Part shown: positions 1 through 64,000 of the stretch, piece by piece | How positions within the stretch are numbered: position 1 is the first letter of the stretch | Layout: each line of letters opens with the position of its first letter | IMG/VR virus record: IMGVR_UViG_3300028832_000097 | Coordinates: 1 to 64,000 of that record | Length of the DNA: 64,000 nucleotides | Reading direction: 5' to 3' (one strand) | DNA from: a virus | Lineage: Duplodnaviria; Caudoviricetes | Position numbers and translations under genes: made by a program | The notes under the pieces: generated by a model | Told to the model about the DNA's origin: nothing | Database searches by the model: none | Seen by the model: the letters and a program-made list of their open reading frames with translations, nothing else

Positions 1-1702
1 TTCCATGTTGCAAGTTAGGTAATGTTCCTCCGGTAATTGTTAATGTTTCACCTGAAACTGTGAATGTTGAAAGTGATCCTGTACTCCAAGATGTAACAGC
101 ATCTACAGTACCGTCTACAGTTGTAAATATGTTAGTAGTTACATTTTCTTGTGTCTGTGAGAATGTACCAGTTCCATTTGATTTATTAAATGCTACGCTA
201 GTTACTGTATCTGTAAATTCAGGGCTAGCACCTACTGCAACACCGTTGATTTTTGTTACAGACAAGTCATTTGTTACCGGGTTGTATTTAAGATCTCCAT
301 CCTTGTATACACCTGCAGTCTCTTCTGTATCATTTGCAGAATGTGATAACAATACCCTAAGGTCTTGGCTAACATTTGTAGCAGGTGACTGTTTAACATT
401 CTCATCTGTAATAGAAGCTGTAGATGTATGCATCGCTGTAACGTGGCCATAATCATCAACAGTTACACCATCTACGAATGTATTTACTGTAGGTACAATA
501 CTTGTAGCACTGGAAGTATCTGCGTGCCCTACTGTAAGAGTTCCAGAACTTGTAATAGGTCCACCGCCTACTACTACACCGGTGTTACCTGTTGTAACTG
601 CGATACCAACACTTGTAACTGTACCAGACGGTTCATCACCTGACGGAATTGCTACCCAATTTACTGCGTTAGATATAATAGTATCTCCGACTTTTACATC
701 ATCGGTAAGCGTAGGTGTTTGTGTGGTTGTTCTTGCTTCAATTACTTTGTATGTCCAGCCTTCGTTAGCTGCAGCAGGTGTAGCAAGTTCTGCCCAGGTT
801 TTAGTACCGCCAGTACCTATGGTACCTTTGAACTGCATCGGCTCCGGCATTGCATCTACATAGTCGAAAACAGCTTTTGCTGTAGCTAAATCGTCATTAG
901 TAGATTCACGAGATATTTCAGTTGCAACACCTTTTGTAGCAGCTGCACCAGGAGTAAATACTGTACCATATTCTGAAATATGTCCTTGCGCATCAATCTT
1001 AACAGGATAGATACCTTGTGTTGTTTGCGCTACAATACTGTTGGAGTGATTAATTACTGTATTATCGCTACCACCTAATGAAATACCAGTACCTGCGGAA
1101 TAGGTTGTATCTGTAAATTCAGGAGAATCTCCAACAGTTACGCCATTGATTTTAGAAACATCAACATTAGAAACTGTCAAAGTATTTGAACTTGGATTGT
1201 ATTTGAAATCTGCATCTTTTCTTGCACCCTCAGTTGCTGTACCTGTACCAGCAGCACTTGATGATAAGAGTATTTCATAATTAGCATTTGTAGATGTTTC
1301 AGTTTGAGTTACTGCATTATTATCATTTACATATCCAACAACCACCCATCTGTTATCTGTTGTAGCTGTACCGCCTACTGAAATATCACCAGCAGCATAA
1401 TATGTCATTACGATTACACTACCAGCAGGATATTGAGTTCCAAGTCGGGTATTACCGCGGAAATATACAGGAATAGCTGCTGTAGTTGAACTATTATTTA
1501 ATGTAAGGGTCAATGTAACATTAGAATTAGATTCTCGAGGTAGATAGTATGCAATAGTTGTACCACTTGTAAGTGCATCAATAGGTAGCGCACCAGTCCA
1601 TGACGCTGTATCTGAATTTTGCGTACCAATAACACTAATTAACGTACCTTTTAAATCATACTCTGAATTATCAGGAAGTATCACGTGACTAATAAATGAC
1701 AT
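1..1702 (-). CDS. tail fibre / receptor-binding-type structural protein (runs off the left edge)
   Basis: Absent from the ORF track because it has no stop in the window. ATG at 1702 follows an AGGAGG RBS (MSFISHVILPDNSEYDLKG...). In-frame Thr/Gly/Ala-rich segments such as PMQFKGTIGTGGT are typical of fibre proteins. Confidence 0.6.
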   Translation of the reverse strand, partial: MSFISHVILPDNSEYDLKGTLISVIGTQNSDTASWTGALPIDALTSGTTIAYYLPRESNSNVTLTLTLNNSSTTAAIPVYFRGNTRLGTQYPAGSVIVMTYYAAGDISVGGTATTDNRWVVVGYVNDNNAVTQTETSTNANYEILLSSSAAGTGTATEGARKDADFKYNPSSNTLTVSNVDVSKINGVTVGDSPEFTDTTYSAGTGISLGGSDNTVINHSNSIVAQTTQGIYPVKIDAQGHISEYGTVFTPGAAATKGVATEISRESTNDDLATAKAVFDYVDAMPEPMQFKGTIGTGGTKTWAELATPAAANEGWTYKVIEARTTTQTPTLTDDVKVGDTIISNAVNWVAIPSGDEPSGTVTSVGIAVTTGNTGVVVGGGPITSSGTLTVGHADTSSATSIVPTVNTFVDGVTVDDYGHVTAMHTSTASITDENVKQSPATNVSQDLRVLLSHSANDTEETAGVYKDGDLKYNPVTNDLSVTKINGVAVGASPEFTDTVTSVAFNKSNGTGTFSQTQENVTTNIFTTVDGTVDAVTSWSTGSLSTFTVSGETLTITGGTLPNLQHG

Positions 1703-1716
1703 ATTCTACAATCCTC

Positions 1717-2088
1717 CTAGTTTGATGTAAATACTATTGTTTCATTTTGTGTTGTAGATGCATAACATCTAACTTTGTTGTTCCAAAATATTCTATCTGC
1801 ATCACTTACGTGAATAGCAGTATTATCAATATGATTTTGATATACAATATCTATAAAAGGTAAACTCACTACATGCGCGGTACCATCACCTATTTTGATT
1901 CCAGGAACGGCTACACCATCTACAATTTGATGATCACTATATACATATATTTTACCTGCTTCAGATACAACTTGTGGCATAGATGCCCATTCTGCGCTTG
2001 TATGGGTTTCAGCTTTACCTTGTAAAGCTTTTATCTTCTCCCACAAGTGTGCTAATCCGTGTTGATCTAAATAATGTTTTTCACTCAT
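1717..2088 (-). CDS. tail-fibre-associated protein
   Basis: YLDxxGLxHLW and KIGDG..V..LPF motifs of the kind seen at the N-termini of phage fibre/Mtd-like proteins; lies next to the fibre gene. Confidence 0.5.
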   Translation of the reverse strand: MSEKHYLDQHGLAHLWEKIKALQGKAETHTSAEWASMPQVVSEAGKIYVYSDHQIVDGVAVPGIKIGDGTAHVVSLPFIDIVYQNHIDNTAIHVSDADRIFWNNKVRCYASTTQNETIVFTSN

Positions 2089-2507
2089 ACGCAAATCTCA
2101 TCTATTTCTTCATCAGTTATAGAAAGTATATCACCACTGAATGTATATGTTAACCACTGGTGTGTTGCTGCATCCCAAATCACAAATCCAGGTTGCCCAT
2201 CTTCTAGCTCTTGTACCCTGACAAGCTTGCCGTCATGTAAATCTCGATCTTCTAATGCTACTAAATCTTCTAGTGTATCTACTGTGATAAACGCGCGATC
2301 ATAGCGTTCTTTTTCGACTTTATTGATAAATGCACTTACTTCCGGTTCAGGACCTGGAGGACAAACAGGATATGGAGGTGTAGGTCCACAAGGATATGGT
2401 GGCGTTTTAGGTGTAGGACACGGCGGAGGTGGTGTAAGAGGTTCCAATGTAGTATTTAAATCTACATTCCAAGGATTTCCGGTAAATAATTCAAGATTGT
2501 TGTCCAT
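2085..2507 (-). CDS. Pro-rich putative structural protein, paralog of the middle of 2799-3836
   Basis: EKERYDRAFITVD...DLHDGKLVRV aligns with EKLRYDNAFITLE...DLHDGKLVRI. Confidence 0.6.
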   Translation of the reverse strand: MDNNLELFTGNPWNVDLNTTLEPLTPPPPCPTPKTPPYPCGPTPPYPVCPPGPEPEVSAFINKVEKERYDRAFITVDTLEDLVALEDRDLHDGKLVRVQELEDGQPGFVIWDAATHQWLTYTFSGDILSITDEEIDEICV

Positions 2508-2736
2508 GATTACACTCCACCATCACAATATCTTGTAAATCATTTAGATCTAACGATTTAAATGTACCAGGCTTATCACACCGCATTAGATACCAACCAC
2601 AAGTCGATACAGAAGGATTCGCAGAATACCAACCATATCCAACCATCCAGGTTATGTCAGAAAATTTGCTTAATCTTACAAGATCTCCTGCAGATAATGA
2701 CATATTATACTGAGGTATATCTAATGTTGCTGCCAT
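2491..2736 (-). CDS. hypothetical protein, paralog of the N-terminus of 2799-3836
   Basis: Start moved to MAATLD (AGGAGG RBS). WMVGYGWY...CGWYL matches WMVAYGWY...CGWYL. Confidence 0.65.
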   Translation of the reverse strand: MAATLDIPQYNMSLSAGDLVRLSKFSDITWMVGYGWYSANPSVSTCGWYLMRCDKPGTFKSLDLNDLQDIVMVECNHGQQS

Positions 2737-2798
2737 ACATAACCTCCTATACTGATAAATGTATAGAAGGTTAATATTGTAATTATATGATATGAATA

Positions 2799-3836
2799 TC
2801 AATCGATAGCGGAGAATCTATATACTGCAACCCATCCGCTGTAGATGTCATAATCTTGACCATGAATGAACTGTTCAAGTCCGCATTGTGTAGTTACAAG
2901 TTCATATGTTACACGTGTATGCTGAAAATACATAAAAGTGTAAGGGTTATTATCAATGTATTCTGTATACATATCAGTTAGAGGAAAATCTGTGATGTAT
3001 GTGTTAGTATGGTCTTCCACTTCTACTACCTTTGTTTCCCGCAATATAACTGTTTTATGGTCTTCAATAATTAGATCATATATTTCACCAAAGGATAGTT
3101 CGGATATGAAGCCATCCGGATATTCTTGATTTGGATCAGTCTTAGTAAGTGTAATAGGTACGTATACAACGTCGCTATCCCCACCGCTTCCAGCAGGAGC
3201 ATAAATGTCAGTATCAGTATCATTAACAGTAATTGTTGCTATTTTTGTTCCTTCTGAAAGTTCGGCTGTTACTGATACACTATCCGGTGTGGGAGCGTAA
3301 ATATCGTGATTTGTGTTATCTGTTGTGATAGTTGCTATTTTAGTTCCAGTAGCTAGTGAAGGTGTTACGATGATATCTGCAGGAAATTCTACTGGTACCC
3401 AGTGCAAACCTGTTGCTGACCAAACATAATATGCAACATTATCATATTCATCATGATTGATCCTAACAAGTTTACCATCATGTAAATCATCGTCTTGTAA
3501 AGATTCTAAATCTTCGTAAGACTCTAATGTTATGAATGCATTATCATATCGTAATTTTTCTTCTTCTGTAATAGGTGTACCAGGTCCTGGCGGAGGTGGA
3601 GGTAAAACAGGTTCTTCGATGATGTAAATATCGTCTAAGTCAGTAGCTTGTAGAGGTTTGAGGGTGCTTGGTGCATCAGTCTGCATGAGATACCAACCGC
3701 AAACAGGTCGATTACCACCCCACGTGTACCATCCGTATGCAACCATCCATTGTATTGATTCAAATCTACCTAATCTAACAACACTACCTGCGATTATAGA
3801 TAGATGTTGTTCAGGACACTCTAGAATTGCTGCCAT
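2799..3836 (-). CDS. putative tail/baseplate structural protein
   Basis: 345 aa with two GTKIATIT...DIYAP repeats; preceded by the AACCTT motif. Confidence 0.55.
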   Translation of the reverse strand: MAAILECPEQHLSIIAGSVVRLGRFESIQWMVAYGWYTWGGNRPVCGWYLMQTDAPSTLKPLQATDLDDIYIIEEPVLPPPPPGPGTPITEEEKLRYDNAFITLESYEDLESLQDDDLHDGKLVRINHDEYDNVAYYVWSATGLHWVPVEFPADIIVTPSLATGTKIATITTDNTNHDIYAPTPDSVSVTAELSEGTKIATITVNDTDTDIYAPAGSGGDSDVVYVPITLTKTDPNQEYPDGFISELSFGEIYDLIIEDHKTVILRETKVVEVEDHTNTYITDFPLTDMYTEYIDNNPYTFMYFQHTRVTYELVTTQCGLEQFIHGQDYDIYSGWVAVYRFSAID

Positions 3837-3922
3837 AATATGAACCCCTTATCTTTTAGTTTTATACACAGATAAAAGGTTCAAATTAGTGATTTTAGGT
3901 GTTTAAACCTGAGAAATGAAGT

Positions 3923-5812
3923 TTAAAAGAATCTTGAACGGAAATCTGATTCAGATATTTTTTCAACTCCTAACTTATCTGCTTTGATATTCTTAGAAGA
4001 CCCAGAATTAACATTGTCTGTAATCAAGTATTTGGTACTTTTATTCAGTTCGCCTAACTTGTATCCGTGCGATGCTAGTTCCTTTTCAAACTGTGCACGG
4101 TTCACACTGAGCTTACCAGTTATGGCAACATTGAATTTTATATTAGGTATTACAAAATTACTCCAATCAATTCTGTGCTCAATGAATGCAAGTCGTCTGT
4201 ATTTATCTAGATTTTCTTTGATGGAATTTGCAGTTGCAGGTCCTGCAACTATTGATATTACAGATTCATGCGCTTCATTAAATTCATTTGATACTAGTGT
4301 ATGCATAGTTTCTGGACATTCAATTGCAAGTTTCTTGGCAGTTATTTCACCAAGCCTCGGAATATTCAATGCAAGTAATGCATCAGAAAGTTTGATTGAA
4401 TCATCTGAATATAGAGATGAAAGCATAGTGTGTATGAGTTTATCATGTCCAGAAGTGTCCAAATTATTAAAATTTATATGAGGCTCTGCCATAATATGCT
4501 CAATTGTAATATCATCATTGAATAACTCATTAAGATATTTGAGTCTGAGCTTATCACCTAGGTTATCTATAGGACATATATGATCCAACCAAATCAGCGT
4601 ATCCTGTTCAACTGCGTTTATACAGCTATGGTTATCACATTTCAGATGAACACCATACCATGCGAGTTTCAGACCGCAGGCAGGGCATTTTTCAACTAAA
4701 GATGCTTCGGTAGACGATACGACTTTATCAATATTAGGAATTATTTCTCCATGTTTAGATATTTCAACCCAACTTCCTGGACCTATATTATTATCACGAA
4801 TATATGCAGCATTGAACCCAGAAGCATTCTGCACAACTGTACCAGCAAGTTCAACTGGTTTGATATTTACTACAGGAACTGCGTATCCTGATTTTGACAT
4901 CTCCCAATTAACTGCGATTACTTCGCTCTTCTTAACCTCTGATGGAAATTTAAATGCCATCGCAGTGTAGCGTAATTCATCGTTATTAGGATTCTTCACA
5001 ACGTCGTTCAGAGATATGACCAAACCGTCTGCAGGATATTTACCATACCAAGCATCCTGATAACTATCCATGTAATCGATAAAATGTGTATCGCTAGGAA
5101 AGTATGCACAATCGCTATAAGGGACTACATGATCATCTCCAAACCAATTACGCAGGTCTAATCGTACATGACTCAATGATGTATCAAATGTACCTTCATC
5201 ACCTATGATGGTATACACAATAATAGAAAGTAATTTAAAATCATCAGTTATTTCATTAGAGCTTATTAGACCTGCCGTAGAATTTCTAGGATTCTTGGCT
5301 TCGGGATGCAGCTTGTTGAATCTGTCGAAATTATCATATGACATCAAGATCTCACCACGTACTGCCCCTGTGAAATCAACTGTATGATTGTCATACACTA
5401 TATGGTTGTACGTGGAGTCTATTGTCCGGACTTTAGTAGTTATATCAATACCAATTTTACCATCCCCTCGAGTCAGTGCCCTAATAAGCCAACCATGCTC
5501 ATAATATAGAACAACACTTATTCCGTCGAGCTTAAGTGAAACATCGCAAGTTGTACATTTGAATTCCGGTTCTAGCTCATCCCATGTACGACATTTAAGT
5601 AATGAACCTACCGTTCCGTATTTGTGCGCAACTTTAGTTCCTGCTACTTTACTGATATCGTATCCATGACCTACGCTAAACAGCGGATTATCAGGGTCTT
5701 GTTTGCGAAGTATTTCTAATAGTGCATCAAATTCAGGATCTGTTAATTCACTTGTACCATTACTGTAGTAATCCTGCGATGCTTTCTTGATGATATTTTC
5801 AAGTTTGCTCAT
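3923..5812 (-). CDS. ligA: NAD-dependent DNA ligase
   Basis: Ia domain (YY...TDPEFD), KLDG adenylation motif, TRGDG, VRGEI, NPRN, DGLVI, AFKF, C4 zinc finger, HhH and a C-terminal BRCT domain. Confidence 0.95.
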   Translation of the reverse strand: MSKLENIIKKASQDYYSNGTSELTDPEFDALLEILRKQDPDNPLFSVGHGYDISKVAGTKVAHKYGTVGSLLKCRTWDELEPEFKCTTCDVSLKLDGISVVLYYEHGWLIRALTRGDGKIGIDITTKVRTIDSTYNHIVYDNHTVDFTGAVRGEILMSYDNFDRFNKLHPEAKNPRNSTAGLISSNEITDDFKLLSIIVYTIIGDEGTFDTSLSHVRLDLRNWFGDDHVVPYSDCAYFPSDTHFIDYMDSYQDAWYGKYPADGLVISLNDVVKNPNNDELRYTAMAFKFPSEVKKSEVIAVNWEMSKSGYAVPVVNIKPVELAGTVVQNASGFNAAYIRDNNIGPGSWVEISKHGEIIPNIDKVVSSTEASLVEKCPACGLKLAWYGVHLKCDNHSCINAVEQDTLIWLDHICPIDNLGDKLRLKYLNELFNDDITIEHIMAEPHINFNNLDTSGHDKLIHTMLSSLYSDDSIKLSDALLALNIPRLGEITAKKLAIECPETMHTLVSNEFNEAHESVISIVAGPATANSIKENLDKYRRLAFIEHRIDWSNFVIPNIKFNVAITGKLSVNRAQFEKELASHGYKLGELNKSTKYLITDNVNSGSSKNIKADKLGVEKISESDFRSRFF

Positions 5813-6106
5813 CTATTGCCTCCTGAGAGGTATCTGCAGTGAGATCCGATTCACTACTTGTATCTTCGGAATGTGTTAATTGTAAAAATTCTTCATATGT
5901 TATTGCGCCGCATTGCCAATCGCTTAGTGCACTCATAGTATATCCTCTCTACTGATAGTTATTATTTCTTCCAATAAGATAATGTAGATTTGATGGCGTA
6001 AACGACTACGAGACCGATACAGAAAAATGCAAAAATGGTTTCAGGATTCATAAATATAACCTCCATGTAATATGTTCAATATAACGATTTTAAGTTGATG
6101 ACTGTA

Positions 6107-7453
6107 TCACGCAATTTCACCGTGCTTTTCCATGTAGTTGCTGATGCGCTCCTTGATCTCTTCTTCAGTATCGTCACCACGATACATGTGATCAATCATC
6201 CATTCCAGATCAGACATCTTGTTTCCAGGAAACTTAGATGCTACTGCAAATGCTCTGATCCTGTCAGCAGCTTTGTCCATCTCAGGATAGGAAACTCTGC
6301 ATCTTGTAAGCTCGGTCTGCTTAACATCTCTGAATTCTGTGTGTGCTTTGATTGTCCCTGAAATAAAAATGTCAGCAGCTTCTTTGTAGACAATATTAGA
6401 TGTCCACCATGTAAATATCCTACCCTCGTCGTCGATGAACTTATAAAGATGAGAAGTACCAAACTGGCTATCAGCGGTGGTTACGAGTGTACAATTGTTG
6501 AAATGCAGCTTAACTTTCTGACCTACTTCGCCGTAGTAGTCGGACTTAGCAACTTCAACTTTATGAGCCTCTTCGCGGATCTTAGCAACACGAGCCTTCT
6601 CCACATCTCTACGATATGAAGGAACCATTGAAACTACATATCCGTAATCTCTTTCAGAAACTGCACCTGCAATTGCGAATGACTTAAGATTCTGAAGGTA
6701 ATCGTTGTACTCGTCGATTGTGATGTTCTTGTAATATTCGATGATTGCTGTAGCTTCCTGATCAGCACCTTCCATAAGTTCTGAGAAATTAGCAGGTCTA
6801 TCCTTTGCAGTGTTATTAAGGTAGTTGCGAACACGGATCTTCGTCTGGTTATCTCCCTGGAAGGGGTCAGACTTAACAAAACCAAATTCGTCAACTGCTA
6901 CGATAGCTGCAGCAATTACTTCGTGAAGGTCTGTGTAACGTGTAAGCGTAGATGTTGTATAGGGTGCTTCACCTTCAATAAGCTCATCGAAGAGTGCAAT
7001 GTAGCTTGCTGCCATATCTGCAGATAAACCACCGGTGAAATCGCAGAGGCAAGAAGATCCAACCTGTTTGAATTCATCAGTATCTACATTGTGAACAAGA
7101 TAGGTGTCCTTGCGGGATCTCTTGATGTTGCAGTGTTCGCAGATGCATTCTGTATGAAGATATCTTTCAGGAACTTCAAGTGTTGTGGTGTTACGAATGA
7201 TGTTAATACCTTCGGAAAGATGTTCAATAGTTCCGACGAATTCCCAACCATTGATACGTGCAGTACCTTCAGCTTCAACAAGGATAAACTTCTTGAGAAA
7301 CTTGATTTTGTTCTCGTCTACACTCTCGACGTATTCTTCGCCAACGCGTGCATAATAAAAATCGCATCCGTAACGATTACACTTGTTGCGGATACGAGCG
7401 ATTTTCTGTTCGAGACGATCGATGTTACCTTCGTAAATCTTGTACTGTGTCAT
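6107..7453 (-). CDS. hypothetical protein with a CxHC zinc motif and a C-terminal OB-fold-like domain
   Basis: Start moved to MTQYK (GGAGG RBS). CEHC..R.R...GSSC motif; GEVGQK...FG....Y.F.D..G....W..S...GTIKAH resembles an OB fold. Confidence 0.55.
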   Translation of the reverse strand: MTQYKIYEGNIDRLEQKIARIRNKCNRYGCDFYYARVGEEYVESVDENKIKFLKKFILVEAEGTARINGWEFVGTIEHLSEGINIIRNTTTLEVPERYLHTECICEHCNIKRSRKDTYLVHNVDTDEFKQVGSSCLCDFTGGLSADMAASYIALFDELIEGEAPYTTSTLTRYTDLHEVIAAAIVAVDEFGFVKSDPFQGDNQTKIRVRNYLNNTAKDRPANFSELMEGADQEATAIIEYYKNITIDEYNDYLQNLKSFAIAGAVSERDYGYVVSMVPSYRRDVEKARVAKIREEAHKVEVAKSDYYGEVGQKVKLHFNNCTLVTTADSQFGTSHLYKFIDDEGRIFTWWTSNIVYKEAADIFISGTIKAHTEFRDVKQTELTRCRVSYPEMDKAADRIRAFAVASKFPGNKMSDLEWMIDHMYRGDDTEEEIKERISNYMEKHGEIA

Positions 7454-7628
7454 GATGTATACCTCCGTGTGCCTCTCTTGGGCCATTGATTTGGGCAGGC
7501 ATATGTGTACCTACAATTATATTATAGACGGATGAGGTAAGAATTAAAAGATAAAATTTTGGAAAATAATAAAATATTTACTGTGTTACATTTAACAAAG
7601 TAAACTCCGTCATACAGCCATTAACGAT

Positions 7629-7988
7629 TCAAGTCATTGAGTTAAACGCATCCCTTATCTGAGAAGTTGTGTAACTCTCAATAGGTTCAACGATCTGTAT
7701 ACAGTCTTTTAATGTTGAATATTCTTTATCTAATGTTTTATCAAACGGATACTCATAATCAAGTGCAAAAGATAATGCGTTATCATATACATTAGCGTAG
7801 TCGTATTGAAGCGGGATCATATTATAGTAAACATCTCCGCGTATCTTATTTATCTTGATCAGTGCTCTTTTCAGTACTTTGCCAGAATAATAGTTCAAAA
7901 TATTTGCAAGTACCCACGTGTCCTGCCCTGCAAAAGATTTAAGTAATTCTAGATTTGACTTCTTTGATGCAACTATGTATCGTTTCAT
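7629..7988 (-). CDS. leader-family protein (MKRYIVAS)
   Basis: Shared N-terminal leader; GGAGG RBS. Confidence 0.7.
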   Translation of the reverse strand: MKRYIVASKKSNLELLKSFAGQDTWVLANILNYYSGKVLKRALIKINKIRGDVYYNMIPLQYDYANVYDNALSFALDYEYPFDKTLDKEYSTLKDCIQIVEPIESYTTSQIRDAFNSMT

Positions 7989-8048
7989 ATGTTGTATTGT
8001 ATCCTCCGTTTATAACCAGAATCTGCATTATCTATTTATGGAATTAGC

Positions 8049-9020
8049 TTATTTCACAGGTTTTACAAGTGTCCTTATATGGAGACGCTGTACAGGCCCT
8101 GAGGCATATATCGACTCAACACGAGCCTTACCATCTTCCCCAATTACTACACCGTTGAGTACAGGACCAAGATTACCGCGTGTCAATTCAAGACCCTTCC
8201 AATCTCTTACAGGGCCTGTAATCTTAGTGACTCTCTTTAGTAAATCAAGGATCAAGCGCCTACCTGCTTGGTAATTTTCTTCATGGATTTTTGCATCATC
8301 CATATCCCACAAAGACATAGCATAACTTAGCGATCCATATTTATATTCAAACGGATTTATAACATACTCCTGTTTAAATTTACGATATCTATTATAATAT
8401 ACAACATCCGGATACATCTCTTCTAGCTTTTTGTCAGAAGCAAGTGCACTCCGGCTCTCGCCGTAAAGTATTTCATCTGCTTTGTGCTGAAGCTCTTGAT
8501 AGTAAGGTTCAGATTTATCACGAAGGTTGATATCATACTTGTCCCACTTATCAATCATTTCATTCATGAAATCTTTCAAACAGTCCGGAATCTCATCTAT
8601 CTCTTGCTCCTTAGCAGCTTCGGCAGCCAATTTCGCTTCGTACTTATCTAAAATGCCTTGTGCTTCTTTAATTGCTTCATTAGAATTAAATATAGATTCA
8701 GCTTCGTCATCAAGGCTGTACAGTGTCTTTCCTTCTGCATCTTCGTAAGTGTACCCGTATTTACGTGCAAGTCCCCACATATCAACTTTTAATTCTTGGG
8801 GAACTTTATATGATCTTGTAGTTTTTAATGCTTCAACATATCGAGAGATTGCAGACAAATCCGCATCAGAAATCTTGCCGGATAGAAGATTCAACTTCTT
8901 AGATATTGCATCTTCTTTCTTCTGAATCCATGCACGTTTCTTGTCAATCTCAGCTTGCTTCTTTGCAATCTTTGCTTGTATATCAGATATGTTCACTGCT
9001 GATTTAATGTATATTTTCAT
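8049..9020 (-). CDS. leader-family coiled-coil protein (MKIYIKSA)
   Basis: 323-aa ORF with the leader followed by a long helical region. Confidence 0.7.
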   Translation of the reverse strand: MKIYIKSAVNISDIQAKIAKKQAEIDKKRAWIQKKEDAISKKLNLLSGKISDADLSAISRYVEALKTTRSYKVPQELKVDMWGLARKYGYTYEDAEGKTLYSLDDEAESIFNSNEAIKEAQGILDKYEAKLAAEAAKEQEIDEIPDCLKDFMNEMIDKWDKYDINLRDKSEPYYQELQHKADEILYGESRSALASDKKLEEMYPDVVYYNRYRKFKQEYVINPFEYKYGSLSYAMSLWDMDDAKIHEENYQAGRRLILDLLKRVTKITGPVRDWKGLELTRGNLGPVLNGVVIGEDGKARVESIYASGPVQRLHIRTLVKPVK

Positions 9021-9077
9021 AATGCAACCTCTTATTAAAATGATAACTTTGTACCTTACTATATGATGAAATTAGTA

Positions 9078-9392
9078 TCAAATCCATGCAGCTGCTTCGT
9101 CACGGTATATATCGTCTAGGGCAGATAATATGTCATCAAACAACTCATCAGCCTCATCAACTGTGCAATCTTCCCAATCCTCTGCAGCTGCACTTTTGTA
9201 ATCACGAAGTATTTCCGATTGTCTAGAACCTATAGGGTTATCATAATCCTCTGTTTTAGAATACAGAGAAAGCAAGGTATTTCTGCAATCTTGAACCAAT
9301 TTGACCTTTTCTGGTTCAATAGAACTAAGAAATATCCATGATGCATTATACTGTTCAGGATCTTGCTTTGTTGATTTGATGTATCGCTTCAT
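9078..9392 (-). CDS. leader-family acidic protein (MKRYIKST)
   Basis: Leader; AGGAG RBS. Confidence 0.7.
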   Translation of the reverse strand: MKRYIKSTKQDPEQYNASWIFLSSIEPEKVKLVQDCRNTLLSLYSKTEDYDNPIGSRQSEILRDYKSAAAEDWEDCTVDEADELFDDILSALDDIYRDEAAAWI

Positions 9393-9434
9393 ATTGTAAC
9401 TCCTTTGAATTTATGATACACTTGCTATAACGAT

Positions 9435-10220
9435 TTACTGGAGTTTATATACATCTGCTGGATAATCACCATATGCAATTGCATTGAACCAATCATCAGT
9501 GCTATATGAACGAGTTCTGCCTGTTTGCTCATTCTTAATAATGATGAAATCACCATCACAAGCAAAATTATGTGCAGCACTTAAAGCTTCAGAAAAATCA
9601 TCTCCGGTGTAAGAATCTACAAGACCTTGGAAATTAGAATCGTAGTAGCCTTCTACAGAGTATTTATAATCCAATTCAGCAAGCTGATCGAAACCGCTAC
9701 CGGATGTAGAACAGTCAATAGGTAAATATTCATTAGTGTTTCTATCATATATGTGAGTACAGTTGTGATTACAACCCCAATCAAATGCTTCATCATATGA
9801 ATCAAACCCTGTATCGTAGTAGAAATCCTCAGTGCCGTCGTCTTCAATCCGACCTGCACTATATCTATGATCATAATTTGAATTGACTATGTCACAAGAA
9901 CTTGTTACTCGATTGCAATACTGCTCCGCATACTTTACAGCATCACTTAATCTGTAGAATTTTTTATTGGAACCTACAGACATAATAGGGCCTACATTTC
10001 CGTTCTTCATGCGGAATGCAATACTCAATTCATAATAGCGTTTATCGTCATCATCATATTGCATATCAAGCCAGATATAACCTTCATCATTAGGTAAGGT
10101 CTTGCTAAGTGTTGTCCAGTTACCATCGTCATCATTACCTTCAGGAATGATTGACCAACCTGCGGGCACTTTAGGATAGTTACTAGATGCTGTTATTGGG
10201 TGCTTTGTAAACTTCTTCAT
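9435..10220 (-). CDS. leader-family multi-domain protein (MKKFTKHPITAS)
   Basis: Leader plus internal VTS-S, VNS-N and IDC-S motifs between apparent domains. Confidence 0.7.
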   Translation of the reverse strand: MKKFTKHPITASSNYPKVPAGWSIIPEGNDDDGNWTTLSKTLPNDEGYIWLDMQYDDDDKRYYELSIAFRMKNGNVGPIMSVGSNKKFYRLSDAVKYAEQYCNRVTSSCDIVNSNYDHRYSAGRIEDDGTEDFYYDTGFDSYDEAFDWGCNHNCTHIYDRNTNEYLPIDCSTSGSGFDQLAELDYKYSVEGYYDSNFQGLVDSYTGDDFSEALSAAHNFACDGDFIIIKNEQTGRTRSYSTDDWFNAIAYGDYPADVYKLQ

Positions 10221-10230
10221 ACTTGTTACC

Positions 10231-10602
10231 TCAGTCTTCTAAAGAATAGAAATCAGGATTGCCAATTACTTCAAATCCTGCAAGTCTCATTTTATCTCGT
10301 ATCTGCTGTTCTATCACACTGGAGTTATATTCATTAACCCAAGTGAAATCTACACCAGCCTGGTAGATATCAAATTCTCGATATTCAGGTGAATCTGAAT
10401 AATCTACTTCGTCTAGGCTGAATCCTAAGACTTCACATCCATTGTCCTCGAAAACAGAAGTAAATATTTTTTCAATTGTATCCCATGCACTTCCTTGATA
10501 AAAGTAAGTTACAAAGAAATCAAGCCTAAAACCGGATGTGTGCTTGGTCTCAGTAGCTGATTTTACATAGCTACTAGGGTTTTTAGTAAATGTTCTTTTC
10601 AT
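10231..10602 (-). CDS. leader-family protein (MKRTFTKNPSSYVKSA)
   Basis: Long-form leader; GGAG RBS. Confidence 0.7.
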   Translation of the reverse strand: MKRTFTKNPSSYVKSATETKHTSGFRLDFFVTYFYQGSAWDTIEKIFTSVFEDNGCEVLGFSLDEVDYSDSPEYREFDIYQAGVDFTWVNEYNSSVIEQQIRDKMRLAGFEVIGNPDFYSLED

Positions 10603-10612
10603 AATACTCTCC

Positions 10613-10942
10613 TTAATCTACATGTGCAATTTCAGACAACCAGTCGTTGATAGAATATTCAGGACTCTTGCCTTTATGCACTTTTGCAGTAGTACCGTAG
10701 TTCATGTAATCATCTGTGTAAGTGTTCCTGACAGTATCATCCTTGAAAAAGATGAAATAGTAATACTCATCATAATCATCAGTATCATAGTTGTAACTAT
10801 CAGGATCATATACTAGGTATATTGATGTAACATTTTTACGAATGTTTGAATCATGAATCAAAGGCCGAAGTTCTCGAGTACATGATTTTACTAGCTTGTA
10901 TCCGTTGAATCGGTCTTCAGCTGATTTGATGTATCTTTTCAT
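10613..10942 (-). CDS. leader-family protein (MKRYIKSA)
   Basis: Start moved to the leader Met. Confidence 0.7.
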   Translation of the reverse strand: MKRYIKSAEDRFNGYKLVKSCTRELRPLIHDSNIRKNVTSIYLVYDPDSYNYDTDDYDEYYYFIFFKDDTVRNTYTDDYMNYGTTAKVHKGKSPEYSINDWLSEIAHVD

Positions 10943-10944
10943 AA

Positions 10945-11190
10945 TTAGAGCCCGCATTCATCTGTGTAATCAGATAGCAATTCTCCAAGTTCTTGCTTGA
11001 GTTCCTGGAACTGATTGAAGTCAGCAAGTTTCTTCCTATCTTTACCGTTATCATGCGAGATGTAAAGTTCAGCACCTGTGTAATCACCATCTTTGAAGTT
11101 AGATACAATATCCAATTCAAGTTCAATGGTAGATTTAAGATCCTCAGCGGCTTTTATAGCGGTTTTAGGCCGTTTTGTAAACTGTTTCAT
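10945..11190 (-). CDS. leader-family protein (MKQFTKRPKTAIKAA)
   Basis: Start moved to the leader Met (GGAG RBS). Confidence 0.7.
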   Translation of the reverse strand: MKQFTKRPKTAIKAAEDLKSTIELELDIVSNFKDGDYTGAELYISHDNGKDRKKLADFNQFQELKQELGELLSDYTDECGL

Positions 11191-11217
11191 ATCAAATTTC
11201 TCCAATCTTTAAAGTTT

Positions 11218-11427
11218 TCAATAAGTTGCAACAATAACTAGTACGTCATCGTCTGCATATACACTGCTTAGCCATAGGCCTAATTCGCCTGCAATTTCAG
11301 CAATTTCAGGATAATCTTCAATTTCAGAAATATATCCTTCGAAGAAGATGTTCTTATCCTGCTTACATACTATTCGAATAATTGTAGTAGCTGCTACGTA
11401 TAAATCCAGAAATTCCTGTAATCTCAT
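11218..11427 (-). CDS. hypothetical protein
   Basis: 69-aa ORF with AGGAG RBS; no leader. Confidence 0.6.
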   Translation of the reverse strand: MRLQEFLDLYVAATTIIRIVCKQDKNIFFEGYISEIEDYPEIAEIAGELGLWLSSVYADDDVLVIVATY

Positions 11428-11440
11428 ACAATTGTTCTCC

Positions 11441-11737
11441 TTATTTCAATACTTCGCCAACTTTATTTAACATTGTATATATTTGATCGTCAGAATCTAA
11501 CAGTTCATTCAATGCTTCATATGCTTTTTTGAACTCTTCATCTTCACGAATAACATCTAAACATGCAAGGTAGAATCGGGTTAAAGCTGAACGAATTTCA
11601 ACAATGTTAGGACAAGCTTTATATATTGCAATTTCAAGATCTGCAAGTGTTTCTACTTGATAATAATTCCAAATGTAGTTTCTTGCGCATATGTACAATT
11701 TATTGTACAGATTTACAATTTCGTGTTGACCTATCAT
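11441..11737 (-). CDS. hypothetical helical protein
   Basis: 98-aa ORF in a tightly packed operon; no leader. Confidence 0.6.
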   Translation of the reverse strand: MIGQHEIVNLYNKLYICARNYIWNYYQVETLADLEIAIYKACPNIVEIRSALTRFYLACLDVIREDEEFKKAYEALNELLDSDDQIYTMLNKVGEVLK

Positions 11738-11762
11738 GATTGCATCACAACCCTTCAGTTAA

Positions 11763-11960
11763 TTAATCTTCTGCAAATGTTAATAGCAGAACTCTTGCAG
11801 AATCTAACAGTTCTACATCCTCATTAGATAATGCGTCAAACCTCGGATCATGAAAATCACCTAATGTCTGGAATCTCCAGAGAGCATCCGCTGCAGCCTG
11901 TGCTGCATCTCTTTGACGTTGAGTTTTACCACTCATGCTTGCGTTAACATATCTTTTCAT
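11763..11960 (-). CDS. leader-family protein (MKRYVNAS)
   Basis: Leader; GGAGG RBS. Confidence 0.7.
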   Translation of the reverse strand: MKRYVNASMSGKTQRQRDAAQAAADALWRFQTLGDFHDPRFDALSNEDVELLDSARVLLLTFAED

Positions 11961-11962
11961 AT

Positions 11963-12487
11963 TTATTCCTCCTCTGGATATAATTCAACACTTAGCAATA
12001 CATATCCGATTGCTTGCATAACATCTTTAACGATTTCTGGATCTACACCATTGTCAATTAATATACCTTCGCATTCATGTATGTTATCGTCAGTTAATAC
12101 TACACCGTCTAATACTTCCCCAGCTACTTTCATTATAGATTCGTTGGCGGGGTGCAATTCAGCAAGGTCTTCAGGAACAATAGCTTCAGATCCTTTCACA
12201 GAACATGAATAAATATCAAACGGAAATTCTACATCTTCGGCATCATTTTCTAGCCTGTCAACATCTTCCGGGGAAGCATATTGAATAAATGAACCTTCAT
12301 ACGGTAGCCCCGTTTTCCTATAACTGTATTTATCATCAACGATATTCTGTGCTTCTCTAGCAGAATGTGCCCAGATTAATTCCTCATGCCAACTGTAATG
12401 TGTGCCAGAATCGGCGTCACCATAGTCAAATCCTACTCGAGCAACAAATGGAATTAAGTCTTCAGAACTTCTAATGTACTTTCTCAT
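11963..12487 (-). CDS. leader-family two-domain protein (MRKYIRSS)
   Basis: Leader plus an internal IYS-C/VKG-S motif. Confidence 0.7.
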   Translation of the reverse strand: MRKYIRSSEDLIPFVARVGFDYGDADSGTHYSWHEELIWAHSAREAQNIVDDKYSYRKTGLPYEGSFIQYASPEDVDRLENDAEDVEFPFDIYSCSVKGSEAIVPEDLAELHPANESIMKVAGEVLDGVVLTDDNIHECEGILIDNGVDPEIVKDVMQAIGYVLLSVELYPEEE

Positions 12488-12557
12488 TATTCAATCTCCA
12501 AAATCAAAATTATCTAATGTGTCATTTCCGGTTGAAATTTGATGTACTTTTCATTTA

Positions 12558-12917
12558 TCATACTTCCACATTAGAATATTTACGTTTCATTGTAATAGTT
12601 ACTTTATAAGGTTCAGGGTCGTTATCACCCTTGCCACCTGACCAATAATATGTAACAGATGAAATAGCATACCATATTTTAGCTTGCTTCAAATCAGAAA
12701 TTATAGTATCTACTACTTCTTGTGCTGCAGCCTTAGTATAATTACCTTCAGATGTTAACATTGTGTTATTTTGATAGCTCATCCCAATGTCCCAAACACC
12801 TTCTGCGTCTGCTGCAAGGATATCACATGCGATTCTACCCTCAGATGTCAGATTATCTATCTCACTTCGGCGGACAGATCCTGTAATTTTAGGATACTTT
12901 GTAAAATTTCTCTTCAT
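12558..12917 (-). CDS. leader-family protein (MKRNFTKYPKITGS)
   Basis: Start moved to the leader Met (AAGGTG RBS). Confidence 0.7.
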   Translation of the reverse strand: MKRNFTKYPKITGSVRRSEIDNLTSEGRIACDILAADAEGVWDIGMSYQNNTMLTSEGNYTKAAAQEVVDTIISDLKQAKIWYAISSVTYYWSGGKGDNDPEPYKVTITMKRKYSNVEV

Positions 12918-12930
12918 AATCAACACCTTT

Positions 12931-13308
12931 TCACGATTTGAACCAATCTGCAAACTCATAAGTATTGCAATGTACATCTTTACCTTCGGTAGTTTTAAAA
13001 TATGCCATAGCTAAATCTTCGGCGTATCTCCTAGCATCTCCTATAAGATATTCTAATAAAAGACCACCGCCTACTGTATAGTTAGAACCAACAACCCCGT
13101 CAAACTTAACATATGATGGAGAAGCAGATTCAATACGACACCTACCACCGACAAGCTTAAATGCCTCTTTTATATTATTTGGAATATCAGCATTCGCACC
13201 ATCAGTAATAGTATGAAACAAATCAGAATAGAGCTTATAATATTTCTGCTTATCAAACCCTGCAAACTTACTATCCAGCTCTTGATTACTTCTTATGTAT
13301 CTTTTCAT
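12931..13308 (-). CDS. leader-family protein (MKRYIRSN)
   Basis: First gene after the AACCTT motif at 13359-13364. Confidence 0.7.
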   Translation of the reverse strand: MKRYIRSNQELDSKFAGFDKQKYYKLYSDLFHTITDGANADIPNNIKEAFKLVGGRCRIESASPSYVKFDGVVGSNYTVGGGLLLEYLIGDARRYAEDLAMAYFKTTEGKDVHCNTYEFADWFKS

Positions 13309-13375
13309 AATGGAACACTTCCTTAAACAAATAGTAATGGTAGTTTATACATGTAATTAAGGTTCAATCAGGTTA

Positions 13376-15208
13376 TTAAGTTACTATGTACTCCCATCTC
13401 ACAACTCCTGAATCATAAACACGAACAAATCCATGATTCTCCATGATTTCTTTCTCGGTTTGATGCTCAATATCAATTGTATCATCTTTAAGTAGTGATT
13501 TTAAAAATTGCTTTTGGCAGCTAACTCTATGATAGTATTTGGTATCATCTTCACGTGCCCAAACGTAACTAGGCTCGGTTAGATGCTTTGATACGAATCC
13601 TAATTTTGTGTATAGATTACCCTTTGTGTGTGCAAAATCAGAAAACGAAATGATTTTAGATGCAGTATAATTGCGCAAGAAATACTTAAATAATTTATCT
13701 GCACCACCTGCAATGTTACATTCAAGTTTTGTACAGAATCTAGAAAGTTCCCATGTATCTGTATCATCTTTAGAATTAGTACCCATTGTCTTACGAATGT
13801 GCCCGAAAGTCATAACAGCTACAAGTTCATCTGTTGAATTTAACCTCAATCCAAATCGTACTTTAGAATTAGTGTAACCTTGGCGATGATTCGCATCTAA
13901 AAATTCTTTGCATTCTAGATAAGATATTTCTTCTACATGTGTATTTCTTGCACCATATTTTGTAGTGTTTGCATGCAGTAGATTAGATAGCATTGATTTG
14001 ATAATTTCAGGTTTAGCTAACCATTCATATCCAAATATGTGGAACAAGAAAACATCATGCTCTTTACAAATATTAGATTTGTTTTGGTGATACTTATAAT
14101 GTTTAGGAGTTTCATGCTTAAATCCGCCTTTAGATGCATTGTGAGTGAATGCAGGATTGCATTCAATTCCTAGATTAAATTCAGGTAGATAAAAATCTAA
14201 TTCATAAGGGGCAATAATACTTCGATTATTTCGAAGAATTGTAGCATTCGGCACAATTGTTTTAAGGAATTCATATACATCTGTCTCTATCCAACTATAA
14301 GATTTAGCAATCAGATTGCTACAATTATGCTCCACAAGTATATCGTATATTGGGGTATCTGTTACACCTAAGGCAGTTCGAAGTTCTTGTATATTGGGTG
14401 CATGATCAAAATTCCTCAATATGTAATTTACCGGATCAGATTTGAAACTCATGTATTCCGATACTTTTGAAGGATCTAATATCTTTTTAGCATATGTATT
14501 TTCAGAAAGTGGTCTCCCATTAGGATAGTGTGCCTTATATGTTGCTAGCCTCTTAGCTTTTATATCAGGGTGCATAGGGGGAGATGTAAACCCATATACA
14601 TTTAAATTAGAAGCAGCTCGACCTTTAAGATATCTATCACTATTCATTATTTGCTTGAGCTTTTTTCGAATTTCAGGAGCTTGAGATACATTTTTAACCT
14701 TGTAAGTCATCATACATTTGTTTTCACGCCTAGTCCTTACTTCTTCTGAGCTATTCCGCTCACTGATCTTAGCTCTAACCCAATCTAGTTCGCTGACATT
14801 ATCTACACCATAAGTGTCCTTAACAGTACGATGGTGTAACTCTTCAGCACATACTTTTGAACATGTTTGCGGCTTCTCATTAGGGGAGCAAGTATATTCA
14901 AATTCATTACCGCATATTGCACATGTAGATTTATGAGGGCCTTCGCAGTAAATTTGACCAGGACTAGTACGCTTAAATAATTTACCGCATTCAGGGCATT
15001 CTTGTTCCACAAATCGAGAAATCATTGTTTCCTTTCGCAACGCCTTTGTGCATTCCGGAGAACAACATTTATGCGGTTCACTAGGTTTTCCATATGCTAC
15101 AGGTTTGCCGCATCGAGGACAAGGTCGATAGTGCGGTCCATTACAGTACACACCGTTGCCTACACGGTCAAATTCTTTCCCACAAATCTTACACTTGAAT
15201 TTTGACAT
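13376..15208 (-). CDS. zinc-finger-repeat endonuclease with a C-terminal GNAT/Mom-like domain (Hef-like homing endonuclease architecture)
   Basis: Repeated CxxCGK.F...YC.GPH; YGVDNVS repeats; ELDFYLPE...IECN PD-(D/E)xK-like core; FLDANHRQG, ELSRFC, GGADKLF, ISFSD...GNLY..LGF and VYDSG motifs. Confidence 0.7.
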   Translation of the reverse strand: MSKFKCKICGKEFDRVGNGVYCNGPHYRPCPRCGKPVAYGKPSEPHKCCSPECTKALRKETMISRFVEQECPECGKLFKRTSPGQIYCEGPHKSTCAICGNEFEYTCSPNEKPQTCSKVCAEELHHRTVKDTYGVDNVSELDWVRAKISERNSSEEVRTRRENKCMMTYKVKNVSQAPEIRKKLKQIMNSDRYLKGRAASNLNVYGFTSPPMHPDIKAKRLATYKAHYPNGRPLSENTYAKKILDPSKVSEYMSFKSDPVNYILRNFDHAPNIQELRTALGVTDTPIYDILVEHNCSNLIAKSYSWIETDVYEFLKTIVPNATILRNNRSIIAPYELDFYLPEFNLGIECNPAFTHNASKGGFKHETPKHYKYHQNKSNICKEHDVFLFHIFGYEWLAKPEIIKSMLSNLLHANTTKYGARNTHVEEISYLECKEFLDANHRQGYTNSKVRFGLRLNSTDELVAVMTFGHIRKTMGTNSKDDTDTWELSRFCTKLECNIAGGADKLFKYFLRNYTASKIISFSDFAHTKGNLYTKLGFVSKHLTEPSYVWAREDDTKYYHRVSCQKQFLKSLLKDDTIDIEHQTEKEIMENHGFVRVYDSGVVRWEYIVT

Positions 15209-15293
15209 ACTACCCTCCTTACATACAATAACGATGTGGCGATTTGATTTAATTAAAGGTTATGTGGGTCGGGTCTATGGCATTTAGAATACA

Positions 15294-17096
15294 TTAGGTA
15301 TTTATTACAACTACATATTCATTATTGCTATTTAAGTGTGAAGAATTTTTCAAAACTTCTACAACATTATCTTTATACAGTTGAGTATCATCTACTACAA
15401 ACACGTATCGTTTACAAGTTATTCTATCTAACACTACTTGTATCCATTCGTCACAAGATTTAATAGTCATATTATCAAAATATATCTCCTTATCCGCATA
15501 AGGAGGGCAAGTTAATACACAATCAAATGCAATATTATCATATGACAACACATCCTTGCAAGACACTTCACCTTGTAGCGCAAGTTCACGTATTATGTTA
15601 TTTGCTTCTGTTACAACTATAGAATTAATATCAGACCCAATATATTGCTTCCCTGCAGCACATACGCCTAAGAGCCTTCCGGAAAATCCCGAAAATGGGT
15701 CAAAAATCGAATCAAATTCAGATAAATACTTAACCGTAAGATACTTAGCTAATACAGGGTTGAATACTGAAACTTTTGGAGCGATTTTAGAAACATTGAA
15801 ACCTTGCAAAACTTTACTAGGATCCACATTATTCTGATAGATTATTCTGTTTGCGATGCATTGTTTGAGTAATGTATCGTCATTCCATGCATCGTAAGGA
15901 GATACTTTATTCTGGATGTGGCACATGTATATAGAAGTATGATACTGTTGTATAGATGATACTCCAAGTTTGCAATACGGATTATAATGTTCACAGTCAT
16001 ATTTACAAAGTTTTGCATAATCGGAATGTATGCGTTTAGTTGAATATGTAAATTTTGGAAATCCATTGGCCCGGCACCAGAAAAACAGATCAGTATCATA
16101 AGAAAATATATTGTTATCCATTTGTAGTAGTAGTTTTTGTAAATTACGCAAACCTCGTTCAAAGTCTGATTCTATGATGGCTACGAAAATATGATCGGCA
16201 GGTATAAGTGCTAGCCGAGTATCATCATAGTCATCTCGGACTTTTCGGCCATCAGGATCTTCCAAATAAGAATGCCAATAAATACCATCACAATCAATTA
16301 GTATCTTATACTTGGGTAAGTAGACATCAAATTCATGCACAATATTGTTAGATTTTAACACATGATGAACTTGATATTCAATATTATATTGGTCCAGCAT
16401 ATTGATGAGCCGAATCTCAAGAGAGCTCATATTAGCGGAATTCCTTGATTGTTTAGAACGCAATGCGCATGACTGCATTGCAAATGGCACACCATACCGC
16501 TGCAGGTTAGTTTCAGCAGTAGCTTGCCTGCACTCTGAACTATTTATTCTCTTTTGTATTTTCACCCTAACTTCTGGAATTTGGGCAACGTTAGTATACT
16601 GTGTTCCGTATTTTTCCTGAATGGTTTGAATTTTATATGATTCAGAAGCTACTGCTGAATCGTGTAACTTTGACCTCACTGTATCTGATTGTGACACCAC
16701 GCTCACATTGTACTTATCTAAACATGTTTGCTCTCGTAGCTTATTTGTACATTCTGTAGAACATCCTGGAGTAGGCTGATATGGATACTTAATTAAAACA
16801 GGTTTACCGCAAATAGGGCAAGGCTTGTAATGCGGTCCGTTGCAATATAGCGTAGTATTACTGATAGGATGAAATTCTTTCCCGCACAAGAGACATATAC
16901 GTGTTTCGTTTGAGATAGATTGTTTCCGCAATGCAGCTTTACAGGCTTTTGAACATGTTTTAGGAAAATTAGTCATTGTCGATATTGTATATTCTTTACC
17001 GCATATTATACATTTAGCAACATGAGGTCCTTTACAATATACTTGTGTACCTTTTGCGTCAAATTCATTACCACAGTATTTACATATTCTTATCAT
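15294..17096 (-). CDS. zinc-finger-repeat Vsr/DUF559-like endonuclease fused to a DNA amino-methyltransferase
   Basis: Start moved to MIRICK (AGGAGG RBS). Same zinc-finger repeats; EFDVYLP...IDCDGIYWH nuclease; MTase motif I DPFSGFSGR and motif IV TCPPY. Confidence 0.7.
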   Translation of the reverse strand: MIRICKYCGNEFDAKGTQVYCKGPHVAKCIICGKEYTISTMTNFPKTCSKACKAALRKQSISNETRICLLCGKEFHPISNTTLYCNGPHYKPCPICGKPVLIKYPYQPTPGCSTECTNKLREQTCLDKYNVSVVSQSDTVRSKLHDSAVASESYKIQTIQEKYGTQYTNVAQIPEVRVKIQKRINSSECRQATAETNLQRYGVPFAMQSCALRSKQSRNSANMSSLEIRLINMLDQYNIEYQVHHVLKSNNIVHEFDVYLPKYKILIDCDGIYWHSYLEDPDGRKVRDDYDDTRLALIPADHIFVAIIESDFERGLRNLQKLLLQMDNNIFSYDTDLFFWCRANGFPKFTYSTKRIHSDYAKLCKYDCEHYNPYCKLGVSSIQQYHTSIYMCHIQNKVSPYDAWNDDTLLKQCIANRIIYQNNVDPSKVLQGFNVSKIAPKVSVFNPVLAKYLTVKYLSEFDSIFDPFSGFSGRLLGVCAAGKQYIGSDINSIVVTEANNIIRELALQGEVSCKDVLSYDNIAFDCVLTCPPYADKEIYFDNMTIKSCDEWIQVVLDRITCKRYVFVVDDTQLYKDNVVEVLKNSSHLNSNNEYVVVINT

Positions 17097-17167
17097 GGTA
17101 TTGCCTCCTATAAGGATATTGTGTAGATAAAAGGTTACACCAAACATGTTACCTCGAATAACGATTC

Positions 17168-17202
17168 AAAAAAATAGTAGCAACGCAAAGGCGCTGCTAC
17201 TA
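17168..17202 (-). terminator. Rho-independent terminator after the tail tube gene
   Basis: TAGTAGCAGCGC-cttt-GCGTTGCTACTA followed by T7 on the - strand. Confidence 0.8.
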
Positions 17203-17228
17203 GGAAAACAATCAGTTAATAGATTGTA

Positions 17229-18099
17229 TTACCTGTAATCTTCAGGCCTCAAGTAGATTGCTCTAGAGATGACCAAAGGTACTGTAACCTTAACAATATC
17301 GCCACCTTGCTGGTTCATCTCGCCGTTATTTAGTGCACCGATCCATGTACCCGGACACTTAATTACGTCCCTGACGTTGCCCTGGCCATCATATTTGATG
17401 AAGTAAACATTTCTCATGTACTCCGTCGGAAGCCCCATGCGCTCAGTCTCAGTATCGTAAACAAGACGTCTCCAATCTCTGAGTGCCTGCAGAACGTTAG
17501 GTTCACAGTAGCAATTGAGGTTCCAAGTAACAGAATTGAATGATACTTTTGAAGGGAATTTGATGATACCATTACCATAATGTACTGTGATTTCATCTTG
17601 GTTCTCTTCAATTGCACCTACGGAATCTGTAGAGAGTGTTAAGAGTTCGGAAAATTCTGCAGGTGAGCTTCCGTCCATGTTATATACACGAATTTCGAAG
17701 TTCCATATCTTCAAGTAGATTCGTAACATCTACCCGGTTAGTTATTCAACTAACTCCTCCTATTTTCATAGGATGTGGAGACTATATCATCACCTCAATT
17801 TTGTGAGGGCTCGGCGCTACCGTACGATTTCACGGATTATAGTCGTTGAACCTTCTTCAGTGCTTGAAGCTTGGCTGCTGATTATCCAATCTAAATAATT
17901 TTTAAGCGAATTCACATCTACTATTCCTAGTTACTGTTGTAGCTTATTTAGCTCTAAGGACTTTCCAGCAATTCACCGAGTTATTCAATGTACCTCGCGG
18001 TACAAGGGAACTGTGAGATATCTCTCAATTCGTAGTTAATGGTACATAAGTGTCCACACCTAACATATGATTGGTTCCCATGTAAAGTGGTTTAAACAT
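17229..18099 (-). CDS. tail tube protein (gp19-like), spliced: exon 1 18099-18028, exon 2 17702-17229; 181 aa
   Basis: AGGAGG RBS, then MFKPLYMGTNHMLGVDTYVPLTTN and a TGA at the intron start. Removing the intron joins in frame to NFEIRVYNM.... The product has tube-like features (EITVHYGN..IKFP, LRDW...VYD, YDGQG). Confidence 0.8.
17703..18027 (-). ncRNA. group I self-splicing intron (IA-like), 325 nt, no ORF
   Basis: Exon 1 ends in U with P1 GAAU/GUUC (U-G wobble). P = AAUUGCUGGAAA, Q = AAUCAGCAG, R = GUUCAACGACUA, S = GAUAUAGUC. P3 CUCGGUG/CGCCGAG, P7 GACUA/UAGUC, plus P8 and P9 hairpins. Terminal G at 17703; splicing restores the reading frame. Confidence 0.92.
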
Positions 18100-18148
18100 A
18101 AGTAGTATCCTCCTAATATAATTTATGTAACACGATATAAGATTATTA

Positions 18149-18177
18149 TAGACAAATCTGTGTATCTAATATATTAT
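18149..18177 (+). promoter_or_regulatory. sigma70/sigmaA-like promoter for the + strand endonuclease
   Basis: TAGACA-N17-TATTAT, 34 nt upstream of ATG 18211. Confidence 0.5.
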
Positions 18178-18210
18178 TATTATACAATAACTTTGAGAAA
18201 GGTAATTACT

Positions 18211-19854
18211 ATGAAATATAAACGAATATGCAAACTATGCGGACAACTATTTGAATCAGACTCACCGTTGAAACGATACTGTAATAAAGATCATTATGCT
18301 ACATGCGAAATATGCAAAAATCAATTTGTTTGGAATCATGCAACCGAACCAAACTGTTGTTCCACAAGGTGTAGAAATATCAAAAAATACGGAGTGGAAC
18401 ATCCTATGCAATCTAAAATAGTGCAAGAACATCATAAACAAAGTATGAAACAATCATATGGAGTTGAACATGCATTGCAATTAGATAAATTCAAAAATAA
18501 GGCCTCAAACACAAATAAAGACAGATACGGAGTAGAATGGGTGCAATCCAACCCAGAAATTAAACAGAAATCCAGGAACACTATGAAAGAACGATATGGT
18601 GCAGAAACTACGCTACAATCGCAGGAACTCAGCAAGAAAGCTAGGCAAACAATGCAAGATCGATATCATACAGATAATCCTATGAAGGTTGAAAAATTCA
18701 AACAATTAGCTAAACAAACAAATACATATAAATATGGTGTAGAAAACCCGATGCAAGCTGTAGATATAGCAGAAAAATCTAGAATTAATCGGCTTAAAAA
18801 TATAGAAACAACAACACAGCATATTAAAGATACATTTTTAGAAAAATACGGAGTCGATAACCCCTCTAAATTGCCAGAAGTTCAAGAAAAAATATCTAAC
18901 AAACTCAAAGAGAAATATCCGGAATTTCAACCAAAAATGATAGACACTAATATGGGTAAGTACGGGGTACCGTTTTATTGTATGTCTGAAGAATGTCGAA
19001 AACTATCTGGATGTGCTATTTCTAAAGTGAATCAAAGATTTTCCGAGGAATTAGACCAAAGAAATATTGAACACAGCGTTGAATTTACACTAGAACGTTA
19101 TTCGTATGATGTCAGAATAAATAATACATTAATTGAAATCAATCCGACGTACACACATAACGTGGTAGGTAATCATTGGAATGCTCCTGTTGATTGGGAC
19201 TACCATCTTAAGAAAACACAGATAGCTAATAAGCATGGATACAGATGTATACACGTATTTGATTGGGATGATCAAGAAAAGTTGCTGAATATGTTATCGA
19301 ATCCAAAGTATAGAATATCTGCACATAAGTGCAGCATATATGTATTAAATACAAACATAGGATCTCAATTTCTCAATAGATACCACCTGCAAGGTGCATG
19401 TAGAGGACCTCAATTATATCTAGGATTAGTATATCAAACTAAATTAGTATATGTTATGGCATTCACAACACCTAGATATAACAAGCAATATGATGCAGAA
19501 TTAGTTCGGTTCTGTTCACACCCAGAATATAAAGTTTTCGGAGGTGCTAGTAAATTATTTAAGTTTTTTATAACAAATTATGAAGTTACGTCTATAATAT
19601 CATATTGCGATATTTCAAAATTTACAGGAGATACATATGAACACCTAGGTATGCACTTACTCAAGTCTACACAACCACAAGAAATATGGTCAAGACATAA
19701 AAAACACATTACAGCTAATTTACTGCGTGCACATGGATATCAACAACTTGTGGATTCTACAGGAGATCCAAATAAATCAAATGAGGAAAATCTTTTAGCT
19801 GACGGATGGTTACCAGTATATGACTGCGGTCAAGCAGTTTATGTGTTTGAGTGA
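18211..19854 (+). CDS. free-standing Hef-like homing endonuclease with KYGVxxPMQ repeats and a GNAT/Mom-like C-terminal domain
   Basis: Only convincing + strand gene. Zinc fingers; about 8 (K/R)YGVE(H/N)P repeats; YDVRI...IEIN nuclease core; FLNRYHLQG, ELVRFC, GGASKLF and VYDCGQ motifs. Confidence 0.75.
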   Translation: MKYKRICKLCGQLFESDSPLKRYCNKDHYATCEICKNQFVWNHATEPNCCSTRCRNIKKYGVEHPMQSKIVQEHHKQSMKQSYGVEHALQLDKFKNKASNTNKDRYGVEWVQSNPEIKQKSRNTMKERYGAETTLQSQELSKKARQTMQDRYHTDNPMKVEKFKQLAKQTNTYKYGVENPMQAVDIAEKSRINRLKNIETTTQHIKDTFLEKYGVDNPSKLPEVQEKISNKLKEKYPEFQPKMIDTNMGKYGVPFYCMSEECRKLSGCAISKVNQRFSEELDQRNIEHSVEFTLERYSYDVRINNTLIEINPTYTHNVVGNHWNAPVDWDYHLKKTQIANKHGYRCIHVFDWDDQEKLLNMLSNPKYRISAHKCSIYVLNTNIGSQFLNRYHLQGACRGPQLYLGLVYQTKLVYVMAFTTPRYNKQYDAELVRFCSHPEYKVFGGASKLFKFFITNYEVTSIISYCDISKFTGDTYEHLGMHLLKSTQPQEIWSRHKKHITANLLRAHGYQQLVDSTGDPNKSNEENLLADGWLPVYDCGQAVYVFE

Positions 19855-20012
19855 GCAAAGTCACCATTATCTATTAGTTCGGAGTATGCTTGTGCCTGCC
19901 CCTGACCGTATGCAACATCGCAATAATATTTCAATTCTTCTTTAGTTACAATACTGTTGGTTTTCTTATCAATAATGCTCCAGTATGTTTCAAATGTCAT
20001 GTTTCATCCTTT

Positions 20013-20372
20013 TCAACGCTTGTGGGGATCTACTACCCGCAATCTACCATAAGTTATGTATTGAAACCGCAGAGAGTCGTATTTCATCTGATATTCTATC
20101 ATTGGCAAAAGTTTATGTGCTAAATCTTCTGCCATTTCTTGTAGTGTCATCTCCATAGCTGTCTTGCCCTCCTCCGGACTATCTATTACAAGTTCCCTTG
20201 GAAGATGCACTACACTGCCAACGGTTATAACATCTGGTCTATGCATCTCAATGCGAACAGGTTTGAAGTTATCATCTAGCATGTAAGCTGTTCCACAGCT
20301 TTTGCAAATCAATGTTGTTCTATCTATATGACCGCTACACCCAGGACAAATTAAAGGCTTCAAATCACTCAT
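20013..20372 (-). CDS. zinc-ribbon hypothetical protein
   Basis: CPGC...CKSCG; start moved to MSDLKP (AGGAG RBS). Confidence 0.6.
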   Translation of the reverse strand: MSDLKPLICPGCSGHIDRTTLICKSCGTAYMLDDNFKPVRIEMHRPDVITVGSVVHLPRELVIDSPEEGKTAMEMTLQEMAEDLAHKLLPMIEYQMKYDSLRFQYITYGRLRVVDPHKR

Positions 20373-20557
20373 TGCATACTCTCCTATATCAGTTATGTTC
20401 AAATTTCAAACATGCATATCTACCTGACATTCTGCCATAATGATATGCAGGATCATTAATATATTTTTGATCGCGTAATTCACAATACCCATAAGTACCG
20501 CCTCTATTACCTTTGTAAGCACTTATGAAATATTTGCAATCTTTACATTTTAATTTA

Positions 20558-21127
20558 TCATCCATCAGCTATCACCTCGTAAGTATTTGGATCAATCTTA
20601 GCATAGATATCACAGTAAGTAGGATCAAATGCATCATCTATCTTTTCGAGAAACCATGGTTGATTAACAACTTCATCGCGATATGCAGGCCAATTACCGC
20701 TGCCGATACGTGCATGAACATATAGTATATCATCTCGGCCAATGTATTTATTGAACATATTATACTGCTGCTTGTACAAATTAAGCTGATTGCGAACTTC
20801 TGTTTTGATCATCCTTCGCTTTCTTCCGGATAATCTGTCCCATCGAATATCTGTGTAAATATTTGGCTTAGTTGGATCCTGCGATATAAGATACTTATGC
20901 TCCTTAGCAACACGGACTCGATACCGCCATGAACCACCTTGTTTCCATCCGCACTCTACAAGGTCCTTAATAACATCTATTGTAATTGTTTTTATGAAAT
21001 CATCAGTTACTATTGCAGGTTCCTGGGATTTCATAAGGCGATATCCGCGCAACCTAGGCACAACGATGTTATTCTTACTTGCAACAACAGATAGATTAGG
21101 AATCTGTGAATATGCACCTAAATCCAT
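20558..21127 (-). CDS. hypothetical protein
   Basis: Start moved to MDLGAY (GGAGG RBS); follows the AATCGTTAT motif. Confidence 0.65.
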   Translation of the reverse strand: MDLGAYSQIPNLSVVASKNNIVVPRLRGYRLMKSQEPAIVTDDFIKTITIDVIKDLVECGWKQGGSWRYRVRVAKEHKYLISQDPTKPNIYTDIRWDRLSGRKRRMIKTEVRNQLNLYKQQYNMFNKYIGRDDILYVHARIGSGNWPAYRDEVVNQPWFLEKIDDAFDPTYCDIYAKIDPNTYEVIADG

Positions 21128-21223
21128 AAAGTACCTCCGACTAACAATAAAAAATACTTCATACACAATAACGATTTAAGTTAAATGTGTATGAAGTACT
21201 GTGGGGTTAAATATGTAATGTGA

Positions 21224-21712
21224 TTACTTCTCTATCGATTTCAGAACTTTACCTGTATCGTAATTTCTGAGTTCAACAAATTCGTCAAATTCGTCACTAT
21301 CTATAACTAATGCGTAGTAATCTTCGGCTTCATCTAAGTTATCAAACACCTTCTTATCTCCATCAAACCATACCAAGTAACGAGGTTTTCTGTGGATATC
21401 CGAAGACTCTTCAGAAGGTAAAACATCGGAAAATTTGTAGATTTCAAAATCAGGGTCTGAATTTTTCTCAGATTCTATTTCAGCATCCGTTGCAGGTGTA
21501 GCGTATGACCCAATGTAACTACGGTCATCTCGATAAGTTTCATTAGCCCACCACTCAGCTTCATTAGTGTCATTTGCTTCAACAAACGCGATAGCTTCCG
21601 ATACACATGGGCCAGATTCACAATCGCCTTCTTCAAAACCTGAAGATACTTTGAAAATTTGAGAAGCCTTTATAGGTTTTTGAGTTGTAGGATATTTTCT
21701 AAATTGTTTCAT
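21224..21712 (-). CDS. leader-family acidic protein (MKQFRKYPTTQKPIKAS)
   Basis: Long-form leader; AGGAGG RBS. Confidence 0.7.
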   Translation of the reverse strand: MKQFRKYPTTQKPIKASQIFKVSSGFEEGDCESGPCVSEAIAFVEANDTNEAEWWANETYRDDRSYIGSYATPATDAEIESEKNSDPDFEIYKFSDVLPSEESSDIHRKPRYLVWFDGDKKVFDNLDEAEDYYALVIDSDEFDEFVELRNYDTGKVLKSIEK

Positions 21713-22302
21713 CTCTTAAGCCTCCTATGTTGTTGGATAACACGTTCTCTGACATATTTTGGTAATGTACCCATAATATCATCAAATAATGTATCTGTAG
21801 TTTCAAGATTATCTGCTACGCGTAATCGTACAAGCATAGTATGATCTTGAGCAAGCTGTTCTATTACATCTCTAGGTGTGTTAATATTGCCAGCTACTTC
21901 GCCACGTACACTTTCGTCAGGATGCTCAGCTAACTTACGCAAAGTATCTTCTGAAGTATTAGCATTACCTGCTACTAACGCAAGTACCGTAATATTTTTG
22001 GATTTCTTAGCTAATCGTGATAAAGCATCCGGAGGAGTTTTATTAGATCTTGCTACTACAGCACGAACCCCATCATCTGTATCATTTGCAAGCATAGTAA
22101 ATACTGCATCAGGCGTACTAGGATTATTTGCAACAAGTATTCTAACAGATGATAAAGGATCTGCAGCGAGTCGCTTAAGAAGACGTGGATCTTCAGAATC
22201 CACTGCTAAGGATTTTCGCATACCTACATCTTGATTCTCTAGAGATTCTACAGCAGCTTTTACAGATGCATTTTGTTTAGGTAACTTAGTAAATTTATAC
22301 AT
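21709..22302 (-). CDS. leader-family HEAT/LRV-repeat protein
   Basis: MYKFTKLPK...VKAA leader; about 24-aa LAxDxxxxVRxxVAxNxxTP repeats. Confidence 0.75.
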   Translation of the reverse strand: MYKFTKLPKQNASVKAAVESLENQDVGMRKSLAVDSEDPRLLKRLAADPLSSVRILVANNPSTPDAVFTMLANDTDDGVRAVVARSNKTPPDALSRLAKKSKNITVLALVAGNANTSEDTLRKLAEHPDESVRGEVAGNINTPRDVIEQLAQDHTMLVRLRVADNLETTDTLFDDIMGTLPKYVRERVIQQHRRLKR

Positions 22303-22391
22303 AATATTTGATTTCCTGCTTAAATTAGTATGTGTTTCCAGTTAAGAAGTATTCAGCTACGTAATTGAGTAGATGTTTCAACTGTGGTAGC

Positions 22392-22688
22392 TTACTTCGT
22401 TTTGTACTTTCTTGCAAATTCAAAAATCTGTCGAACAAAATCTCGAGAAACATCGTAGATATCTGTGAATTGTACTAATACTTCGTATAATGATGGATCC
22501 GAAATAACAAATCCGTCAAGCGCAGTACATAGACAGTATTCAGAAGGATCATCTTCGTTGATGCCTACCCAAATAGTATCTCCTTGATTATCATATGCTT
22601 CCATACTAAATGTTCCCGAAGCATCCTCTAGAATTATTGAAGTTATTGTAGGTTCGATATCATAAGATGTGTGTATGTATCGTTTCAT
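22392..22688 (-). CDS. leader-family protein (MKRYIHTS)
   Basis: Leader; AACCTT motif upstream. Confidence 0.7.
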   Translation of the reverse strand: MKRYIHTSYDIEPTITSIILEDASGTFSMEAYDNQGDTIWVGINEDDPSEYCLCTALDGFVISDPSLYEVLVQFTDIYDVSRDFVRQIFEFARKYKTK

Positions 22689-22739
22689 TGCATCTTACCC
22701 CTATTCTACAAATTAATTATATAAGTATTTAAGGTTGTA

Positions 22740-22967
22740 CTAGTGGGTCTGAACATATTCGTACACGTATTTCCTCAACCAGCTAGATCTTCGAATCGCG
22801 TGGGATTTCAAAGCACTGGAATAATCATCCTCTATCAAGTAAGTTACAACGTATTCTAGCACGTTGCCGTATTCATCAGGATGTATACTTATTGCCTGAT
22901 CAAGCAAATTATCTAATGCATTCTTATCAGAAATAACCATACCTGAACCTAATTTTGATTTTATCAT
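22740..22967 (-). CDS. hypothetical protein
   Basis: AGGAGG RBS; AATCGTTAT motif upstream. Confidence 0.6.
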   Translation of the reverse strand: MIKSKLGSGMVISDKNALDNLLDQAISIHPDEYGNVLEYVVTYLIEDDYSSALKSHAIRRSSWLRKYVYEYVQTH

Positions 22968-23006
22968 AACATAATCCTCCTTAATTAATGATCATAACGA
23001 TTCATT

Positions 23007-23040
23007 AAAAATGCCCTTACAAGTAACTGTAAGAGCATCT
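23007..23040 (-). terminator. Rho-independent terminator
   Basis: ATGCTCTTACA-gttact-TGTAAGGGCAT followed by a T run. Confidence 0.65.
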
Positions 23041-23064
23041 GAAATATTAGGAAATTATGTGATA

Positions 23065-23466
23065 TCACCGTTCAAAATATATTGAAACAAATTGATTATT
23101 GCGAATATTAAATTTACATTTAGAAAATCCCTCAGAAAAGAGCAAATCGTCGATTTCAGACTTAAACTGATTTTTAGACGCACCTTCCTTTAGATAAAGT
23201 TCAGGATAGTGCCAAGACCTTGGAGGATCTGCACAAATACAGAATGTATAATTGAATTCTAACCGGAATCCATTATACGCTATTGTAGGAGCACCAAAGT
23301 AAGGCTCATCATGTGTTTCAAAATATTTCAAAACAACAGTCTCTAATTGGTCTGCTAATTCATGTTCGTACGCAGGAGTTAATTCCCCACTTTTATCATA
23401 ATCCCTTCCTAACAAAAAGGATGTAGCTAGGATTGTTTTAGGTGTAACACGATATTTCTTAACCAT
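23065..23466 (-). CDS. leader-family protein (MVKKYRVTPKTILATS)
   Basis: Long-form leader. Confidence 0.65.
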   Translation of the reverse strand: MVKKYRVTPKTILATSFLLGRDYDKSGELTPAYEHELADQLETVVLKYFETHDEPYFGAPTIAYNGFRLEFNYTFCICADPPRSWHYPELYLKEGASKNQFKSEIDDLLFSEGFSKCKFNIRNNQFVSIYFER

Positions 23467-23469
23467 AAA

Positions 23470-23991
23470 TCACCTGCTCATGCGATCATACATTTCATAA
23501 GTGTCGTACCTATCATGTATCCTATAGCCTTTATAGGTGTGACCGTCATACATAGGGCCAGCATACTTGTGTAGCATCTCTTTGCGCTTCTCTTCGGATT
23601 GCGCAGGAACATAATCAGGATCATATATAGGATTAGCATGTAGCACTTTGTGGAATGTTGCAGGAATCTTTATTGGAGCGCCTTCGCCATAGATGGTAAT
23701 CTTGCCCTCAATTGTATCATCCTCTACAGGATATTCTTTGTAATCACGTGCTTTCCAATCAATAGAATCCCAAAGTATTTTATCATCTTCTGACCAATGA
23801 CCTTCAAATTTAGGGACATAAATCTTGCTATATACTCCTAATTCAGCAGCCGCACGCTGAATATCTGAAGGTTTCATGTACTTAACTAATGCGTCAACAA
23901 CATCTAACGCACCAATGTTACCATCATTCAGTGCGTTGTGTAAAATTTCAACCGCATCTGGACCGTAAGCTGCTCTAATGTATCGCTTCAT
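23470..23991 (-). CDS. leader-family protein (MKRYIRAA)
   Basis: Leader; AAGGAG RBS. Confidence 0.7.
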   Translation of the reverse strand: MKRYIRAAYGPDAVEILHNALNDGNIGALDVVDALVKYMKPSDIQRAAAELGVYSKIYVPKFEGHWSEDDKILWDSIDWKARDYKEYPVEDDTIEGKITIYGEGAPIKIPATFHKVLHANPIYDPDYVPAQSEEKRKEMLHKYAGPMYDGHTYKGYRIHDRYDTYEMYDRMSR

Positions 23992-24010
23992 AGATCTAAA
24001 CTCCTTTACA

Positions 24011-24187
24011 TCAATTTGTATATTTATAGTTCACATAGAAAGAACCTTCAGGTGTAGCTAACCAATCTCTGTAACTCTGCATAAGTTTTGGAGTTACTAA
24101 ATTCTTCTGTTCAAGACACATCTGTACATACAATTCAGTATGGTAATCAGATAAAAATACAGCAAGTCCTGTTTCGATTCGTGGCAT
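24011..24187 (-). CDS. small hypothetical protein
   Basis: Start moved to MPRIETG (GGAGG RBS). Confidence 0.55.
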   Translation of the reverse strand: MPRIETGLAVFLSDYHTELYVQMCLEQKNLVTPKLMQSYRDWLATPEGSFYVNYKYTN

Positions 24188-24380
24188 AGATACACCTCCA
24201 GAACTGATAATTATGTAAAAATAAACAAGGTTGAAAACTAGCGGATAAACATAGAAAGATGCACCCAATATGTAAATATCAAGTGCATCTTCCTTAAGAA
24301 AGGGATAGTGAAAAAACATTAGGTTCTTTGTAATTACTATCAGTCTCTATATAATGTGCTTTGGCATTAACATATAAGGT

Positions 24381-24722
24381 TCAGCCGTCTGCACCGCCTA
24401 AATATGGTGTGTCCCATGTAGATTTTAAGGTCGATACTTCAATACGAGGTAAATCTGTTTGAGGTTTCTCGTGATAGTTCCACCATTCTTTACCATCATA
24501 CTCACCACGAGACATCCACCAGTGATCTCCTATGATTAACAGATCTTCGACTATTTCTGCATGCCCATATCCCGGATCATAGTTAGTATCCTTTGCAAGT
24601 GTCTCAAACAACTCCTTAGATATCTCAAACCTACGTCCCTGCACAGCTGTAACATCTTCAAATGTATGCCCATGCGCTTTCAAAGTAGTTATAGTTTCAT
24701 CCCACAGATTGCGAGTTTGCAT
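24381..24722 (-). CDS. hypothetical phage protein (R.EYDG.EWW motif)
   Basis: GGGAGG RBS; GATCGTTAT motif upstream. Confidence 0.65.
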   Translation of the reverse strand: MQTRNLWDETITTLKAHGHTFEDVTAVQGRRFEISKELFETLAKDTNYDPGYGHAEIVEDLLIIGDHWWMSRGEYDGKEWWNYHEKPQTDLPRIEVSTLKSTWDTPYLGGADG

Positions 24723-24986
24723 TTAACAACACCTCCCTGTATCTTAGGTACACACAGTATAACGATCACTTAAATTTCAATGTTAAATGACGCATAAACA
24801 ATCTGCAAGTATGGAGGGGGCAGATAGCCTAACATTAAAACTGCATTGTAATGTTTGTCATACAATGCAGTTTCATATTTACTATTAAGTTTGTGTGTCA
24901 AAGTATTGATAGGGAGTAATCTTGTCGATATAGGCGACAAGAAACATTGATTGGCGCTGTCCTCCTATAGATACTATAACGATTTA

Positions 24987-27161
24987 TTAAGCTCTGAACT
25001 GGTCAAGATCGACGCTTGTCGGAAGTGCAATAAGATCAATTGTGATATCGTTGATTACACCAGCAACTGTGATATAAATCTTACCAATTACAGAATTTGC
25101 ATTGACGCTACTAAGTCCATCAATATCTGCAGACATCGTGATATAATAATCATCGATTGCACCTACATTCCGCATGGTATCCAAAGTAGGGCTTACTCCT
25201 GCATAAAATGAGCTGTAAGCTTCCTGGTTGTTATACTGGAATGTGATAGAAATACCAACCTTATATGCAACGTCTTCAATAGCATTTACAAGCCATCTTG
25301 TGCTGAGATTTGCAAGTGCCTGATATGTTGCAGGAGGTACTTCGTAGAGTGTTGAGTTACCCCATACATTCATTCCAAGATCAGGAATGTTTGCAATTAC
25401 GTTTACTCCAACACCTTCAAGTGTTTGCCAGATGTCAAGCAACTTCTTAGGTACGTTGTAATCAAGCTTACCAATCCTAAGATTATGCTTTCTATTTGTA
25501 GGAAGTGCCCATTCATATTGTAATGACTGATTGAGGATCTGTGCTCTCTGAATCATCAATGCTAAGAATGAAGGCGATGCAGGTGTTTGTTTTGCAGTAC
25601 CTACGTAAGTATACTGTCCCCAAGGTGCAAACAATGCAGAATGTGTTGAGAACATTACAGTATTCATAGGTGCATATCTTGAAAGCAACTGTGCGTATCC
25701 TTCCTCACCGTATACTTCGGATCTTGCAACGCTTTGAGGAATGTCAATGTATGCTGTTGCACATCTGCTGTAATAGCCTACATTCATCAATGCAATGTGC
25801 ATAGGTGAGAGTTCGTTGATTGCTAGATCAGAACCAAGTGCTTTGAGGTTCTGGTCATCCCATCCAGGTGATACTACTCTGTTAGGATTATAAGCAAGCT
25901 TATCATATAAGAGAGTAAATACACCATCTTTGACATTTGAACCATCGTTGAAGCCGACAGCTGATGTATATAACCATTCCATGTATCTTGTACTATATGC
26001 AGATACTAGATCGGCTGTACCAGCTTGAATGATAGCATCGATTGCAGATACGTAGTTAGGAGTAGCACTTCCACCTACATATTTGAATCTTGCAGCTGCA
26101 AGTGCTTCAGCTTCTGTGAGTACAGAAGAAACTGTATCAGTATCAACTTCGGCTTGTCTGTCACTGCCACCTGAAAGTGTAGCAACAGTAGTATCAAGCT
26201 GTGTATTATCTGTCATATCAGGTGCAGAGATGTCAATGAATTTTGACTCCACTTCTGACCAATGCAGAATAGTATCATTAGAGTTTTCTACATCAAATAC
26301 AAATGACAGATTTTCAATTGCAGTCTTAACTCCTGTAGAATCTGTAACATAAAGAATAAGATTCCAGTAAGGCTTCTGTGCACCTTCCCAAGCGTAATGC
26401 TTCTTTGTAATTGTTGCACTGAGGTTATTACCAAAAGAACCGGGATATTTTGCAGTTAAGTTTACTAGCGGAGTGCCAACAATAACAGCCTCTTCTTTAT
26501 AATATGTGTTCTCTGCAAATTCGGGTGCTACCTCATCCTTGCGATAGATACCGCCTTCTTGGGCCTTAGCAGTTGACCAAGTTTGCTCCTCATTAGGTAC
26601 ATACTCGTCAGAAGCGTTCTTTGTGTAATAACTTGCCCAGTTCTCATCCCAATCATCAGGCTTGTTCTCTGTGTGAATATCTACGTAATCATCTGCAGCT
26701 ACTACAGGAATGTAATCATCACCAGACTTTGTAAAATAATTTGTATAGTTTGTTGCCCAATCGTCAGGTTGTGCAGAAAGAACAACATATTGTGTAGAAG
26801 ACTCGTTCTTAGAAAACTCGCCAGCTGCTTTACTACCAGGGCAGAGTCTGCAAACAAGCACATCATATCCTGCAGTAAGTAATGTCATTGCTACTTGATA
26901 AGAATAGTCCTTGGACAATCTGTAATTAGTAGCCGGACCTCTATATGCAGCTACAAACTGTTCAAGACCCTGCTGAGTTGCAGGATAACGAATCCATGTA
27001 GCATTTTCTAACGCTTCATCTTCAGATACTCCAACAGCGTCTGCACGGAAATACCCGGGTCCCCAAGCGGCGGTTATAGGCAACGCTACAGTTGCATATG
27101 AACTGCTACCGATGTTGTACGTATAGTTCTGTGAAATTTCATTAATAACTATCTGTGCCAT
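24987..27161 (-). CDS. tail sheath protein
   Basis: IVINEIS, AAWGP, AKYPGSFGN, GVNVI...GMNVWGNSTL, ALANLSTRWLVN and a GKIYI...INDITID C-terminus, all typical of contractile sheath proteins. Confidence 0.9.
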   Translation of the reverse strand: MAQIVINEISQNYTYNIGSSSYATVALPITAAWGPGYFRADAVGVSEDEALENATWIRYPATQQGLEQFVAAYRGPATNYRLSKDYSYQVAMTLLTAGYDVLVCRLCPGSKAAGEFSKNESSTQYVVLSAQPDDWATNYTNYFTKSGDDYIPVVAADDYVDIHTENKPDDWDENWASYYTKNASDEYVPNEEQTWSTAKAQEGGIYRKDEVAPEFAENTYYKEEAVIVGTPLVNLTAKYPGSFGNNLSATITKKHYAWEGAQKPYWNLILYVTDSTGVKTAIENLSFVFDVENSNDTILHWSEVESKFIDISAPDMTDNTQLDTTVATLSGGSDRQAEVDTDTVSSVLTEAEALAAARFKYVGGSATPNYVSAIDAIIQAGTADLVSAYSTRYMEWLYTSAVGFNDGSNVKDGVFTLLYDKLAYNPNRVVSPGWDDQNLKALGSDLAINELSPMHIALMNVGYYSRCATAYIDIPQSVARSEVYGEEGYAQLLSRYAPMNTVMFSTHSALFAPWGQYTYVGTAKQTPASPSFLALMIQRAQILNQSLQYEWALPTNRKHNLRIGKLDYNVPKKLLDIWQTLEGVGVNVIANIPDLGMNVWGNSTLYEVPPATYQALANLSTRWLVNAIEDVAYKVGISITFQYNNQEAYSSFYAGVSPTLDTMRNVGAIDDYYITMSADIDGLSSVNANSVIGKIYITVAGVINDITIDLIALPTSVDLDQFRA

Positions 27162-27268
27162 CAATGTTCCTCCTGTATAATGTGTTTAATTAATTTACGG
27201 TGTTATGATTCACTGTAAATAAGCGGTTCTAAATACAGTAAACACTTGATACCTTTATAGACGTATAT

Positions 27269-27274
27269 AAGGTT
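27269..27274 (-). promoter_or_regulatory. representative of the AACCTTnnwTA motif (putative late promoter)
   Basis: Also near 2767, 3876, 13359, 15256, 17131, 22731, 24227, 31035, 35059, 38730, 39476, 45946, 52635, 53725 and 60821, upstream of - strand genes. Confidence 0.6.
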
Positions 27275-27277
27275 CTA

Positions 27278-27889
27278 TCACTTGTTTTTTAACTCAATGT
27301 GTGTAGACATTTCATATCGGTTCAAATGTCTTGCGGTATATGAAATCAATACACACCCATAACATTGCAGTTGTACTATTGACTGATACAATGTACCCGA
27401 TTGAGAGTATTCAGAGCTTGCCGATGATTTTTCAATATTAGAACCTTCAGGAATTTCAACTGCAAATCTAATCTTGCGCTTGGCCTCATAAGGAAGTTCA
27501 ATAGTCATGAAATACTGCGAAGTGTATTTAAACAGCAATTCTTTTATCATTTCATCCATATCTGCAGTGTTTGTAGTAAGAATTGTCATCTCATACTTTA
27601 AATCAATAGGTATGGCCTTTTCACTATACAACATATTAGTATCAGTATCAATAACTGCAGGCACGCCTCGTTTAGCACGCGTAAAATTGTACCGGTTATT
27701 ATCAATAGTAGTGTTGGAATCTCTATTTAACGCAACCAGCGGAAATGTGATTTCATCATTCTTTATCTGCGCAGCAATTCCTATTATGTTTTCTGGGGCA
27801 ACTACTTTAACAACAGGTTTACCTGTATTTCCGTAATTGAAGGATTGCTCTAAATCTTTAACAATTGCATTATCATATAAGTAGATCAT
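27278..27889 (-). CDS. putative tail completion / sheath-stabilising protein
   Basis: Directly upstream of the sheath; FPLVAL.R and PIDLKYEMTILT motifs resemble gp15-like terminators. Confidence 0.5.
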   Translation of the reverse strand: MIYLYDNAIVKDLEQSFNYGNTGKPVVKVVAPENIIGIAAQIKNDEITFPLVALNRDSNTTIDNNRYNFTRAKRGVPAVIDTDTNMLYSEKAIPIDLKYEMTILTTNTADMDEMIKELLFKYTSQYFMTIELPYEAKRKIRFAVEIPEGSNIEKSSASSEYSQSGTLYQSIVQLQCYGCVLISYTARHLNRYEMSTHIELKNK

Positions 27890-28422
27890 GAACGCTCCTC
27901 CGAAGGTGTATAAGTATCTCCACGATAATCAGTATTAGGGTTCAGGAAATGATTAGAAGTATTGAATGTTTTCTTAATTTCATGCTCAGTGCGACCTACT
28001 GTTTGTTTTTCGTATACTGGTACTACTTGCGCAATTAAGTGGTCAGGAGCTTGTAGATCCATTGTAATTTCTATCACGCGAAAAACTCTATCAGGAAGTC
28101 CGCTATATTGTCCGGATAGTGTAAATAAACTATCACGCTGTACATTAGGTAAATTGAAACTACAATGTATTAAGAATGGAAGATTTGAATCGTTCTCTAC
28201 AACCCATCCATATCGCTTGAATGTTTTTATTTTAGGATTTCCATCAAAGAATATGTGAGTAGGCAAGTATTCAGAATATGCCTCAACCACAGGTTCACCT
28301 TGTGCATTAGTGTCTGCCATCAATGGTTGTTGATATTTTGCAGGAATACCACGAAGCGCAAGCGCTTCATCATAGCGCTTGCGCATCAATTCAATATCAG
28401 AACCTATCAGATTGTTTACCAT
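27886..28422 (-). CDS. putative neck / head-closure protein
   Basis: Lies between portal and sheath; beta-rich C-terminus (RVFRVIEI). Confidence 0.45.
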   Translation of the reverse strand: MVNNLIGSDIELMRKRYDEALALRGIPAKYQQPLMADTNAQGEPVVEAYSEYLPTHIFFDGNPKIKTFKRYGWVVENDSNLPFLIHCSFNLPNVQRDSLFTLSGQYSGLPDRVFRVIEITMDLQAPDHLIAQVVPVYEKQTVGRTEHEIKKTFNTSNHFLNPNTDYRGDTYTPSEERS

Positions 28423-28423
28423 A

Positions 28424-29023
28424 TTATGTGTTACCTTGATTATCTAATATATCTTGAATGTTTGCTACGTAGTTCAGCCAGCTCCAGTCGAACTGTTTTG
28501 TTAAACTTACTTCTGTTATATTCAATGCACTTCCATCAATCGCCAATGCCGTATCCCACTCTTTGTAAGATGCCTCATAAGGATATGAAAGCCACTTAGG
28601 ATTCTTATCTACGTTAAATACTACAACTTTGATGTCAACATGCCCATCTTTGAATTTAACAGGTAGTATTCGTATTTTATCAAATCCAAGTGTTTGTACA
28701 GTTGTTAGATATTCAATCTGCTCTGCCGGAAGACCAGTTTCTGGATGATATTCAATCAAGAATCCAAAATTTTCTAACTGTTTGATAATATCTTCGTTAG
28801 TAAGCTGATTAGCATACTTAGGATAAACTAAATCACCTAGCGGATCAATGACAGTAGCAAATAGTGTACCAAACATACAATGTTCTACAGTTATACGCAA
28901 CCCGGATAATGATGGGTCTTTGTTTATAGATGCAACATGTATACTTAAATGCCTACTAGTATTAGACAAACAGTGTGGTAATTGCTTCCAAGATGAAATT
29001 GTGTATCTTAGTGGATCAGCCAT
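28424..29023 (-). CDS. hypothetical protein (virion morphogenesis region)
   Basis: 199-aa ORF with AGGAG RBS. Confidence 0.65.
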   Translation of the reverse strand: MADPLRYTISSWKQLPHCLSNTSRHLSIHVASINKDPSLSGLRITVEHCMFGTLFATVIDPLGDLVYPKYANQLTNEDIIKQLENFGFLIEYHPETGLPAEQIEYLTTVQTLGFDKIRILPVKFKDGHVDIKVVVFNVDKNPKWLSYPYEASYKEWDTALAIDGSALNITEVSLTKQFDWSWLNYVANIQDILDNQGNT

Positions 29024-29034
29024 TGTGTTATCTC

Positions 29035-29448
29035 CTATGACGCTTCCGTTACTAAATTTGAATCTTCTGACGTAGTATCCGATGAATTAGTAGGTTCATC
29101 ATTCTTAACTATAGGTGAAGAATTTGTTTGTTTCTTATCCTTAAGATATTGCAAAAGCTCTAATTGAAATGCTCGTAAGTAATTTAAATCACCATCAGGA
29201 TATTGGCTGAAATAATATGCTATCATATCAATCTTGAGTTTGAAATACAGCAGATTCTTATCACTTTGTGATACCTCAGGATGCTTATCACAGAATATCA
29301 AGTATCGAGTTACTACGCTAGAGTATGCTTTATGTACTACCGGATCTTCTTTATCTAAAGTTGCAGTAGCAAGTGTTCTAAAATTAGTAGAATTATATGT
29401 ACGTAAATCATGGAAAAATATTTTAGTTAGTTCTAAATTGCTAGGCAT
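29035..29448 (-). CDS. hypothetical protein
   Basis: 137-aa ORF with AAGGAGG RBS, just downstream of the portal. Confidence 0.65.
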   Translation of the reverse strand: MPSNLELTKIFFHDLRTYNSTNFRTLATATLDKEDPVVHKAYSSVVTRYLIFCDKHPEVSQSDKNLLYFKLKIDMIAYYFSQYPDGDLNYLRAFQLELLQYLKDKKQTNSSPIVKNDEPTNSSDTTSEDSNLVTEAS

Positions 29449-29507
29449 AGGATTACACCTCCTTATGATACTGGTTAGATAAATGATGAGTTGATAATAT
29501 GTAATAA

Positions 29508-31010
29508 TTAGAATCCACTATTATCACCTCCTGACTCATTTCCAATATCAATGTTCCAAGTATTTACGTCTGCACCGGTTTGTGGTAATACTTCTGTAAG
29601 TATTTCAGTTATTGCAGTAGTATAATTCTCAACGTCTTTTACACCGAGACTCTTGAGCATTTCTACAATTGCGCTTGCTTGAGATAATGCAGAATCTCTC
29701 TTATCAAACTGGACTGTAGATTGAACAGTTATAATAGGATTCATGTGTAATACAAATTTGTCAATGAAGCCTGACATATTTCTTGCAACAAAGTATTTAT
29801 TAAGAGCATCGCACCAACCGTTCATATATGCAGTTTCCAGACGCTGTAATGCGTTTGCATACAATGCAGATCTCTGTGACATTACTGCACCTGCACCACC
29901 TAATCCTTCACTAGATGAGAAGTTCATTGCTTCCTTAGGTACCCCGAGTACAGACAACTTCTTGTTTTGATAGTATTCCAGCAACTTGTTATCTGCGTCA
30001 GTAGATTCTGCCATATTCAAATCAGTAATAGATATTGCGTCTGCACCGTTTATCTTAGGCAAATAGATCAAGTTATTAGGGCTTTGAGGGTTTACAAACG
30101 ACTGTGCATCTCCTGTTGCAGTATTCAAAGACAATTGTTGTTCTACTGCATCTTTGATTTGTTGAAGTGCATTGCGAATTTCTGTTTCTTCCGTACCTGC
30201 CTCTACATTGAGGAACTTGATAGTTCTACTCAATGAGCTCAGTATCGAAGCATCTTCTAGTAAGCTAAGTGTTTGTGTTGGCTGCACGGCTTGAGCCATG
30301 AGAGGTGTAGCAAACTGTATATCATACTCTTGCGATTCGCCATCTGTAGTAGTTGTAAATATTTTGTAATCGCCTAGCAGACCTCCCAGTGAGAAATGAA
30401 TGCAAGCTTCTTCTGGAACTAACATTGTGTTAGTTATCTGCATATCGTCATCAGGATCTATGATGAATCCTACAGGCTTGCCCATCTGCCATATGTGCAC
30501 AACAGTTTCTGGAGGTAACTTAGTAGAAGGTATGATATCATAATTGTCATTCAGAATTGTATTGTTATCAAGAACAACACCTTTCTGGGAATAATTATTA
30601 GCCGGTACGCTGTATAAAAGCGTAGTAGGAATGTATAGATTACCTATAGTAGCTAACTCTAGTATATGGTCACGTGCATAGTTGGTTACGTTCCAACGTT
30701 TAAATAATTCATTGACAATATCTGCAACTTCTTGATACTTAGGTTCAGATGCCGTTGCCCATATTATTTGACCCGCAGTATTCAATGTAGTAGCATCTGT
30801 TGCATAATAAGATAATGCTGTGCTTATTTGGGCATCTCGAGCCATTGCTCGCATAGTATCTATTTGTGTTTTGATGTCAGCAAAATCAGTATTACCACGT
30901 ATATCTGACATCCTATACAGGCCACCTGTTACTAAGGTGCGCAACCAAGACGTATTTTGTTTATACTTGTGACCTGACGGAAGTAACCGTTTCATCCAAT
31001 CCATTGCCAT
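29508..31010 (-). CDS. portal protein
   Basis: 500 aa downstream of the terminase; M..D..ISTAL..YA.DAT, GNLY and LEYYQNKKLSVLGVPKEAM are gp20-like portal features. Confidence 0.85.
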   Translation of the reverse strand: MAMDWMKRLLPSGHKYKQNTSWLRTLVTGGLYRMSDIRGNTDFADIKTQIDTMRAMARDAQISTALSYYATDATTLNTAGQIIWATASEPKYQEVADIVNELFKRWNVTNYARDHILELATIGNLYIPTTLLYSVPANNYSQKGVVLDNNTILNDNYDIIPSTKLPPETVVHIWQMGKPVGFIIDPDDDMQITNTMLVPEEACIHFSLGGLLGDYKIFTTTTDGESQEYDIQFATPLMAQAVQPTQTLSLLEDASILSSLSRTIKFLNVEAGTEETEIRNALQQIKDAVEQQLSLNTATGDAQSFVNPQSPNNLIYLPKINGADAISITDLNMAESTDADNKLLEYYQNKKLSVLGVPKEAMNFSSSEGLGGAGAVMSQRSALYANALQRLETAYMNGWCDALNKYFVARNMSGFIDKFVLHMNPIITVQSTVQFDKRDSALSQASAIVEMLKSLGVKDVENYTTAITEILTEVLPQTGADVNTWNIDIGNESGGDNSGF

Positions 31011-31031
31011 TGTAGTAATCCTCCAAAAATA

Positions 31032-32582
31032 TTAAAGGTTCTCAGACAGGTCAGAGTCGATCTCATACTTATCAAAGAATTCTTGTTCATTGAATATCGG
31101 CATATTGATCTTACGACACTGATTTATGATACTTCCATTTATGTCTTCCTGCATATCACCAATCACAAGACAATCAGCAGTGGAAGAAAATATATTTATA
31201 GTATCTGCAGAGTAACTTGCGAATATTGATTTAATTTCATCAAAAGTACCATGCAAGAATCTGCCTGTAACTATTATGGTTTTATTTCTGAAAATAGGTG
31301 CGCCATCAAATTTCTTACCTTCACCTATGATTCTTATATGCGGATTATCTAATACTGCTTGAAGCTCCAGCAAATTTCTAGGATCATTCAACCAAGATTG
31401 TATGTTACAATCGAGTTCGTATGAAGATGATTGTAAGAATCTATCAAAATGTTGTAAGTAATACATCATAGTTCTGTCAGAATTATTACAGTCTTGTAAT
31501 AATGTACCAAACAACTTAGAGGAATCTGAAACATATTTAGATGGGATAGTTGCGTTAAGAACCTGCATCAATGTGCAATCTTTGACTACATTCTCAAATT
31601 TATCTAGTTCTAGTATATCAGGTAACATGAATACCTTACCGCATTTATCTACAATAGACTGATATTCTGGCTGAGTAACAGCATCAAACCCTAATGTAAG
31701 TAAAAATTTAGCAACTTGTGGATACAGAGTAGATGTACAATGAGGGTTATCGCACATCGCAACAGCTGTAGGAGCTAGTACATGTTGATGACCGCATGTC
31801 GGACAAGTATAATATACTGCACCAGAATACTGAGGTCGCATGAAATTATACAGAAGTGTGCCTGTACAATCTTCTAACAAACAATCACCTGCGTGTATAT
31901 CAAATTTCTTTGCTTCGTAATAATCTACAGAGCATTCAGACCCGTTTGCAAGTTTTAATGAAACAAGAGATTTGCCTGAATTTGGTTCCAACACCTCGTC
32001 TACAGAAATAACATCTAATGCATGTAAATCGTTGGAACAATAAGATCTGTTAGCATTTTCCCATATCCAGAATCCATCTACTAAAGGGTAATCAAATGCA
32101 TATCCAGGAAGATTAATTACTGCATCAAGTTTATCTGCAGTTAAATTGCTAGGTATGATAAATCCCGGTAATGATTTAAATTTAGCTAATCCTAACCATT
32201 GTGTAACTGCAGTAGCGTTAGGATATTCACGTGCGGTAGATACCAAGTTGCCTGCAAAGAATTCAAATCCTGAAGAATCATGTAAAAATTTATCTAACAG
32301 CCTATCTGCAATAGTATGACCTACTAATGCCGTATCGTTTATCATATCATGTGTAAATAATATTCCTTGAACCCACGTGGTACCTTCAGACGGCACTGTT
32401 CTAGATACTACATTATCTTCAATGAATTTTGTAAGGAGTTTATCATCTCCTGTTTCAGCTTGCACATATCCTTGTGCAACTTGATCAATCATGCCCCGAT
32501 CGTTGTATCGAATAGTTAAAGGAACACCTACGGGAACTACTGTTGCATAACATCCTGCTTTAAGAAAGTTTCTTACTAACAT
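31032..32582 (-). CDS. degenerate NAD-ligase-like protein with zinc finger and BRCT domain (adenylation Lys absent)
   Basis: Collinear with LigA: VPVG replaces KLDG; WVQGILF, YPLVDGFWI, CPTCG...CDNPHC and BRCT (FRNKTIIVTGRF) are present. Confidence 0.7.
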   Translation of the reverse strand: MLVRNFLKAGCYATVVPVGVPLTIRYNDRGMIDQVAQGYVQAETGDDKLLTKFIEDNVVSRTVPSEGTTWVQGILFTHDMINDTALVGHTIADRLLDKFLHDSSGFEFFAGNLVSTAREYPNATAVTQWLGLAKFKSLPGFIIPSNLTADKLDAVINLPGYAFDYPLVDGFWIWENANRSYCSNDLHALDVISVDEVLEPNSGKSLVSLKLANGSECSVDYYEAKKFDIHAGDCLLEDCTGTLLYNFMRPQYSGAVYYTCPTCGHQHVLAPTAVAMCDNPHCTSTLYPQVAKFLLTLGFDAVTQPEYQSIVDKCGKVFMLPDILELDKFENVVKDCTLMQVLNATIPSKYVSDSSKLFGTLLQDCNNSDRTMMYYLQHFDRFLQSSSYELDCNIQSWLNDPRNLLELQAVLDNPHIRIIGEGKKFDGAPIFRNKTIIVTGRFLHGTFDEIKSIFASYSADTINIFSSTADCLVIGDMQEDINGSIINQCRKINMPIFNEQEFFDKYEIDSDLSENL

Positions 32583-32607
32583 ATGTTAGACCTCCATGAA
32601 TAAATTT

Positions 32608-34512
32608 TTAATATTTTCTAATTCCAGGGAACATGTTAAATCCTCCGGAATTTGAATATCGTGGACCGTTTACACTTGCAATCGCACTAGCAAGTGTTTT
32701 AGGTGCGACAGGCACTCCAGGGTTAGTGAGGATAGCGTTCCATACAGCCCCAGCAAAGGAGTCCGAAGCGTCTTTGCTGAATCCGGGCAAATGGTCGCAT
32801 CGGCCTGTTGTACTATCACGTTGCAGTCGAATGAGCTCATCTTCAAGTAATTGGACATGTAGCATAGTTATTCTCTGTTCAACAAGAATTGTCCTCAAGG
32901 TCATGTATCCTTCAGGAGTACGATCAAGTGAAAGTTTCTTAACATTGAATCCTTGTTCCTCAAGTATCTGACCCATGTATTCACTTTGGAACTGGTCTCG
33001 ACTTACACCCTGAATGTTGAATCCTGCTTTACGCAACCAGCATATAAACGCAGTAATTTTGCTGTATGCGATGTTTGCTCCTCGAGGCGCTTGTATAGAT
33101 ACCGTGAATATATGTTCAAACACCGGCATAGAGATGGTTTTACCATCAACATCTATATCTTTCCTTCCTGAAATTGCGACACCTGAGATACCGGTTTTAT
33201 CCGTGTTTAACGACAAGTCGAGATGTATAAACATAGGTAACCGCCTTAGGTGTTCGGGAATAACATCCATGTGGAAGAATTCTTCAATAGTTAATGCATC
33301 TTTAGTACCTACAGAGATTATATCTGTAAAGAATGGGTTCTTGCGTGATTGTGTAATACAGTGATTCAATACTTCTTGTGTGATGAATGATAATGTACCA
33401 GGAATACTTACTCCCGCAATATCTCGAAGTGCAATATCAAAATCGGCTAAGAATCTTGTTTTATTGTCTTCAGGAACATCCATTAATTTGTATCCTTGTG
33501 CTGCAAGATCTGCGTAACTCTCTTCGTTCATTTGATCATCAGGAATAACAAAACTTCTAAGATTTCTGCCACCAAGTGCAATTTTAAACATCTTATCCGA
33601 AGAATATTTAGATTTAGGCCAAACTTCCCATTGAGGTTTATCAAATATATACATATGCGGATTGTTTGCTTTCTTCTGAGCAGCAATGTAATCTTCCATG
33701 AAGTCTGAATCACTGTTTTTAGAACTAATTATGTATAATCGTCCATATACCTCACCGTGTCGTACGAATGTACCTGTAACACGGGCAACCAGTGTATCAT
33801 ACTTAGCTTTCATTCTTATTTTGGCCTTGTTGATGTCTTTTATTCCGGCGGCTGCGAAATTACACTCGTCGAAAATTACTATTGCTGTGGCAAGACCAAG
33901 CGCCTGTGATGAATCTGACCCATATCGTAGTTCAATCTTGCCATCCGGAATATATGTAGGGGTAGCTTCACTCTTATTCATATGTCCATGTTCCATGAAC
34001 CAAGGTGATTCAGAAATAGTTGTCATCATTTCTTTGAATGCAACACCTTTTGCAAGTGCCATTGTAAGATTAAAAAAGAACACTAAGATAGTTGTGGTAG
34101 GTTTCAACCCAAAATAACTTTGAGGATCTCGCATACACATTATTCTGTATAGTTGGTAACATGCGTCTGAAACTGCTGTAGATGTTTTACCTGTACGAGT
34201 TGCACCTGTAAATACTATTTCATTATATTGATTTCCTGTGCGCTCAAGTTCAAGCATTACTTCCATCCATGTAGGATATATAGAAGCTCCATTGTTATTT
34301 GTGCTTCCTAAGTAGTAGGGGTGAGTTAAAAATGTTTTCTTGTCTACTGGAATTTCTTTGTAATCTGCAAGCCATACTTGCTCGTAAGTGGTAGAATATC
34401 CATAAGTAGCTAGCTCCTGGAGTATTGTACGGAGTATTTTCTGCTCTTCATGAGAACAACTGTTATATACTGCTTTTATTTTTGCAGGTAAATCAGCTGG
34501 TTGCGTCGTCAT
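32608..34512 (-). CDS. terL: terminase large subunit
   Basis: Walker A GATRTGKT, Walker B IVIFDE, ISS coupling motif, RNase H-like HLDLS...DQFQS...DH..G.SKDASDS. Confidence 0.92.
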   Translation of the reverse strand: MTTQPADLPAKIKAVYNSCSHEEQKILRTILQELATYGYSTTYEQVWLADYKEIPVDKKTFLTHPYYLGSTNNNGASIYPTWMEVMLELERTGNQYNEIVFTGATRTGKTSTAVSDACYQLYRIMCMRDPQSYFGLKPTTTILVFFFNLTMALAKGVAFKEMMTTISESPWFMEHGHMNKSEATPTYIPDGKIELRYGSDSSQALGLATAIVIFDECNFAAAGIKDINKAKIRMKAKYDTLVARVTGTFVRHGEVYGRLYIISSKNSDSDFMEDYIAAQKKANNPHMYIFDKPQWEVWPKSKYSSDKMFKIALGGRNLRSFVIPDDQMNEESYADLAAQGYKLMDVPEDNKTRFLADFDIALRDIAGVSIPGTLSFITQEVLNHCITQSRKNPFFTDIISVGTKDALTIEEFFHMDVIPEHLRRLPMFIHLDLSLNTDKTGISGVAISGRKDIDVDGKTISMPVFEHIFTVSIQAPRGANIAYSKITAFICWLRKAGFNIQGVSRDQFQSEYMGQILEEQGFNVKKLSLDRTPEGYMTLRTILVEQRITMLHVQLLEDELIRLQRDSTTGRCDHLPGFSKDASDSFAGAVWNAILTNPGVPVAPKTLASAIASVNGPRYSNSGGFNMFPGIRKY

Positions 34513-35008
34513 CCATATCACCTAATTCTGCTAAAATATTCTGTGCAGCTAATCTTACATTATCTCTGCTATCTTTATCTAGGATAGCGGTCATAGGATT
34601 AGCATCTGACCCTGCATCTTTCATCTGAAGCGTTTGAATGGTATCAGCTACTTGCATGTAAGGCTCGAGTAACTTCTGACTCTCAATCATGTTTTTCTGT
34701 AATTGAGTTTGGATATTCAGGAGTGTCAAGAAAGTTGACATATCTTCGTCACGCATCTTGTCCATACGAGCTTCAATGGACGCATACAACTTAGCTTCAA
34801 GTTTATCCATCAAATCAAGGTAGCGAATTATTCTTGCTACTTGATGGTATATCCTAAGTACTGTGATATTCTGTAATGCAATAGGAGCGGAATTTGGATC
34901 CACTGAACATGATAAAAGCGCCGTCCGCATCTGTGCCACGTCGCTTTTCTGTTTTTGCAATAACGGATCTAGCAACTGGCCGTCATCAACAGTTTTAATG
35001 TCGTCCAC
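34493..35008 (-). CDS. putative terminase small subunit
   Basis: Helical 171-aa protein overlapping the terL start; AACCTT motif upstream. Positional inference only. Confidence 0.45.
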   Translation of the reverse strand: MDDIKTVDDGQLLDPLLQKQKSDVAQMRTALLSCSVDPNSAPIALQNITVLRIYHQVARIIRYLDLMDKLEAKLYASIEARMDKMRDEDMSTFLTLLNIQTQLQKNMIESQKLLEPYMQVADTIQTLQMKDAGSDANPMTAILDKDSRDNVRLAAQNILAELGDMDDDATS

Positions 35009-35074
35009 AACTTCACCTCAATGTATGTAATTGTAATGATATATTTATATACGTAAATAAGGTTGTAATATCGC

Positions 35075-35563
35075 TTAGTTGCGTTTCATGGTTGCTTTCA
35101 ATTCATCGGGCAAACTTTTATTATGTAGTAGCTCACGCCTGACAACTTTTTCTGGATAATTTGATAATGCTGCTAATACATCAACAGGTGTGCGAACATT
35201 ACCTGCAATAACAGCTAATATGTAGTTCTTTCGAGAAGGATTAGGAAATTCAATGTATAAATCATAAAGCTTCCTTAATGTTTCAGGATATCTCGAATAA
35301 CGTGCTAACGTGCTGTGTATCAGTTTATAATCTAAATCACACAGTATTTGTTCAAATTCAGGCGGAAGATTTTTATTACACCCCAACCAATCTAAAACAT
35401 ATACATGATCTGGATTTTCATCATATTCCTTTAGTATCTTTCGAAGTGTCCTAACATCTGAAGACGTTTTAGCAATGCCTTGTAGCTCCTGCCATGAAAG
35501 GTCATTAAGAGAGGCTACTGCACAAGTTATGCTGTGCTTAGGATATTTAGTAAATGATTTCAT
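35075..35563 (-). CDS. leader-family HEAT/LRV-repeat protein
   Basis: MKSFTKYPKHSITCA leader; degenerate helical repeats. Confidence 0.7.
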   Translation of the reverse strand: MKSFTKYPKHSITCAVASLNDLSWQELQGIAKTSSDVRTLRKILKEYDENPDHVYVLDWLGCNKNLPPEFEQILCDLDYKLIHSTLARYSRYPETLRKLYDLYIEFPNPSRKNYILAVIAGNVRTPVDVLAALSNYPEKVVRRELLHNKSLPDELKATMKRN

Positions 35564-35580
35564 ATTCTACCTCAGCGAAA

Positions 35581-36534
35581 TTAATATTGGAGATACCCCT
35601 TTATTCGTAAAAGAGTATCACGAGCATTGGATGCAACAATTGTACTGCCATCCTTCTTTAGGCGCTCTAATGTATCTTCAGAAGCATTCATGTTTTCCGC
35701 TACACAGTTTCGCACAATAGTAGAAGGGTGCTTACTTAACTTATCTAGTAACTCCTGGGAGATATCAGAACGCCCTGCAACTGCAGCACACACCTCAGAA
35801 ACCTCATCATCTGCTAATTTTTCAATTATATCAACTAGGGTATTAGGATTTAATGCTACGTGCATTCTAACAGTTGCTGAATCATCATCCGAGTATTCTT
35901 CAATTATATCTTCAGGTAAATTAGGATTATGTAACAAATCAACTTTAAGCCAATCTTGCGGTAATTTAGATAACCTACGGATAAGTCGAATGTCTGCAGA
36001 TGTACTTGCCATATCGGAAATATCCTTGTCTGACAGATCCTCTAAAGGCTGTATGCTACATGTTACGACAGATTCTGCAATATAATCAGGATCTATTTGC
36101 AACTTTATGTATTCAGGAGTATTACTATTATCTAATAATGCATCACGTACCATTTGAGTATCATCATCCACCATGGATTCTAAGATTTCTGCGGATGTGT
36201 TTTCTGAGCTTGCAACCAGATACCTAACAAATTTACTTGCATCATGTGCAAGTCGCATCAATGTCTTTTCTGAAGTAGAAGGATTGTCCGCAATATCGCA
36301 TCGTATTGCCATAGGTGCATTCACTACTATTGTATCTAGAATATCTGAAGGGGTATTCTGATTACACGCAAGTCCAGAAAGAACATAATCATCAACATCA
36401 TTAGCAAGTTTCCGCAATAACCGAGTATCATGTGAAAATCTAGCAAGATCGTATCGTGTGTCTACATCTAATTCGGATAATGACTGCACTGCGCATCGTA
36501 TGTAAGTTTTTGGATAGGTAGTAAATTTATTCAT
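35581..36534 (-). CDS. leader-family HEAT/LRV-repeat protein with two tandem repeat modules
   Basis: MNKFTTYPKTYIRC-AVQSL...; a second module begins at VVTC-SIQPL. Confidence 0.75.
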   Translation of the reverse strand: MNKFTTYPKTYIRCAVQSLSELDVDTRYDLARFSHDTRLLRKLANDVDDYVLSGLACNQNTPSDILDTIVVNAPMAIRCDIADNPSTSEKTLMRLAHDASKFVRYLVASSENTSAEILESMVDDDTQMVRDALLDNSNTPEYIKLQIDPDYIAESVVTCSIQPLEDLSDKDISDMASTSADIRLIRRLSKLPQDWLKVDLLHNPNLPEDIIEEYSDDDSATVRMHVALNPNTLVDIIEKLADDEVSEVCAAVAGRSDISQELLDKLSKHPSTIVRNCVAENMNASEDTLERLKKDGSTIVASNARDTLLRIKGYLQY

Positions 36535-36535
36535 G

Positions 36536-36970
36536 TTATCCCTCTAACATTCCGATATTCAATAATGTTGTATATGCACTGTAGCGTACCACTTCATCAA
36601 AATCTTGTCTCAAATTACGCAAAGTATCTGCAGGTGTGTTATGATTGCTTGCAACTGCGCGTCGCACACTCACATAAGGATTTTTTGATAGTTGTGTCAA
36701 CGTATCTGCAGATGTATTTGGATTAGAAGCTACACAACCTGCAACTGCAGATATGTCCTTCGAAAGTTTGTCAAGCAATGCTGCAGGTGTGTTTGGATTA
36801 TCAGCCACCGCAGCACGGACAGACCAACTCTTAGAATTAGCTAATCTCCGTAATGATCTTACATCATCTGTGGTAATTGCAATATCTTGTTGTATATCGA
36901 GATCTTCATCTTCGACAGGCTGCACAGATGCATTTATAGTATATTTAGGACATATTGTATAATGTTTCAT
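36536..36970 (-). CDS. leader-family HEAT/LRV-repeat protein
   Basis: MKHYTICPKYTINAS leader; VRxAVAxNxNTP repeats. Confidence 0.75.
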   Translation of the reverse strand: MKHYTICPKYTINASVQPVEDEDLDIQQDIAITTDDVRSLRRLANSKSWSVRAAVADNPNTPAALLDKLSKDISAVAGCVASNPNTSADTLTQLSKNPYVSVRRAVASNHNTPADTLRNLRQDFDEVVRYSAYTTLLNIGMLEG

Positions 36971-36987
36971 GTTATGTAACCTTTCAA

Positions 36988-38271
36988 TTACTTTTCTACG
37001 ATAGGAACGTATCCGTCATTGCAGCTAACAAGTGTAGGACACTCAGATTTATTTACTACAAGTTCTTTGATACCTGCGAAATCATAATCAGCATCTTCTG
37101 CGTCCCAAACAACTGTAAGCTTACTGCAGTTATCAAATACACCAATTGAAAGCATATCCTCATCACGGAGTGTTACAGATTGATCTAATTCGATATCTTT
37201 TGCAAAGGAATATGCACCGAATACAACACCTTCAGTATTGAATATTGCAGTCTTTAATTTAGTACAACGATAGAATGCTCTTTCACCAATATGTGTTACA
37301 CCGGATAAATCAATGTTAGTTAATGCAGAATCTTCAAACGCATTGCGACCAATTTTAGTTACATTATTAAATGTTACTTTAGTTACATTTGATCCCTGGA
37401 AGAAACTACCTTCAATACTTGTAATACTATTAGGAAGTACAACCTCTGTAACAGATCTAGGCAGTGCAATATCAGGAATCTCGGTTACACCTTCATCAAA
37501 CTTAACATATGTAGCAGAAGAGTCAATTCTTACAATACTGTTTGCACAGTAAGTTACACCATCCTTGACATAAACCTTGAAGTATTCCCCGATAACAGGA
37601 TGTTGTGCACAGAAATCATAGAAAGCAGGCATACCTTGAGAACGATCATCAATATCATACCAGGAATCTGTTTGAAGATGTAATTGATACTTCTCGCTAG
37701 GGTCAGATTTATTCAGGAAAATAAACAAAGGTCCTTGAGATGTGTATCGCTTCCAATAGTGATCATTACCTTCGTAGGCAGTGCACCAAGAAGCTTTTTT
37801 ACCACCATCCCTAGCAAGCGAAATTGATCCTGCGTAGGTGAGTGGTTGCCAAACTTCCCAATTATCTTCTGACACAAGGAATTTTTTATCGTCGTCCGAA
37901 GCATGATGTGCTTGTTTCTTGAGCAGTTTCGCTTTCTCTTTTTCTGTTAATTCTCTGTTACCTACAGCATGTGTTGCTGCTAGAAAATCTTCAAAAGTTT
38001 TATAAGCCCCAATATCTGGGTTAGGATATCTCTTGTACTGCTTAGAGAACAGGTCTAATGCGTCTTTCAGATTATCATAATCAGATTCTGTAATATTTCC
38101 TGCATTGTATTGTTTCAAGATCCAAGGGCAATACTTGCCCCCTTTACCCGAAGAATAATTAGAGGTAGGATCTAATTCAATTAATTCCGTAAATACATCC
38201 TCTGGAATTTCTTTTGCAAATTGTGTTTTAAGATTCTCTACGGATACCGCAGATCTAATGTATCGTTTCAT
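36988..38271 (-). CDS. leader-family protein with a WCT-motif domain and BspA-type (LRR_5) repeats
   Basis: MKRYIRSA; KYCPWI...WCT...GPLFI; VT.IG..AF..C..L repeats. Confidence 0.75.
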   Translation of the reverse strand: MKRYIRSAVSVENLKTQFAKEIPEDVFTELIELDPTSNYSSGKGGKYCPWILKQYNAGNITESDYDNLKDALDLFSKQYKRYPNPDIGAYKTFEDFLAATHAVGNRELTEKEKAKLLKKQAHHASDDDKKFLVSEDNWEVWQPLTYAGSISLARDGGKKASWCTAYEGNDHYWKRYTSQGPLFIFLNKSDPSEKYQLHLQTDSWYDIDDRSQGMPAFYDFCAQHPVIGEYFKVYVKDGVTYCANSIVRIDSSATYVKFDEGVTEIPDIALPRSVTEVVLPNSITSIEGSFFQGSNVTKVTFNNVTKIGRNAFEDSALTNIDLSGVTHIGERAFYRCTKLKTAIFNTEGVVFGAYSFAKDIELDQSVTLRDEDMLSIGVFDNCSKLTVVWDAEDADYDFAGIKELVVNKSECPTLVSCNDGYVPIVEK

Positions 38272-38298
38272 ATGATGTACCTCTGAAGAGTCAGTGTA

Positions 38299-38679
38299 TT
38301 AATAGCCCCAATCGTCATCCCATTCTTCATCTTCAGAATAGGCATCGTCTAGTTCGTCATCTTCAATAGATTCTAACTGAGACATATCAAATTTTTCAAT
38401 CTTTTCATATGCCTTATCATCAATCCAACCCATAAATCGCTCAGGGTTGATCCAGCCAATATTCTTATCATCGTAGTAAATTACGCAATTTCCAGATTTA
38501 TCTGCTTCACCAAACTGAACATGAGGATCATTTACAATGTTCATGAATACTTGTAGCATCGGCTCGCCTTTGTGCTCTTTGAGAGAATTCTTTATGATCT
38601 GCTTAGGTGTAAATACTAAACTAGCAAGTTGTGTAGCTTTGTTTGTAAACTTATTTGCACATCTGATATACTTCTTCAT
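38299..38679 (-). CDS. leader-family protein (MKKYIRCA)
   Basis: Start moved to the leader Met (AAGGAGG RBS); acidic tail. Confidence 0.7.
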   Translation of the reverse strand: MKKYIRCANKFTNKATQLASLVFTPKQIIKNSLKEHKGEPMLQVFMNIVNDPHVQFGEADKSGNCVIYYDDKNIGWINPERFMGWIDDKAYEKIEKFDMSQLESIEDDELDDAYSEDEEWDDDWGY

Positions 38680-38852
38680 AATATCCTCCTTATAGGAATA
38701 CATAGTTTTAAATAATGATAACAATATGAAAGGTTATACACAGTTGAATGCATAACCTTAATATATCAAACGACATTGTAGGAGAATCCGCAATGTATTG
38801 TGACTGCTCTAGAAACCTGCAATGAATTTCCATTCATAGTAATAACAATTAG

Positions 38853-39431
38853 TTATTTGATGTCTTGAGGTTTAGCTTCTTCCTTTGTCCAAGGGAGGGC
38901 TTTCATTATCGGTTGTAGATCATGCATTACTCCGTTTCCATTGAAAGGATCTTGAGTATAGCACTTAAACATTTCACCATACACTTCACGTTCTTCTTTA
39001 GTATAATAACCCTTTTCCATACACTGATGATAGTTTTCTAGTAATCTTTCTCGAAGTATACCTGTTAATGATTGGATTATTGCTTTTTGAACAACTGCGT
39101 TTTCTTTGTCCTGTTTGTCGCGAAGCTCTCTATATTTTTTAGTTTCATCATTTGCTTGTTGTAACAGCAATATATCAGATTTAATATCCTGTGTGCCTGA
39201 TGATATAGAGTCTACTTTCTCAGAAAGTAGTGCAAAATGTTCTGTAAGTGTATCTACCTTTTTCTCTAATCCACTTTCTTTGCTGAGTTTATCTCGTTTA
39301 GCTTGATCTTTAGCCTGCTGCCATTGCCAGAACCCTGTACCTCCAAATATAGCACCGATTGTTATTATCACCTGTATCATAACAGGGATATAATCGGCGA
39401 TATCAGCAGAAAGTAATATAAGATACTGCAT
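38853..39431 (-). CDS. membrane-anchored coiled-coil protein, holin/lysis-associated type
   Basis: One N-terminal TM segment, a coiled coil, and an LRERL...Y..GNG motif seen in Firmicute phage lysis-cassette proteins. Confidence 0.5.
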   Translation of the reverse strand: MQYLILLSADIADYIPVMIQVIITIGAIFGGTGFWQWQQAKDQAKRDKLSKESGLEKKVDTLTEHFALLSEKVDSISSGTQDIKSDILLLQQANDETKKYRELRDKQDKENAVVQKAIIQSLTGILRERLLENYHQCMEKGYYTKEEREVYGEMFKCYTQDPFNGNGVMHDLQPIMKALPWTKEEAKPQDIK

Positions 39432-39560
39432 TTGTTTATACTTCCTTACACATGTGTTATTGTTCAACTATATGTAAGGTTGTATACTTGGATCTTGTAA
39501 GCTCAATTTAGAAGAAAATAAAAACATACTCGTGCTTACAAAATATTCTCTTTAAGTATT

Positions 39561-40007
39561 TCATTCCGCACCACCATTCATCTTTGCTCCGCAATTAGGG
39601 CAGAAATTGTAATATGGTTTTTGACTATATCCACCAAAAACAATATGTCCGCACCCTGAGCAATGCCAATTACCTATATTAGGGTTTGCGTCATATTGTG
39701 CATATTTCCACTCACCTTGTGGTCTTTCTTCATATCTCCAACCCTGTAACATATCAGGTACTACTTGTCCGCTTGACATAAACATTCTATAAGGTTGCCC
39801 GTCTGAACCATATTCTATTCGTGGTTCAACTGTTGGGGCATTGTCGATAGCGTGTAATATGTCCCTTACATGCACATAAGGTTCAAACATTTCGGGGTGT
39901 TCTAAACTCCTGAAAGGTTCTAATTCACCATTAGGCAAACAAGCAAATTTATCCCAAGTTTCAATCGCCTTTCTCAAAGCCTCACGGCTGATTAAATCGT
40001 TACTCAT
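39561..40007 (-). CDS. zinc-ribbon accessory protein
   Basis: DLISREAL...IDNAPTV N-module plus GEW...CSGCG...FCPNCGAKM. Confidence 0.7.
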   Translation of the reverse strand: MSNDLISREALRKAIETWDKFACLPNGELEPFRSLEHPEMFEPYVHVRDILHAIDNAPTVEPRIEYGSDGQPYRMFMSSGQVVPDMLQGWRYEERPQGEWKYAQYDANPNIGNWHCSGCGHIVFGGYSQKPYYNFCPNCGAKMNGGAE

Positions 40008-40163
40008 TCTCTACCCCCTTCTCTTTGCTTTTATCATATTCAAAAATACAAGGATTGCGGGATAATTCTTTTTCGCAGGCATAAATCTTCACACCATCAA
40101 ATCCGTAAAAATCATATGCTTTGTAATTTTTACAGTAGCGACATTGATTGAGTGTTTTCTTGT

Positions 40164-40373
40164 TCATTCCACCCCGCCTTCCTCAAACGCAACCTCATCA
40201 ATGACTTCATTAACAATATAGATAACTTCTTCCATACTGTAATCTGTCCTACCCTGACTTGCTCTGTACTTGAACTCGTCTGCTATTGCTTTCTTAATTT
40301 TATCAGTCATACTTATTTCCGTCTTAAAATTTGGCTTTACCCCAAAGGTACTAAGAATCCGCCTTTCAAACAT
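40164..40373 (-). CDS. small hypothetical protein
   Basis: Part of a chain of overlapping small genes with GAGG RBSs. Confidence 0.55.
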   Translation of the reverse strand: MFERRILSTFGVKPNFKTEISMTDKIKKAIADEFKYRASQGRTDYSMEEVIYIVNEVIDEVAFEEGGVE

Positions 40374-40501
40374 ATCAATTTACCTCGTCTTTACCATATT
40401 TTTTAATTAATCTATCCAGAATCTTATCTATCTTTAAATGTCTGCTGGACTTTTCCAATCAGTTACTTCCCATGTAACTCCATTTTTCTTCACCGGTCAT
40501 A

Positions 40502-40696
40502 TCAATTTACCTCACTTCTTAATCGTGCTTTGCAGTTATCACAATACTTGTAACACTGAATAGACCTTCCATAAGGTACAAATAATTCATTACTGCACTT
40601 TGGACAACGATAAAGCGAACCTCCTATTGCCATCTTAGGATTGAGATGCGCTACTTCCCATACAGGAATATCCTTAACAAGTATGAAATCTGTCAT
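40502..40696 (-). CDS. small zinc-ribbon protein
   Basis: CPKC...YCDNC. Confidence 0.6.
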   Translation of the reverse strand: MTDFILVKDIPVWEVAHLNPKMAIGGSLYRCPKCSNELFVPYGRSIQCYKYCDNCKARLRSEVN

Positions 40697-40697
40697 A

Positions 40698-41168
40698 TCA
40701 ATTTACCTCCGCAGCAATTACATCATTCTCGATATAGTTTCGAATGTCTTCGGTAATCTCATCATAAATTTCAATATCTTTAACGAATGTTACTTCATAA
40801 GAAGTTAATTTATCAAACTTCTTGCCGTGTCTTGTTATCTTAAACATCTTAGAAGGTATGCTTGAATATCTATTGTACAGAGGCTCTAAGGTGAGTCCTA
40901 TGACAAATTTAGCCCTGTCCCAAATTTCCACACGTTGTGTTTCGTAGTTGTAAAGTGGGATAAATATTCTAGTTAAACTACGTGATCCAGCTTCGCAGTA
41001 TTTGCAGTTATCTATTGTGCAGTGTGCATAATGATATGGGCTATCTTCAGTAGGTTCGACACGATGAACTGCATATGTATAGTCAGACAAGTAAGCATCT
41101 ATTATAGGCACCAAGAATCTAACTCTTGCAGAAGCCTTATCGTCATCTAGATGAAAGAAGTGTAACAT
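40698..41168 (-). CDS. gp32-like single-stranded DNA-binding protein (short, no acidic tail)
   Basis: FF.L.DD...ARVRFL, H...C....C.YC, FIPLYN....VEIWDR and FKITRHG...T.Y motifs. Confidence 0.6.
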   Translation of the reverse strand: MLHFFHLDDDKASARVRFLVPIIDAYLSDYTYAVHRVEPTEDSPYHYAHCTIDNCKYCEAGSRSLTRIFIPLYNYETQRVEIWDRAKFVIGLTLEPLYNRYSSIPSKMFKITRHGKKFDKLTSYEVTFVKDIEIYDEITEDIRNYIENDVIAAEVN

Positions 41169-41222
41169 GAATCTGTACCTCCGGGTAGTTTTGATAAGTG
41201 TTGTTTTATGGTTACATGTACT

Positions 41223-41231
41223 ATAACGATT
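41223..41231 (-). promoter_or_regulatory. representative of the AATCGTTAT motif (putative early/middle promoter)
   Basis: Also at 6081, 9427, 17158, 21168, 22994, 24976, 48562, 50925 and 56728, with one-mismatch copies near 7621, 15228, 24759 and 53337. Confidence 0.65.
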
Positions 41232-41237
41232 CTAGGT

Positions 41238-41275
41238 AAAAAAAAATAAACCTCAGCCGATGATTGACTGAGGTT
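41238..41275 (-). terminator. Rho-independent terminator
   Basis: AACCTCAGTC..GGCTGAGGTT followed by a long T run. Confidence 0.8.
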
Positions 41276-41341
41276 CCTGTGTAGCAATAAATCAGTTTAC
41301 ACGCTATTCAAGTTTAAGATACGTTTAATTATTTATTAGCA

Positions 41342-41791
41342 TCAATAACCGGAGTAAGGCAACTGCTTTTGCAAGTATTGCTCTAGTACCTGCTTCGCCT
41401 TCTGAAGGTCAGCATAATCGCGGATGATGATTTTGTATGTGCCCCATTGAGAATTTTGATAGTTACGAACTTCATCAAGCCCGAAATCATAAAATGCATC
41501 TAGTAATTGTGCATTATCCTTGCTGTCCAGAATTTCCAATACACAAGGATATTTATCAGCAGCCGAAGAACTATACAAGCCGCCCGGCACCCATCCAGAA
41601 GTATCTCGTCTACCTACGCATATGGAAAGTCCATGACCATAATCACGAGGAAATGAAAATACATATTGTTTTGATCCGGAAAGATAATCTTTCTTGAGAT
41701 TATATTCCGAAAATACACGAGTAACTGCATCGCAGATCTCGTCTTTGGTTGAAAATCCATCTGAACTGTTGGCACGAATATATCTTTTCAT
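41342..41791 (-). CDS. leader-family protein (MKRYIRAN)
   Basis: Leader. Confidence 0.7.
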   Translation of the reverse strand: MKRYIRANSSDGFSTKDEICDAVTRVFSEYNLKKDYLSGSKQYVFSFPRDYGHGLSICVGRRDTSGWVPGGLYSSSAADKYPCVLEILDSKDNAQLLDAFYDFGLDEVRNYQNSQWGTYKIIIRDYADLQKAKQVLEQYLQKQLPYSGY

Positions 41792-41917
41792 AATCTATTT
41801 CTCATCTTATGCTCATTCTATTTTTGATAAGCTTTTACATGCATCTTCATCTTAGATTATCGTACTAGATTATAGTATAAATTATTTAGTATTATCTAAA
41901 TATCTTATATAATCTAT

Positions 41918-43171
41918 TTATGAGAATGAAATTCTCAATGGGCTAACGACATGCCCTCTATCCCATTGCTCGAAAGCGTTTGGGACTACTTTTTTCATTA
42001 TTTGATATGCACCGTTGATATCTGCATTGATTAGCAGCCCTTCATTTGATTTGAATAATCCTCTGTGAACCCTTCTAGATTTGTTATAGTAATCTTTGTT
42101 AGGTTCTTCACCATCTAAAAAGCTAGTTCCGCTAGTGTATGATTCTTCTGTACAGATTGTATCAATTCCATTAACTTGACCTTTATATTTCACCATATCA
42201 ATAAATCTAGTATGTGGAATATAGACGAAATTCTGATTAGTTCTACTTCCCAGATTGATAGAGCCTTTCCAGCTATCATTCTTACCGATAATTATTGTAT
42301 TGATATCATTCTGAACGCAATATTCAATCAAGTATTTAGAAGCACAATGTAAGTAATCTTCAATCTTCCGACGTCGCTTTTCAGTTAATCTATCAAGACG
42401 ATGTGTCCAATCTAAGTTATGACGGATCTTTGCTTCTGACCTCAATTCTGACTGCTTCTTGTTATAATATTGATTTATAGATTTTAGACTCTTGCCATTG
42501 ATAACAAACGGGTGCAAACTTTGATCGTTTGTCACGCAAGCTGCTAGATTATCTAAACCTAAGTCAATACTTAAATATCTAGAATTGTCAGGCTTGGTAT
42601 CAGGAACCTCAACAGTGTATGCTATAAATATTTCAATTTGATACTTCTTAGAAATTATTTTAATCTCGTTGACTCGCTGAAATCCTTCTTTGTGGAAACA
42701 AGCAGTATAGATTTTCAATCCATTGAATTTCTTCGGCAGCTTGAAAGAACCGTCGGGTAATAGGTATGCGCTATAATCTCTGCCATTAGGACCAGTTGTA
42801 ATTGTAAATGGATATCTACCGTCTTTTTTCAGATACTTTGGTATTTTAGGCTCTCCTGGATATTTATCTGGATTCTGTTTCCAATTTTTATGAGCTGCAA
42901 AGTAAGCTTTCCAAGTACTGGATACTTGCCTTAAAACTTGTTGAGCAGAAGCCATATCTAACATGTTCCGATAATCTCGATATTCTGTATCATCTCGAAG
43001 AATGGATTCAAAATTTGATGCAAACTGAAAATTTTCATTAAACAGTGAGTGCCTTGTGAGATAAAGAGATTTGTTATATAGATTTTTAGCTCTAAAGCAC
43101 AGATCGTCTAATTGTTCAAATCGTGGATCAGATTTAGTTACTATTTGTCTTTCAGTCAACTTAGTCTTCAC
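41918..43171 (-). CDS. tnpB: IS607-type TnpB RNA-guided endonuclease
   Basis: AKNLYN, RuvC-I SIDLGLDN, IIIGKN, TEESYTS and RuvC-III NADINGA; AAAGGAGG RBS. Confidence 0.92.
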   Translation of the reverse strand: MKTKLTERQIVTKSDPRFEQLDDLCFRAKNLYNKSLYLTRHSLFNENFQFASNFESILRDDTEYRDYRNMLDMASAQQVLRQVSSTWKAYFAAHKNWKQNPDKYPGEPKIPKYLKKDGRYPFTITTGPNGRDYSAYLLPDGSFKLPKKFNGLKIYTACFHKEGFQRVNEIKIISKKYQIEIFIAYTVEVPDTKPDNSRYLSIDLGLDNLAACVTNDQSLHPFVINGKSLKSINQYYNKKQSELRSEAKIRHNLDWTHRLDRLTEKRRRKIEDYLHCASKYLIEYCVQNDINTIIIGKNDSWKGSINLGSRTNQNFVYIPHTRFIDMVKYKGQVNGIDTICTEESYTSGTSFLDGEEPNKDYYNKSRRVHRGLFKSNEGLLINADINGAYQIMKKVVPNAFEQWDRGHVVSPLRISFS

Positions 43172-43222
43172 GGTTTCACCTCCTTTCTATATAATTTCAT
43201 GAAGTTGATCCTATTAATTAAT

Positions 43223-43669
43223 TTAATTATTTTCTTCTATCAATTCCTTTATTTTCTTTCTAGTATTCCGCTTAGAATATAATTTCATTGAGTAGCAGTG
43301 TAGCAAGCTAATAATTTCTTCAAAGATTTCCTCACTGTCTAGCTTTGGAGATCCTACTTCGCTCATAACTTCTATTTCACAGTTGTATTTCTTAAAAAGG
43401 TGATAGAATAGATCAAATCCTACTCTAGATAATCTATCTTTGTAGGAAATAACAACTCGTTCAACTCTCCCTTCGATAACATCGTCAAGCATTTCAAAGA
43501 ATTGTGTTCGTTTCTCAAAACTTATTCCGCTTGCAATGTCTGAATAGATAGCTGATATGGAATATCCTTGATTAAAGCACCATTGCCTCAACATCTCTAT
43601 TTGATTTTCGAGATCTTTCTTTTGAGTAGATGCAGAAACTCTAGCATAAATATAAGTCTTGCGCTTCAC
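43223..43669 (-). CDS. tnpA: IS607 serine recombinase TnpA lacking its N-terminal HTH
   Basis: YARVS..Q..DL.NQ, DIASG and DRLSR.GF. The in-frame upstream remnant DVYKIAYGNV runs into a stop inside the previous gene. Confidence 0.85.
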   Translation of the reverse strand: MKRKTYIYARVSASTQKKDLENQIEMLRQWCFNQGYSISAIYSDIASGISFEKRTQFFEMLDDVIEGRVERVVISYKDRLSRVGFDLFYHLFKKYNCEIEVMSEVGSPKLDSEEIFEEIISLLHCYSMKLYSKRNTRKKIKELIEENN

Positions 43670-43694
43670 ATTTCCGTAAGCTATCTTATATACA

Positions 43695-43916
43695 TCAGAA
43701 TTTGTTTATATATTTTTCGTAGATTGCATCAAACCCGCCTTCCCATCGCTCTATCCACTTAACGCATTCTTGCCGACTAGAAAATCCAGAATCGTATCCA
43801 TGTTCATATAAGTAATCTGATACTTCCTTAGCTTGTTCAGTATTTAATTCAGAATTCTGCGAAATGAATCTAGGGCTAAAGATTCCATTCCAAGACGCTT
43901 TTATATATCTCTTCAT
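43695..43916 (-). CDS. leader-family protein (MKRYIKAS)
   Basis: Start moved to the leader Met (AGGAGG RBS). Confidence 0.7.
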   Translation of the reverse strand: MKRYIKASWNGIFSPRFISQNSELNTEQAKEVSDYLYEHGYDSGFSSRQECVKWIERWEGGFDAIYEKYINKF

Positions 43917-43936
43917 AATGGGTTTCCTCCTGTTAT

Positions 43937-44260
43937 TTACCAAGTAGCTGTCATAACTAATCTATTTCTTAGATATGCAGGTCTACCCTTGTATTTTATC
44001 ATACTCCTAGTGTTGAATTCACCCTTAGTCAGGTACTGAACATCTCGCTTTTCAAATGATATATCAAAACCATTATCAGCAAACCACTTACCTAACATTC
44101 CGTCGTCCATAACAAATTCTACAGTAGAATCTGGGCCGAACGGAATTACAATTCGATGATTAGCTAAATCAACTGTGCTTCCTTTGAAGCCCTCGGCAAA
44201 CTCAACCGCTTGGTCTAATGTTGATTTTGGTATTTCTGTGCATCTAATGTATCGTTTCAT
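43937..44260 (-). CDS. leader-family protein (MKRYIRCT)
   Basis: Leader; GAGG RBS. Confidence 0.7.
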   Translation of the reverse strand: MKRYIRCTEIPKSTLDQAVEFAEGFKGSTVDLANHRIVIPFGPDSTVEFVMDDGMLGKWFADNGFDISFEKRDVQYLTKGEFNTRSMIKYKGRPAYLRNRLVMTATW

Positions 44261-44287
44261 TAAAAGGTACCTCTCATGTTTATCAAA

Positions 44288-44689
44288 TTACTCATCATAA
44301 CGACGTGTATAATAATGCAGACGTTTCTGCAGATTTCGCATACAATTCTTTGTGCGCCATTCTGATTCGGTCCACTCGATAGTTGAACTAGTTTCACCAA
44401 TGACTGTAAATTCAAATCGAATGACTATCACATATTCACCCCAAACCATGTGTTTAGGGAATACTTCAATTTCGTCAATCTCTACATTAGGGTATTTATT
44501 AGCAAAAGCAACAAGTTTTGGCTCTACTTCTGCTAGTAATTCAGCACATTCATTATCCATCAAAGATTGACGTTTCTCAGCTGCGTTGCGACGATTACTA
44601 GCAATATCATCAGAAATTGGATATTCATACACAATCTCATTGGACTTACTTAAAAAATTTGTTGTTGTAGATTTAATGTATCGTTTCAT
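44288..44689 (-). CDS. leader-family protein (MKRYIKST)
   Basis: Leader. Confidence 0.7.
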   Translation of the reverse strand: MKRYIKSTTTNFLSKSNEIVYEYPISDDIASNRRNAAEKRQSLMDNECAELLAEVEPKLVAFANKYPNVEIDEIEVFPKHMVWGEYVIVIRFEFTVIGETSSTIEWTESEWRTKNCMRNLQKRLHYYTRRYDE

Positions 44690-44708
44690 TGAGAGTGTCT
44701 CTTAGTTG

Positions 44709-44927
44709 TCAGAACTGACATTCAATTGTATTGTTATCAACTGTGGTCTTAGATTGCCATTTGCACCCAGGGAAAGTTTCGTTGAATTCTTCTGTTGTAA
44801 GATCTGGAAAATATCCAGAGAATTCTGAATTAATGATGTCGATGATATCATCTGCAGAAAGATGTTCAGAAATCATGTAACCTACTACTCTATTACGATT
44901 AGTAGCGAAAATTGGAACTATAGTCAT
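44709..44927 (-). CDS. small protein with a variant leader (MTIVPIFAT)
   Basis: AAGGAG RBS; IFA-T motif. Confidence 0.55.
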   Translation of the reverse strand: MTIVPIFATNRNRVVGYMISEHLSADDIIDIINSEFSGYFPDLTTEEFNETFPGCKWQSKTTVDNNTIECQF

Positions 44928-44940
44928 GAATTATATCTCC

Positions 44941-44964
44941 TTATGTTTTTATGTATCGTTTCAT
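44941..44964 (-). pseudogene. leader-only mini-ORF MKRYIKT*
   Basis: ATG AAA CGA TAC ATA AAA ACA TAA between two genes, preceded by GGTG. Confidence 0.6.
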
Positions 44965-44969
44965 GTTAA

Positions 44970-45875
44970 TCACCAATCATATTCAGTTTCAAGTATCTTA
45001 CGCATACTTGTAATTTCACGACGAATACTACGAAGTTGTTTGAATGCTTCTCGTGTAGCATAAGAATTAAGTCCCATATCTTCTCCATATTTTTCTATAC
45101 TCTGCTTGACAGATTCGAGGCTATGAAGAGCAATCCTATAATCACGAACTGAATTTCCAAAACGATGCATTAGATTTTCATATGCGGTGCTAGAATAATC
45201 AAGATTACCTTCACGGTCCTTACCAAACGTGAATGAATCTACGTTGAATAGATCATCTTTCAGAGCTGCAAGGTCATCATGAACTTCTTGAGCTGTTTCA
45301 GCAAGTTTGTCTAACCCCTCCTTAGAGCTATAGAATTTTAACAGTCTTTCATCAGGATTAGGGATTATGTAGCCTGACTTATCACGTTTATCACTACCAT
45401 ATCTACCGCGAGAAGTTGTTCTACCTTGTGCGGACCAACCGCCTGCATCCCAACTAGACGCGTCTTTGTAGTATTGACCAGCATACTTGCCATATTGATC
45501 ATATCTAGGATCTTGATAGCGCTCCTTACTAGGCTTGGCGTTATCTGCGATATTTACATAGACAATGTCTGCAATAGGCAGATTTTTCTTTGCAATATAC
45601 TTTACTGCCTTATATCCACCATCATAAGGATCTGTGAAATACTCGTTGTCGTTGTATAGTCCTGGAATCCAAACTGTAGGCCATGTGCGAGATGCACCCT
45701 GTTTCTGCAATAAGTAGACTGTATACTGCTCGCCACTTTTTCCTGTTTTTGATGTGCTGAATGTAGCATTCTTCAAATCAATTCCAGCCCTAGCAAGTGC
45801 TCTGAGCGCATTCTTATCATTTTGCAGCCAACTAGGTATCCAGTTATCAAATGATGCTCTAATGTACCTTTTCAT
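44970..45875 (-). CDS. leader-family protein (MKRYIRAS)
   Basis: 301 aa; AAGGAG RBS; AACCTT motif upstream. Confidence 0.75.
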   Translation of the reverse strand: MKRYIRASFDNWIPSWLQNDKNALRALARAGIDLKNATFSTSKTGKSGEQYTVYLLQKQGASRTWPTVWIPGLYNDNEYFTDPYDGGYKAVKYIAKKNLPIADIVYVNIADNAKPSKERYQDPRYDQYGKYAGQYYKDASSWDAGGWSAQGRTTSRGRYGSDKRDKSGYIIPNPDERLLKFYSSKEGLDKLAETAQEVHDDLAALKDDLFNVDSFTFGKDREGNLDYSSTAYENLMHRFGNSVRDYRIALHSLESVKQSIEKYGEDMGLNSYATREAFKQLRSIRREITSMRKILETEYDW

Positions 45876-45957
45876 ACGATTTCTCCTTTATGTGGGTATA
45901 GTTACTTCAACTAATTACTCAATTGTGTAGTATCATAACATATGAAAGGTTAAAGCA

Positions 45958-46269
45958 TCAACAATCTATTGATGATTTTATTTTATTATACAGTGGTAGA
46001 ATACTTTCAGGAATATCTCTAGCAATTTGTTTAATGTTAATATCATAATATACCTGTAACGCCGTGATACTTAACGATAACTCCTCGATTGTAGGTATCT
46101 TAATAGTTTCCCCACCCGCATACTTGCACAGGGTTATCAGGCTATCTGCGCCAATTATAGAAAATAATTCAGGTAACCATGCATATTCAGGAACTTCATG
46201 CAAGACAGGCATCAGTTCAAGTAAATATGCAAAATCAACTTCTTCAGATTTACTTAAGTTATTCTTCAT
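45958..46269 (-). CDS. Mor/C-family-like transcription activator
   Basis: IIG..SLITLCKYAGGETIKIP resembles the Mor-family G....L...FGG..IYIP signature. Confidence 0.45.
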   Translation of the reverse strand: MKNNLSKSEEVDFAYLLELMPVLHEVPEYAWLPELFSIIGADSLITLCKYAGGETIKIPTIEELSLSITALQVYYDINIKQIARDIPESILPLYNKIKSSIDC

Positions 46270-46733
46270 ACATTTTCGTGTATTCATCAAGAAATCTAGG
46301 GATATCTTGATTAGCAAGTTGCTGAAATACTACACTTAGGTCAGAAGCAGGTAAATTAATATTCTCCATTGCAGTATTGAGCAACTGAGTTTGTAAATAC
46401 AGCTTGATCTGATTGATATCTGATTTTGTCATAGATTCCTCCGAGTATATTCGTCAAGTTCATTCCCTAATACGTTAGGATGATATTTTTCGTATCGCAA
46501 TGTAGGTTCAAAATCTGAATGAACCTCCTTCTGGCACTGAGATATAAGAAATTTAAGTAATTGCAAAAATCGTTTCATTTAGGTTCTGCCCTCTTTGCTG
46601 CTGTACCTTCAGTATGTATGCTACTATATAGTTCATTACGCCAGCAGTTAAATCTATGCACATCTTCTTTGTTAGATTTATCTAAATTAGCAAGTGCTTC
46701 TCTAACAGCTTTCAAATATTCCGCGTGTGTCAT

Positions 46734-48527
46734 TTAATTCTCCTTAGAAATATTTACTACGTTTACAGAATCTATGTAATCAGGTAATGCAACCACACCT
46801 GCAATGATCAGTTGAACATCCGATACGTTGCTAAGTCGTTCAAACAAACTACACAGATTAGTAGGATCTAGATGATCAAACAAATCATCTACCACAAGCA
46901 ATTTAAGATTAGAAGAGGACTGCTTGACTAATGCAACTAATAAAGCTAGAGTATATATACATTTTTCTCCGCTAGACAATAGATCAAAAGTTATGTATTT
47001 GTTGTTTCGCACAAGCCCAAAACTAAATGTGTTTGTCTTACCCTGTGAATTGAACTGTATCTTTGCATCAGAAAATACTTGGGGTAAGTAGTCTGTAATA
47101 GATTTTGAAAATTCTACAAATGGATCGTCTCCGGAAGTTGCTTGCAACCCATTGATGCCGGTAAGTGCATCCCACTTTTTCAAAATATCAACACTCTGAT
47201 CTATCATTGATTTTTCTTGAGTAAGTGTATCGATCATTGTTTGATACTTCTGGTTAGCTTCTAGCTTGATTAATGAATCATGTAACTGATCTAATTTGCT
47301 GTTTATATCTTCCATAGTACAAAGATCATTCGGTATCTCTGGAAGCGGAAGTATAGCTGCATTTAATACTGCTATCTTATGATTTGTTAGCTCTGAATCC
47401 TGAAGCTGTTGTTTTTTAACAGATAATTTAGTTTTTATAGATGAAAGCTCTTCTTGAAGTTTAAGTACTTGTGTTTTATATTCAGACAGCTTTGCAGTAT
47501 CTTGTATAACTTGATTTCGATAAGATGCGACTAACACAGATATTTCATTGCAATGACTTGCAGTATAAGGGCATACACCTCCACCGTTTATAACTTTTGT
47601 TTTCATAGAAATTTCAGACTCTAGCCCAGCAATACTTGGATTGAGTTTAAGTATCTTAGCGGATACTGCGTCAAAATCAATCTGTAAAGTTTCAATGTTG
47701 CTTCGTAACTCATCTATATCAACATCATTATGTAAATTGTTTATTTGCATTCTAACTGTATCATTCTTAGAACGCACTGTATTGTAGTCAATTAGCAACT
47801 GCTTCTGAGCTTCATACTTACTGATTTCAGATTTGATAGCATCAACTGACATAGTAGATGAAAAATCATCGTAGTATACTAAAGATTGCATGGTGTTTTG
47901 CAATCTTTGTGCAGACTGCTTCTTAAATGATAACATAGATTTGATATATTCATTGGCCTTCCTCAATTCTTCAATTCCAGATAGACCGAATGATTTTATT
48001 TCAGAAACAGTAGTAGGCAGTAATTCTGTATCCAGTATATTAGCTACACCGCTATTATTAGACAGAACAGTCTCCCAATCAGTTTCAAAAGATGTGCTAG
48101 GTAAGAAGTTTAAGAACCAATCTTTCAAACTATTAGAAGTCATGTTTATGAAATCACTGAAATTAAATACAGGTAATTCAATATCTGATATTATATCGTC
48201 AATTGTGTAGTTATCTGGGTCTATCGTGAACGTATTAACATATTTGACACCACATCGAGATAATGACCTAAACAATCGAATTTCACCACTATCTGACTCA
48301 ATATGCAATTCAACATTCATAGAATTCTTACTAGAATGTCTAAACAATGCTTCGTAACTATTTTTCTTTGTGCCGGGTACATATCCAAATAGCCCGTACT
48401 CTATAGCATTTAATATAGTTGATTTACCAGCACCATTAGGCCCTGTGATGTAATTTATGTTGTCGAATTCATATGTTTTGCTATCAACATTGTGAAATCC
48501 AGAAATGGTTATTGATTTAAGTTTCAT
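46734..48527 (-). CDS. SMC/Rad50 (SbcC-like) ATPase
   Basis: Walker A GPNGAGKST, coiled coil with a central CPYT..C hook, signature LSSGE, Walker B/D-loop VVDDLFDHLD. Confidence 0.88.
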   Translation of the reverse strand: MKLKSITISGFHNVDSKTYEFDNINYITGPNGAGKSTILNAIEYGLFGYVPGTKKNSYEALFRHSSKNSMNVELHIESDSGEIRLFRSLSRCGVKYVNTFTIDPDNYTIDDIISDIELPVFNFSDFINMTSNSLKDWFLNFLPSTSFETDWETVLSNNSGVANILDTELLPTTVSEIKSFGLSGIEELRKANEYIKSMLSFKKQSAQRLQNTMQSLVYYDDFSSTMSVDAIKSEISKYEAQKQLLIDYNTVRSKNDTVRMQINNLHNDVDIDELRSNIETLQIDFDAVSAKILKLNPSIAGLESEISMKTKVINGGGVCPYTASHCNEISVLVASYRNQVIQDTAKLSEYKTQVLKLQEELSSIKTKLSVKKQQLQDSELTNHKIAVLNAAILPLPEIPNDLCTMEDINSKLDQLHDSLIKLEANQKYQTMIDTLTQEKSMIDQSVDILKKWDALTGINGLQATSGDDPFVEFSKSITDYLPQVFSDAKIQFNSQGKTNTFSFGLVRNNKYITFDLLSSGEKCIYTLALLVALVKQSSSNLKLLVVDDLFDHLDPTNLCSLFERLSNVSDVQLIIAGVVALPDYIDSVNVVNISKEN

Positions 48528-48569
48528 ATTTACCGCGCCTTTCAATATTATATGTTGAAGTATAACGAT

Positions 48570-48971
48570 TCAACGTACTCTTGTCCATCTCCTTCGTTTT
48601 CCTGAAACAGATAACTGATATTCGTATATCCCAGGCACTAAGAGTCCACTGTGAATAGTAACATTACCTAGTACGTCATAACTATCTAATATTTCTGGAA
48701 AATGATACTTCAATACATGCTCCAATACAGAGGTTTTATTAACATCATGTTTAAGATGTACATTAGGATATACATATATACTTGGATCAAATATTATGTA
48801 TTTGTTGAAGTCCTTTCCTGCAATATCTAAAATATCAAGTTGTCGGGATCTGTCATCGTCAACTCCTATTATACATCGATACGTTACCTTGCGGCAATCG
48901 GCACGACTTGATAAATGCGAAGATAATGCACGCAGAAATTGTTCAGTTAATACAGTCCTATTCATTTCCAT
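48570..48971 (-). CDS. hypothetical protein
   Basis: 133-aa ORF overlapping the end of the helicase gene. Confidence 0.55.
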   Translation of the reverse strand: MEMNRTVLTEQFLRALSSHLSSRADCRKVTYRCIIGVDDDRSRQLDILDIAGKDFNKYIIFDPSIYVYPNVHLKHDVNKTSVLEHVLKYHFPEILDSYDVLGNVTIHSGLLVPGIYEYQLSVSGKRRRWTRVR

Positions 48972-50526
48972 TGCCTTTCAATACACATAGATTATTTTTT
49001 GCTCGAGTGATCCCTACATAATATAAATTGAAATTATCTTCGTTGTCCAATCGAAATGTAGAAGTATGCACTCTATTTAATATAACATTATCATATTCTA
49101 ATCCCTTTGCAGAATGTATAGTACCTACATACAGACCTGCATTAGAATCTTTATATTTAAGTATGATTATGCTTAACGCATATATCACATCATCCTTACA
49201 AGTTATGTCACTACTAACTTCCCATAGAATATCCTTGTCTATGTTGTAAAATTCGGCTAATTGCATCAAATGTATTGCATAACTTGATGTATCTCCTAGT
49301 TGCAGCTTAAGTTGCAATATTTCATCAAAGTACTTATGAACAGATTCATTGTTAAATGATTCAACTAACTGTGTACTTGATAGTTCAGGATTCAAAGAAC
49401 GCTGTCGTATAAACTCTACAAATTCATCTTGTGATAAAAACTTAGAAAGGAATGTAACTGCATACATATCATCCAAACAAGATTCATACACATCTACACT
49501 ATAACATAGCTGTAAGTATTTTTCGTAGTTCATGAAATATTGTGCATACCGAGTACGTATATTATCAACTTCTTTGTTAGTTCTGCACAATACTGCAGTA
49601 ACCCCACCTAATGATAAATAGTCGGAAATATGTTTATCCAATGTGTCAATGGTATCTACGATTACATCGGAACCTTCTCGCTCAGAACGTATTTCTATTC
49701 TATATTGGTTATCTGCATAATGACTCATAGAATTTGCAAACCTACATATTTGTTTTGTTGATCTATAGTTTTGCATGAGGCGTAATGTGGCCCAATTTGG
49801 GTCTGCAGCTAGTTCTTTTATTAATCTAGACGTAGTTCCTCGGAAGGAATAAAGATTCTGTAACGCATCCCCTACTACAAATATACTCGCATCGGGAAAT
49901 GAAGTTACAAATCTCCACTGCACTTCATCACTATCTTGGAATTCATCTACCATTATAACTTTATACGTATATTTATACTGCTGTACTAATGGAGAATCCT
50001 CTACAAATAACTTACAAACATCGTTACATATCTTATCAAATGTTATAGCATTGTTTTTCTGGAGCAATCTATCTAAAAATTTCTGGAATACTGTGTATTC
50101 AAATTTATGATTAGGTGTAGTTAGATTCTCACCATGTAATTGTTTTGCAGATAATTTAACACCACTGTCTAACTTAGCAGTACTGACCAAAAGCTTGTAT
50201 TCAGCATCACTTATTATATGAGGTATGAAATCATAACCTAAACATCTGCGTAACTCTGCATCTTTAACAATCAACGAATAGCAGAATGCATGGAATGTTT
50301 TGAATTCCGGAGAATTTGCACCCTCAAATCTATCTCGCATATTCTGTGCAGCAGCATTTGTGAATGTAAGTACTAGAATAGATTGTGGAGATACGCCGTC
50401 TGCTATTAGTCGGTTTATTCTATGTAACATGGAAAATGTCTTACCAGTACCTGCACCGGCAAGACATACAATATATGGATGATTACATTCAACGACTACT
50501 TCCTGCTCGTAATTTAACTGGCTCAT
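48958..50526 (-). CDS. UvrD/PcrA-like SF1 helicase
   Basis: AGAGTGKT, LTFTNAAA, TFHAF, VDEFQD, GDALQNLYSFRG, QNYRS, TIHSAKGLEY and YVGITRA motifs. Confidence 0.93.
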   Translation of the reverse strand: MSQLNYEQEVVVECNHPYIVCLAGAGTGKTFSMLHRINRLIADGVSPQSILVLTFTNAAAQNMRDRFEGANSPEFKTFHAFCYSLIVKDAELRRCLGYDFIPHIISDAEYKLLVSTAKLDSGVKLSAKQLHGENLTTPNHKFEYTVFQKFLDRLLQKNNAITFDKICNDVCKLFVEDSPLVQQYKYTYKVIMVDEFQDSDEVQWRFVTSFPDASIFVVGDALQNLYSFRGTTSRLIKELAADPNWATLRLMQNYRSTKQICRFANSMSHYADNQYRIEIRSEREGSDVIVDTIDTLDKHISDYLSLGGVTAVLCRTNKEVDNIRTRYAQYFMNYEKYLQLCYSVDVYESCLDDMYAVTFLSKFLSQDEFVEFIRQRSLNPELSSTQLVESFNNESVHKYFDEILQLKLQLGDTSSYAIHLMQLAEFYNIDKDILWEVSSDITCKDDVIYALSIIILKYKDSNAGLYVGTIHSAKGLEYDNVILNRVHTSTFRLDNEDNFNLYYVGITRAKNNLCVLKGNGNE

Positions 50527-50890
50527 ATTTATGTCCTCGGCACACTACATTATAAGTTTGAACACTTTTTTGATATAATTTCTTGTATCCACCATGACAT
50601 ACAACGTCAAAGTAAAGTGCAGAACTGTAATTAGCAAGCATATTTATGTATTCATGGTTCTTGGCTAATATCATACACCCTAGTCCTGCAATATTAGGCA
50701 TGAAATGATAACATGTCCAGGCAATCAAAGTAATTACTGAAGCAACGATGGTTGTGTTAGTAAGTGCTGATACATGCAGCAAATATCCTTGGTCAATGTC
50801 GCTATGTGTCAACATGATAGCTTCAAAACATAACCATACCGCAATGCCTGACCATAAACATGATGTTGCAATAATCAGTTTACGTTTCAT
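50489..50890 (-). CDS. membrane protein
   Basis: Two to three hydrophobic segments; AAGGAGG RBS. Confidence 0.6.
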   Translation of the reverse strand: MKRKLIIATSCLWSGIAVWLCFEAIMLTHSDIDQGYLLHVSALTNTTIVASVITLIAWTCYHFMPNIAGLGCMILAKNHEYINMLANYSSALYFDVVCHGGYKKLYQKSVQTYNVVCRGHKYEPVKLRAGSSR

Positions 50891-50979
50891 ACTCGTACCT
50901 CCTTAAATTAGTTTGTTACACACAATAACGATTCACCGATTATCTCGATGAATCGTCATTGCTAGCAGAAAAAATGATG

Positions 50980-51372
50980 TCAGATTAGCTTAACATCCTG
51001 TATATTCACGTAAGTGTCTACTTCGGCATTAGAAGTATCAATTTCATCGTCATCATAGAACCTAACACCGTATATGCTGTATTCAATAGTAACTTTTAAT
51101 TCTACTAAATAGTCACCTGGAGTAGTAACACCAAATGAAACTACGTCAGCGGCTGCGTTTATGAGCTCTTCTTCAAGTTCATCACTAGAAATGACAAGCA
51201 GAGCATACTCGTTATCATAGATGTCTTCAATACCTTCAGTATCTGTGAATTCAATGTAGTCCGGACCTACATACATAGGCAAAGTCAGTTCCAGTGTTAT
51301 TACATCAGATGTATCTTCAGATACACTATCAGGAACATCCATCCAAGGTTCATGTCTATCATTGTATCCCAT
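50980..51372 (-). CDS. very acidic hypothetical protein
   Basis: Start moved to MGYNDR (GGAGG RBS). Confidence 0.6.
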   Translation of the reverse strand: MGYNDRHEPWMDVPDSVSEDTSDVITLELTLPMYVGPDYIEFTDTEGIEDIYDNEYALLVISSDELEEELINAAADVVSFGVTTPGDYLVELKVTIEYSIYGVRFYDDDEIDTSNAEVDTYVNIQDVKLI

Positions 51373-51388
51373 ATTGTTTAAACCTCCA

Positions 51389-52393
51389 TTATTCAGAAAA
51401 TTGATTCCAATCATGGTTATATTCGTATTTATTCACAAGCTTATTTGTGAAAGTTTCTGTATATCTTAAAGAAAGATCAGACGGTCTGCGTATCTTACGC
51501 ATGTCGATTTTTGTAGATATTGCATAATCATACTCATCGTCAGTAAATTCTAGTGTTATAGTTTTGTAGTCATCTTCTAAGAATGCATCTTGAAACGACA
51601 GATCATTTGAGTTGCTCCAACCATTTCGATACAACCAGCTGTTTGCGTTCTCAGCAACTTCTTCACCTAACTCTACTAATTCTTCCTTTGTCCAAAATGC
51701 ATAAGGATCTATATCAAATGCACCACCATAATTTGGTAAAGTTTCACAAGTTACTTTAGCAGAAGCTTCGATAAGATCAGAAGGTACATATGCAGTTATT
51801 ATACCAGGCTCATCTACATCAAAATAAGCATCTTGAGAAATTTCTGCAACAATAGGATCAAGTTCAGCAGCTAGCTCTACTATATCCGCATATCCTAATT
51901 CCGCACGTACCTGAACAGCAAGATATCTGCCGTCTGTAGTAGGGCTAACATCTACTGTATAGTAATCCACTACGTCTTCACTAGCGAATCCTTGAGATAT
52001 CATAAAGTTCTTTGTAAGTTTTGTTAATTTATCTACAAGTGTAGAATATTTCATATCAGGCCCTCCCAGTATTGCAGAATTAGCAAGATCTTCAGATGCA
52101 AATGCAGGTTCGTCTTCTAACTCTGCAGTAGATGTAGGCTTACCAGAGCCTATTGGATCATTATCAAATTCATGCTCTTCAATGTCAAGAAGTGTAACAA
52201 TACCATTTGATTTATCGGCAGTGAATTCGGCACCGCAGTTTGTGCATTCTAAATAGTCCCCATACTCAATGTCATTGTAGCTCTTTGCATTAGTATCTGT
52301 ATCATACACCGCTTTTATATGACACTTTGGGCACATGAGCGCGATATCTGCAACATCTGATGACCCATCCGCATACTTAATCTTTTTGATCAT
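51389..52393 (-). CDS. acidic multi-domain protein with an N-terminal zinc ribbon
   Basis: CPKC...CTNCG; internal ILG-G, IEA-S and VTC-E motifs. Confidence 0.65.
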   Translation of the reverse strand: MIKKIKYADGSSDVADIALMCPKCHIKAVYDTDTNAKSYNDIEYGDYLECTNCGAEFTADKSNGIVTLLDIEEHEFDNDPIGSGKPTSTAELEDEPAFASEDLANSAILGGPDMKYSTLVDKLTKLTKNFMISQGFASEDVVDYYTVDVSPTTDGRYLAVQVRAELGYADIVELAAELDPIVAEISQDAYFDVDEPGIITAYVPSDLIEASAKVTCETLPNYGGAFDIDPYAFWTKEELVELGEEVAENANSWLYRNGWSNSNDLSFQDAFLEDDYKTITLEFTDDEYDYAISTKIDMRKIRRPSDLSLRYTETFTNKLVNKYEYNHDWNQFSE

Positions 52394-52408
52394 GTTGAAT
52401 ACCTTCAA

Positions 52409-52603
52409 TCAATTAGTTTTATCAAACAACCTAGATACAACATCTTCTGCAAGTTTCTTGTTATTGAACCGACGTAGAATACCGTCATATACGTCAGATC
52501 TGCTAAGAAATCCATACTTTGCATCGGATTCATATTCTGCATAAACTTTATCAAAAAGTTCTTGAGAATATGTTAGATCTCTGTGTTTGAAAAATCGTAG
52601 CAT
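52409..52603 (-). CDS. small hypothetical protein
   Basis: Start moved to MLRFFK (AAGGA RBS); AACCTT motif upstream. Confidence 0.55.
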   Translation of the reverse strand: MLRFFKHRDLTYSQELFDKVYAEYESDAKYGFLSRSDVYDGILRRFNNKKLAEDVVSRLFDKTN

Positions 52604-52631
52604 AAAGAAATCCTTATAATCTACAGAAATA

Positions 52632-53300
52632 TTAAAGGTTGTTTGGTGTAAAATACTTAGTGATTGAAAGCTGGTCTGCAAACTGTAACATATGCACAAG
52701 CGGATAGTTTTCGTTAGCATACTGCAGTTCATTACATTCGCTATCAACAATCCTCCATGCGCCCATGTGCCATCTAATAGCTAATGCTTCTTCGTCAGAT
52801 AGGTTGAACCATTTACTAGCAAGATACATGGAAGCTGCGCCATGCCCTAATGCAATCATAGGCGATCCTGAATACTTGAACGCTTGAGTCTTGACCCAAT
52901 TACCGGTTGCGTCTTTCACATTTTTGTCATAGGAAGTATAGAACCCAATCTTACACCAATCATGCACCAAGGCTACTAATATAGCACTCGCAAGATCAAC
53001 AGAACTAAAAACAGGTAATTTGCTAAGTGTAATTATGTTATCAACTACTTTCAGAGTATGGTCGCATAACCCGCCTATGTAAGATTCATGATACTGTGTA
53101 CTTGCAGGTGCGGTGTAAAATCCTGAATTATCTAACCATTTGTATAAACTTTCTAAACTGTTATAATTGCGTGTATCTGTATCGTCAGCAGATCCATCAG
53201 GAAACTTCCTAGCTAACACTGCCCATCTCATCAACAGATTGTATTTAGCTTTAGAATCTTCCGAACTATTGATTAACTCCCATAAATGTGAATAAATCAT
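52632..53300 (-). CDS. HD-domain phosphohydrolase
   Basis: FYTAPAS..YH....GGL..H, LVHDWCK, GHG..S, AIRWHMG and AD motifs. Confidence 0.88.
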   Translation of the reverse strand: MIYSHLWELINSSEDSKAKYNLLMRWAVLARKFPDGSADDTDTRNYNSLESLYKWLDNSGFYTAPASTQYHESYIGGLCDHTLKVVDNIITLSKLPVFSSVDLASAILVALVHDWCKIGFYTSYDKNVKDATGNWVKTQAFKYSGSPMIALGHGAASMYLASKWFNLSDEEALAIRWHMGAWRIVDSECNELQYANENYPLVHMLQFADQLSITKYFTPNNL

Positions 53301-53422
53301 AATTGTGTGTACCTCCCAAGTATTAAGTTACGTACATTAACGATTCTATAACATAGTAGCAGGTAGCTACTGTGGGTAACTACCTGCCGAGGTACAATTA
53401 CAGAACTAAAGTATGGCAAGTT

Positions 53423-53686
53423 TTAGTTCGTTTTGAGCTGTTTATACACCTGATTAACACCTGTTGCAGCTAATCCGGAAGCAAGTCCGATTGCAGCAGC
53501 TGTTATGATATCTTGTGCAGGCATATCAGGAATATGAATAAGGAATGCAACAATACCTAAAATTATTCCGGCACCTCCTACAAAAACAGGTATCCATTTA
53601 TTATCAATAGGTGTTCTTTTTACAACTTCGCCTACAAAGTAGCAAAGTATTGTGATTGCAGCTACGTTTGCAATACCAAATGTCAT
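53423..53686 (-). CDS. holin
   Basis: 87 aa with three TM segments; DNKWIP and G.ASGLAATGVNQ.YKQ typical of Firmicute phage holins. Confidence 0.85.
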   Translation of the reverse strand: MTFGIANVAAITILCYFVGEVVKRTPIDNKWIPVFVGGAGIILGIVAFLIHIPDMPAQDIITAAAIGLASGLAATGVNQVYKQLKTN

Positions 53687-53742
53687 AATTACTTACCTCC
53701 TATTATGGATTTATGTAATTAAACAAGGTTGGTGATATGATT

Positions 53743-56679
53743 TCAACTATACTGGTTGTTTTCATCTATCTTCTTCACATTTGCAATATCTAAATATGTA
53801 TCGCCTTTGATTTCAACATAGCCAAGTTTTATCAACTTGCGACAGATAACCTCTGCAAAGCAATCTGCATTTTCTCTAAATGCATCATCAACCACTTCGC
53901 TTGTCACGAATCTTACGAAGCCCCTCAACTCAACAAGTTCAGTAAGCCACTCTGCTAACTGTCTATGTTCTTCCGCACAATCCTCACAACAACCTGCTCT
54001 GTCATTCGCTACTTCTTCACAATGCTTTATTGCTTCATCAAGTGTCATTCTTCTTTACCTCTCATATCTGTAATACTGATTACTATGTTATTTCCATTGT
54101 ATTCATCAGTCGTACATATAGTTGCTTTGTCGTTCATATCAAATTCCAATAACATAGAAATTAAATCTTTAATCTTAATACGGCACTCAAACTTACCATG
54201 TTCGGGTTCTTCAAGAGCATTGATTGCAAGGGCAATAGCCGTGTGTTCTTCCTCGCAACTTTCGTTTGTATGGGTTATGAGATAATGCTCTATCTGCTCT
54301 AACACTCTAATTGCCGTTTTATTCTTCATTCTTCCTCACTCCTTTCTTTCATAATCCAACCGATGCTAATACTCCACTTTGCAAAATTGATAAACAAATA
54401 GGTTTCACCAAATCCATGTGATATGCAACTTCCGAAACTCCATGCACCTTCAAATTGTCTATCAATTTTAATACCAAAGCCATAGTTTGATTTTTCGTTC
54501 ATTCTTCATCCTCCTAATGGCTCTATGTCCCAATCACACGGCGCTTTGTCCAATAAAGCACATTCCACATAGTGATAATCGTCGTCACGAGGTCTACCAA
54601 ACACACATCTTCTACATTGTGTTTTCTCGCAGTAGTTCTTAATTGATTCTAATGCTTTAATCGGTGGTCTGCTCATTCTTCTTCTCTCCTTTCTCATTTT
54701 TAACTGGAGCATACTCATAACAAACTGTATGATTAGCCGTACTAATTCCTACATCGCTATGCTCGCAAGTGAACATATACCTACAAGTATCACAAAGTGA
54801 TTTATTATCATTCATTCTTCCCCTCCGAACAGTTCCAAAATCTTCGCAAAGGCTCTCTTCATTATGCACTCTCTCGTAAATGCACTCTCTCCATCTGCCT
54901 CTGCTATCTCTGCCTTGTAATCGGCTATAATGGTGCAAATATCGTCATAATGAGTAAGCCACTCTGCTAACTGTTTATTCTCCGCTGCACACTCGTTGTA
55001 ATAGTCGGCATTAACCTGCAACGTCTCGTCGTCAGCGGTTTCTCTTAAAGCAGCTGCCCTAACTGTAAAATTGTTTATTGCGTTCTTAATTGTCACTCCG
55101 GTCTCCTTTCCTCATATCTGCACCACACCAAAAACAAAATGGATGTATATCTGAACTATGTCCACCGCATTGATTACACTTGTATGTTCCATATGGATTG
55201 CCAAATTCTGTGTGTTTGGCGTCAAATATCCACTTCCCTGCTGGTATTTCTTTTTTACCTCGCTTGTAGCCTTGCAAATAACCTTTTGCATACATTTCAT
55301 ATGCTTCATCATTAGCTTCTGAATCATCGGCTGCCAATGTAGTAACGAGCGGTTCCTCAATGGCCTTTTCAAGTGCATATATTATCTCGTTAGCATAATA
55401 CATAACGACTCCGCTATCTGCTTTCTGATAACTTTCTGCGTCTGTAATACTTTCAAATACCTGCTTGCAATCGTCATATGCGTTTTGCAGATTAAAATTA
55501 TCATTTCCATAGTATTTATTCATTTTCTCACCATTCCCTCATATCTGCTCCACAGCAAGCACAGAATTTAGTCCAATTCCCTTTTTTAGAGGTTCAGATA
55601 TATCAGCATTCTTAAACCACATAGATGATATAATTACTGCTCGTTTCATAGCATCATTCCAACCTGCTTTATAAGAAACACACTCTTTAGATGCAGTTTC
55701 TATATCAAAAGTTTCTTCTTCGAGCATATCAATTAAAATGTCTATACTGATATTATTCATTCTATATTTATCTCCTTGTCACCTAATTTGATTTTTCTTA
55801 AAATACTTTGTATAAATTCTACAGTGTCTATATCCATTTGCAATTCATAAGATTGCCAGCGACCATACTTGGCACTGAATTTAACAAACTCATTAGGAAA
55901 TTCTGTTGTAGCCCAAATATCTTCGTCATACGGCTCAAAATAAGCATACGTTCCAGTACAAGAACAATTAGCTTTATTGAAAAATAATCCGAATTTTTGT
56001 CTGTATCTTTCATATCCGTAAGAAACAAATGAATCTGTTTCAGATAACAACTTCCAAGGCAATTTTACTTCGGCATTATTCATTCTCACGCCACAAGACG
56101 GGCAAAAATGATATACAGATCTCCAAGTATCTAAATCATTTTGACCAATGAATTCATCCTTACAATTTGAACACGATATTGTAATTTCTGATGATCCTAC
56201 TAGTTGCGTTGCAATCCAATATCCGTTCATTGTGTTAAATGCCCCTATCGGTATGACTTAAACTATGTGCCCAATAGCTATGACTATTCTCTGTATTTAT
56301 TGCCCCCATCTGGGCTTCTTTATGAAGCATCCAAATAGCTCCTATTAAACATATGCAAAAATATACTGCAAGTATTATAGAGCTAACCATAAGTATGACG
56401 AACAAGAGGTGAGATAAATCTGATAATATTCCATTTATGGATAAATCAACCATTGTAATTCTCCTTCATAGACATAAGATGCTTTCTCTCATCTGCTCTT
56501 CCCCTTTCATATGCTTGATTAAGTGCATAGCTCTGTTGTACTGCAGTAATCCAAGCATTTGCGACATCTACTCCATAAGAAGAAAGATTCTTGGCATATA
56601 CTAATGCTGTACACAACTCCATATCCGATAACTTAGATAATTCGTCAATCAGCATTTCTCGATCAGGTGAATTTTTCAT
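53743..56679 (-). CDS. array of about 11 small accessory genes (53743-54048, 54045-54329, 54506-54676, 54657-54815, 54812-55096, 55086-55523, 55539-55760, 55757-56230, 56235-56453, 56446-56679 and others)
   Basis: Overlapping stop/start codons with GGAG RBSs; recurring modules CA.E..QLAEWL..L, GKW...C..C...FC..CG..M and ALE. Confidence 0.65.
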
Positions 56680-56741
56680 ATTTTCTCTCCTCAAGTAACT
56701 CAACACGATTTAGTAGTTACAATAACCATAACGATTCTTAC

Positions 56742-56772
56742 AAAAAAAAACATAGACCACTAGGCCTATGTT
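56742..56772 (-). terminator. Rho-independent terminator
   Basis: CATAGGCC-tagt-GGTCTATG followed by T9. Confidence 0.75.
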
Positions 56773-56798
56773 GTAGATAAATATAAAAAATCAAACGC

Positions 56799-57302
56799 TC
56801 AAGTTTCAGTGCGCAACCTATCAATTGTATCTACAAGTTCTACTAAATCACCTTCATAATCTAGCAGATTTTTGCGATTATTAGGTACTGTAGGTATTTC
56901 CACATAAGGTATGTCCCACTTGTTGAGTTTTTGGATGTTAAGTGATTTCTTTCCGGATTGGCTTAACTTGTCAATATCTCTGATATCAAGTATGAATGCT
57001 CTTTTATGGGAAATGTATAGTATGATTATTAGTCCCCATACATTTTGTATCTTAGATTTCTTAAGGAGGTTTTCATACTGATAGTCAGATATCAGGCTGA
57101 AATCAAATCTATCTTCATAAGTTGATTTGCTTTCAATATAATATAAATTAGGAGTATGGAAGCACATGAAATCACATATATTCTTGCTACCATATAAACC
57201 GTTCATCTGATCAGGGATTCTATCAATAGAATAGCCCAACTCTGGATGGTCGAGCCACTCTTTAATTTTTTCTTCTGCTTTCTTATGAACGTCGTTACTC
57301 AT
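56799..57302 (-). CDS. recU: RecU-like Holliday junction resolvase
   Basis: E....R.PD...CDF......IESKST....F..IS..Q PD-(D/E)xK pattern. Confidence 0.75.
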   Translation of the reverse strand: MSNDVHKKAEEKIKEWLDHPELGYSIDRIPDQMNGLYGSKNICDFMCFHTPNLYYIESKSTYEDRFDFSLISDYQYENLLKKSKIQNVWGLIIILYISHKRAFILDIRDIDKLSQSGKKSLNIQKLNKWDIPYVEIPTVPNNRKNLLDYEGDLVELVDTIDRLRTET

Positions 57303-57885
57303 TATCTACTTCATTGTCTGGAAAATATGAAGGTCCATACTGCTCCACAAGCTTATTCAATTTACCTTCTACAGCTCTTTCAGCGTGTTCGTAAGATTTA
57401 AAAGACCTTTTATTTACTATCAATTCGCAAAAAGTAGTATTCCAGTAATCAGGCAAATCCGGATATTCAGAATTTATGTGCTGCAAACTATTCTGTTCAT
57501 GTTTTGCATACCTACGCTTGCTACTATCAGTAGCTTCGTGCATAGATAATCTAAAGTCTATAAGTATCTTTCCATCAAGTTCTCCATAACCGTTCTTAAC
57601 CCCAATATAAAAATAAGTAGATTGAGGTGTGATATTATCTAACGGAGATATAGTTCCTTTTTGCTCGAGGAGTAGCACCAATGACGGATTATTTATTATT
57701 TGCTTACGCACAAAATAGATAAAGTTATTCCAATCGGCAAGTACTTGCGTATCATCTAATATGCCCTCACCAATCATTTGAGCAGACTGTACATAATTAG
57801 TAACATCAACAGATAACTCTATGTATATTGTATCTAGAGTTCGTATATCGGATATAAAGTTTGGAAGTACTGTGTAATGTTTCAT
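57295..57885 (-). CDS. leader-like protein (MKHYTVLP...VQSA)
   Basis: N-terminus resembles the long-form leader; 196 aa. Confidence 0.6.
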   Translation of the reverse strand: MKHYTVLPNFISDIRTLDTIYIELSVDVTNYVQSAQMIGEGILDDTQVLADWNNFIYFVRKQIINNPSLVLLLEQKGTISPLDNITPQSTYFYIGVKNGYGELDGKILIDFRLSMHEATDSSKRRYAKHEQNSLQHINSEYPDLPDYWNTTFCELIVNKRSFKSYEHAERAVEGKLNKLVEQYGPSYFPDNEVDNE

Positions 57886-57891
57886 AGTTTG

Positions 57892-58236
57892 TTACTGGTC
57901 TACTAAATAAGCGCCATTTGAATTGTATCGTTTGTCCTTTGCCATAGCATACATCTTAGCTTTTGCTTCTTGCTTAGATTGTGCATATACACATAACGAT
58001 AATTTATGTTCATTGGGTAGTATGAATTCGTATTTATTGACCTCAGGTTCTACATGTGCCTCCTTCACAGAAGGATTTTGTATTTCTACCCATGACTTTG
58101 CGTCCTCGAGATCAATAAATGTTTCTACTACATTATCAAACTCATCTCGAACAATGTATTGATTTCCATCCTTCTCAATGCTGTCATAGGTGTATGAAGC
58201 GCTTATGTACTTTGGAGTTACTCTAAATGATTTCAT
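57892..58236 (-). CDS. leader-family protein (MKSFRVTPKYISAS)
   Basis: Long-form leader. Confidence 0.7.
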   Translation of the reverse strand: MKSFRVTPKYISASYTYDSIEKDGNQYIVRDEFDNVVETFIDLEDAKSWVEIQNPSVKEAHVEPEVNKYEFILPNEHKLSLCVYAQSKQEAKAKMYAMAKDKRYNSNGAYLVDQ

Positions 58237-58242
58237 GACGTG

Positions 58243-58575
58243 TTACCACCGTGGATAATTTTCCTTGAAATCCTCAAACGTATACACCTTAGGTAAGTAA
58301 TTATCGTATCCAGGAGCTACAGGTGCAATTGTCTCATCATCGAACTTAACTAAATACATGTAGTCTTCACTAGAATAATTATCACGAGGAATCAATGCGC
58401 AGATTATTGTACTATTAGGGAAATGACGATAGATCCTATCTTCAAAATAATCGGACTCATAATCGTCTCCGCCGTAATCATTATAGAACTTATCTAAATC
58501 CATACATGTAAAGTATTTGTTCCACCAACCGCGTCTAGATGTTGCAAGTATAGGTGTTTTTCTAAATTGCCTCAT
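58243..58575 (-). CDS. leader-family protein (MRQFRKTPILATS)
   Basis: Long-form leader. Confidence 0.7.
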   Translation of the reverse strand: MRQFRKTPILATSRRGWWNKYFTCMDLDKFYNDYGGDDYESDYFEDRIYRHFPNSTIICALIPRDNYSSEDYMYLVKFDDETIAPVAPGYDNYLPKVYTFEDFKENYPRW

Positions 58576-59075
58576 AGTACAATCTCCCCGGTTTCTACAT
58601 TCTTTATTTCAAAATCTTGGTCAGTGAATTCGTATAATCCGCATTCATGGCATCTCTGAACTTCAAGATCTAGCCTATCAACGCACTCCTGCAATGTGCC
58701 ATATTCGTTACCATACTCACCATATCCTTGTCCGGATATAGGAAGTCCTGTAGCTTTATCAATGACAACAAATACGCGTTGATAAGCTTCAGGAGTTACG
58801 CCACATTCAACACACTCAGATTCACTGCCCCAAATATCTTCTTCTTTTTGAATCCATTCAGGATAGATATCATACTGTTTAAGTTCTTTAGAAGTAAGAA
58901 ATCTATCTAAGTATATAGCAGTAAACCAATGAGGTAGATCCTCCGACTTTAGAAGTGTTACATCTTTAGGAAGTGTTCCAGGGCCTGTGCCGTGTTTTGT
59001 TAAGTAACGATAACCTTCGCCAGGATACTCTCTAGAAGCTTTTACATACTTAGGAGATACTGTAAATTTACGCAT
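58572..59075 (-). CDS. leader-family protein with a DarA C-terminal-like domain
   Basis: MRKFTVSPKYVKAS leader; YRY...G.GPGTLPK...Y.DR.LT..E...YDI.P resembles the DarA_C pattern. Confidence 0.6.
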   Translation of the reverse strand: MRKFTVSPKYVKASREYPGEGYRYLTKHGTGPGTLPKDVTLLKSEDLPHWFTAIYLDRFLTSKELKQYDIYPEWIQKEEDIWGSESECVECGVTPEAYQRVFVVIDKATGLPISGQGYGEYGNEYGTLQECVDRLDLEVQRCHECGLYEFTDQDFEIKNVETGEIVL

Positions 59076-59084
59076 TATGTAACC

Positions 59085-59444
59085 TCACACCTCTTGAATA
59101 TCTTCAATGTTTTTTATTACCCACTTTAACGATTGATCAGTATCTTTTCCGCATAAGGGACAAATACCTGTTAAAGACTCAACAGGTTGATCTGATAGTA
59201 TTACTGCGGAAATAAATATCCCGTGACAGCTTTCGCATTCTGCGATGTAATGGTTTTCGATGTTGTTATCAATTTCAATTGAGGGATCATCCTCTTCAAC
59301 ATCCATCTCCTCCTCTTCAACTTCAGCAGTTTCTTCCTCAGAACCAAGTTCGTCATCATCGAATGCTTCGTCATCAAACATCGGTCTACCGTCAAACCCT
59401 TCATCAGCTGCGAATATAGCTCTATGATGTCTAGAAAGTTTCAT
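59085..59444 (-). CDS. acidic zinc-ribbon protein with a variant leader (RAIFAA)
   Basis: CESC...CPLCG; D/E-rich. Confidence 0.65.
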   Translation of the reverse strand: MKLSRHHRAIFAADEGFDGRPMFDDEAFDDDELGSEEETAEVEEEEMDVEEDDPSIEIDNNIENHYIAECESCHGIFISAVILSDQPVESLTGICPLCGKDTDQSLKWVIKNIEDIQEV

Positions 59445-59461
59445 ATAATCATCGCCTCCAA

Positions 59462-59680
59462 TTATTTCTTGAGCTCAAGCAGCACAACGCTCATATTTGC
59501 AATCGCACCCTGTACTGCCTGCTTTTCTTCAGGTGTTTTACAGCTTGACATTATAGTCCCGAGCTGATCAATAGCAGATTTAACAACCTTCTGAGATTGC
59601 TCAGAAGCTGTAATAACATCCGGCTGCCTAACTAATTTCTTGCCTGCAGTTACTTTACGTTTTGTTCTATTTATCTGCAT
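59462..59680 (-). CDS. small protein with a variant leader (KVTAG...VITAS)
   Basis: AGGAGG RBS. Confidence 0.6.
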   Translation of the reverse strand: MQINRTKRKVTAGKKLVRQPDVITASEQSQKVVKSAIDQLGTIMSSCKTPEEKQAVQGAIANMSVVLLELKK

Positions 59681-59701
59681 TGTAATATGACCTCCTACAA
59701 T

Positions 59702-60037
59702 CTATTGATTATCTTTAATTACTATATGCCACAACCCATCTACCATAGGACTATATCCTACTGCAAGTTCAATGCCATCAGGAGTATGTAGTATCCAGAT
59801 AGGAAACACCCTACCATGACGTTGAGATATATCATAGACAGCATTAGTAGCTTTAGCAACAGAGGATACAAACTGCTGTGTATCTTCGTCAGTTGCGTCA
59901 TCTGGGATCAAAAAATCAAACCATGTTTCGTCTTCGCCGTAATCTACTAATTCATAATCAGTAGTATCCAACATACCAAAAATTTGATCTTGAATTTTTT
60001 CAAGGCCTGAAACAGACGATTTAATGTATCTCTTCAT
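59702..60037 (-). CDS. leader-family protein (MKRYIKSS)
   Basis: Leader; GGAG RBS. Confidence 0.7.
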   Translation of the reverse strand: MKRYIKSSVSGLEKIQDQIFGMLDTTDYELVDYGEDETWFDFLIPDDATDEDTQQFVSSVAKATNAVYDISQRHGRVFPIWILHTPDGIELAVGYSPMVDGLWHIVIKDNQ

Positions 60038-60060
60038 GTTGTCTCCGTACCGCTAGAATC

Positions 60061-60558
60061 TTACCAAATATCAAGTTCACCAAGAGCTGCTTCTATGATA
60101 TAATCAGTATCTTTATCAATATCTTTAATAAGATCGGACTTAGGTATCTGAAATTCGTGAATAGTTCCTTTACTACTATAAACGATCAAATAAATATTGT
60201 CGATGCTTTCATGGTAAGTAGAGGTAGCATCATAACTCTCTAATGCCGCGTCTACCTCTTCCATAAGATCTTCATAATAATTTAAAGTGTCAGCTTCATC
60301 AGATTCTCCTGTTATGATATCTAGCGAAGGACTAATACTAACTGTGTTAGTTGCAGAAAAGATGTCAGCTGAAAATTCGTCAGTTAATAGTTCATACAAC
60401 CTGTCATCGTCGCAGATAACTTCTAAAAGTTCGTCAGCATCTACGTCTAGAAGGTCATTCACACCGAATGCATCACGAAGTTTATCACCATAGACCGGCT
60501 GATTCTCATCTATCCAATCAATGATTTCTGAAATATCAACTGAATGCTTGTTGCTCAT
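60061..60558 (-). CDS. acidic two-domain protein, paralog of 60912-61550
   Basis: IIDWI.E and HEFQIPKSDL...DTDYI match IVGWL.E and EEFNVPLSDL...DLDYV. Confidence 0.65.
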   Translation of the reverse strand: MSNKHSVDISEIIDWIDENQPVYGDKLRDAFGVNDLLDVDADELLEVICDDDRLYELLTDEFSADIFSATNTVSISPSLDIITGESDEADTLNYYEDLMEEVDAALESYDATSTYHESIDNIYLIVYSSKGTIHEFQIPKSDLIKDIDKDTDYIIEAALGELDIW

Positions 60559-60779
60559 TCCTCGCCTCCGATAATGTCCGCAATCTGTGCAATTATATCT
60601 GTTAACTGTGCATGTAGCTCATTTGCTACTTCAATACCAGAACTACGTGAAGGTCCGCCGTCTCGGTCAAGCTTCTCTAATCCACTTACTGCGTAGTCAA
60701 AATCATCTTCAATCACGTCAATCATATCTTTGAGACGTGTGTCTTCAGATGCTTCAGCACTCATAATTACTCGTTTCAT
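60555..60779 (-). CDS. leader-family protein (MKRVIMSA)
   Basis: Leader; AACCTT motif upstream. Confidence 0.65.
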   Translation of the reverse strand: MKRVIMSAEASEDTRLKDMIDVIEDDFDYAVSGLEKLDRDGGPSRSSGIEVANELHAQLTDIIAQIADIIGGEE

Positions 60780-60911
60780 ATTGACACCTCATAATTAACA
60801 GTATTTGTATATTAGTATTTAAGGTTCAATCACAACAATAGCCGAAGTGTGCCTACTCCGACTACTATTGTGTACGCAATATGTATCACCATGACAAATG
60901 GAGATCAAATA

Positions 60912-61550
60912 TTATAGAAATGCTGCCTCAATCTCAGAAACTACATAATCTAGATCGTCATCCAAGGTATCAACATCGCAAGATAAATCAGACAACGGTA
61001 CATTGAATTCTTCAACAGTTCCATCTGCCATCGTAACAGAAATTTCAAAACTCTGTTTGTTGAATGAACATTCAACTGAATCGCAGTCAACGTCAGAACC
61101 TATTATAGCATCATTTATCTCCCAGCAGAATTTTTCTACAAATTCAGGAGATGCTGCAGACGATGCTGTAATTGTTGAGCTATTAGTACAACACATTAGT
61201 TCATGCTCTTCAGCTAGTTCAGGGAATCTGTTGCAGAAATCTCTGCATAAAGTATCGTGATCAGATATCCAACCAATTACTTTATCTAATGTGATGTCTT
61301 CTTCAGGAACATCTTGGAAGTAGAAGTTGAAATCATCATAAGCAGTTTCATGTTCCTGTAGCCAACCTACAATGTTATCAATATCTGTTAGCTCGTCATC
61401 TATGAAACCTAAAACAGGTTCTTGATTAGTATCACAGCTGTTGCGCTCGCTTATCTTGAGCTTTTCAGCAGAATCAATCAACCCGGAAGATAATTCATCA
61501 ATTCTACTTTCAAATGCATCAATCATGTCAGTTAAGTTTCCTTTAGGCAT
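60912..61550 (-). CDS. acidic multi-domain protein
   Basis: AAGGAGG RBS; internal IDS-A and ITA-S motifs. Confidence 0.65.
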   Translation of the reverse strand: MPKGNLTDMIDAFESRIDELSSGLIDSAEKLKISERNSCDTNQEPVLGFIDDELTDIDNIVGWLQEHETAYDDFNFYFQDVPEEDITLDKVIGWISDHDTLCRDFCNRFPELAEEHELMCCTNSSTITASSAASPEFVEKFCWEINDAIIGSDVDCDSVECSFNKQSFEISVTMADGTVEEFNVPLSDLSCDVDTLDDDLDYVVSEIEAAFL

Positions 61551-61564
61551 ATTTAAAATCCTCC

Positions 61565-62026
61565 TTAGTATTCATCATCTGAATCGTCATCTTGGTCATA
61601 TCCAATATCATCATCCTCGTCTTCATCTCTCAGGACAAATTCATAAGGACCTGAACAATTATAGATATCACCTTCTGTAGGTTCTGATTCTAGCGAACTA
61701 ACAAAATCTGGTGTTAAAACTCTATCAGCAAGTTCGACAAGCAACTCAGCGTAATCTGACTCATCTACACAATCCTCAATGCCATCTAATATCGATTTAG
61801 TGATAGGAACATATTTAACTAACCAGTTAGCATAAGATGATAGATCATTTGCCCATCCAGCTAAAAGGTGCGTATTATCAAATACGTCACCGTCATTGTA
61901 AAATTTAAAAATCAATTTGTTGATAGCTGTAACCATTTGTGTAGCTTTAGAAGGACCCTGGCCACGAGCAGGTAGATATTCTGATAGCACGTCATCAAAT
62001 TTATTGAAATAACTAGAGCTAATCAT
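61565..62026 (-). CDS. hypothetical protein with an acidic tail
   Basis: GGAGG RBS; LP..G...A...L....YNDGD motif. Confidence 0.65.
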   Translation of the reverse strand: MISSSYFNKFDDVLSEYLPARGQGPSKATQMVTAINKLIFKFYNDGDVFDNTHLLAGWANDLSSYANWLVKYVPITKSILDGIEDCVDESDYAELLVELADRVLTPDFVSSLESEPTEGDIYNCSGPYEFVLRDEDEDDDIGYDQDDDSDDEY

Positions 62027-62030
62027 TTTA

Positions 62031-62909
62031 TTATCCTCCGACAGAAGCTAACTCAGAAGGGAGATCCCAATATTGAGGTTCACCAGATGCATCGTATACA
62101 GGACCTGTAGTAGTTTTGCGAATACGCTGTGTATACTTGAACATATCAACTACTGAAGATTCTCTACCATCAGCCTTAAGTTTTTCATAATCATCTTTGT
62201 AATGAGAAGGTATTACGTTTACAACGTATTGGGAAGGTGTTTCTCTTAATATTCTAAGATATACGTTACGACCCCAATATGGTGAATTCTCCCAATTGTA
62301 TACAAGAATTGCAACGCCCTTATCACCTACAATATCTTCCATATCTGCAGTAGCAAACTGTGAGTCCCAATTTTCATATGCAGGTTTTTCTGGTAAAGGT
62401 TCTCCTTCATTCCAGGTATTAGGAGCTTCTTTATCCAGCAGGTCTTTCCAATCTACATCATTTAGATATTCAAGTGCAAACAATGTTTGTCTCAAGGATT
62501 TCAACTGTGCAGGTGTTGTTGCGCTCAAACCGCTCCACGAACCTGTGTCAGAAACAACATTGCCATTGTAATCAAGTCCGACTTCGTACTCCCATCTGAG
62601 TGCATCATCGTCGCTCCTGTCAGATTCATTACAACGAATTCTAACCTTAACGTATGTGCGCTCACTATCATAAGATGCAGGATATGCAATATCAAATTGT
62701 GCAGAAACCTCAAATCTAAGCGTGTTGAACACTTTCAGATTCTGCATTATTTCTTCTTTGATGGGTTCAGTTATTGCTTCCCTAGCCTCTCGAGCTACTC
62801 GAGATTTTGCTTTATATGCATCTTCATATGCTTGGGACTTCGCATCATAATCAGCTTTGCGCGTTTCAACCTCAATGCGATTTGCACGCTTTGTTGCAGT
62901 AATCTTCAT
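62031..62909 (-). CDS. protein with a minimal leader (MKITAT)
   Basis: 292 aa; GAGGAGG RBS. Confidence 0.65.
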   Translation of the reverse strand: MKITATKRANRIEVETRKADYDAKSQAYEDAYKAKSRVAREAREAITEPIKEEIMQNLKVFNTLRFEVSAQFDIAYPASYDSERTYVKVRIRCNESDRSDDDALRWEYEVGLDYNGNVVSDTGSWSGLSATTPAQLKSLRQTLFALEYLNDVDWKDLLDKEAPNTWNEGEPLPEKPAYENWDSQFATADMEDIVGDKGVAILVYNWENSPYWGRNVYLRILRETPSQYVVNVIPSHYKDDYEKLKADGRESSVVDMFKYTQRIRKTTTGPVYDASGEPQYWDLPSELASVGG

Positions 62910-62912
62910 AAA

Positions 62913-63164
62913 TCAATCCTCCTCAAAATCAGATGTTTCCCAAAAATGAGTAGCAAACCAATCATATGCAAGATCCATTGCTTCTTCGGCAGTATGCACA
63001 TCCAAGTAATCTCCCCATTTGTTATGCATCTTGAATGCTACATTACTTAGAGCATTGTAAACCTCAGATTTTAATTCTGCTTGAAACTCATCAAAAGAAC
63101 TATCTAGAGATGCTTTGATAGGTGTTGAGCGCTTAGCGCTTGGGTTGTGTTTCATGATCTTCAT
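62913..63164 (-). CDS. leader-family protein (MKIMKHNP...PIKAS)
   Basis: Long-form leader. Confidence 0.65.
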   Translation of the reverse strand: MKIMKHNPSAKRSTPIKASLDSSFDEFQAELKSEVYNALSNVAFKMHNKWGDYLDVHTAEEAMDLAYDWFATHFWETSDFEED

Positions 63165-63168
63165 AGAA

Positions 63169-64000
63169 TCATTCCTCCCCTAACAATAAGTTTAATACTG
63201 TTTCGTTATTAAGATCTAGTTTGTTGTCTACAATATATGTAGACACGCCGTGCTTCTTATACAATAAAGAATGTACTGCATCGTCTACAGTATCCTGTGT
63301 TATTATTGTATGCACTTTAACCGACTTTGTTGTACCTATTCTATATGTTCTGTCTTCAGCCTGTTCCTTGTCAGAAGGCGTCCAGGGTTCATCATAGAAT
63401 ATAACAGTAGACGCGGCAGTAAATGTATGTGTAGTACCGGCTGCACCTATTGTGCCTAGAAGTACCTTATAATCTGGATTGGTTTGAAAAACACGTTTGT
63501 GTTTCTGCCGATCTGATTCACTCATTGTTCCAGTAAAACAACAAGTTTTGTACTTCTTTGATACGAATTTATATAAGGTTCTGAGCGGTTCTACCCAGTT
63601 AGAAAATACTATTACTTTCTCGCCGTTGCTAATAGCATCATCTAGAAGTTCCATTAACTTCTGCAACTTTGCATTGTACTTTATATAGTGATCATTAACT
63701 TGTAAAGAAGCATCTATAATTTCCGGAGAGCCATTAACTTGTCGCAATCTGATGAAACTAATATCAGGGTGGTTTAATCTTACCGCTTCTGCCTTTTGCT
63801 TTGCTAACTCGGCTCGGATCTGACGATACAGTTTCTGTTGATAATCAGTATTTTCTACATATTCTGTATAGTAGATTTTAGGTGGAAGATCCAGTACATC
63901 ATCTTTGCGCCTTCTTATCATGTTATCTTGAAGCAAAGATTTCAGATAAGGTATGTTCTTATATCCTACTACTTCATAGTCACCATATCCGCCAAATATA
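63169..64000 (-). CDS. SNF2-family helicase, C-terminal part (starts beyond the window)
   Basis: MIRRRKDDVLDLPPK, RLRQ, KVIVFS and PWTP....QAEDR.YRIG motifs. Confidence 0.9.
   Translation of the reverse strand, partial: IFGGYGDYEVVGYKNIPYLKSLLQDNMIRRRKDDVLDLPPKIYYTEYVENTDYQQKLYRQIRAELAKQKAEAVRLNHPDISFIRLRQVNGSPEIIDASLQVNDHYIKYNAKLQKLMELLDDAISNGEKVIVFSNWVEPLRTLYKFVSKKYKTCCFTGTMSESDRQKHKRVFQTNPDYKVLLGTIGAAGTTHTFTAASTVIFYDEPWTPSDKEQAEDRTYRIGTTKSVKVHTIITQDTVDDAVHSLLYKKHGVSTYIVDNKLDLNNETVLNLLLGEE

Follow-up and report, generated by a model that had tools for sequence, protein, structure and literature searches.

A short N-terminal leader shared by unrelated proteins of a tailed phage is a candidate capsid-targeting propeptide

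We found that about one fifth of the proteins of this uncultured phage begin with a common short leader (49 genes across the whole 170,977-bp genome; 32 in the window, the 64,000-nucleotide stretch analysed here). We favour reading this common leader as a propeptide that is cut off, of the T4 capsid-targeting-and-cleavage kind, and carried by a large, hypervariable and mostly acidic set of cargo proteins. Since the tag ends in what appears to be a cleavage site of the phage's own head-maturation protease, capsid loading is probable for dozens of unrelated proteins, against a few in T4. No published description of this leader system was found in the literature.

Each of the 30 starts listed in the original prediction (16 of 16 short-form and 14 of 14 long-form) proved to be an ATG that opens a minus-strand frame of 65-427 aa, with the N-terminus described there, and two further short-form genes were found in the window (8049-9020 and 60555-60779; Table 1). 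All 49 leader genes lie on the coding strand; the leader patterns also matched one spurious ORF on the non-coding strand. Both forms open with basic character and an aromatic at position 4 or 5, the short form reading Met-Lys-Arg-Tyr and the long form Met-Lys-x-Phe, and both end with [Ile/Val]-x-[Ala/Ser/Cys] followed by [Ser/Ala/Thr]. The short form contains no spacer between these elements and is 7-8 residues long, and the long form of 11-17 residues contains a spacer of about 4-9 residues including Thr-Lys-x-Pro. The information content of the short form at positions 1 to 8 was 5.5, 3.8, 3.8, 3.8, 3.6, 2.1, 2.3 and 1.5 bits, and from position 9 onward the signal was at small-sample background (0.4-0.7 bits), which gives a sharp boundary at residue 8. 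As predicted, no hydrophobic h-region exists: a transmembrane or signal-peptide-type stretch was absent from all 49 leader proteins. The replication genes (ligase, helicases and SbcC-like protein) lacked the leader, in line with the prediction, and so did portal, sheath, terminase and capsid protein.

Table 1. Leader genes and promoter-like sites in the window
Feature	Position	Strand
Short-leader gene, 119 aa	7629..7988	-
Short-leader gene, Ile at position 3 (variant), 323 aa; L036 homologue retains leader	8049..9020	-
Short-leader gene, 104 aa	9078..9392	-
Long-leader gene, 261 aa	9435..10220	-
Long-leader gene, 123 aa	10231..10602	-
Short-leader gene, 109 aa	10613..10942	-
Long-leader gene, 81 aa	10945..11190	-
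Short-leader gene, Val variant, 65 aa	11763..11960	-
Short-leader gene, 174 aa	11963..12487	-
Long-leader gene, 119 aa	12558..12917	-
Short-leader gene, 125 aa; first after late-type promoter-like site	12931..13308	-
AACCTT-N9-TATAAA promoter-like site, upstream of 9.4-13.3 kb leader cluster	13344..13364	-
Long-leader gene, 162 aa	21224..21712	-
Long-leader gene, 197 aa, LRV/HEAT repeats; homologues elsewhere with short leader	21709..22302	-
Short-leader gene, 98 aa; L008 homologue retains leader	22392..22688	-
AACCTT-N9-TATAAT promoter-like site, upstream of 22688	22716..22736	-
Long-leader gene (loose form), 133 aa	23065..23466	-
Short-leader gene, 173 aa; L008 homologue with long leader	23470..23991	-
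Long-leader gene, 162 aa, LRV-family body	35075..35563	-
Long-leader gene, 317 aa, LRV repeats	35581..36534	-
Long-leader gene, 144 aa, LRV repeats	36536..36970	-
Short-leader gene, 427 aa, BspA-type LRR_5 domain; homologues with short or long leader	36988..38271	-
Short-leader gene, 126 aa	38299..38679	-
AACCTT promoter-like site, upstream of 35.0-38.7 kb leader cluster	38715..38735	-
Short-leader gene, 149 aa	41342..41791	-
Short-leader gene, consensus leader, 73 aa	43695..43916	-
Short-leader gene, 107 aa	43937..44260	-
Short-leader gene, 133 aa	44288..44689	-
Short-leader gene, 301 aa; orthologues keep Tyr-Ile-x-Ala, residues 2-3 variable	44970..45875	-
AACCTT promoter-like site, upstream of 41.3-45.9 kb leader cluster	45924..45951	-
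Long-leader gene, 114 aa	57892..58236	-
Long-leader gene, 110 aa	58243..58575	-
Long-leader gene, 167 aa	58572..59075	-
Short-leader gene, 111 aa	59702..60037	-
Short-leader gene, Val variant, 74 aa, acidic	60555..60779	-
AACCTT promoter-like site, upstream of 57.9-60.8 kb leader cluster	60806..60826	-
Long-leader gene (loose), 83 aa	62913..63164	-

After removal of the first 22 residues, the 49 bodies fell into 46 BLAST families (E<1e-3), as expected of otherwise unrelated proteins, and four LRV-repeat proteins formed the sole family with several members. Homologous bodies in other contigs carried either leader type, or variants retaining Tyr, Ile and Ala. At the level of sequence, the leader was shown to be under protein-level selection and portable between unrelated bodies. 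The conserved start might instead act as nucleic acid, as a translation-initiation enhancer or a homology block for cassette recombination, with the peptide having no role. The start is A-rich (AAA, AGA, ATT, AAA), and A-rich gene starts often favour initiation; the tagged genes also lie in hypervariable, cassette-like islands: among 52 related loci, none has homologues of the leader genes, and 20-52 have homologues of the adjoining head genes. However, nearly every codon varies synonymously while the amino acids are kept (AAA/AAG, CGA/AGA/AGG, TAC/TAT and ATT/ATC/ATA, as the original prediction held, and also CGC for Arg), orthologues alter residues 2-3 and retain Tyr, Ile and Ala, only the peptide motif is common to both leader forms, and the same peptide motif occurs within the capsid and scaffold proteins, so that a nucleic-acid role is very improbable.

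The head module resembles that of T4: the capsid protein belongs to the gp23 family, and the one protease, of the gp21 family (S77), is fused to a coiled-coil scaffold (G000:C1 78596-80071). Both proteins matched Pfam families above the cut-off (Gp23 and Peptidase_S77), and the best PDB match of the protease model was T4 gp21 (5JBL; TM 0.67, rmsd 2.4 A). The genome search revealed no second S77 protease, no S78 and no ClpP protease. Whether the capsid, scaffold and protease share the motif at the tag end had been proposed as a check, and we found [IV]x[ASC][AST] enriched, relative to shuffled sequence, in the scaffold half of the protease (10 observed, 2.95 expected, P=0.0004) and in the capsid propeptide (residues 1-85; 4 observed, 0.97 expected, P=0.007), the protease being the most motif-dense protein in the genome. 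The positions of these sites were compared in 27 protease homologues with 37-54% identity. Ile-Ala-Ala-Ser immediately C-terminal of the protease domain was present in all 27, Val-Thr-Ala-Ser about 40 residues before the C-terminus in 21, and several further sites in 20-25; the homologues also have a short N-terminal propeptide ending in [IV]-x-[AS]-Asp. About 45 capsid propeptides, otherwise divergent, contain 4-6 motif copies apiece. It counts against the propeptide reading that the motif is short, that its residues are common ones and that Ile, Ala and Ser abound in coiled coils.

Streptococcus phage GXN1, whose S77 protease is distantly related to that of the present phage, has small ORFs starting with Met-Arg-Leu-[VI]-[RK]-Leu-x-Glu, so that its tag ends in L-x-E. 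Its capsid residues 1-65 contain four [LI]xE (0.92 expected) and its scaffold 19 (7.6 expected); no [LI]xE excess was found in the present phage. The tag end therefore co-varies with the motif of the head proteins. Together with the T4-type head, the gp21-family protease and the enrichment and clade-wide conservation of the motif, this gives good support to the [IV]-x-small cleavage code that had been proposed. Cleavage of the tag by the head-maturation protease is a well supported prediction from these comparisons, and its P1 specificity would, on the best reading, be Ala/Ser, as in herpesvirus proteases, and not Glu.

Two other partners for the tag can be considered. A handle for a modifying enzyme, a chaperone, a degradation adaptor or unconventional export would account for the conserved Thr-Lys-x-Pro element of the long form, which the cleavage model does not explain. 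But this is improbable, as the genome contains no radical-SAM gene, the tag has no hydrophobic core for Sec or Tat export, and another partner would leave unexplained both the capsid and scaffold enrichment of the tag-end motif and its co-variation across lineages. Removal by a host protease of the Prp type, the Firmicutes protease for ribosomal protein L27, has hardly any probability. In staphylococcal phage 80alpha, Prp trims both capsid and scaffold proteins, and its substrates likewise bear a short extension at the N-terminus and then Ala-Ser (PMC9405229); the low GC and the Gram-positive-phage relatives also fit a Firmicute host. However, Prp recognises Leu-Gln-Phe-Phe before Ala, which places Phe at P1 (PMC9405229), and the tag has Lys/Arg at P2 and no Phe-Phe; moreover, 80alpha has no protease of its own, whereas the present phage encodes a protease whose scaffold tail contains matching motifs.

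Under the preferred propeptide reading, the tagged proteins would be made late, alongside the head proteins, and the tag would draw them into the assembling prohead core around the protease-scaffold fusion. The activated protease would then cut on the C-terminal side of the small residue (P3 Ile/Val, P1 Ala/Ser; the predicted scissile bond), and would use the same motif on the capsid propeptide and on itself, at the N-terminus and in the scaffold tail. The mature, mostly acidic cargo would remain in the head and probably enter the next host with the DNA. By analogy with T4, we infer packaging, prohead addressing and injection of the proteins as an effector arsenal.

Most leader clusters of the window have an AACCTT-N9-TATAAA-like motif upstream, as do the sheath gene and the head and terminase operons. 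The original prediction that leader clusters share the motif of structural genes thus held for most clusters in the window, but genome-wide the leader genes were split, 31 behind this motif and 17 behind ATCGTTA; these 17 of 48, following a motif typical of replication genes, count against the propeptide reading. So do the charge of the tagged proteins (pI below 6 in 90%, above 8.5 in none), since dozens of acidic proteins would have to share the head with packed DNA, and the internal motif copies of their bodies, which were not depleted (27 observed, 19.8 expected) and give no sign of selection against being cut, although such copies may be inaccessible in folded domains. Recognisable domains were found in few tagged proteins: one ADP-ribosyltransferase (ART-PolyVal), and LRR and LRV repeats.

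The tag occurs across the clade. Other complete genomes contained 19, 3, 5, 16 and 0 exact short-form copies, all on the coding strand, and no exact leader copies were found in their reversed control. The one genome with none, and portal relatives (60-67% identity) with no tagged genes in the sampled flanks, also count against the propeptide reading. Contigs with leader arrays contained the same protease family where they were long enough, and in relatives leader-tagged genes lie within the head operon, adjoining the protease.

The cleavage-motif evidence is silent on where the tagged proteins finally reside. A protease-cleaved propeptide might also belong to prohead-core or filler proteins with a transient role, lost from the head after cleavage, or to cytoplasmic proteins that are switched, in activity or lifetime, when the protease removes the N-terminus late in infection; the two together we consider rather unlikely. 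In being mostly acidic, the tagged proteins resemble gp22, gp67 and gp68, the scaffold and core proteins of T4, and differ from its internal proteins, which are basic. Several small acidic proteins of the head region with a looser tag are also conserved (G000:C1 67678-68082; window 60555-60779), the second being kept in at least ten related contigs with basic leaders that vary but invariably close with [IV]-x-A/S. But most tagged genes are strain-specific and mutually unrelated, a pattern more in keeping with accessory effectors than with components of assembly, and most tagged proteins have one N-terminal site, in contrast to the multiple sites that fragment scaffold proteins. Prohead proteases of the gp21 family are active inside proheads (PMC9026906), which makes a cytoplasmic switch unlikely.

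The closest parallel to the propeptide reading is the T4 capsid targeting sequence, a 10-residue propeptide of IPI, IPII and IPIII removed by the prohead protease gp21. In both phages a short N-terminal peptide beginning with Met-Lys-x-Tyr, with the aromatic at position 4, is common to otherwise unrelated, fast-evolving proteins from hypervariable loci, the tag end is the cleavage motif, predicted in the case of the present phage, of a gp21-family protease acting on gp23-family capsid and scaffold, and the protease has its own short N-terminal site. T4 tags end in Ile-Ala-Glu and are cut after Glu, residues 4 and 7 serving targeting and residues 8 and 10 processing (PMC9026906). Here the predicted P1 is Ala/Ser/Cys; the tag is 7-8 or 11-17 residues long, 49 genes carry it instead of a handful, the cargo is acidic and not basic, and the protease is fused to the scaffold. 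A precedent for ADP-ribosyltransferase cargo exists in T4, whose Alt protein is packaged and processed by gp21 (PMC9026906).

Many proteins are packaged in the heads of the giant phages phiKZ, 201phi2-1 and SPN3US, as is predicted for the present phage. There a diverged gp21 homologue removes N-terminal propeptides at a short motif (PMC9026906), the propeptides carry redundant sites, and in SPN3US nine substrates are cut and 42 head proteins uncut (PMC10052503). Unlike the present phage, these proteases all cut after Glu, and the propeptides are mostly long (20-254 residues) and protein-specific, and do not form a shared tag.

The apparent Ala/Ser cleavage with a branched hydrophobic P3 resembles that of herpesviruses. 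The protease is also built like the assemblin/assembly-protein precursor (pUL26, HCMV pUL80a), with an N-terminal serine protease, a scaffold and a C-terminal tail (PMC4498786), and HCMV substrates are based on Val-Val-Asn-Ala|Ser-Ser (PMC13486704). The invariant site after the protease domain and the site near the C-terminus mirror the herpesvirus release and maturational sites, although in fold and sequence the protease is closer to T4 gp21, at TM 0.67, the herpes proteases reaching a TM of about 0.4 with E about 0.02. We know of no cargo tag in herpesviruses. The likeness to encapsulins is one of functional analogy only, their cargo-loading peptides being C-terminal, uncleaved and bound directly to the shell protein, without protease or DNA; there a short terminal peptide suffices to load unrelated cargo into an HK97-fold shell.

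The record is a single-contig virus of 170,977 bp, of which the window covers the initial 64 kb, with a GC content of about 36%, and its minus strand holds nearly all genes. The phage is contractile-tailed. We found no near-identical DNA among GenBank phages; the closest isolates, Bacillus phage SP-15 and Streptococcus phage vB_SagM-GXN1 (GXN1), showed only 23-26% identity, in the portal or the protease. The genome encodes a gp23-family capsid protein (Pfam Gp23, 57.1 bits against a cut-off of 24.4) and a gp21-family protease (Pfam Peptidase_S77, 34.2 bits against a cut-off of 27). The S77 domain occupies about residues 15-160 of the protease ORF and is followed by some 330 residues predicted as a long helix. 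The top PDB match of the protease model was T4 gp21 (5JBL, TM 0.67, 24% identity), and a PDB sequence-profile search with the protease alignment returned coiled coils only, so the relation to gp21 rests on Pfam and the fold match. His66 and Ser121, invariant across 27 aligned homologues, form the putative catalytic pair.

Features of the phage genome, with positions in the 64-kb window or on the complete record (G000:C1)
Feature	Coordinate system	Position	Strand or location
Portal	window	29508-31010	
Sheath	window	24987-27164	
Terminase-like ORF	window	32608-34521	
Conserved 516-aa protein	window	31032-32582	between portal and terminase
gp23-family capsid protein	G000:C1	77098-78570	
gp21-family protease	G000:C1	78596-80071	
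Acidic 134-aa protein	G000:C1	67678-68082	
Small acidic proteins with looser N-termini	window	59085-59444, 59462-59680, 60912-61550, 62031-62909	
Promoter-like sites (examples)	window	13344-13364, 22716-22736, 27254-27274, 35044-35064	intergenic
IS607-type pair	window	41918-43669	inside tagged-gene cluster
Serine resolvase (IS607-type pair)	window	43223-43669	
TnpB/OrfB_IS605 protein with Cas12f-like TNB domain	window	41918-43171	
Second TnpA/TnpB-like pair	G000:C1	near 142210-143992	
Three HNH/homing-endonuclease-like genes (~600 aa)	window; window; G000:C1	13376-15208; 15294-17147; 74998-76908	
564-aa gene with three DUF7487 stretches	window	18160-19854	+

The terminase-like ORF has 637 aa, and terminase profiles match it weakly in two separated stretches (109-181 and 476-533), which may reflect an insertion in the ORF.

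A pattern scan of all ATG-started frames assigned a shared N-terminal tag to 49 genes of the genome, 32 of them in the window, with one spurious match on the opposite strand. The leader-bearing starts claimed in the original prediction are each the ATG of a minus-strand frame of 65-427 aa with the N-terminus described. In the short form, MKRYI[KRVH][SAC][SATN], residues 2-5 carry 3.6-3.8 bits of information, residues 6-7 carry 2.1-2.3 bits and residue 8 carries 1.5 bits; from residue 9 the content is at background, so that conservation ends at residue 8. The long form has an aromatic residue at position 4 or 5, then Thr-Lys-x-Pro and a spacer, and its last four positions are identical to those of the short form. 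Both forms are thus built alike: the start is basic and includes an aromatic residue, the spacer behind it varies in length, and the end is the terminal motif [IV]-x-[A/S/C]-[S/A/T]. The bodies behind the leader are unrelated, as had been proposed, and BLAST sorted the 49 proteins, trimmed of their first 22 residues, into 46 families. One rival explanation is an element acting at the level of the mRNA; the synonymous codon variation that had been taken to point to selection on the protein is seen at almost every conserved-residue position.

Several known N-terminal signals were considered and rejected. A Sec, Tat or lipoprotein signal peptide would need a hydrophobic core after the basic N-terminus, and this core is missing: in agreement with the original prediction, no tagged protein has a hydrophobic segment, and a Kyte-Doolittle scan in 19-residue windows gave no value above 1.6 in any of them. 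Processing by the host protease Prp (L27-type) was another rival; Prp recognizes Leu-Gln-(Phe/Leu)-Phe and cuts before Ala (PMC9405229), whereas the tag reads Tyr-Ile-(Lys/Arg)-(Ala/Ser), with no Phe-Phe. A radical-SAM-linked tag was dismissed too, since PF04055 has zero matches in the 171-kb genome. We found no occurrence of the tag string in the literature, no published description of such a system and no virion proteome for the clade.

The terminal motif is enriched in the head proteins. Had the tag been an address label cut during head maturation, the same site was expected in the capsid, scaffold and protease, and we found the four-residue motif 10 times in the scaffold half of the protease against 2.95 expected from shuffles (P=0.0004) and four times in capsid residues 1-85 against 0.97 expected (P=0.007). 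By motif density the protease ranks first among all proteins of the genome. A six-position scoring matrix built from the tag is dominated by Tyr at P4 and Lys/Arg at P2 and therefore finds few internal sites, so the simpler P3/P1/P1' motif is the informative one. Head proteins of this phage showed no excess of [LI]xE.

The sites are also conserved. We compared the capsid gene across 52 related loci from IMG/VR; the capsid propeptides of about 45 homologues are strongly divergent, yet carry four to six motif copies apiece, and the last pair of sites, immediately before the mature domain, is conserved. In the protease alignment (n=27), a motif site lies directly after the catalytic domain in all 27 sequences and another about 40 residues from the C-terminus in 21, with five further sites at fixed positions in 20-25 of the 27. 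The N-termini of the protease homologues are short basic peptides ending in [IV]-x-[AS]-Asp, and T4 gp21, too, carries a site close to its N-terminus (PMC9026906).

This layout of protease, release-like site, scaffold, maturation-like site and tail matches that of the herpesvirus precursor (PMC4498786), where the bond cut consists of a small P1 residue followed by Ser (PMC13486704). Matches of the protease model to the herpesvirus protease fold were weak (E 0.02-0.1, TM ~0.4) and ranked behind gp21. The protease resembles assemblin (S21) in its site logic, yet is probably not a member of that family.

The genome has a single S77 gene and neither S78 nor ClpP proteases, and a second phage protease as the tag cutter was rejected on this ground. 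We consider it likely that the head protease removes the tag. A rival holds that the tag is recognized by another partner. A complex prediction of protease residues 12-160 (with alignment) and a 73-aa consensus-leader protein gave a score of 0.17 (mark, 0.32), which speaks neither for nor against their binding. Internal cleavage motifs are not avoided in the cargo bodies, so the depletion test adds no extra support.

GXN1 has a distantly related protease-scaffold gene, and small ORFs in its structural region share a different N-terminal peptide, which ends in Leu-x-Glu. On the coding strand the pattern of this peptide was matched exactly at six places; the opposite strand gave no match and the reversed control a single one. 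In GXN1 the [LI]-x-Glu motif occurs four times in the capsid N-terminus against 0.92 expected and 19 times in the scaffold against 7.6 expected, with no enrichment of the Ala-type motif in either. The present phage is the reverse, with the Ala-type motif enriched and [LI]xE not. The T4 tag ends in Ile-Ala-Glu (PMC9026906), so that T4, GXN1 and the present phage make three lineages in which the tag end matches the head-protein motif. Not every member of this protease lineage has such a tag: Bacillus phage HSE3, a relative by its protease-scaffold, showed no shared tag within the 41 kb examined. At least five small unannotated ORFs of GXN1 carry its tag (PQ819873.1, record positions 122094-134500), and GXN1, being cultured, could become an experimental model for tag-based loading.

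The tag is a real, clade-wide N-terminal element. Five complete relatives contain 19, 3, 5, 16 and 0 exact copies of the short form, on the coding strand only, the exact tag being absent from one clade member. A pattern scan of IMG/VR revealed further contigs in which tagged genes form arrays, one of them with ten such genes in 9 kb, and array-bearing contigs encode the same protease family where enough sequence was assembled. Homologues of the tagged proteins in other contigs keep a tag, with bodies diverged to 25-60% identity; among orthologues residues 2-3 vary and the Tyr, Ile and Ala are kept. Homologous bodies differ in tag type from genome to genome, some bearing the short form and others the long. 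In the neighbourhood of the capsid gene, head genes have homologues in 20-52 of the 52 loci and the seven tagged genes in none, which marks the tagged genes as hypervariable islands. Some relatives have a tagged gene within the head operon, adjoining the protease, and in some the tag forms part of a conserved protein of the head operon.

The likeness to the T4 capsid-targeting sequence is threefold: a short N-terminal peptide is common to otherwise unrelated proteins of one phage; its end matches the motif of the head proteins, as judged by sequence statistics, conservation and GXN1 co-variation only; and the protease and the capsid protein belong to the gp21 and gp23 families, respectively. 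The difference lies in the cut, which in T4 follows the Glu of (Leu/Ile)-x-Glu, whereas the tag here has Ala/Ser/Cys at that position. All gp21-family enzymes studied cut after Glu (PMC9026906, PMC10052503). Most likely, the tag is a signal for capsid targeting and cleavage in the manner of T4, with its code changed to Ala/Ser at P1 and with use on an unusual scale.

The cargo is acidic, with 90% of the proteins below pI 6 and none basic, unlike the T4 internal proteins. Pfam searches of 43 tagged proteins recognized only LRR_5 (BspA-type LRR), LRV/HEAT repeats (four proteins) and ART-PolyVal, an ADP-ribosyltransferase that lies outside the window; searching the ESM Atlas with two large cargo proteins yielded nothing of use. 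The ADP-ribosyltransferase is reminiscent of Alt, a T4 protein that is both packaged and processed (PMC9026906). The main alternative is that the tagged proteins are processed as propeptides without delivery. We somewhat favour the full model, in which they would also be loaded into the capsid. Only tentatively do we extend it to the clade, uncultured phages of about 125-250 kb: these may have re-coded T4-type maturation from a cut after Glu to a herpesvirus-like Ala|Ser cut, with a protease-scaffold polyprotein bearing release- and maturational-like sites and an address tag of 7-8 residues that would use the new code to load as much as one-fifth of the proteome into the capsid for delivery, in interchangeable cassettes.

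Should the proposed function hold, the tag is a label by which the proteins carried into the next cell can be recognized from sequence; under the clade-wide extension, it would by itself reveal the injected proteomes of hundreds of uncultured phages. In this phage it would mark 49 mostly unknown proteins, including the ADP-ribosyltransferase and LRR/LRV repeat proteins, so that candidate factors for host takeover and counter-defence could be listed directly in a large clade known from metagenomic (IMG/VR) contigs only. The gp21-family proteases would then not be limited to cutting after Glu, and a T4-type enzyme with herpesvirus-like Ala|Ser logic and a protease-scaffold fusion would stand between the two best-studied capsid maturation systems. 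The 8-residue tag could also serve as a minimal cargo-loading handle, a tool for placing foreign proteins in phage heads.

The small acidic neighbours of tagged genes in the window have basic N-termini ending in [IV]-x-[AS]. One of them (60912-61550) contains, near residue 127, the strong internal site Ile-Thr-Ala-Ser, perhaps the sign of a protein that is split between two domains. Of 52 relatives, 32 conserve the acidic 134-aa protein. It begins with a basic peptide that ends in [IV]-x-Ala-Asp, and its C-terminus, also basic, contains two Ile/Val-Lys-Ala-Ser sites; the protein resembles a prohead core component with trimming at either end.

Intergenic DNA of the present phage and of related contigs repeatedly contains two promoter-like motifs. 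ATCGTTA lies mostly upstream of replication genes and AACCTT-N9-TATAAA upstream of the head, sheath, terminase, tail and fibre operons; the two motif classes divide the transcription units of the genome into a replication type and a structural type, and the timing of either we infer from gene content only. The original prediction placed most leader clusters behind the structural-type motif. This holds for the window, whereas genome-wide the leader genes are divided 31 to 17 between the structural-type and the other motif, and one can speak only of a tendency, not of a rule.

An IS607-type pair lies inside a tagged-gene cluster, and a second TnpA/TnpB-like pair occurs elsewhere on the record. 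The C-terminal halves of the HNH/homing-endonuclease-like genes have Mom-like and methyltransferase-like matches; one of these genes is directly downstream of the capsid gene, with homologues in the same place in 27 of 52 relatives. Few genes of this genome lie on the plus strand; the 564-aa DUF7487 gene is among them and may represent a mobile insertion.

Follow-up and report, generated by a model that had tools for sequence, protein, structure and literature searches.

Small cargo modules of a T4-like phage are tagged separately or fused through joints that resemble the leader end and may be cut by the head protease

The window, i.e. the whole 64,000-nucleotide stretch analysed here, is the first 64 kb of the 171-kb genome of an uncultured T4-like phage. 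Seven of its ORFs, flagged by an initial annotation, are, judged from their sequences, assemblies of small cargo modules drawn from one shuffleable pool, which are either tagged separately with a short N-terminal leader or fused to one another. Two to three modules per chain are found in the ORFs of the window and six in the relative P0018. The fused modules meet at short joints whose end is homologous to the leader end, and we see an even chance that the multi-module proteins are leader-packaged precursors whose joints are cut by the phage's own gp21-family (S77) protease.

Leaders, head protease and a shared motif

About 43 genes of the phage carry a leader of the type MKRYI-x-[AS] or MK-x-FT-x-x-P...[IV]-x-[ASC], in all cases at the N-terminus, and each of four whole relatives has the leader on 5-24 genes. 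The leader is conserved at the protein level, with synonymous variation. Its terminal motif is [IV]-x-[A/S/C], with S, A, N or T as the next residue; Cys is interchangeable with Ala or Ser at the leader ends, and Glu at P1, i.e. the T4-type site [LI]-x-Glu, is absent from all leader ends of this phage. Most cargo modules match no known family in family searches; one stand-alone leader-tagged gene carries ART-PolyVal (PF18760), and a search for cultured relatives carrying these cargo domains found none.

Profile searches identified a T4-type head module comprising a Gp23 capsid protein, a gp20-like portal (Portal_T4) and a gp21-like protease (Peptidase_S77). The protease matches PF03420 with 34.3 bits (cut-off 27) and the head maturation protease phrog_207 with an E-value of 8e-25; a direct sequence match to solved structures was not obtained. 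In T4-type heads the capsid propeptide is removed by the head protease. In this phage the motif [IV]-x-[ASCG] is enriched in the capsid propeptide (residues 1-85; 4 copies vs 0.7 expected) and in the C-terminal coiled coil/scaffold region of the protease (residues 171-494; 8 vs 2.3), and no such enrichment was found in the mature capsid, which is marginal in this respect, or in the protease domain. In 42 of 42 distinct relatives, at the end of the propeptide, [IV]-x-[AGS] directly precedes the ATNT stretch, and the propeptides of relatives (60-94 amino acids) contain a mean of 4.4 motif sites each, often as doublets six residues apart, i.e. with the spacing of the cargo joint. Most likely, the head protease has an assemblin-like specificity and would cut at [IV]-x-small.

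Modules and joints in the window

All features given with coordinates below lie on the minus strand. The initial annotation had claimed that the motif of the leader end recurs at domain junctions of the seven ORFs, and all motifs quoted there are indeed present. As a signal by itself, however, the short motif fails: in the bodies of leader proteins (6012 residues) [IV]-x-[ASCG] is no commoner than by chance (146 copies vs 143.5 expected), and every one of the seven ORFs holds 4-12 copies. Matches to a leader-end PSSM (55 vs 43 expected) and doubled motifs (26 vs 17.7) are near background in this genome as well. Since cargo bodies show no depletion of the motif, the tripeptide alone cannot suffice for cutting, and it is the position relative to independently defined boundaries, not the motif count, that lifts the observation above chance. 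Independently defined domain boundaries and homologues speak for the proposal in five of the seven ORFs, but the sites of 60061-60558 and LIDS/A of 60912-61550 (the slash marking the putative cut) are indistinguishable from chance.

The leader-tagged protein 9435-10220 (261 amino acids) is composed of three modules (A, ~12-105; B, ~117-170; C, ~183-260). AlphaFold, run with an alignment, predicts three domains (mean pLDDT 86.5, pTM 0.47) connected by linkers at residues 109-116 and 174-181 (pLDDT <50), and these linkers coincide with the joints. The A/B joint (9876-9911, RVTSSCDIVNSN), a degenerate doubled motif, overlaps linker 109-116, its IVNS/N falling inside the linker, and the B/C joint (9708-9722, PIDCS), a single degenerate motif, ends three residues before linker 174-181. 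In P0005 and P0012, the closest homologues, the A/B position is occupied by a canonical joint, and P0008, with a module C that is 77% identical, has a full doubled joint at the B/C position; compared to the canonical form, one site of 9435-10220 has lost the P3 Ile/Val and another has been lost altogether. The long leader (10188-10220, MKKFTKHPITA), with a predicted cut before the next Ser, aligns with VTAS, the end of the joint in front of module A in nine larger homologues. All three modules were also found as stand-alone leader genes, i.e. among 99 homologue matches each of them occurs alone elsewhere behind an MKRYI-type or MK-x-FT-type leader, and they recur inside larger leader-tagged proteins behind the conserved joint. 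Internal copies of module A directly follow [IV]-x-[AS]-[SA] in 10 of 10 cases examined, nine times in a canonical joint and once in a leader-like RRYINS.

The clearest case, as initially proposed, is 35581-36534 (317 amino acids), a two-module LRV-repeat protein (PF01816, E = 1.2e-17) with a long leader (36493-36534). Both halves align to three stand-alone leader-tagged paralogues, 36536-36970 (PF01816, E = 5.1e-16), 21709-22302 (PF01816, E = 1e-15) and 35075-35563, the last of which belongs to the family by alignment only and has no LRV Pfam match. In BLAST, residues 157-311 align with residues 12-139 of 36536-36970 and in like manner with the other two paralogues; as the alignment start at residue 157 corresponds to residue 12 of the paralogues, module 2 starts exactly at the leader-end [IV]-x-C, matching the post-leader start of the paralogues. 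The joint (36055-36105, KLQIDPDYIAESVVTCS) is a relic of a long leader, ends in VTC before Ser and is the fourth-best joint-PSSM match in the whole proteome.

The two-module protein 11963-12487 has a short leader (MRKYIRS, 12467-12487), and in the alignment of its orthologues (A3) the N- and C-terminal domains are conserved and the linker is variable. Its joint DIYSCSVKGSE (12185-12217), a doubled motif with Cys, keeps S-[IV]-x-[GS]-S-E in all five orthologues despite indels in the adjoining linker. The leaderless protein 51389-52393 consists of a zinc ribbon and modules X and Y, which occur separately, and in reversed order, in proteins of relatives. Its joint LIEASAKVTCE (51743-51775), a doubled motif with six-residue spacing and the third-best joint-PSSM match in the proteome, is conserved in 7 of 7 orthologues (alignment A5), I208 and S211 being invariant. 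A second joint, AILGG (52061-52075), which the initial annotation had not flagged, lies just before module X, and [IV]-x-[GC] is kept at this site in six of the seven orthologues within an otherwise hypervariable linker. A leader is absent from all orthologues of 51389-52393.

In 58572-59075, a two-module protein with a long leader (59037-59075), module 1 is a YLYIFKHG-type domain with weak similarity to DarA_C (E = 0.02). The degenerate joint (58788-58838, DIWGSESECVECGVTPE) sits where a canonical joint follows the YLYIFKHG-type domain in more than ten homologues; its second site has Pro at P1 and is thus probably not functional. Homology-defined modules bound the joints of 9435-10220, 51389-52393 and 58572-59075. 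A further protein, 36988-38271 (427 amino acids), has a short leader and a BspA-type LRR at the C-terminus; its middle module (residues 103-244) matches residues 13-155 of a protein with a long leader in the relative G004, and in relatives this module stands directly behind the long leader.

The leaderless ORF 60061-60558 overlaps with its start (ATGA) the stop of 60555-60779, a 74-amino-acid module with the leader MKRVIMSA that is homologous to the N-terminus of 60912-61550, the latter being a leaderless fused paralogue of both. The flagged motifs of 60061-60558 sit in a Ser/Thr-rich stretch (60304-60366). In 60912-61550, TITASS (61158-61175), with a score of 7.7 bits for TITA/S, is part of a Ser-rich linker, and LIDSA (61467-61481) falls within the N-terminal module. 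As 51389-52393, 60061-60558 and 60912-61550, together with all orthologues of the first, are leaderless, the proposal that several effectors are packaged through one leader does not extend to them, and a leader-driven route cannot explain these proteins.

The canonical joint and its possible functions

In relatives, a conserved joint, DDVEAC-DK-VTAS, precedes the internal modules of larger leader-tagged proteins. The pattern [DE][DE]-[IV]-[ED]-[AS]-C-[DG]-x-[IV]-[TK]-[AS]-[ST] retrieves 68 copies in 36 proteins vs 0.015 in shuffled sequences, with a median spacing of 106 amino acids, and the second half of the joint aligns with the leader end, i.e. the two are positionally homologous. Outside canonical joints the strict motif is found at twice the expectation (132 vs 66, z = 8.4), control motifs being flat, and whole internal short leaders occur five times (0.5 expected), in four cases at the start of a module. 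A description of the joint motif was not found in the literature searched. As the search pattern demands, the Cys is invariant in 68/68 canonical joints, and it still predominates with a looser pattern that permits Ser at its position. The cleavage model assigns no role to this residue. Canonical joints were searched for in the present genome and none was found, the best joint-PSSM score being 7.2 bits vs 28.5 in G004; the joints of the window are degenerate, weaker copies of the canonical joint of the relatives.

As the joint is strongly conserved in the relatives, the modules are probably separated by the head protease. Alternatively, the joint may be conserved yet uncut and the multi-module proteins may act as intact chains, a reading that we regard as tentative but worth serious consideration, with the joint serving as structured or flexible connector, as repeated head-targeting or scaffold-binding tag, or as small Cys-dependent element. 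This would leave aside that the joint end is homologous to the leader end, that the capsid propeptide, which the protease of T4-type heads cuts off, repeats the motif in doublets with the same six-residue spacing, and that joints fall in low-confidence linkers and not in folded elements, as predicted by AlphaFold for 9435-10220. On the other hand, a simple [IV]-x-small cut site needs neither the invariant Cys nor the acidic flank, and leaderless families such as that of 51389-52393 conserve the joint without any leader. Moreover, polyvalent proteins are often delivered unprocessed, e.g. the virion RNA polymerase of phage N4 (PMC5512222), and in SPN3US, the giant phage studied best, the cuts made by the head protease give, self-cleavage aside, N-terminal propeptides only (PMC10052503).

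We consider it rather unlikely that the motifs of this genome are functionless, i.e. decaying fusion scars or chance occurrences, and that joints with a function are confined to relatives. This reading would agree with the motif statistics of this genome, all of which are at or near chance, with its joints, which are degenerate compared to those of the closest homologues, with the sites of 60061-60558 and 60912-61550, which have no independent support, and with the fact that most modules of the genome are split and bear a tag of their own (43 leader genes). However, the joints of 11963-12487 and 51389-52393 are conserved among orthologues of 46-94% identity while the linkers vary in length and in the residues next to the joint, and module 2 of the LRV protein 35581-36534 retains [IV]-x-C-S although the modules are just 27-36% identical.

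Cleavage of the joints by a different peptidase of phage or host, or by the canonical joint itself at its Ala-Cys bond, is improbable. In its favour, Cys follows the first small residue in every canonical joint, owing to the search pattern, and stays predominant if Ser is allowed, and joints also occur on leaderless proteins. Against it, a search for peptidase domains in the multi-module proteins detected none, Cys can be replaced by Ala/Ser at leader ends, an element of 12 residues placed between unrelated domains would hardly be expected to cleave itself, and the motif is shared by the capsid propeptide and the scaffold region.

Relation to known systems and proposed mechanism

The T4 internal proteins combine a capsid-targeting sequence with cleavage by gp21 (PMC3012670). 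As in T4 IPI-III and Alt, a short conserved N-terminal tag is attached to unrelated, fast-evolving small proteins and ends in a head-protease motif that is also present in the capsid propeptide, and the head genes (gp23, gp20 and gp21 families) are homologous. Unlike in T4, where the motif is [LI]-x-Glu, the present motif has the form [IV]-x-[A/S/C] with a small residue after it, two leader classes are distributed over ~43 genes, and several products per chain are predicted, which is not described for the internal proteins of T4.

Polyvalent proteins contain two to fifteen conflict-related domains per phage polypeptide (Iyer et al. 2017, PMC5512222). They share with the present proteins chains of small, putatively effector-type domains that are predicted to travel in the capsid, the ART-PolyVal domain, found here on a leader-tagged gene, and modules that are extensively shuffled between genomes. 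In contrast to them, the domains are here mostly split into separately tagged genes, the fused modules share a conserved joint of 10-12 residues, which is not described in PMC5512222, and no embedded peptidase was found.

Prohead proteases share the fold of herpesvirus assemblin, according to Cheng 2004 as cited in PMC10052503, and for pseudorabies virus the assemblin sites YLQA/T and VQA/S have been predicted (PMC4498786). The aliphatic P3, Ala at P1 and Ser/Thr at P1' resemble the sites of assemblin (UL26), as far as sequence can tell, and both proteases are fused to a C-terminal scaffold bearing its own sites; assemblin, however, cuts just itself and its scaffold and has no cargo repertoire. 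In the giant phages phiKZ and SPN3US (gp175, gp245), a gp21-family protease acts at a single short motif on many head and ejection proteins, with several cuts falling inside propeptides (PMC10052503). Their motif ends in Glu, unlike the one described here (PMC10052503), and their products are, self-cleavage of the protease aside, propeptides plus one mature protein, whereas several mature modules are predicted here.

Returning to cleavage by the head protease, we propose that the leader would take the precursor into the prohead, in the manner of the T4 capsid-targeting sequence, and would be removed by the gp21-family (S77) protease. The same protease would also cut exposed joints after [IV]-x-[A/S/C/G], thereby releasing the modules as small head proteins. 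Once released in the head, these putative effector modules would enter the host together with the DNA.

Leader-tagged genes and their fused relatives

The evidence favours a modular cargo system whose genes alternate between a split form with individual tags and a fused form, and the sequences suggest that the motif closing the leader has been kept, or reached by convergence, at the fusion joints. The leader is an N-terminal tag ending in [IV]-x-small, and a joint is a similar motif at an internal module junction. By pattern search 43 genes of the genome start with one of two leaders, i.e. a short one (MK[RK][YV]I-x-[AST]) or a long one (MK-x-FT-x-x-P...[IV]-x-[ASC]), all pattern matches being N-terminal; in four whole relatives 5-24 genes carry the short leader. 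Each leader gene has its own ribosome-binding site and the leader codons differ synonymously between genes, which argues for selection on the peptide. A nucleotide-level signal, acting in recombination or translation, was rejected as the leader's cause in view of this synonymous variation and of the differing upstream regions.

The simple patterns miss leader variants at window positions 8049-9020, 59462-59680, 62031-62909 and 62913-63164 (minus strand), namely MKIYIKS, a longer basic N-terminus with a VITA|S end, MKITA|T and one with a PIKA|S end, so that the true number of tagged genes exceeds 43. One tagged protein of 143 aa (record positions 153586-154017, i.e. L005:9586-10017, minus strand) contains an ART-PolyVal ADP-ribosyltransferase domain (E 1.8e-14) and is likely an injected host-modifying enzyme. 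ART-PolyVal is among the domains of the polyvalent proteins, which are delivered from the capsid (PMC5512222), and through it the leader set is linked to that repertoire. Another tagged protein (window 36988-38271, minus strand, 427 aa) combines the short leader with an N-terminal domain of ~100 aa and a BspA-type LRR C-terminus, and has a long-leader-like internal stretch at about residues 76-91 (K-x-Y-K-R-Y-P-x-x-D-I). In the relatives G004 and L031 the module matching the one after this stretch sits right behind a real long leader, and the protein may thus show the origin of the long leader.

The initial annotation had proposed that one leader packages several effectors, which the head protease then separates, and had suggested a search for the single domains as stand-alone leader genes in relatives. 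An exhaustive HMMER search with ORF 9435-10220 returned 99 homologues, and in their alignments the ORF resolves into three separable parts, with module A spanning about residues 9-105, module B about 117-170 and module C about 183-260. All three do exist as stand-alone proteins with an MKRYI-type or MK-x-FT-type leader (A in homologues P0044 and P0057, B in P0027, C in P0034, P0035, P0043, P0053, P0083 and P0094), and they also occur inside larger, mostly leader-tagged proteins. Directly before internal copies of module A stands [IV]-x-[AS]-[SA] in ten of ten examined cases, nine of them within a conserved joint of the form DDVEAC-DK-VTAS, and the PITA|S leader end of 9435-10220 aligns on the VTA|S of this joint.

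The canonical joint is present in 68 copies in 36 of the 99 proteins, as compared to 0.015 copies in shuffles, with up to five per protein at a median spacing of 106 residues. After its removal the strict motif, [IV]-x-[AS]-[AS], still occurs 132 times against 66 expected (z 8.4), mostly at variant joints, and two control motifs are flat. Whole short leaders are found internally five times (0.5 expected), four of them at module starts, with the Met either replaced by Ala or retained. The best canonical architecture is that of P0018 (L096:2137-3735, plus strand), 532 aa with six modules and five DDVEAC-type joints, encoded on a contig on which the window genes 8049-9020 and 44970-45875 also have homologues. 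In the capsid-defined relative G004 the canonical joint scores 28.5 bits. Back-translated joint patterns, too narrow for a census, retrieved three true loci from IMG/VR, one of them in a capsid-clade contig, and two chance matches. The cargo modules have no family in PHROGs or Pfam, and in a fold search of the 9435-10220 model against PDB and viral models nothing fell below E 0.001. A lipobox ([LVI]-x-[GAS]-C) reading of the joints was dropped, as the linkers are acidic, there is no signal peptide and the Cys is replaceable at leader ends.

Joints of the window ORFs

All motifs quoted in the initial annotation are present, and [IV]-x-[ASCG] occurs in the bodies of leader proteins at the expected frequency (146 observed, 143.5 expected; once per 41 residues), with 4-12 copies in each flagged ORF. 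A frequency no higher than expected for so degenerate a pattern had been named at the outset as speaking against the idea and, taken alone, does so. A PSSM of 43 leader ends gives 55 internal matches of at least 7 bits (43 expected), with TITA|S in 60912-61550 as the only proposed site among its top 45 matches, and doubled motifs are barely enriched in the genome; this six-residue PSSM and the doublet-spacing tests were abandoned, their signal not being separable from noise in the genome. A fixed-spacing PSSM of the canonical joint has no match of at least 8 bits there. The tripeptide is not depleted within cargo bodies, and therefore context must matter.

Domain boundaries and homologues support the joint idea for 9435-10220, 11963-12487, 35581-36534, 51389-52393 and 58572-59075, and give no independent support to the motifs of 60061-60558 and 60912-61550. 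The AlphaFold model of 9435-10220, built with an alignment, has three confident domains (mean pLDDT 86.5, pTM 0.47) and low-confidence linkers at residues 109-116 and 174-181. IVNS|N lies inside the first linker, and three residues separate the end of PIDC|S from the second; the remaining motif copies are located in strands or ahead of the first domain. The closest homologues (77% identical) have full canonical joints at both places, and those of 9435-10220 are therefore degenerate versions.

Two LRV-repeat modules in tandem make up ORF 35581-36534, and three leader-tagged paralogues that stand alone match each of them at 27-36% identity. Module 2 aligns with these paralogues from exactly the [IV]-x-C that closes their leader, and the 16 residues ahead of it resemble a decayed long leader. 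As orthologues are absent from IMG/VR and five whole relatives, and a large protein collection yields its own copy and generic LRV proteins, it is the paralogues that support this joint; an AlphaFold model without alignment (pLDDT 40) is uninformative on the linker. In P0011, a leader-tagged protein of a relative, a canonical joint comes after an LRV module, which provides a precedent for this architecture within the clade.

In 11963-12487 S-[IV]-x-[GS]-S-E is kept in five orthologues (54-94% identity) within a linker that is otherwise variable and contains indels, and one orthologue has an extra N-terminal module with an SIKGS end, followed by a complete leader. The doubled motif of 51389-52393 is kept in seven orthologues (46-59% identity), with I208 and S211 invariant, and a second [IV]-x-[GC] precedes the middle module in six of the seven, in a hypervariable linker. 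The ORF lacks a leader, as do all its orthologues, which have a zinc-ribbon N-terminus; its modules occur in reversed order in one relative and also within a leader-tagged protein of 1171 aa. Module 1 of 58572-59075, a domain absent from cultured phages, opens many canonical chains as their N-terminal domain, and the joint is located at the same place as in these, but is degenerate.

ORF 60912-61550 (212 aa) is a fused, leaderless paralogue of the leader-tagged 60555-60779 (74 aa) plus the leaderless 60061-60558 (165 aa; minus strand); the stop of 60555-60779 overlaps the start of 60061-60558 (ATGA), and the fused form lies 350 bp away. In the relative G003 a protein of 163 aa consists of an extra module joined to the homologue of a leader-tagged gene (91 aa) from this genome; its junction, SKNILAA, aligns with MKRVITA of that gene.

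Head genes and predicted protease specificity

The record is a single virus of 170,977 bp, the window being its first 64 kb (G+C 37%, nearly all genes on the minus strand). The T4-type head module includes a gp20-like portal (window 29508-31010) and, beyond the window on the minus strand, a gp23-like capsid protein (record 77098-78570, i.e. L001:13098-14570) and a 494-aa head protease (record 78596-80080, i.e. L001:14596-16080) with an N-terminal Peptidase_S77 (T4 gp21) domain and a long C-terminal coiled coil; phmmer finds no gp21 match for it among solved structures. There is no close cultured phage (terminase identity at most 36%, capsid at most 27%), and IMG/VR holds 52 related contigs with 53-73% capsid identity, including several complete genomes (160-250 kb).

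The cargo clusters are interspersed with ordinary genes for replication and repair, all on the minus strand, i.e. an NAD-dependent DNA ligase (window 3923-5812), an SMC/AAA_23-type ATPase (46734-48545) and a UvrD-type helicase (48958-50526). A TnpB-like gene (OrfB_IS605 plus Cas12f-like TNB domain; 41918-43171) is located beside a small serine resolvase (43223-43669), both on the minus strand, and two more TnpB-like ORFs were recognized by eye elsewhere in the genome (record 88865-90821 and 142727-143992). Three paralogues of ~610-636 aa (window 13376-15208 and 15294-17147, minus strand, and record 74998-76908) start with Cys-rich, zinc-ribbon-like repeats; 13376-15208, the one tested, has no Pfam family.

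The canonical substrates of gp21-type proteases are the capsid propeptide and the scaffold. The strict motif is found four times in the first 85 residues of the capsid protein (0.7 expected) and eight times in the coiled-coil tail of the protease (2.3 expected); it shows no enrichment in the protease domain and a marginal one in the mature capsid. In 42 of 42 distinct clade capsids [IV]-x-[AGS] stands directly before the conserved ATNT stretch at the propeptide end, and the propeptides comprise 60-94 aa with 3-6 such sites (mean 4.4). As the motif thus marks both canonical substrates, there is good indirect evidence from the sequences that the protease would cut after [IV]-x-small. The propeptide sites are often doublets exactly six residues apart, e.g. 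I-T-A-G-x-x-I-T-S-G (L001 capsid, loci L007-L058). This spacing, common to propeptide and cargo joint, may be due to a dimeric protease or to cutting in two steps.

The predicted motif differs from [LI]-x-Glu of the T4 protease and from x-x-Glu of phiKZ and SPN3US (PMC10052503), but resembles the specificity of herpesvirus assemblin, which is structurally homologous to prohead proteases and for which YLQA|T and VQA|S are predicted sites in pseudorabies virus (PMC4498786). The ~320-aa coiled-coil tail is rich in the cleavage motif, and this protease-scaffold fusion recalls the layout of herpesvirus UL26, a protease plus scaffold with release sites.

Possible cleavage of the joints and its meaning

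The simplest mechanism would be that the head protease cuts exposed joints. Judging from the sequences, the case that at least some window joints are cleaved is about evenly balanced, as the window joints are weak, leaderless families conserve joints and cleavage does not account for the Cys that is invariant in canonical joints. Moreover, apart from its own self-cleavage, the homologous SPN3US protease removes only N-terminal propeptides (PMC10052503), which counts against several products from one chain. The last three of these points speak for a conserved but uncut connector or tag, which, set beside the leader ends that align on joints and the motif shared with the propeptide, we consider possible but rather unlikely. 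That the joints of this genome are non-functional scars or chance is improbable: the motif is at its expected frequency and the window joints are degenerate, and against this stand the motifs kept in orthologues of 11963-12487 and 51389-52393. Cleavage by another protease or self-cleavage would leave the joints cut and is very improbable beside an S77 head protease whose canonical substrates carry the motif.

Returning to cleavage by the head protease, we tentatively envisage, with somewhat less than even confidence, a clade with a portable cut cassette of ~12 residues, DDVEAC-DK-VTAS, and an S77 head protease of assemblin-matching specificity (aliphatic-x-Ala, cut before Ser), in which up to six unrelated effector modules would travel behind one capsid-targeting leader and be freed inside the head, the genomes switching freely between split tagged genes and fused precursors. 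Tag-plus-protease loading is already known from T4, and multi-domain capsid cargo from polyvalent proteins. New are the Ala/Ser-type, assemblin-like motif, the long, doubled, Cys-containing joint, of which we found no description in the literature searched, and the clear split/fused alternation.

Provided that the joints are cleaved, a phage could load and release numerous small proteins with a single short tag and a single protease. These proteins probably serve in anti-defence or host takeover, and modules could move between separate genes and fused chains with delivery kept. Cleavage would also provide a rule by which mature protein ends are predictable from sequence in a large uncultured phage clade, and a tag and joint that together form a compact pair with which foreign proteins could be packaged in capsids. 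Taken together, the system, if true, would be a natural, programmable one for loading multiple cargos, would add to the phage prohead proteases a second class with Ala-type specificity and, by its resemblance to assemblin in specificity, would link the maturation proteases of phages and herpesviruses functionally.

Follow-up and report, generated by a model that had tools for sequence, protein, structure and literature searches.

A 167-aa protein encoded by an uncultured phage carries, behind a short N-terminal tag, a small domain that, judging from profile comparisons, very probably belongs to a divergent subfamily of the DarA_C superfamily (Pfam PF18789) lying below the Pfam threshold. For the whole chain, we regard it as about an even call that this is a tag-processed, probably capsid-delivered accessory protein, in which the DarA_C-like domain would be the adaptor and a Cys/His module the payload. 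"DarA_C" is a name by association, and anti-restriction activity of the protein is putative and, in our estimate, unlikely.

The window (the 64-kb stretch of DNA analyzed here) covers positions 1 to 64,000 of an IMG/VR virus record of 170,977 bp, which has a completeness rating of 100%. The uncultured 171-kb phage is a myovirus, with genes for a tail sheath, a T4-type portal, and a large terminase all located inside the window. Genes for a Gp23-family capsid protein and a Peptidase_S77 (T4 gp21-type) prohead protease were found outside the window. These head proteins all scored over the Pfam cut-offs (Peptidase_S77, 34.3 bits; Gp23, 57.1 bits; Portal_T4, 47.5 bits). The Gp23-family capsid gene is on the minus strand (L005:199-1671; G000 77098-78570).

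The target gene is part of a run of small genes with an SNF2-type helicase gene on one side and a RecU resolvase gene on the other, and it has the same orientation as the replication genes (Table 1). Its stop codon and the start of the next gene (58243-58575) overlap. The bodies of the three long-tag genes downstream of it are mutually unrelated, and none had a family match in Pfam, PHROGs, or NCBIfam. The target gene is outside the head module, and its homologues are placed likewise, near genes for RecU and a UvrD helicase; the RecU neighbor is also present in the homologous contigs L003 and L004. Just upstream of the target is a gene (window 59085-59444, minus strand) for a 119-aa product in which two CxxC pairs come after a strongly acidic run of Asp/Glu. 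The product resembles a zinc ribbon; its sole match, to the YnfU zinc-binding family, is weak (E = 0.009), and it may serve as a DNA mimic or a regulator.

Table 1. Features of the target gene, its protein product, and the downstream part of the gene run (positions in the window)
Feature	Position	Strand	Remarks
Whole ORF of the target gene	58572..59075	minus	167 aa, 19.3 kDa, pI 4.7; stop codon counted in
N-terminal tag, aa 1-14 (MRKFTVSPKYVKAS)	59034..59075	minus	Long-form class; ends in V-K-A-S
Domain very probably of the DarA_C superfamily, aa 20-75	58851..59018	minus	Three strands and a helix
Acidic linker, aa 76-94	58794..58850	minus	Little conserved; disorder predicted
C-terminal orphan module, aa 95-167	58575..58793	minus	Conserved Cys130 and Cys143-His-x-Cys146 motif
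Three more long-tag genes in tandem, directly downstream of the target	57295-57885, 57892-58236, 58243-58575 (span 57295..58575)	minus	
RecU-type Holliday junction resolvase gene	56799-57302	minus	Last gene of the operon containing the target
Terminator-like hairpin and T-run	56749..56772	minus	End of the gene run with the target and the RecU-type resolvase

The protein consists of the tag (aa 1-14), a small beta-beta-beta-alpha domain (aa 20-75), and an orphan Cys/His module (aa 95-167). An AlphaFold2 model was built with a 60-sequence alignment and had a mean pLDDT of 74. Residues 1-18 were disordered in this model (pLDDT <50), aa 20-75 formed a three-stranded sheet and a helix (pLDDT ~86), aa 83-94 were again disordered, and aa 95-167 formed a second compact module (pLDDT ~80). 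Near-invariant residues of the domain were Y22, Y24, H28, G29, G31, P32, G33, T34, P36, D38, D46, R58, L60, E64, Y68, D69, and I70. The tag is conserved across homologues P0001-P0006. The C-terminal module has a predicted Cys3-His zinc site. It moves independently, since it stands directly behind a tag in P0007 and behind an unrelated N-terminus in P0017, and no family or fold match was found for it in Pfam, PHROGs, NCBIfam, VIA-align, or the ESM Atlas searched by features.

PHROGs and NCBIfam had no family for the 167-aa protein, and a sequence profile search of the PDB found no match at E ≤1. Foldseek against the PDB and a search of BFVD both gave no match at E ≤0.001; in BFVD, two phage proteins named "Defence against restriction A C-terminal" ranked second and sixth, weakly (E = 0.06-0.2). 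VIA-align against 48,161 chains returned generic small alpha+beta matches only (top Z, 4.2), and neither half of the protein gave a usable match in the ESM Atlas searched by features.

The only Pfam match of the protein was PF18789 (DarA_C), with aa 22-72 aligned to profile positions 4-67 of 70 (E = 0.02, 15.8 bits). This single-sequence score falls below the curated gathering cut-off of 27 bits; a six-frame scan found PF18789 at the same site with 15.3 bits. The family was also matched by eight of 13 close homologues and by 42 of 136 distant relatives (E ≤0.01; best E, 3.1e-5), and a relative in G001 reached 21.1 bits. No other Pfam family recurred among the 136 relatives.

More sensitive comparisons used a bona fide set of DarA_C domains that all pass the cut-off: P1 DarA, a 68%-identical Salmonella relative (P0204), and three Clostridia genes (112.9, 42.6, and 35.3 bits). 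The subfamily domain aligned by hhalign with these five over 52 columns at 95.8% probability (E = 6.9e-9), and 31 controls (a reversed target and 30 column-shuffled ones) gave at most 5.2%. In the reciprocal search, an HMM built from 154 domain copies of the subfamily was run against the 639-aa P1 DarA and matched residues 422-470, which fall inside the DarA_C region assigned by Pfam (residues 411-472). Nearly everything that a word-index search retrieved with the P1 DarA_C region was a near-identical copy of P1 DarA, so it yielded no diversity. An hhalign comparison of the whole-protein alignment with the single P1 DarA sequence gave 0.6%, with the last helix alone aligned, and is superseded by the domain-level comparison.

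The sequence-only reading of this gene had suggested a DarA_C domain from quoted residues and a family pattern. The residues that it quoted are present on the minus strand, YRY..KHG.GPGT.PKD at aa 22-39 and LDRFLT..EL..YDI at aa 56-70 of the quoted stretch aa 53-72, and the family pattern that it gave is a good fit to bona fide members. It had also named the lack of a significant profile match as the outcome that would speak against the assignment; the comparison of profiles is significant, even if the Pfam score of the sequence by itself falls short of the gathering cut-off, so the proposed homology stands. Chance or convergence of short motifs, with the domain as an unrelated new family, could be argued from the Pfam score under the gathering cut-off, the 0.6% whole-protein alignment, and structure searches without a significant match, but this reading is very improbable and largely refuted here by a profile-profile match over nearly the full length and far above its controls, a reciprocal search that falls exactly on the DarA_C stretch of P1 DarA, and the recurrence of DarA_C alone among the Pfam families of the relatives.

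The two groups have several features in common. The domains are of equal length (~55-70 aa) and share, by eye and in the hhalign columns, the same order of motifs: an aromatic-x-aromatic first strand, a Gly-x-x-Pro loop, and a helix with R-x-L-[ST]-x-x-E-x-x-x-[YF]-[DE]-[LI], which in its fuller form reads [YL]-[DN]-R-x-L-[ST]-x-x-E-x-x-x-[YF]-[DE]-[LI]. In both groups, phages and other mobile elements are the carriers, and the domain occurs alone or fused. They differ in the signature, which is K-H-G-x-G-P-G-T-x-P-K-D in this subfamily and M-R-P/L-x-x-x-G in P1-type members, and in the middle loop, which is shorter in this subfamily. The domain is mostly N-terminal and behind a tag in the subfamily, whereas in P1 DarA it is internal and follows DarA_N and the helical capsid-binding domains.

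When 1.84 billion representatives were searched exhaustively with phmmer, at least 275 clusters at 50% identity fell into the subfamily (E ≤1e-3), and nearly all of these clusters align to residues 9-80 only. The subfamily is almost wholly metagenomic. IMG/VR contained 21 loci of it, and the phage genome studied here has a single copy of the domain. A single-protein scan of IMG/VR returned no close relative of the 167-aa protein apart from the phage's own record. Among 50,697 GenBank phage records, tblastn of the protein found no relative and megablast of the 6 kb around the gene found no match. A literature search on the domain name and the tag peptide returned nothing relevant.

In 147 non-close representatives, the domain was N-terminal in 89, internal in 50, and C-terminal in eight. 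A peptide of the MK(R)YIKS type opened 52 of the 89 proteins with an N-terminal domain. Some family members begin with the domain itself, without a tag, which indicates that tag and domain are separable. Partner regions were mostly unrecognized; fusions to LPD11, a polyvalent-protein domain, were among the recognizable ones, and some subfamily members with LPD11 are 700-1361 aa long. P0014, a 250-aa relative, has the DarA_C-like domain in two tandem copies, so the domain can act in repeats. A large probable DarA_C subfamily overlooked by the Pfam model is now added, and the recurrent order of tag, domain, and variable module suggests an adaptor role. A different N-terminus, M-K-P-[IV]-x-I-[LI]-x-K-L-N-E-S, recurs before the same domain in other metagenomic phages (P0028, P0034, P0039, P0056, P0097, and others) and may be a second kind of leader.

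The genomic settings of bona fide DarA_C genes bear on what membership in the superfamily implies. None of the three stand-alone DarA_C genes sampled in Clostridia is in a head module. One belongs to a conjugative element that also encodes a relaxase, a TraG-like ATPase, and NlpC/P60; another is in the early/replication region of a prophage, with Bro-N/ANT, AAA_24, and DnaB_2. The third (L039, G203:C80, ~6019-7072) encodes a 74-aa product directly upstream of an ArdC gene (ArdC-N and MPTase), and the two genes are a possible two-gene anti-restriction unit. These contexts tie the DarA_C family to the establishment of mobile elements and, by neighborhood, to anti-restriction, rather than to capsids specifically.

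Polyvalent proteins of phages and conjugative elements, for which delivery with the invading DNA has been predicted (PMC5512222), are likewise modular and combine small domains, including LPD domains, DarA domains, and ArdC-N (Iyer et al. 2017, PMC5512222). The same authors describe DarA-N and assign no activity to it (PMC5512222). The window's protein differs from polyvalent proteins in being small (167 aa, two modules) and in having neither the MPTase peptidase nor other hallmark domains.

The sequence-only reading had further taken the domain as independent support for an injected anti-defence protein. That idea holds in part: the domain is associated with early-acting proteins of mobile elements, but by itself it supplies neither a demonstrated activity nor a link to the capsid. 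The anti-defence interpretation is weakened because DarA_C is named by association, because the capsid-binding parts of DarA are absent from the protein, and because bona fide genes occur in non-head settings. Taken together, these three points suggest a role of the domain in early establishment or anti-defence of mobile elements, not specifically in capsid packaging or injection. As DarA_C carries no proven anti-restriction activity, the match connects the gene with mobile-element establishment and is no proof of an injected anti-defence protein. For annotation, a DarA_C match by itself should thus not be read as "anti-restriction" or "capsid-packaged."

Evidence that points to the capsid comes from the tag. 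Tags of the short form (~27) and the long form (~20) were found among the 251 ORFs of this genome, that is, on about a fifth of its genes. The leader noted before the domain is therefore real, but the quoted stretch that begins at aa 22 comes after a seven-residue spacer and not directly behind the leader. Of 228 ORFs, 42 had the motif [IV]-x-[ASC]-[AS] among their N-terminal 22 aa, compared with 7% expected. Arg, Ile, and Lys codons of the tag vary synonymously, indicating that selection acts at the level of the peptide rather than of an mRNA site. The N-terminal 90 residues (propeptide region) of the Gp23-family capsid protein contain three to five copies of [IV]-x-[AS]-[ASG], the motif at the end of the gene tags. 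The positions of these copies are conserved in three relatives (L033-L035, 62-71% identity), with the last copy immediately preceding the conserved mature core. T4-type head genes were present in all five of the related phages with tagged DarA_C-like genes that were examined.

These properties recall the internal proteins of T4 (IPI, IPII, IPIII, and Alt), which likewise consist of a short N-terminal tag on unrelated small proteins of one phage. In T4, internal proteins are loaded via short N-terminal targeting sequences that are then trimmed off (PMC9024508), and IPI is an injected anti-restriction protein (PMC5512222). The phage studied here also has a gp21-type protease, a gp23-type capsid protein, and a gp20-type portal. 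The T4 capsid targeting sequence is cut by the gp21 prohead protease at a Glu-ending site, whereas the tag described here is unrelated in sequence and ends in Ala/Ser ([IV]-x-A-S). There are also approximately fifty tagged genes here, compared with a handful in T4. By analogy, the tag fits a T4-like capsid-targeting and processing signal with a predicted cut after Ala/Ser. Packaging of this particular protein in the capsid is a close call that falls slightly on the doubtful side; the place of its gene in the helicase-resolvase run and the untagged family members speak against it.

A protein that is never packaged is a possible, though rather doubtful, alternative. It would be a cytoplasmic early or middle protein whose domain acts in the infected cell, in anti-defence or in the establishment of replication, and whose tag serves another purpose, for example timed degradation, localization, or translational control. 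The position of the gene between the SNF2 helicase and the RecU resolvase in one terminator-bounded run, and of its homologues near RecU and the UvrD helicase, would suit such a protein, as would the existence of family members without a tag. The bona fide DarA_C genes of the prophage early region and the conjugative element, where no capsid is involved, presumably also act in the cell. However, the synonymous tag codons reveal constraint on the peptide rather than on an mRNA site; the end motif of the tag is met again in the capsid propeptides of the phage and its relatives; and all tag-bearing phages examined have T4-type head genes, T4 itself being a phage that loads internal proteins by way of short N-terminal targeting sequences.

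It is improbable that the protein is a structural or assembly helper in the manner of P1 DarA, which would line the capsid interior and set head size or recruit cargo without an activity of its own in the host. P1 DarA is indeed listed as a head-size determinant that is needed for the incorporation of other Dar proteins (PMC9024508), and 55 DarA-Hdf pairs line the P1 capsid (PMC12810830). In the 2026 cryo-EM structure of P1, DarA was modeled at residues 70-382 only, and residues 383-639, including DarA_C, were unresolved (PMC12810830). The capsid-binding regions of DarA (residues 70-382, comprising DarA_N and the helical domains) are absent from the window's protein, in which Pfam found no hexon-binding DarA_N domain. 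There was no match to PF18788 (DarA_N) in the 171-kb genome, in a search that was also silent in its controls and therefore does not prove absence from the genome, and no Hdf homologue was found in this genome. In addition, the C-termini fused to the domain are very diverse, and not all related phages have the domain, which fits an accessory rather than a structural role.

The reading that we favor, a tag-processed accessory protein that is probably delivered from the capsid, can be outlined as follows. The tag would act as a capsid-targeting sequence and be removed by the T4-type prohead protease through a cut after K-A-S. The resulting acidic protein of 17.6 kDa (aa 15-167) would stay in the head until its ejection together with the DNA. 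The DarA_C-like domain would be a small, non-catalytic binding or adaptor module that operates early in mobile-element establishment, as suggested by the places where its relatives occur: P1 DarA, large polyvalent proteins, and small genes that adjoin ArdC or belong to conjugative elements. The payload would be the variable C-terminal module. With 153 aa after the predicted cut, this is a small candidate protein open to restriction-alleviation assays, DNA- and protein-binding assays, and structure determination.

A broader proposal, which we consider speculative and quite unlikely, is that T4-head phages of anaerobic gut or rumen communities have a polymorphic effector family in which the DarA_C-like domain serves as the constant "delivery head." For co-injection, the cleavable tag and the domain would then dock many C-terminal payloads, unrelated to one another, either into the capsid or onto the leading DNA. 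If this were true, it would provide a first function for DarA_C, that of a cargo adaptor, and the C-terminal part of P1 DarA that is missing from the cryo-EM model would be the docking site for the other Dar proteins.

Two further groups of genes in the window are recorded here. Three large HNH/homing-endonuclease-like genes, with products of ~560-620 aa, are clustered at 13376-15208 (minus strand), 15294-17147 (minus strand), and 18160-19854 (plus strand); one of the three is the only sizeable plus-strand gene of the window. A transposase-like gene (phrog_506; 41918-43171, minus strand) and its small neighbor (43223-43669, minus strand) have tagged genes on both flanks, and the pair may be an insertion element.
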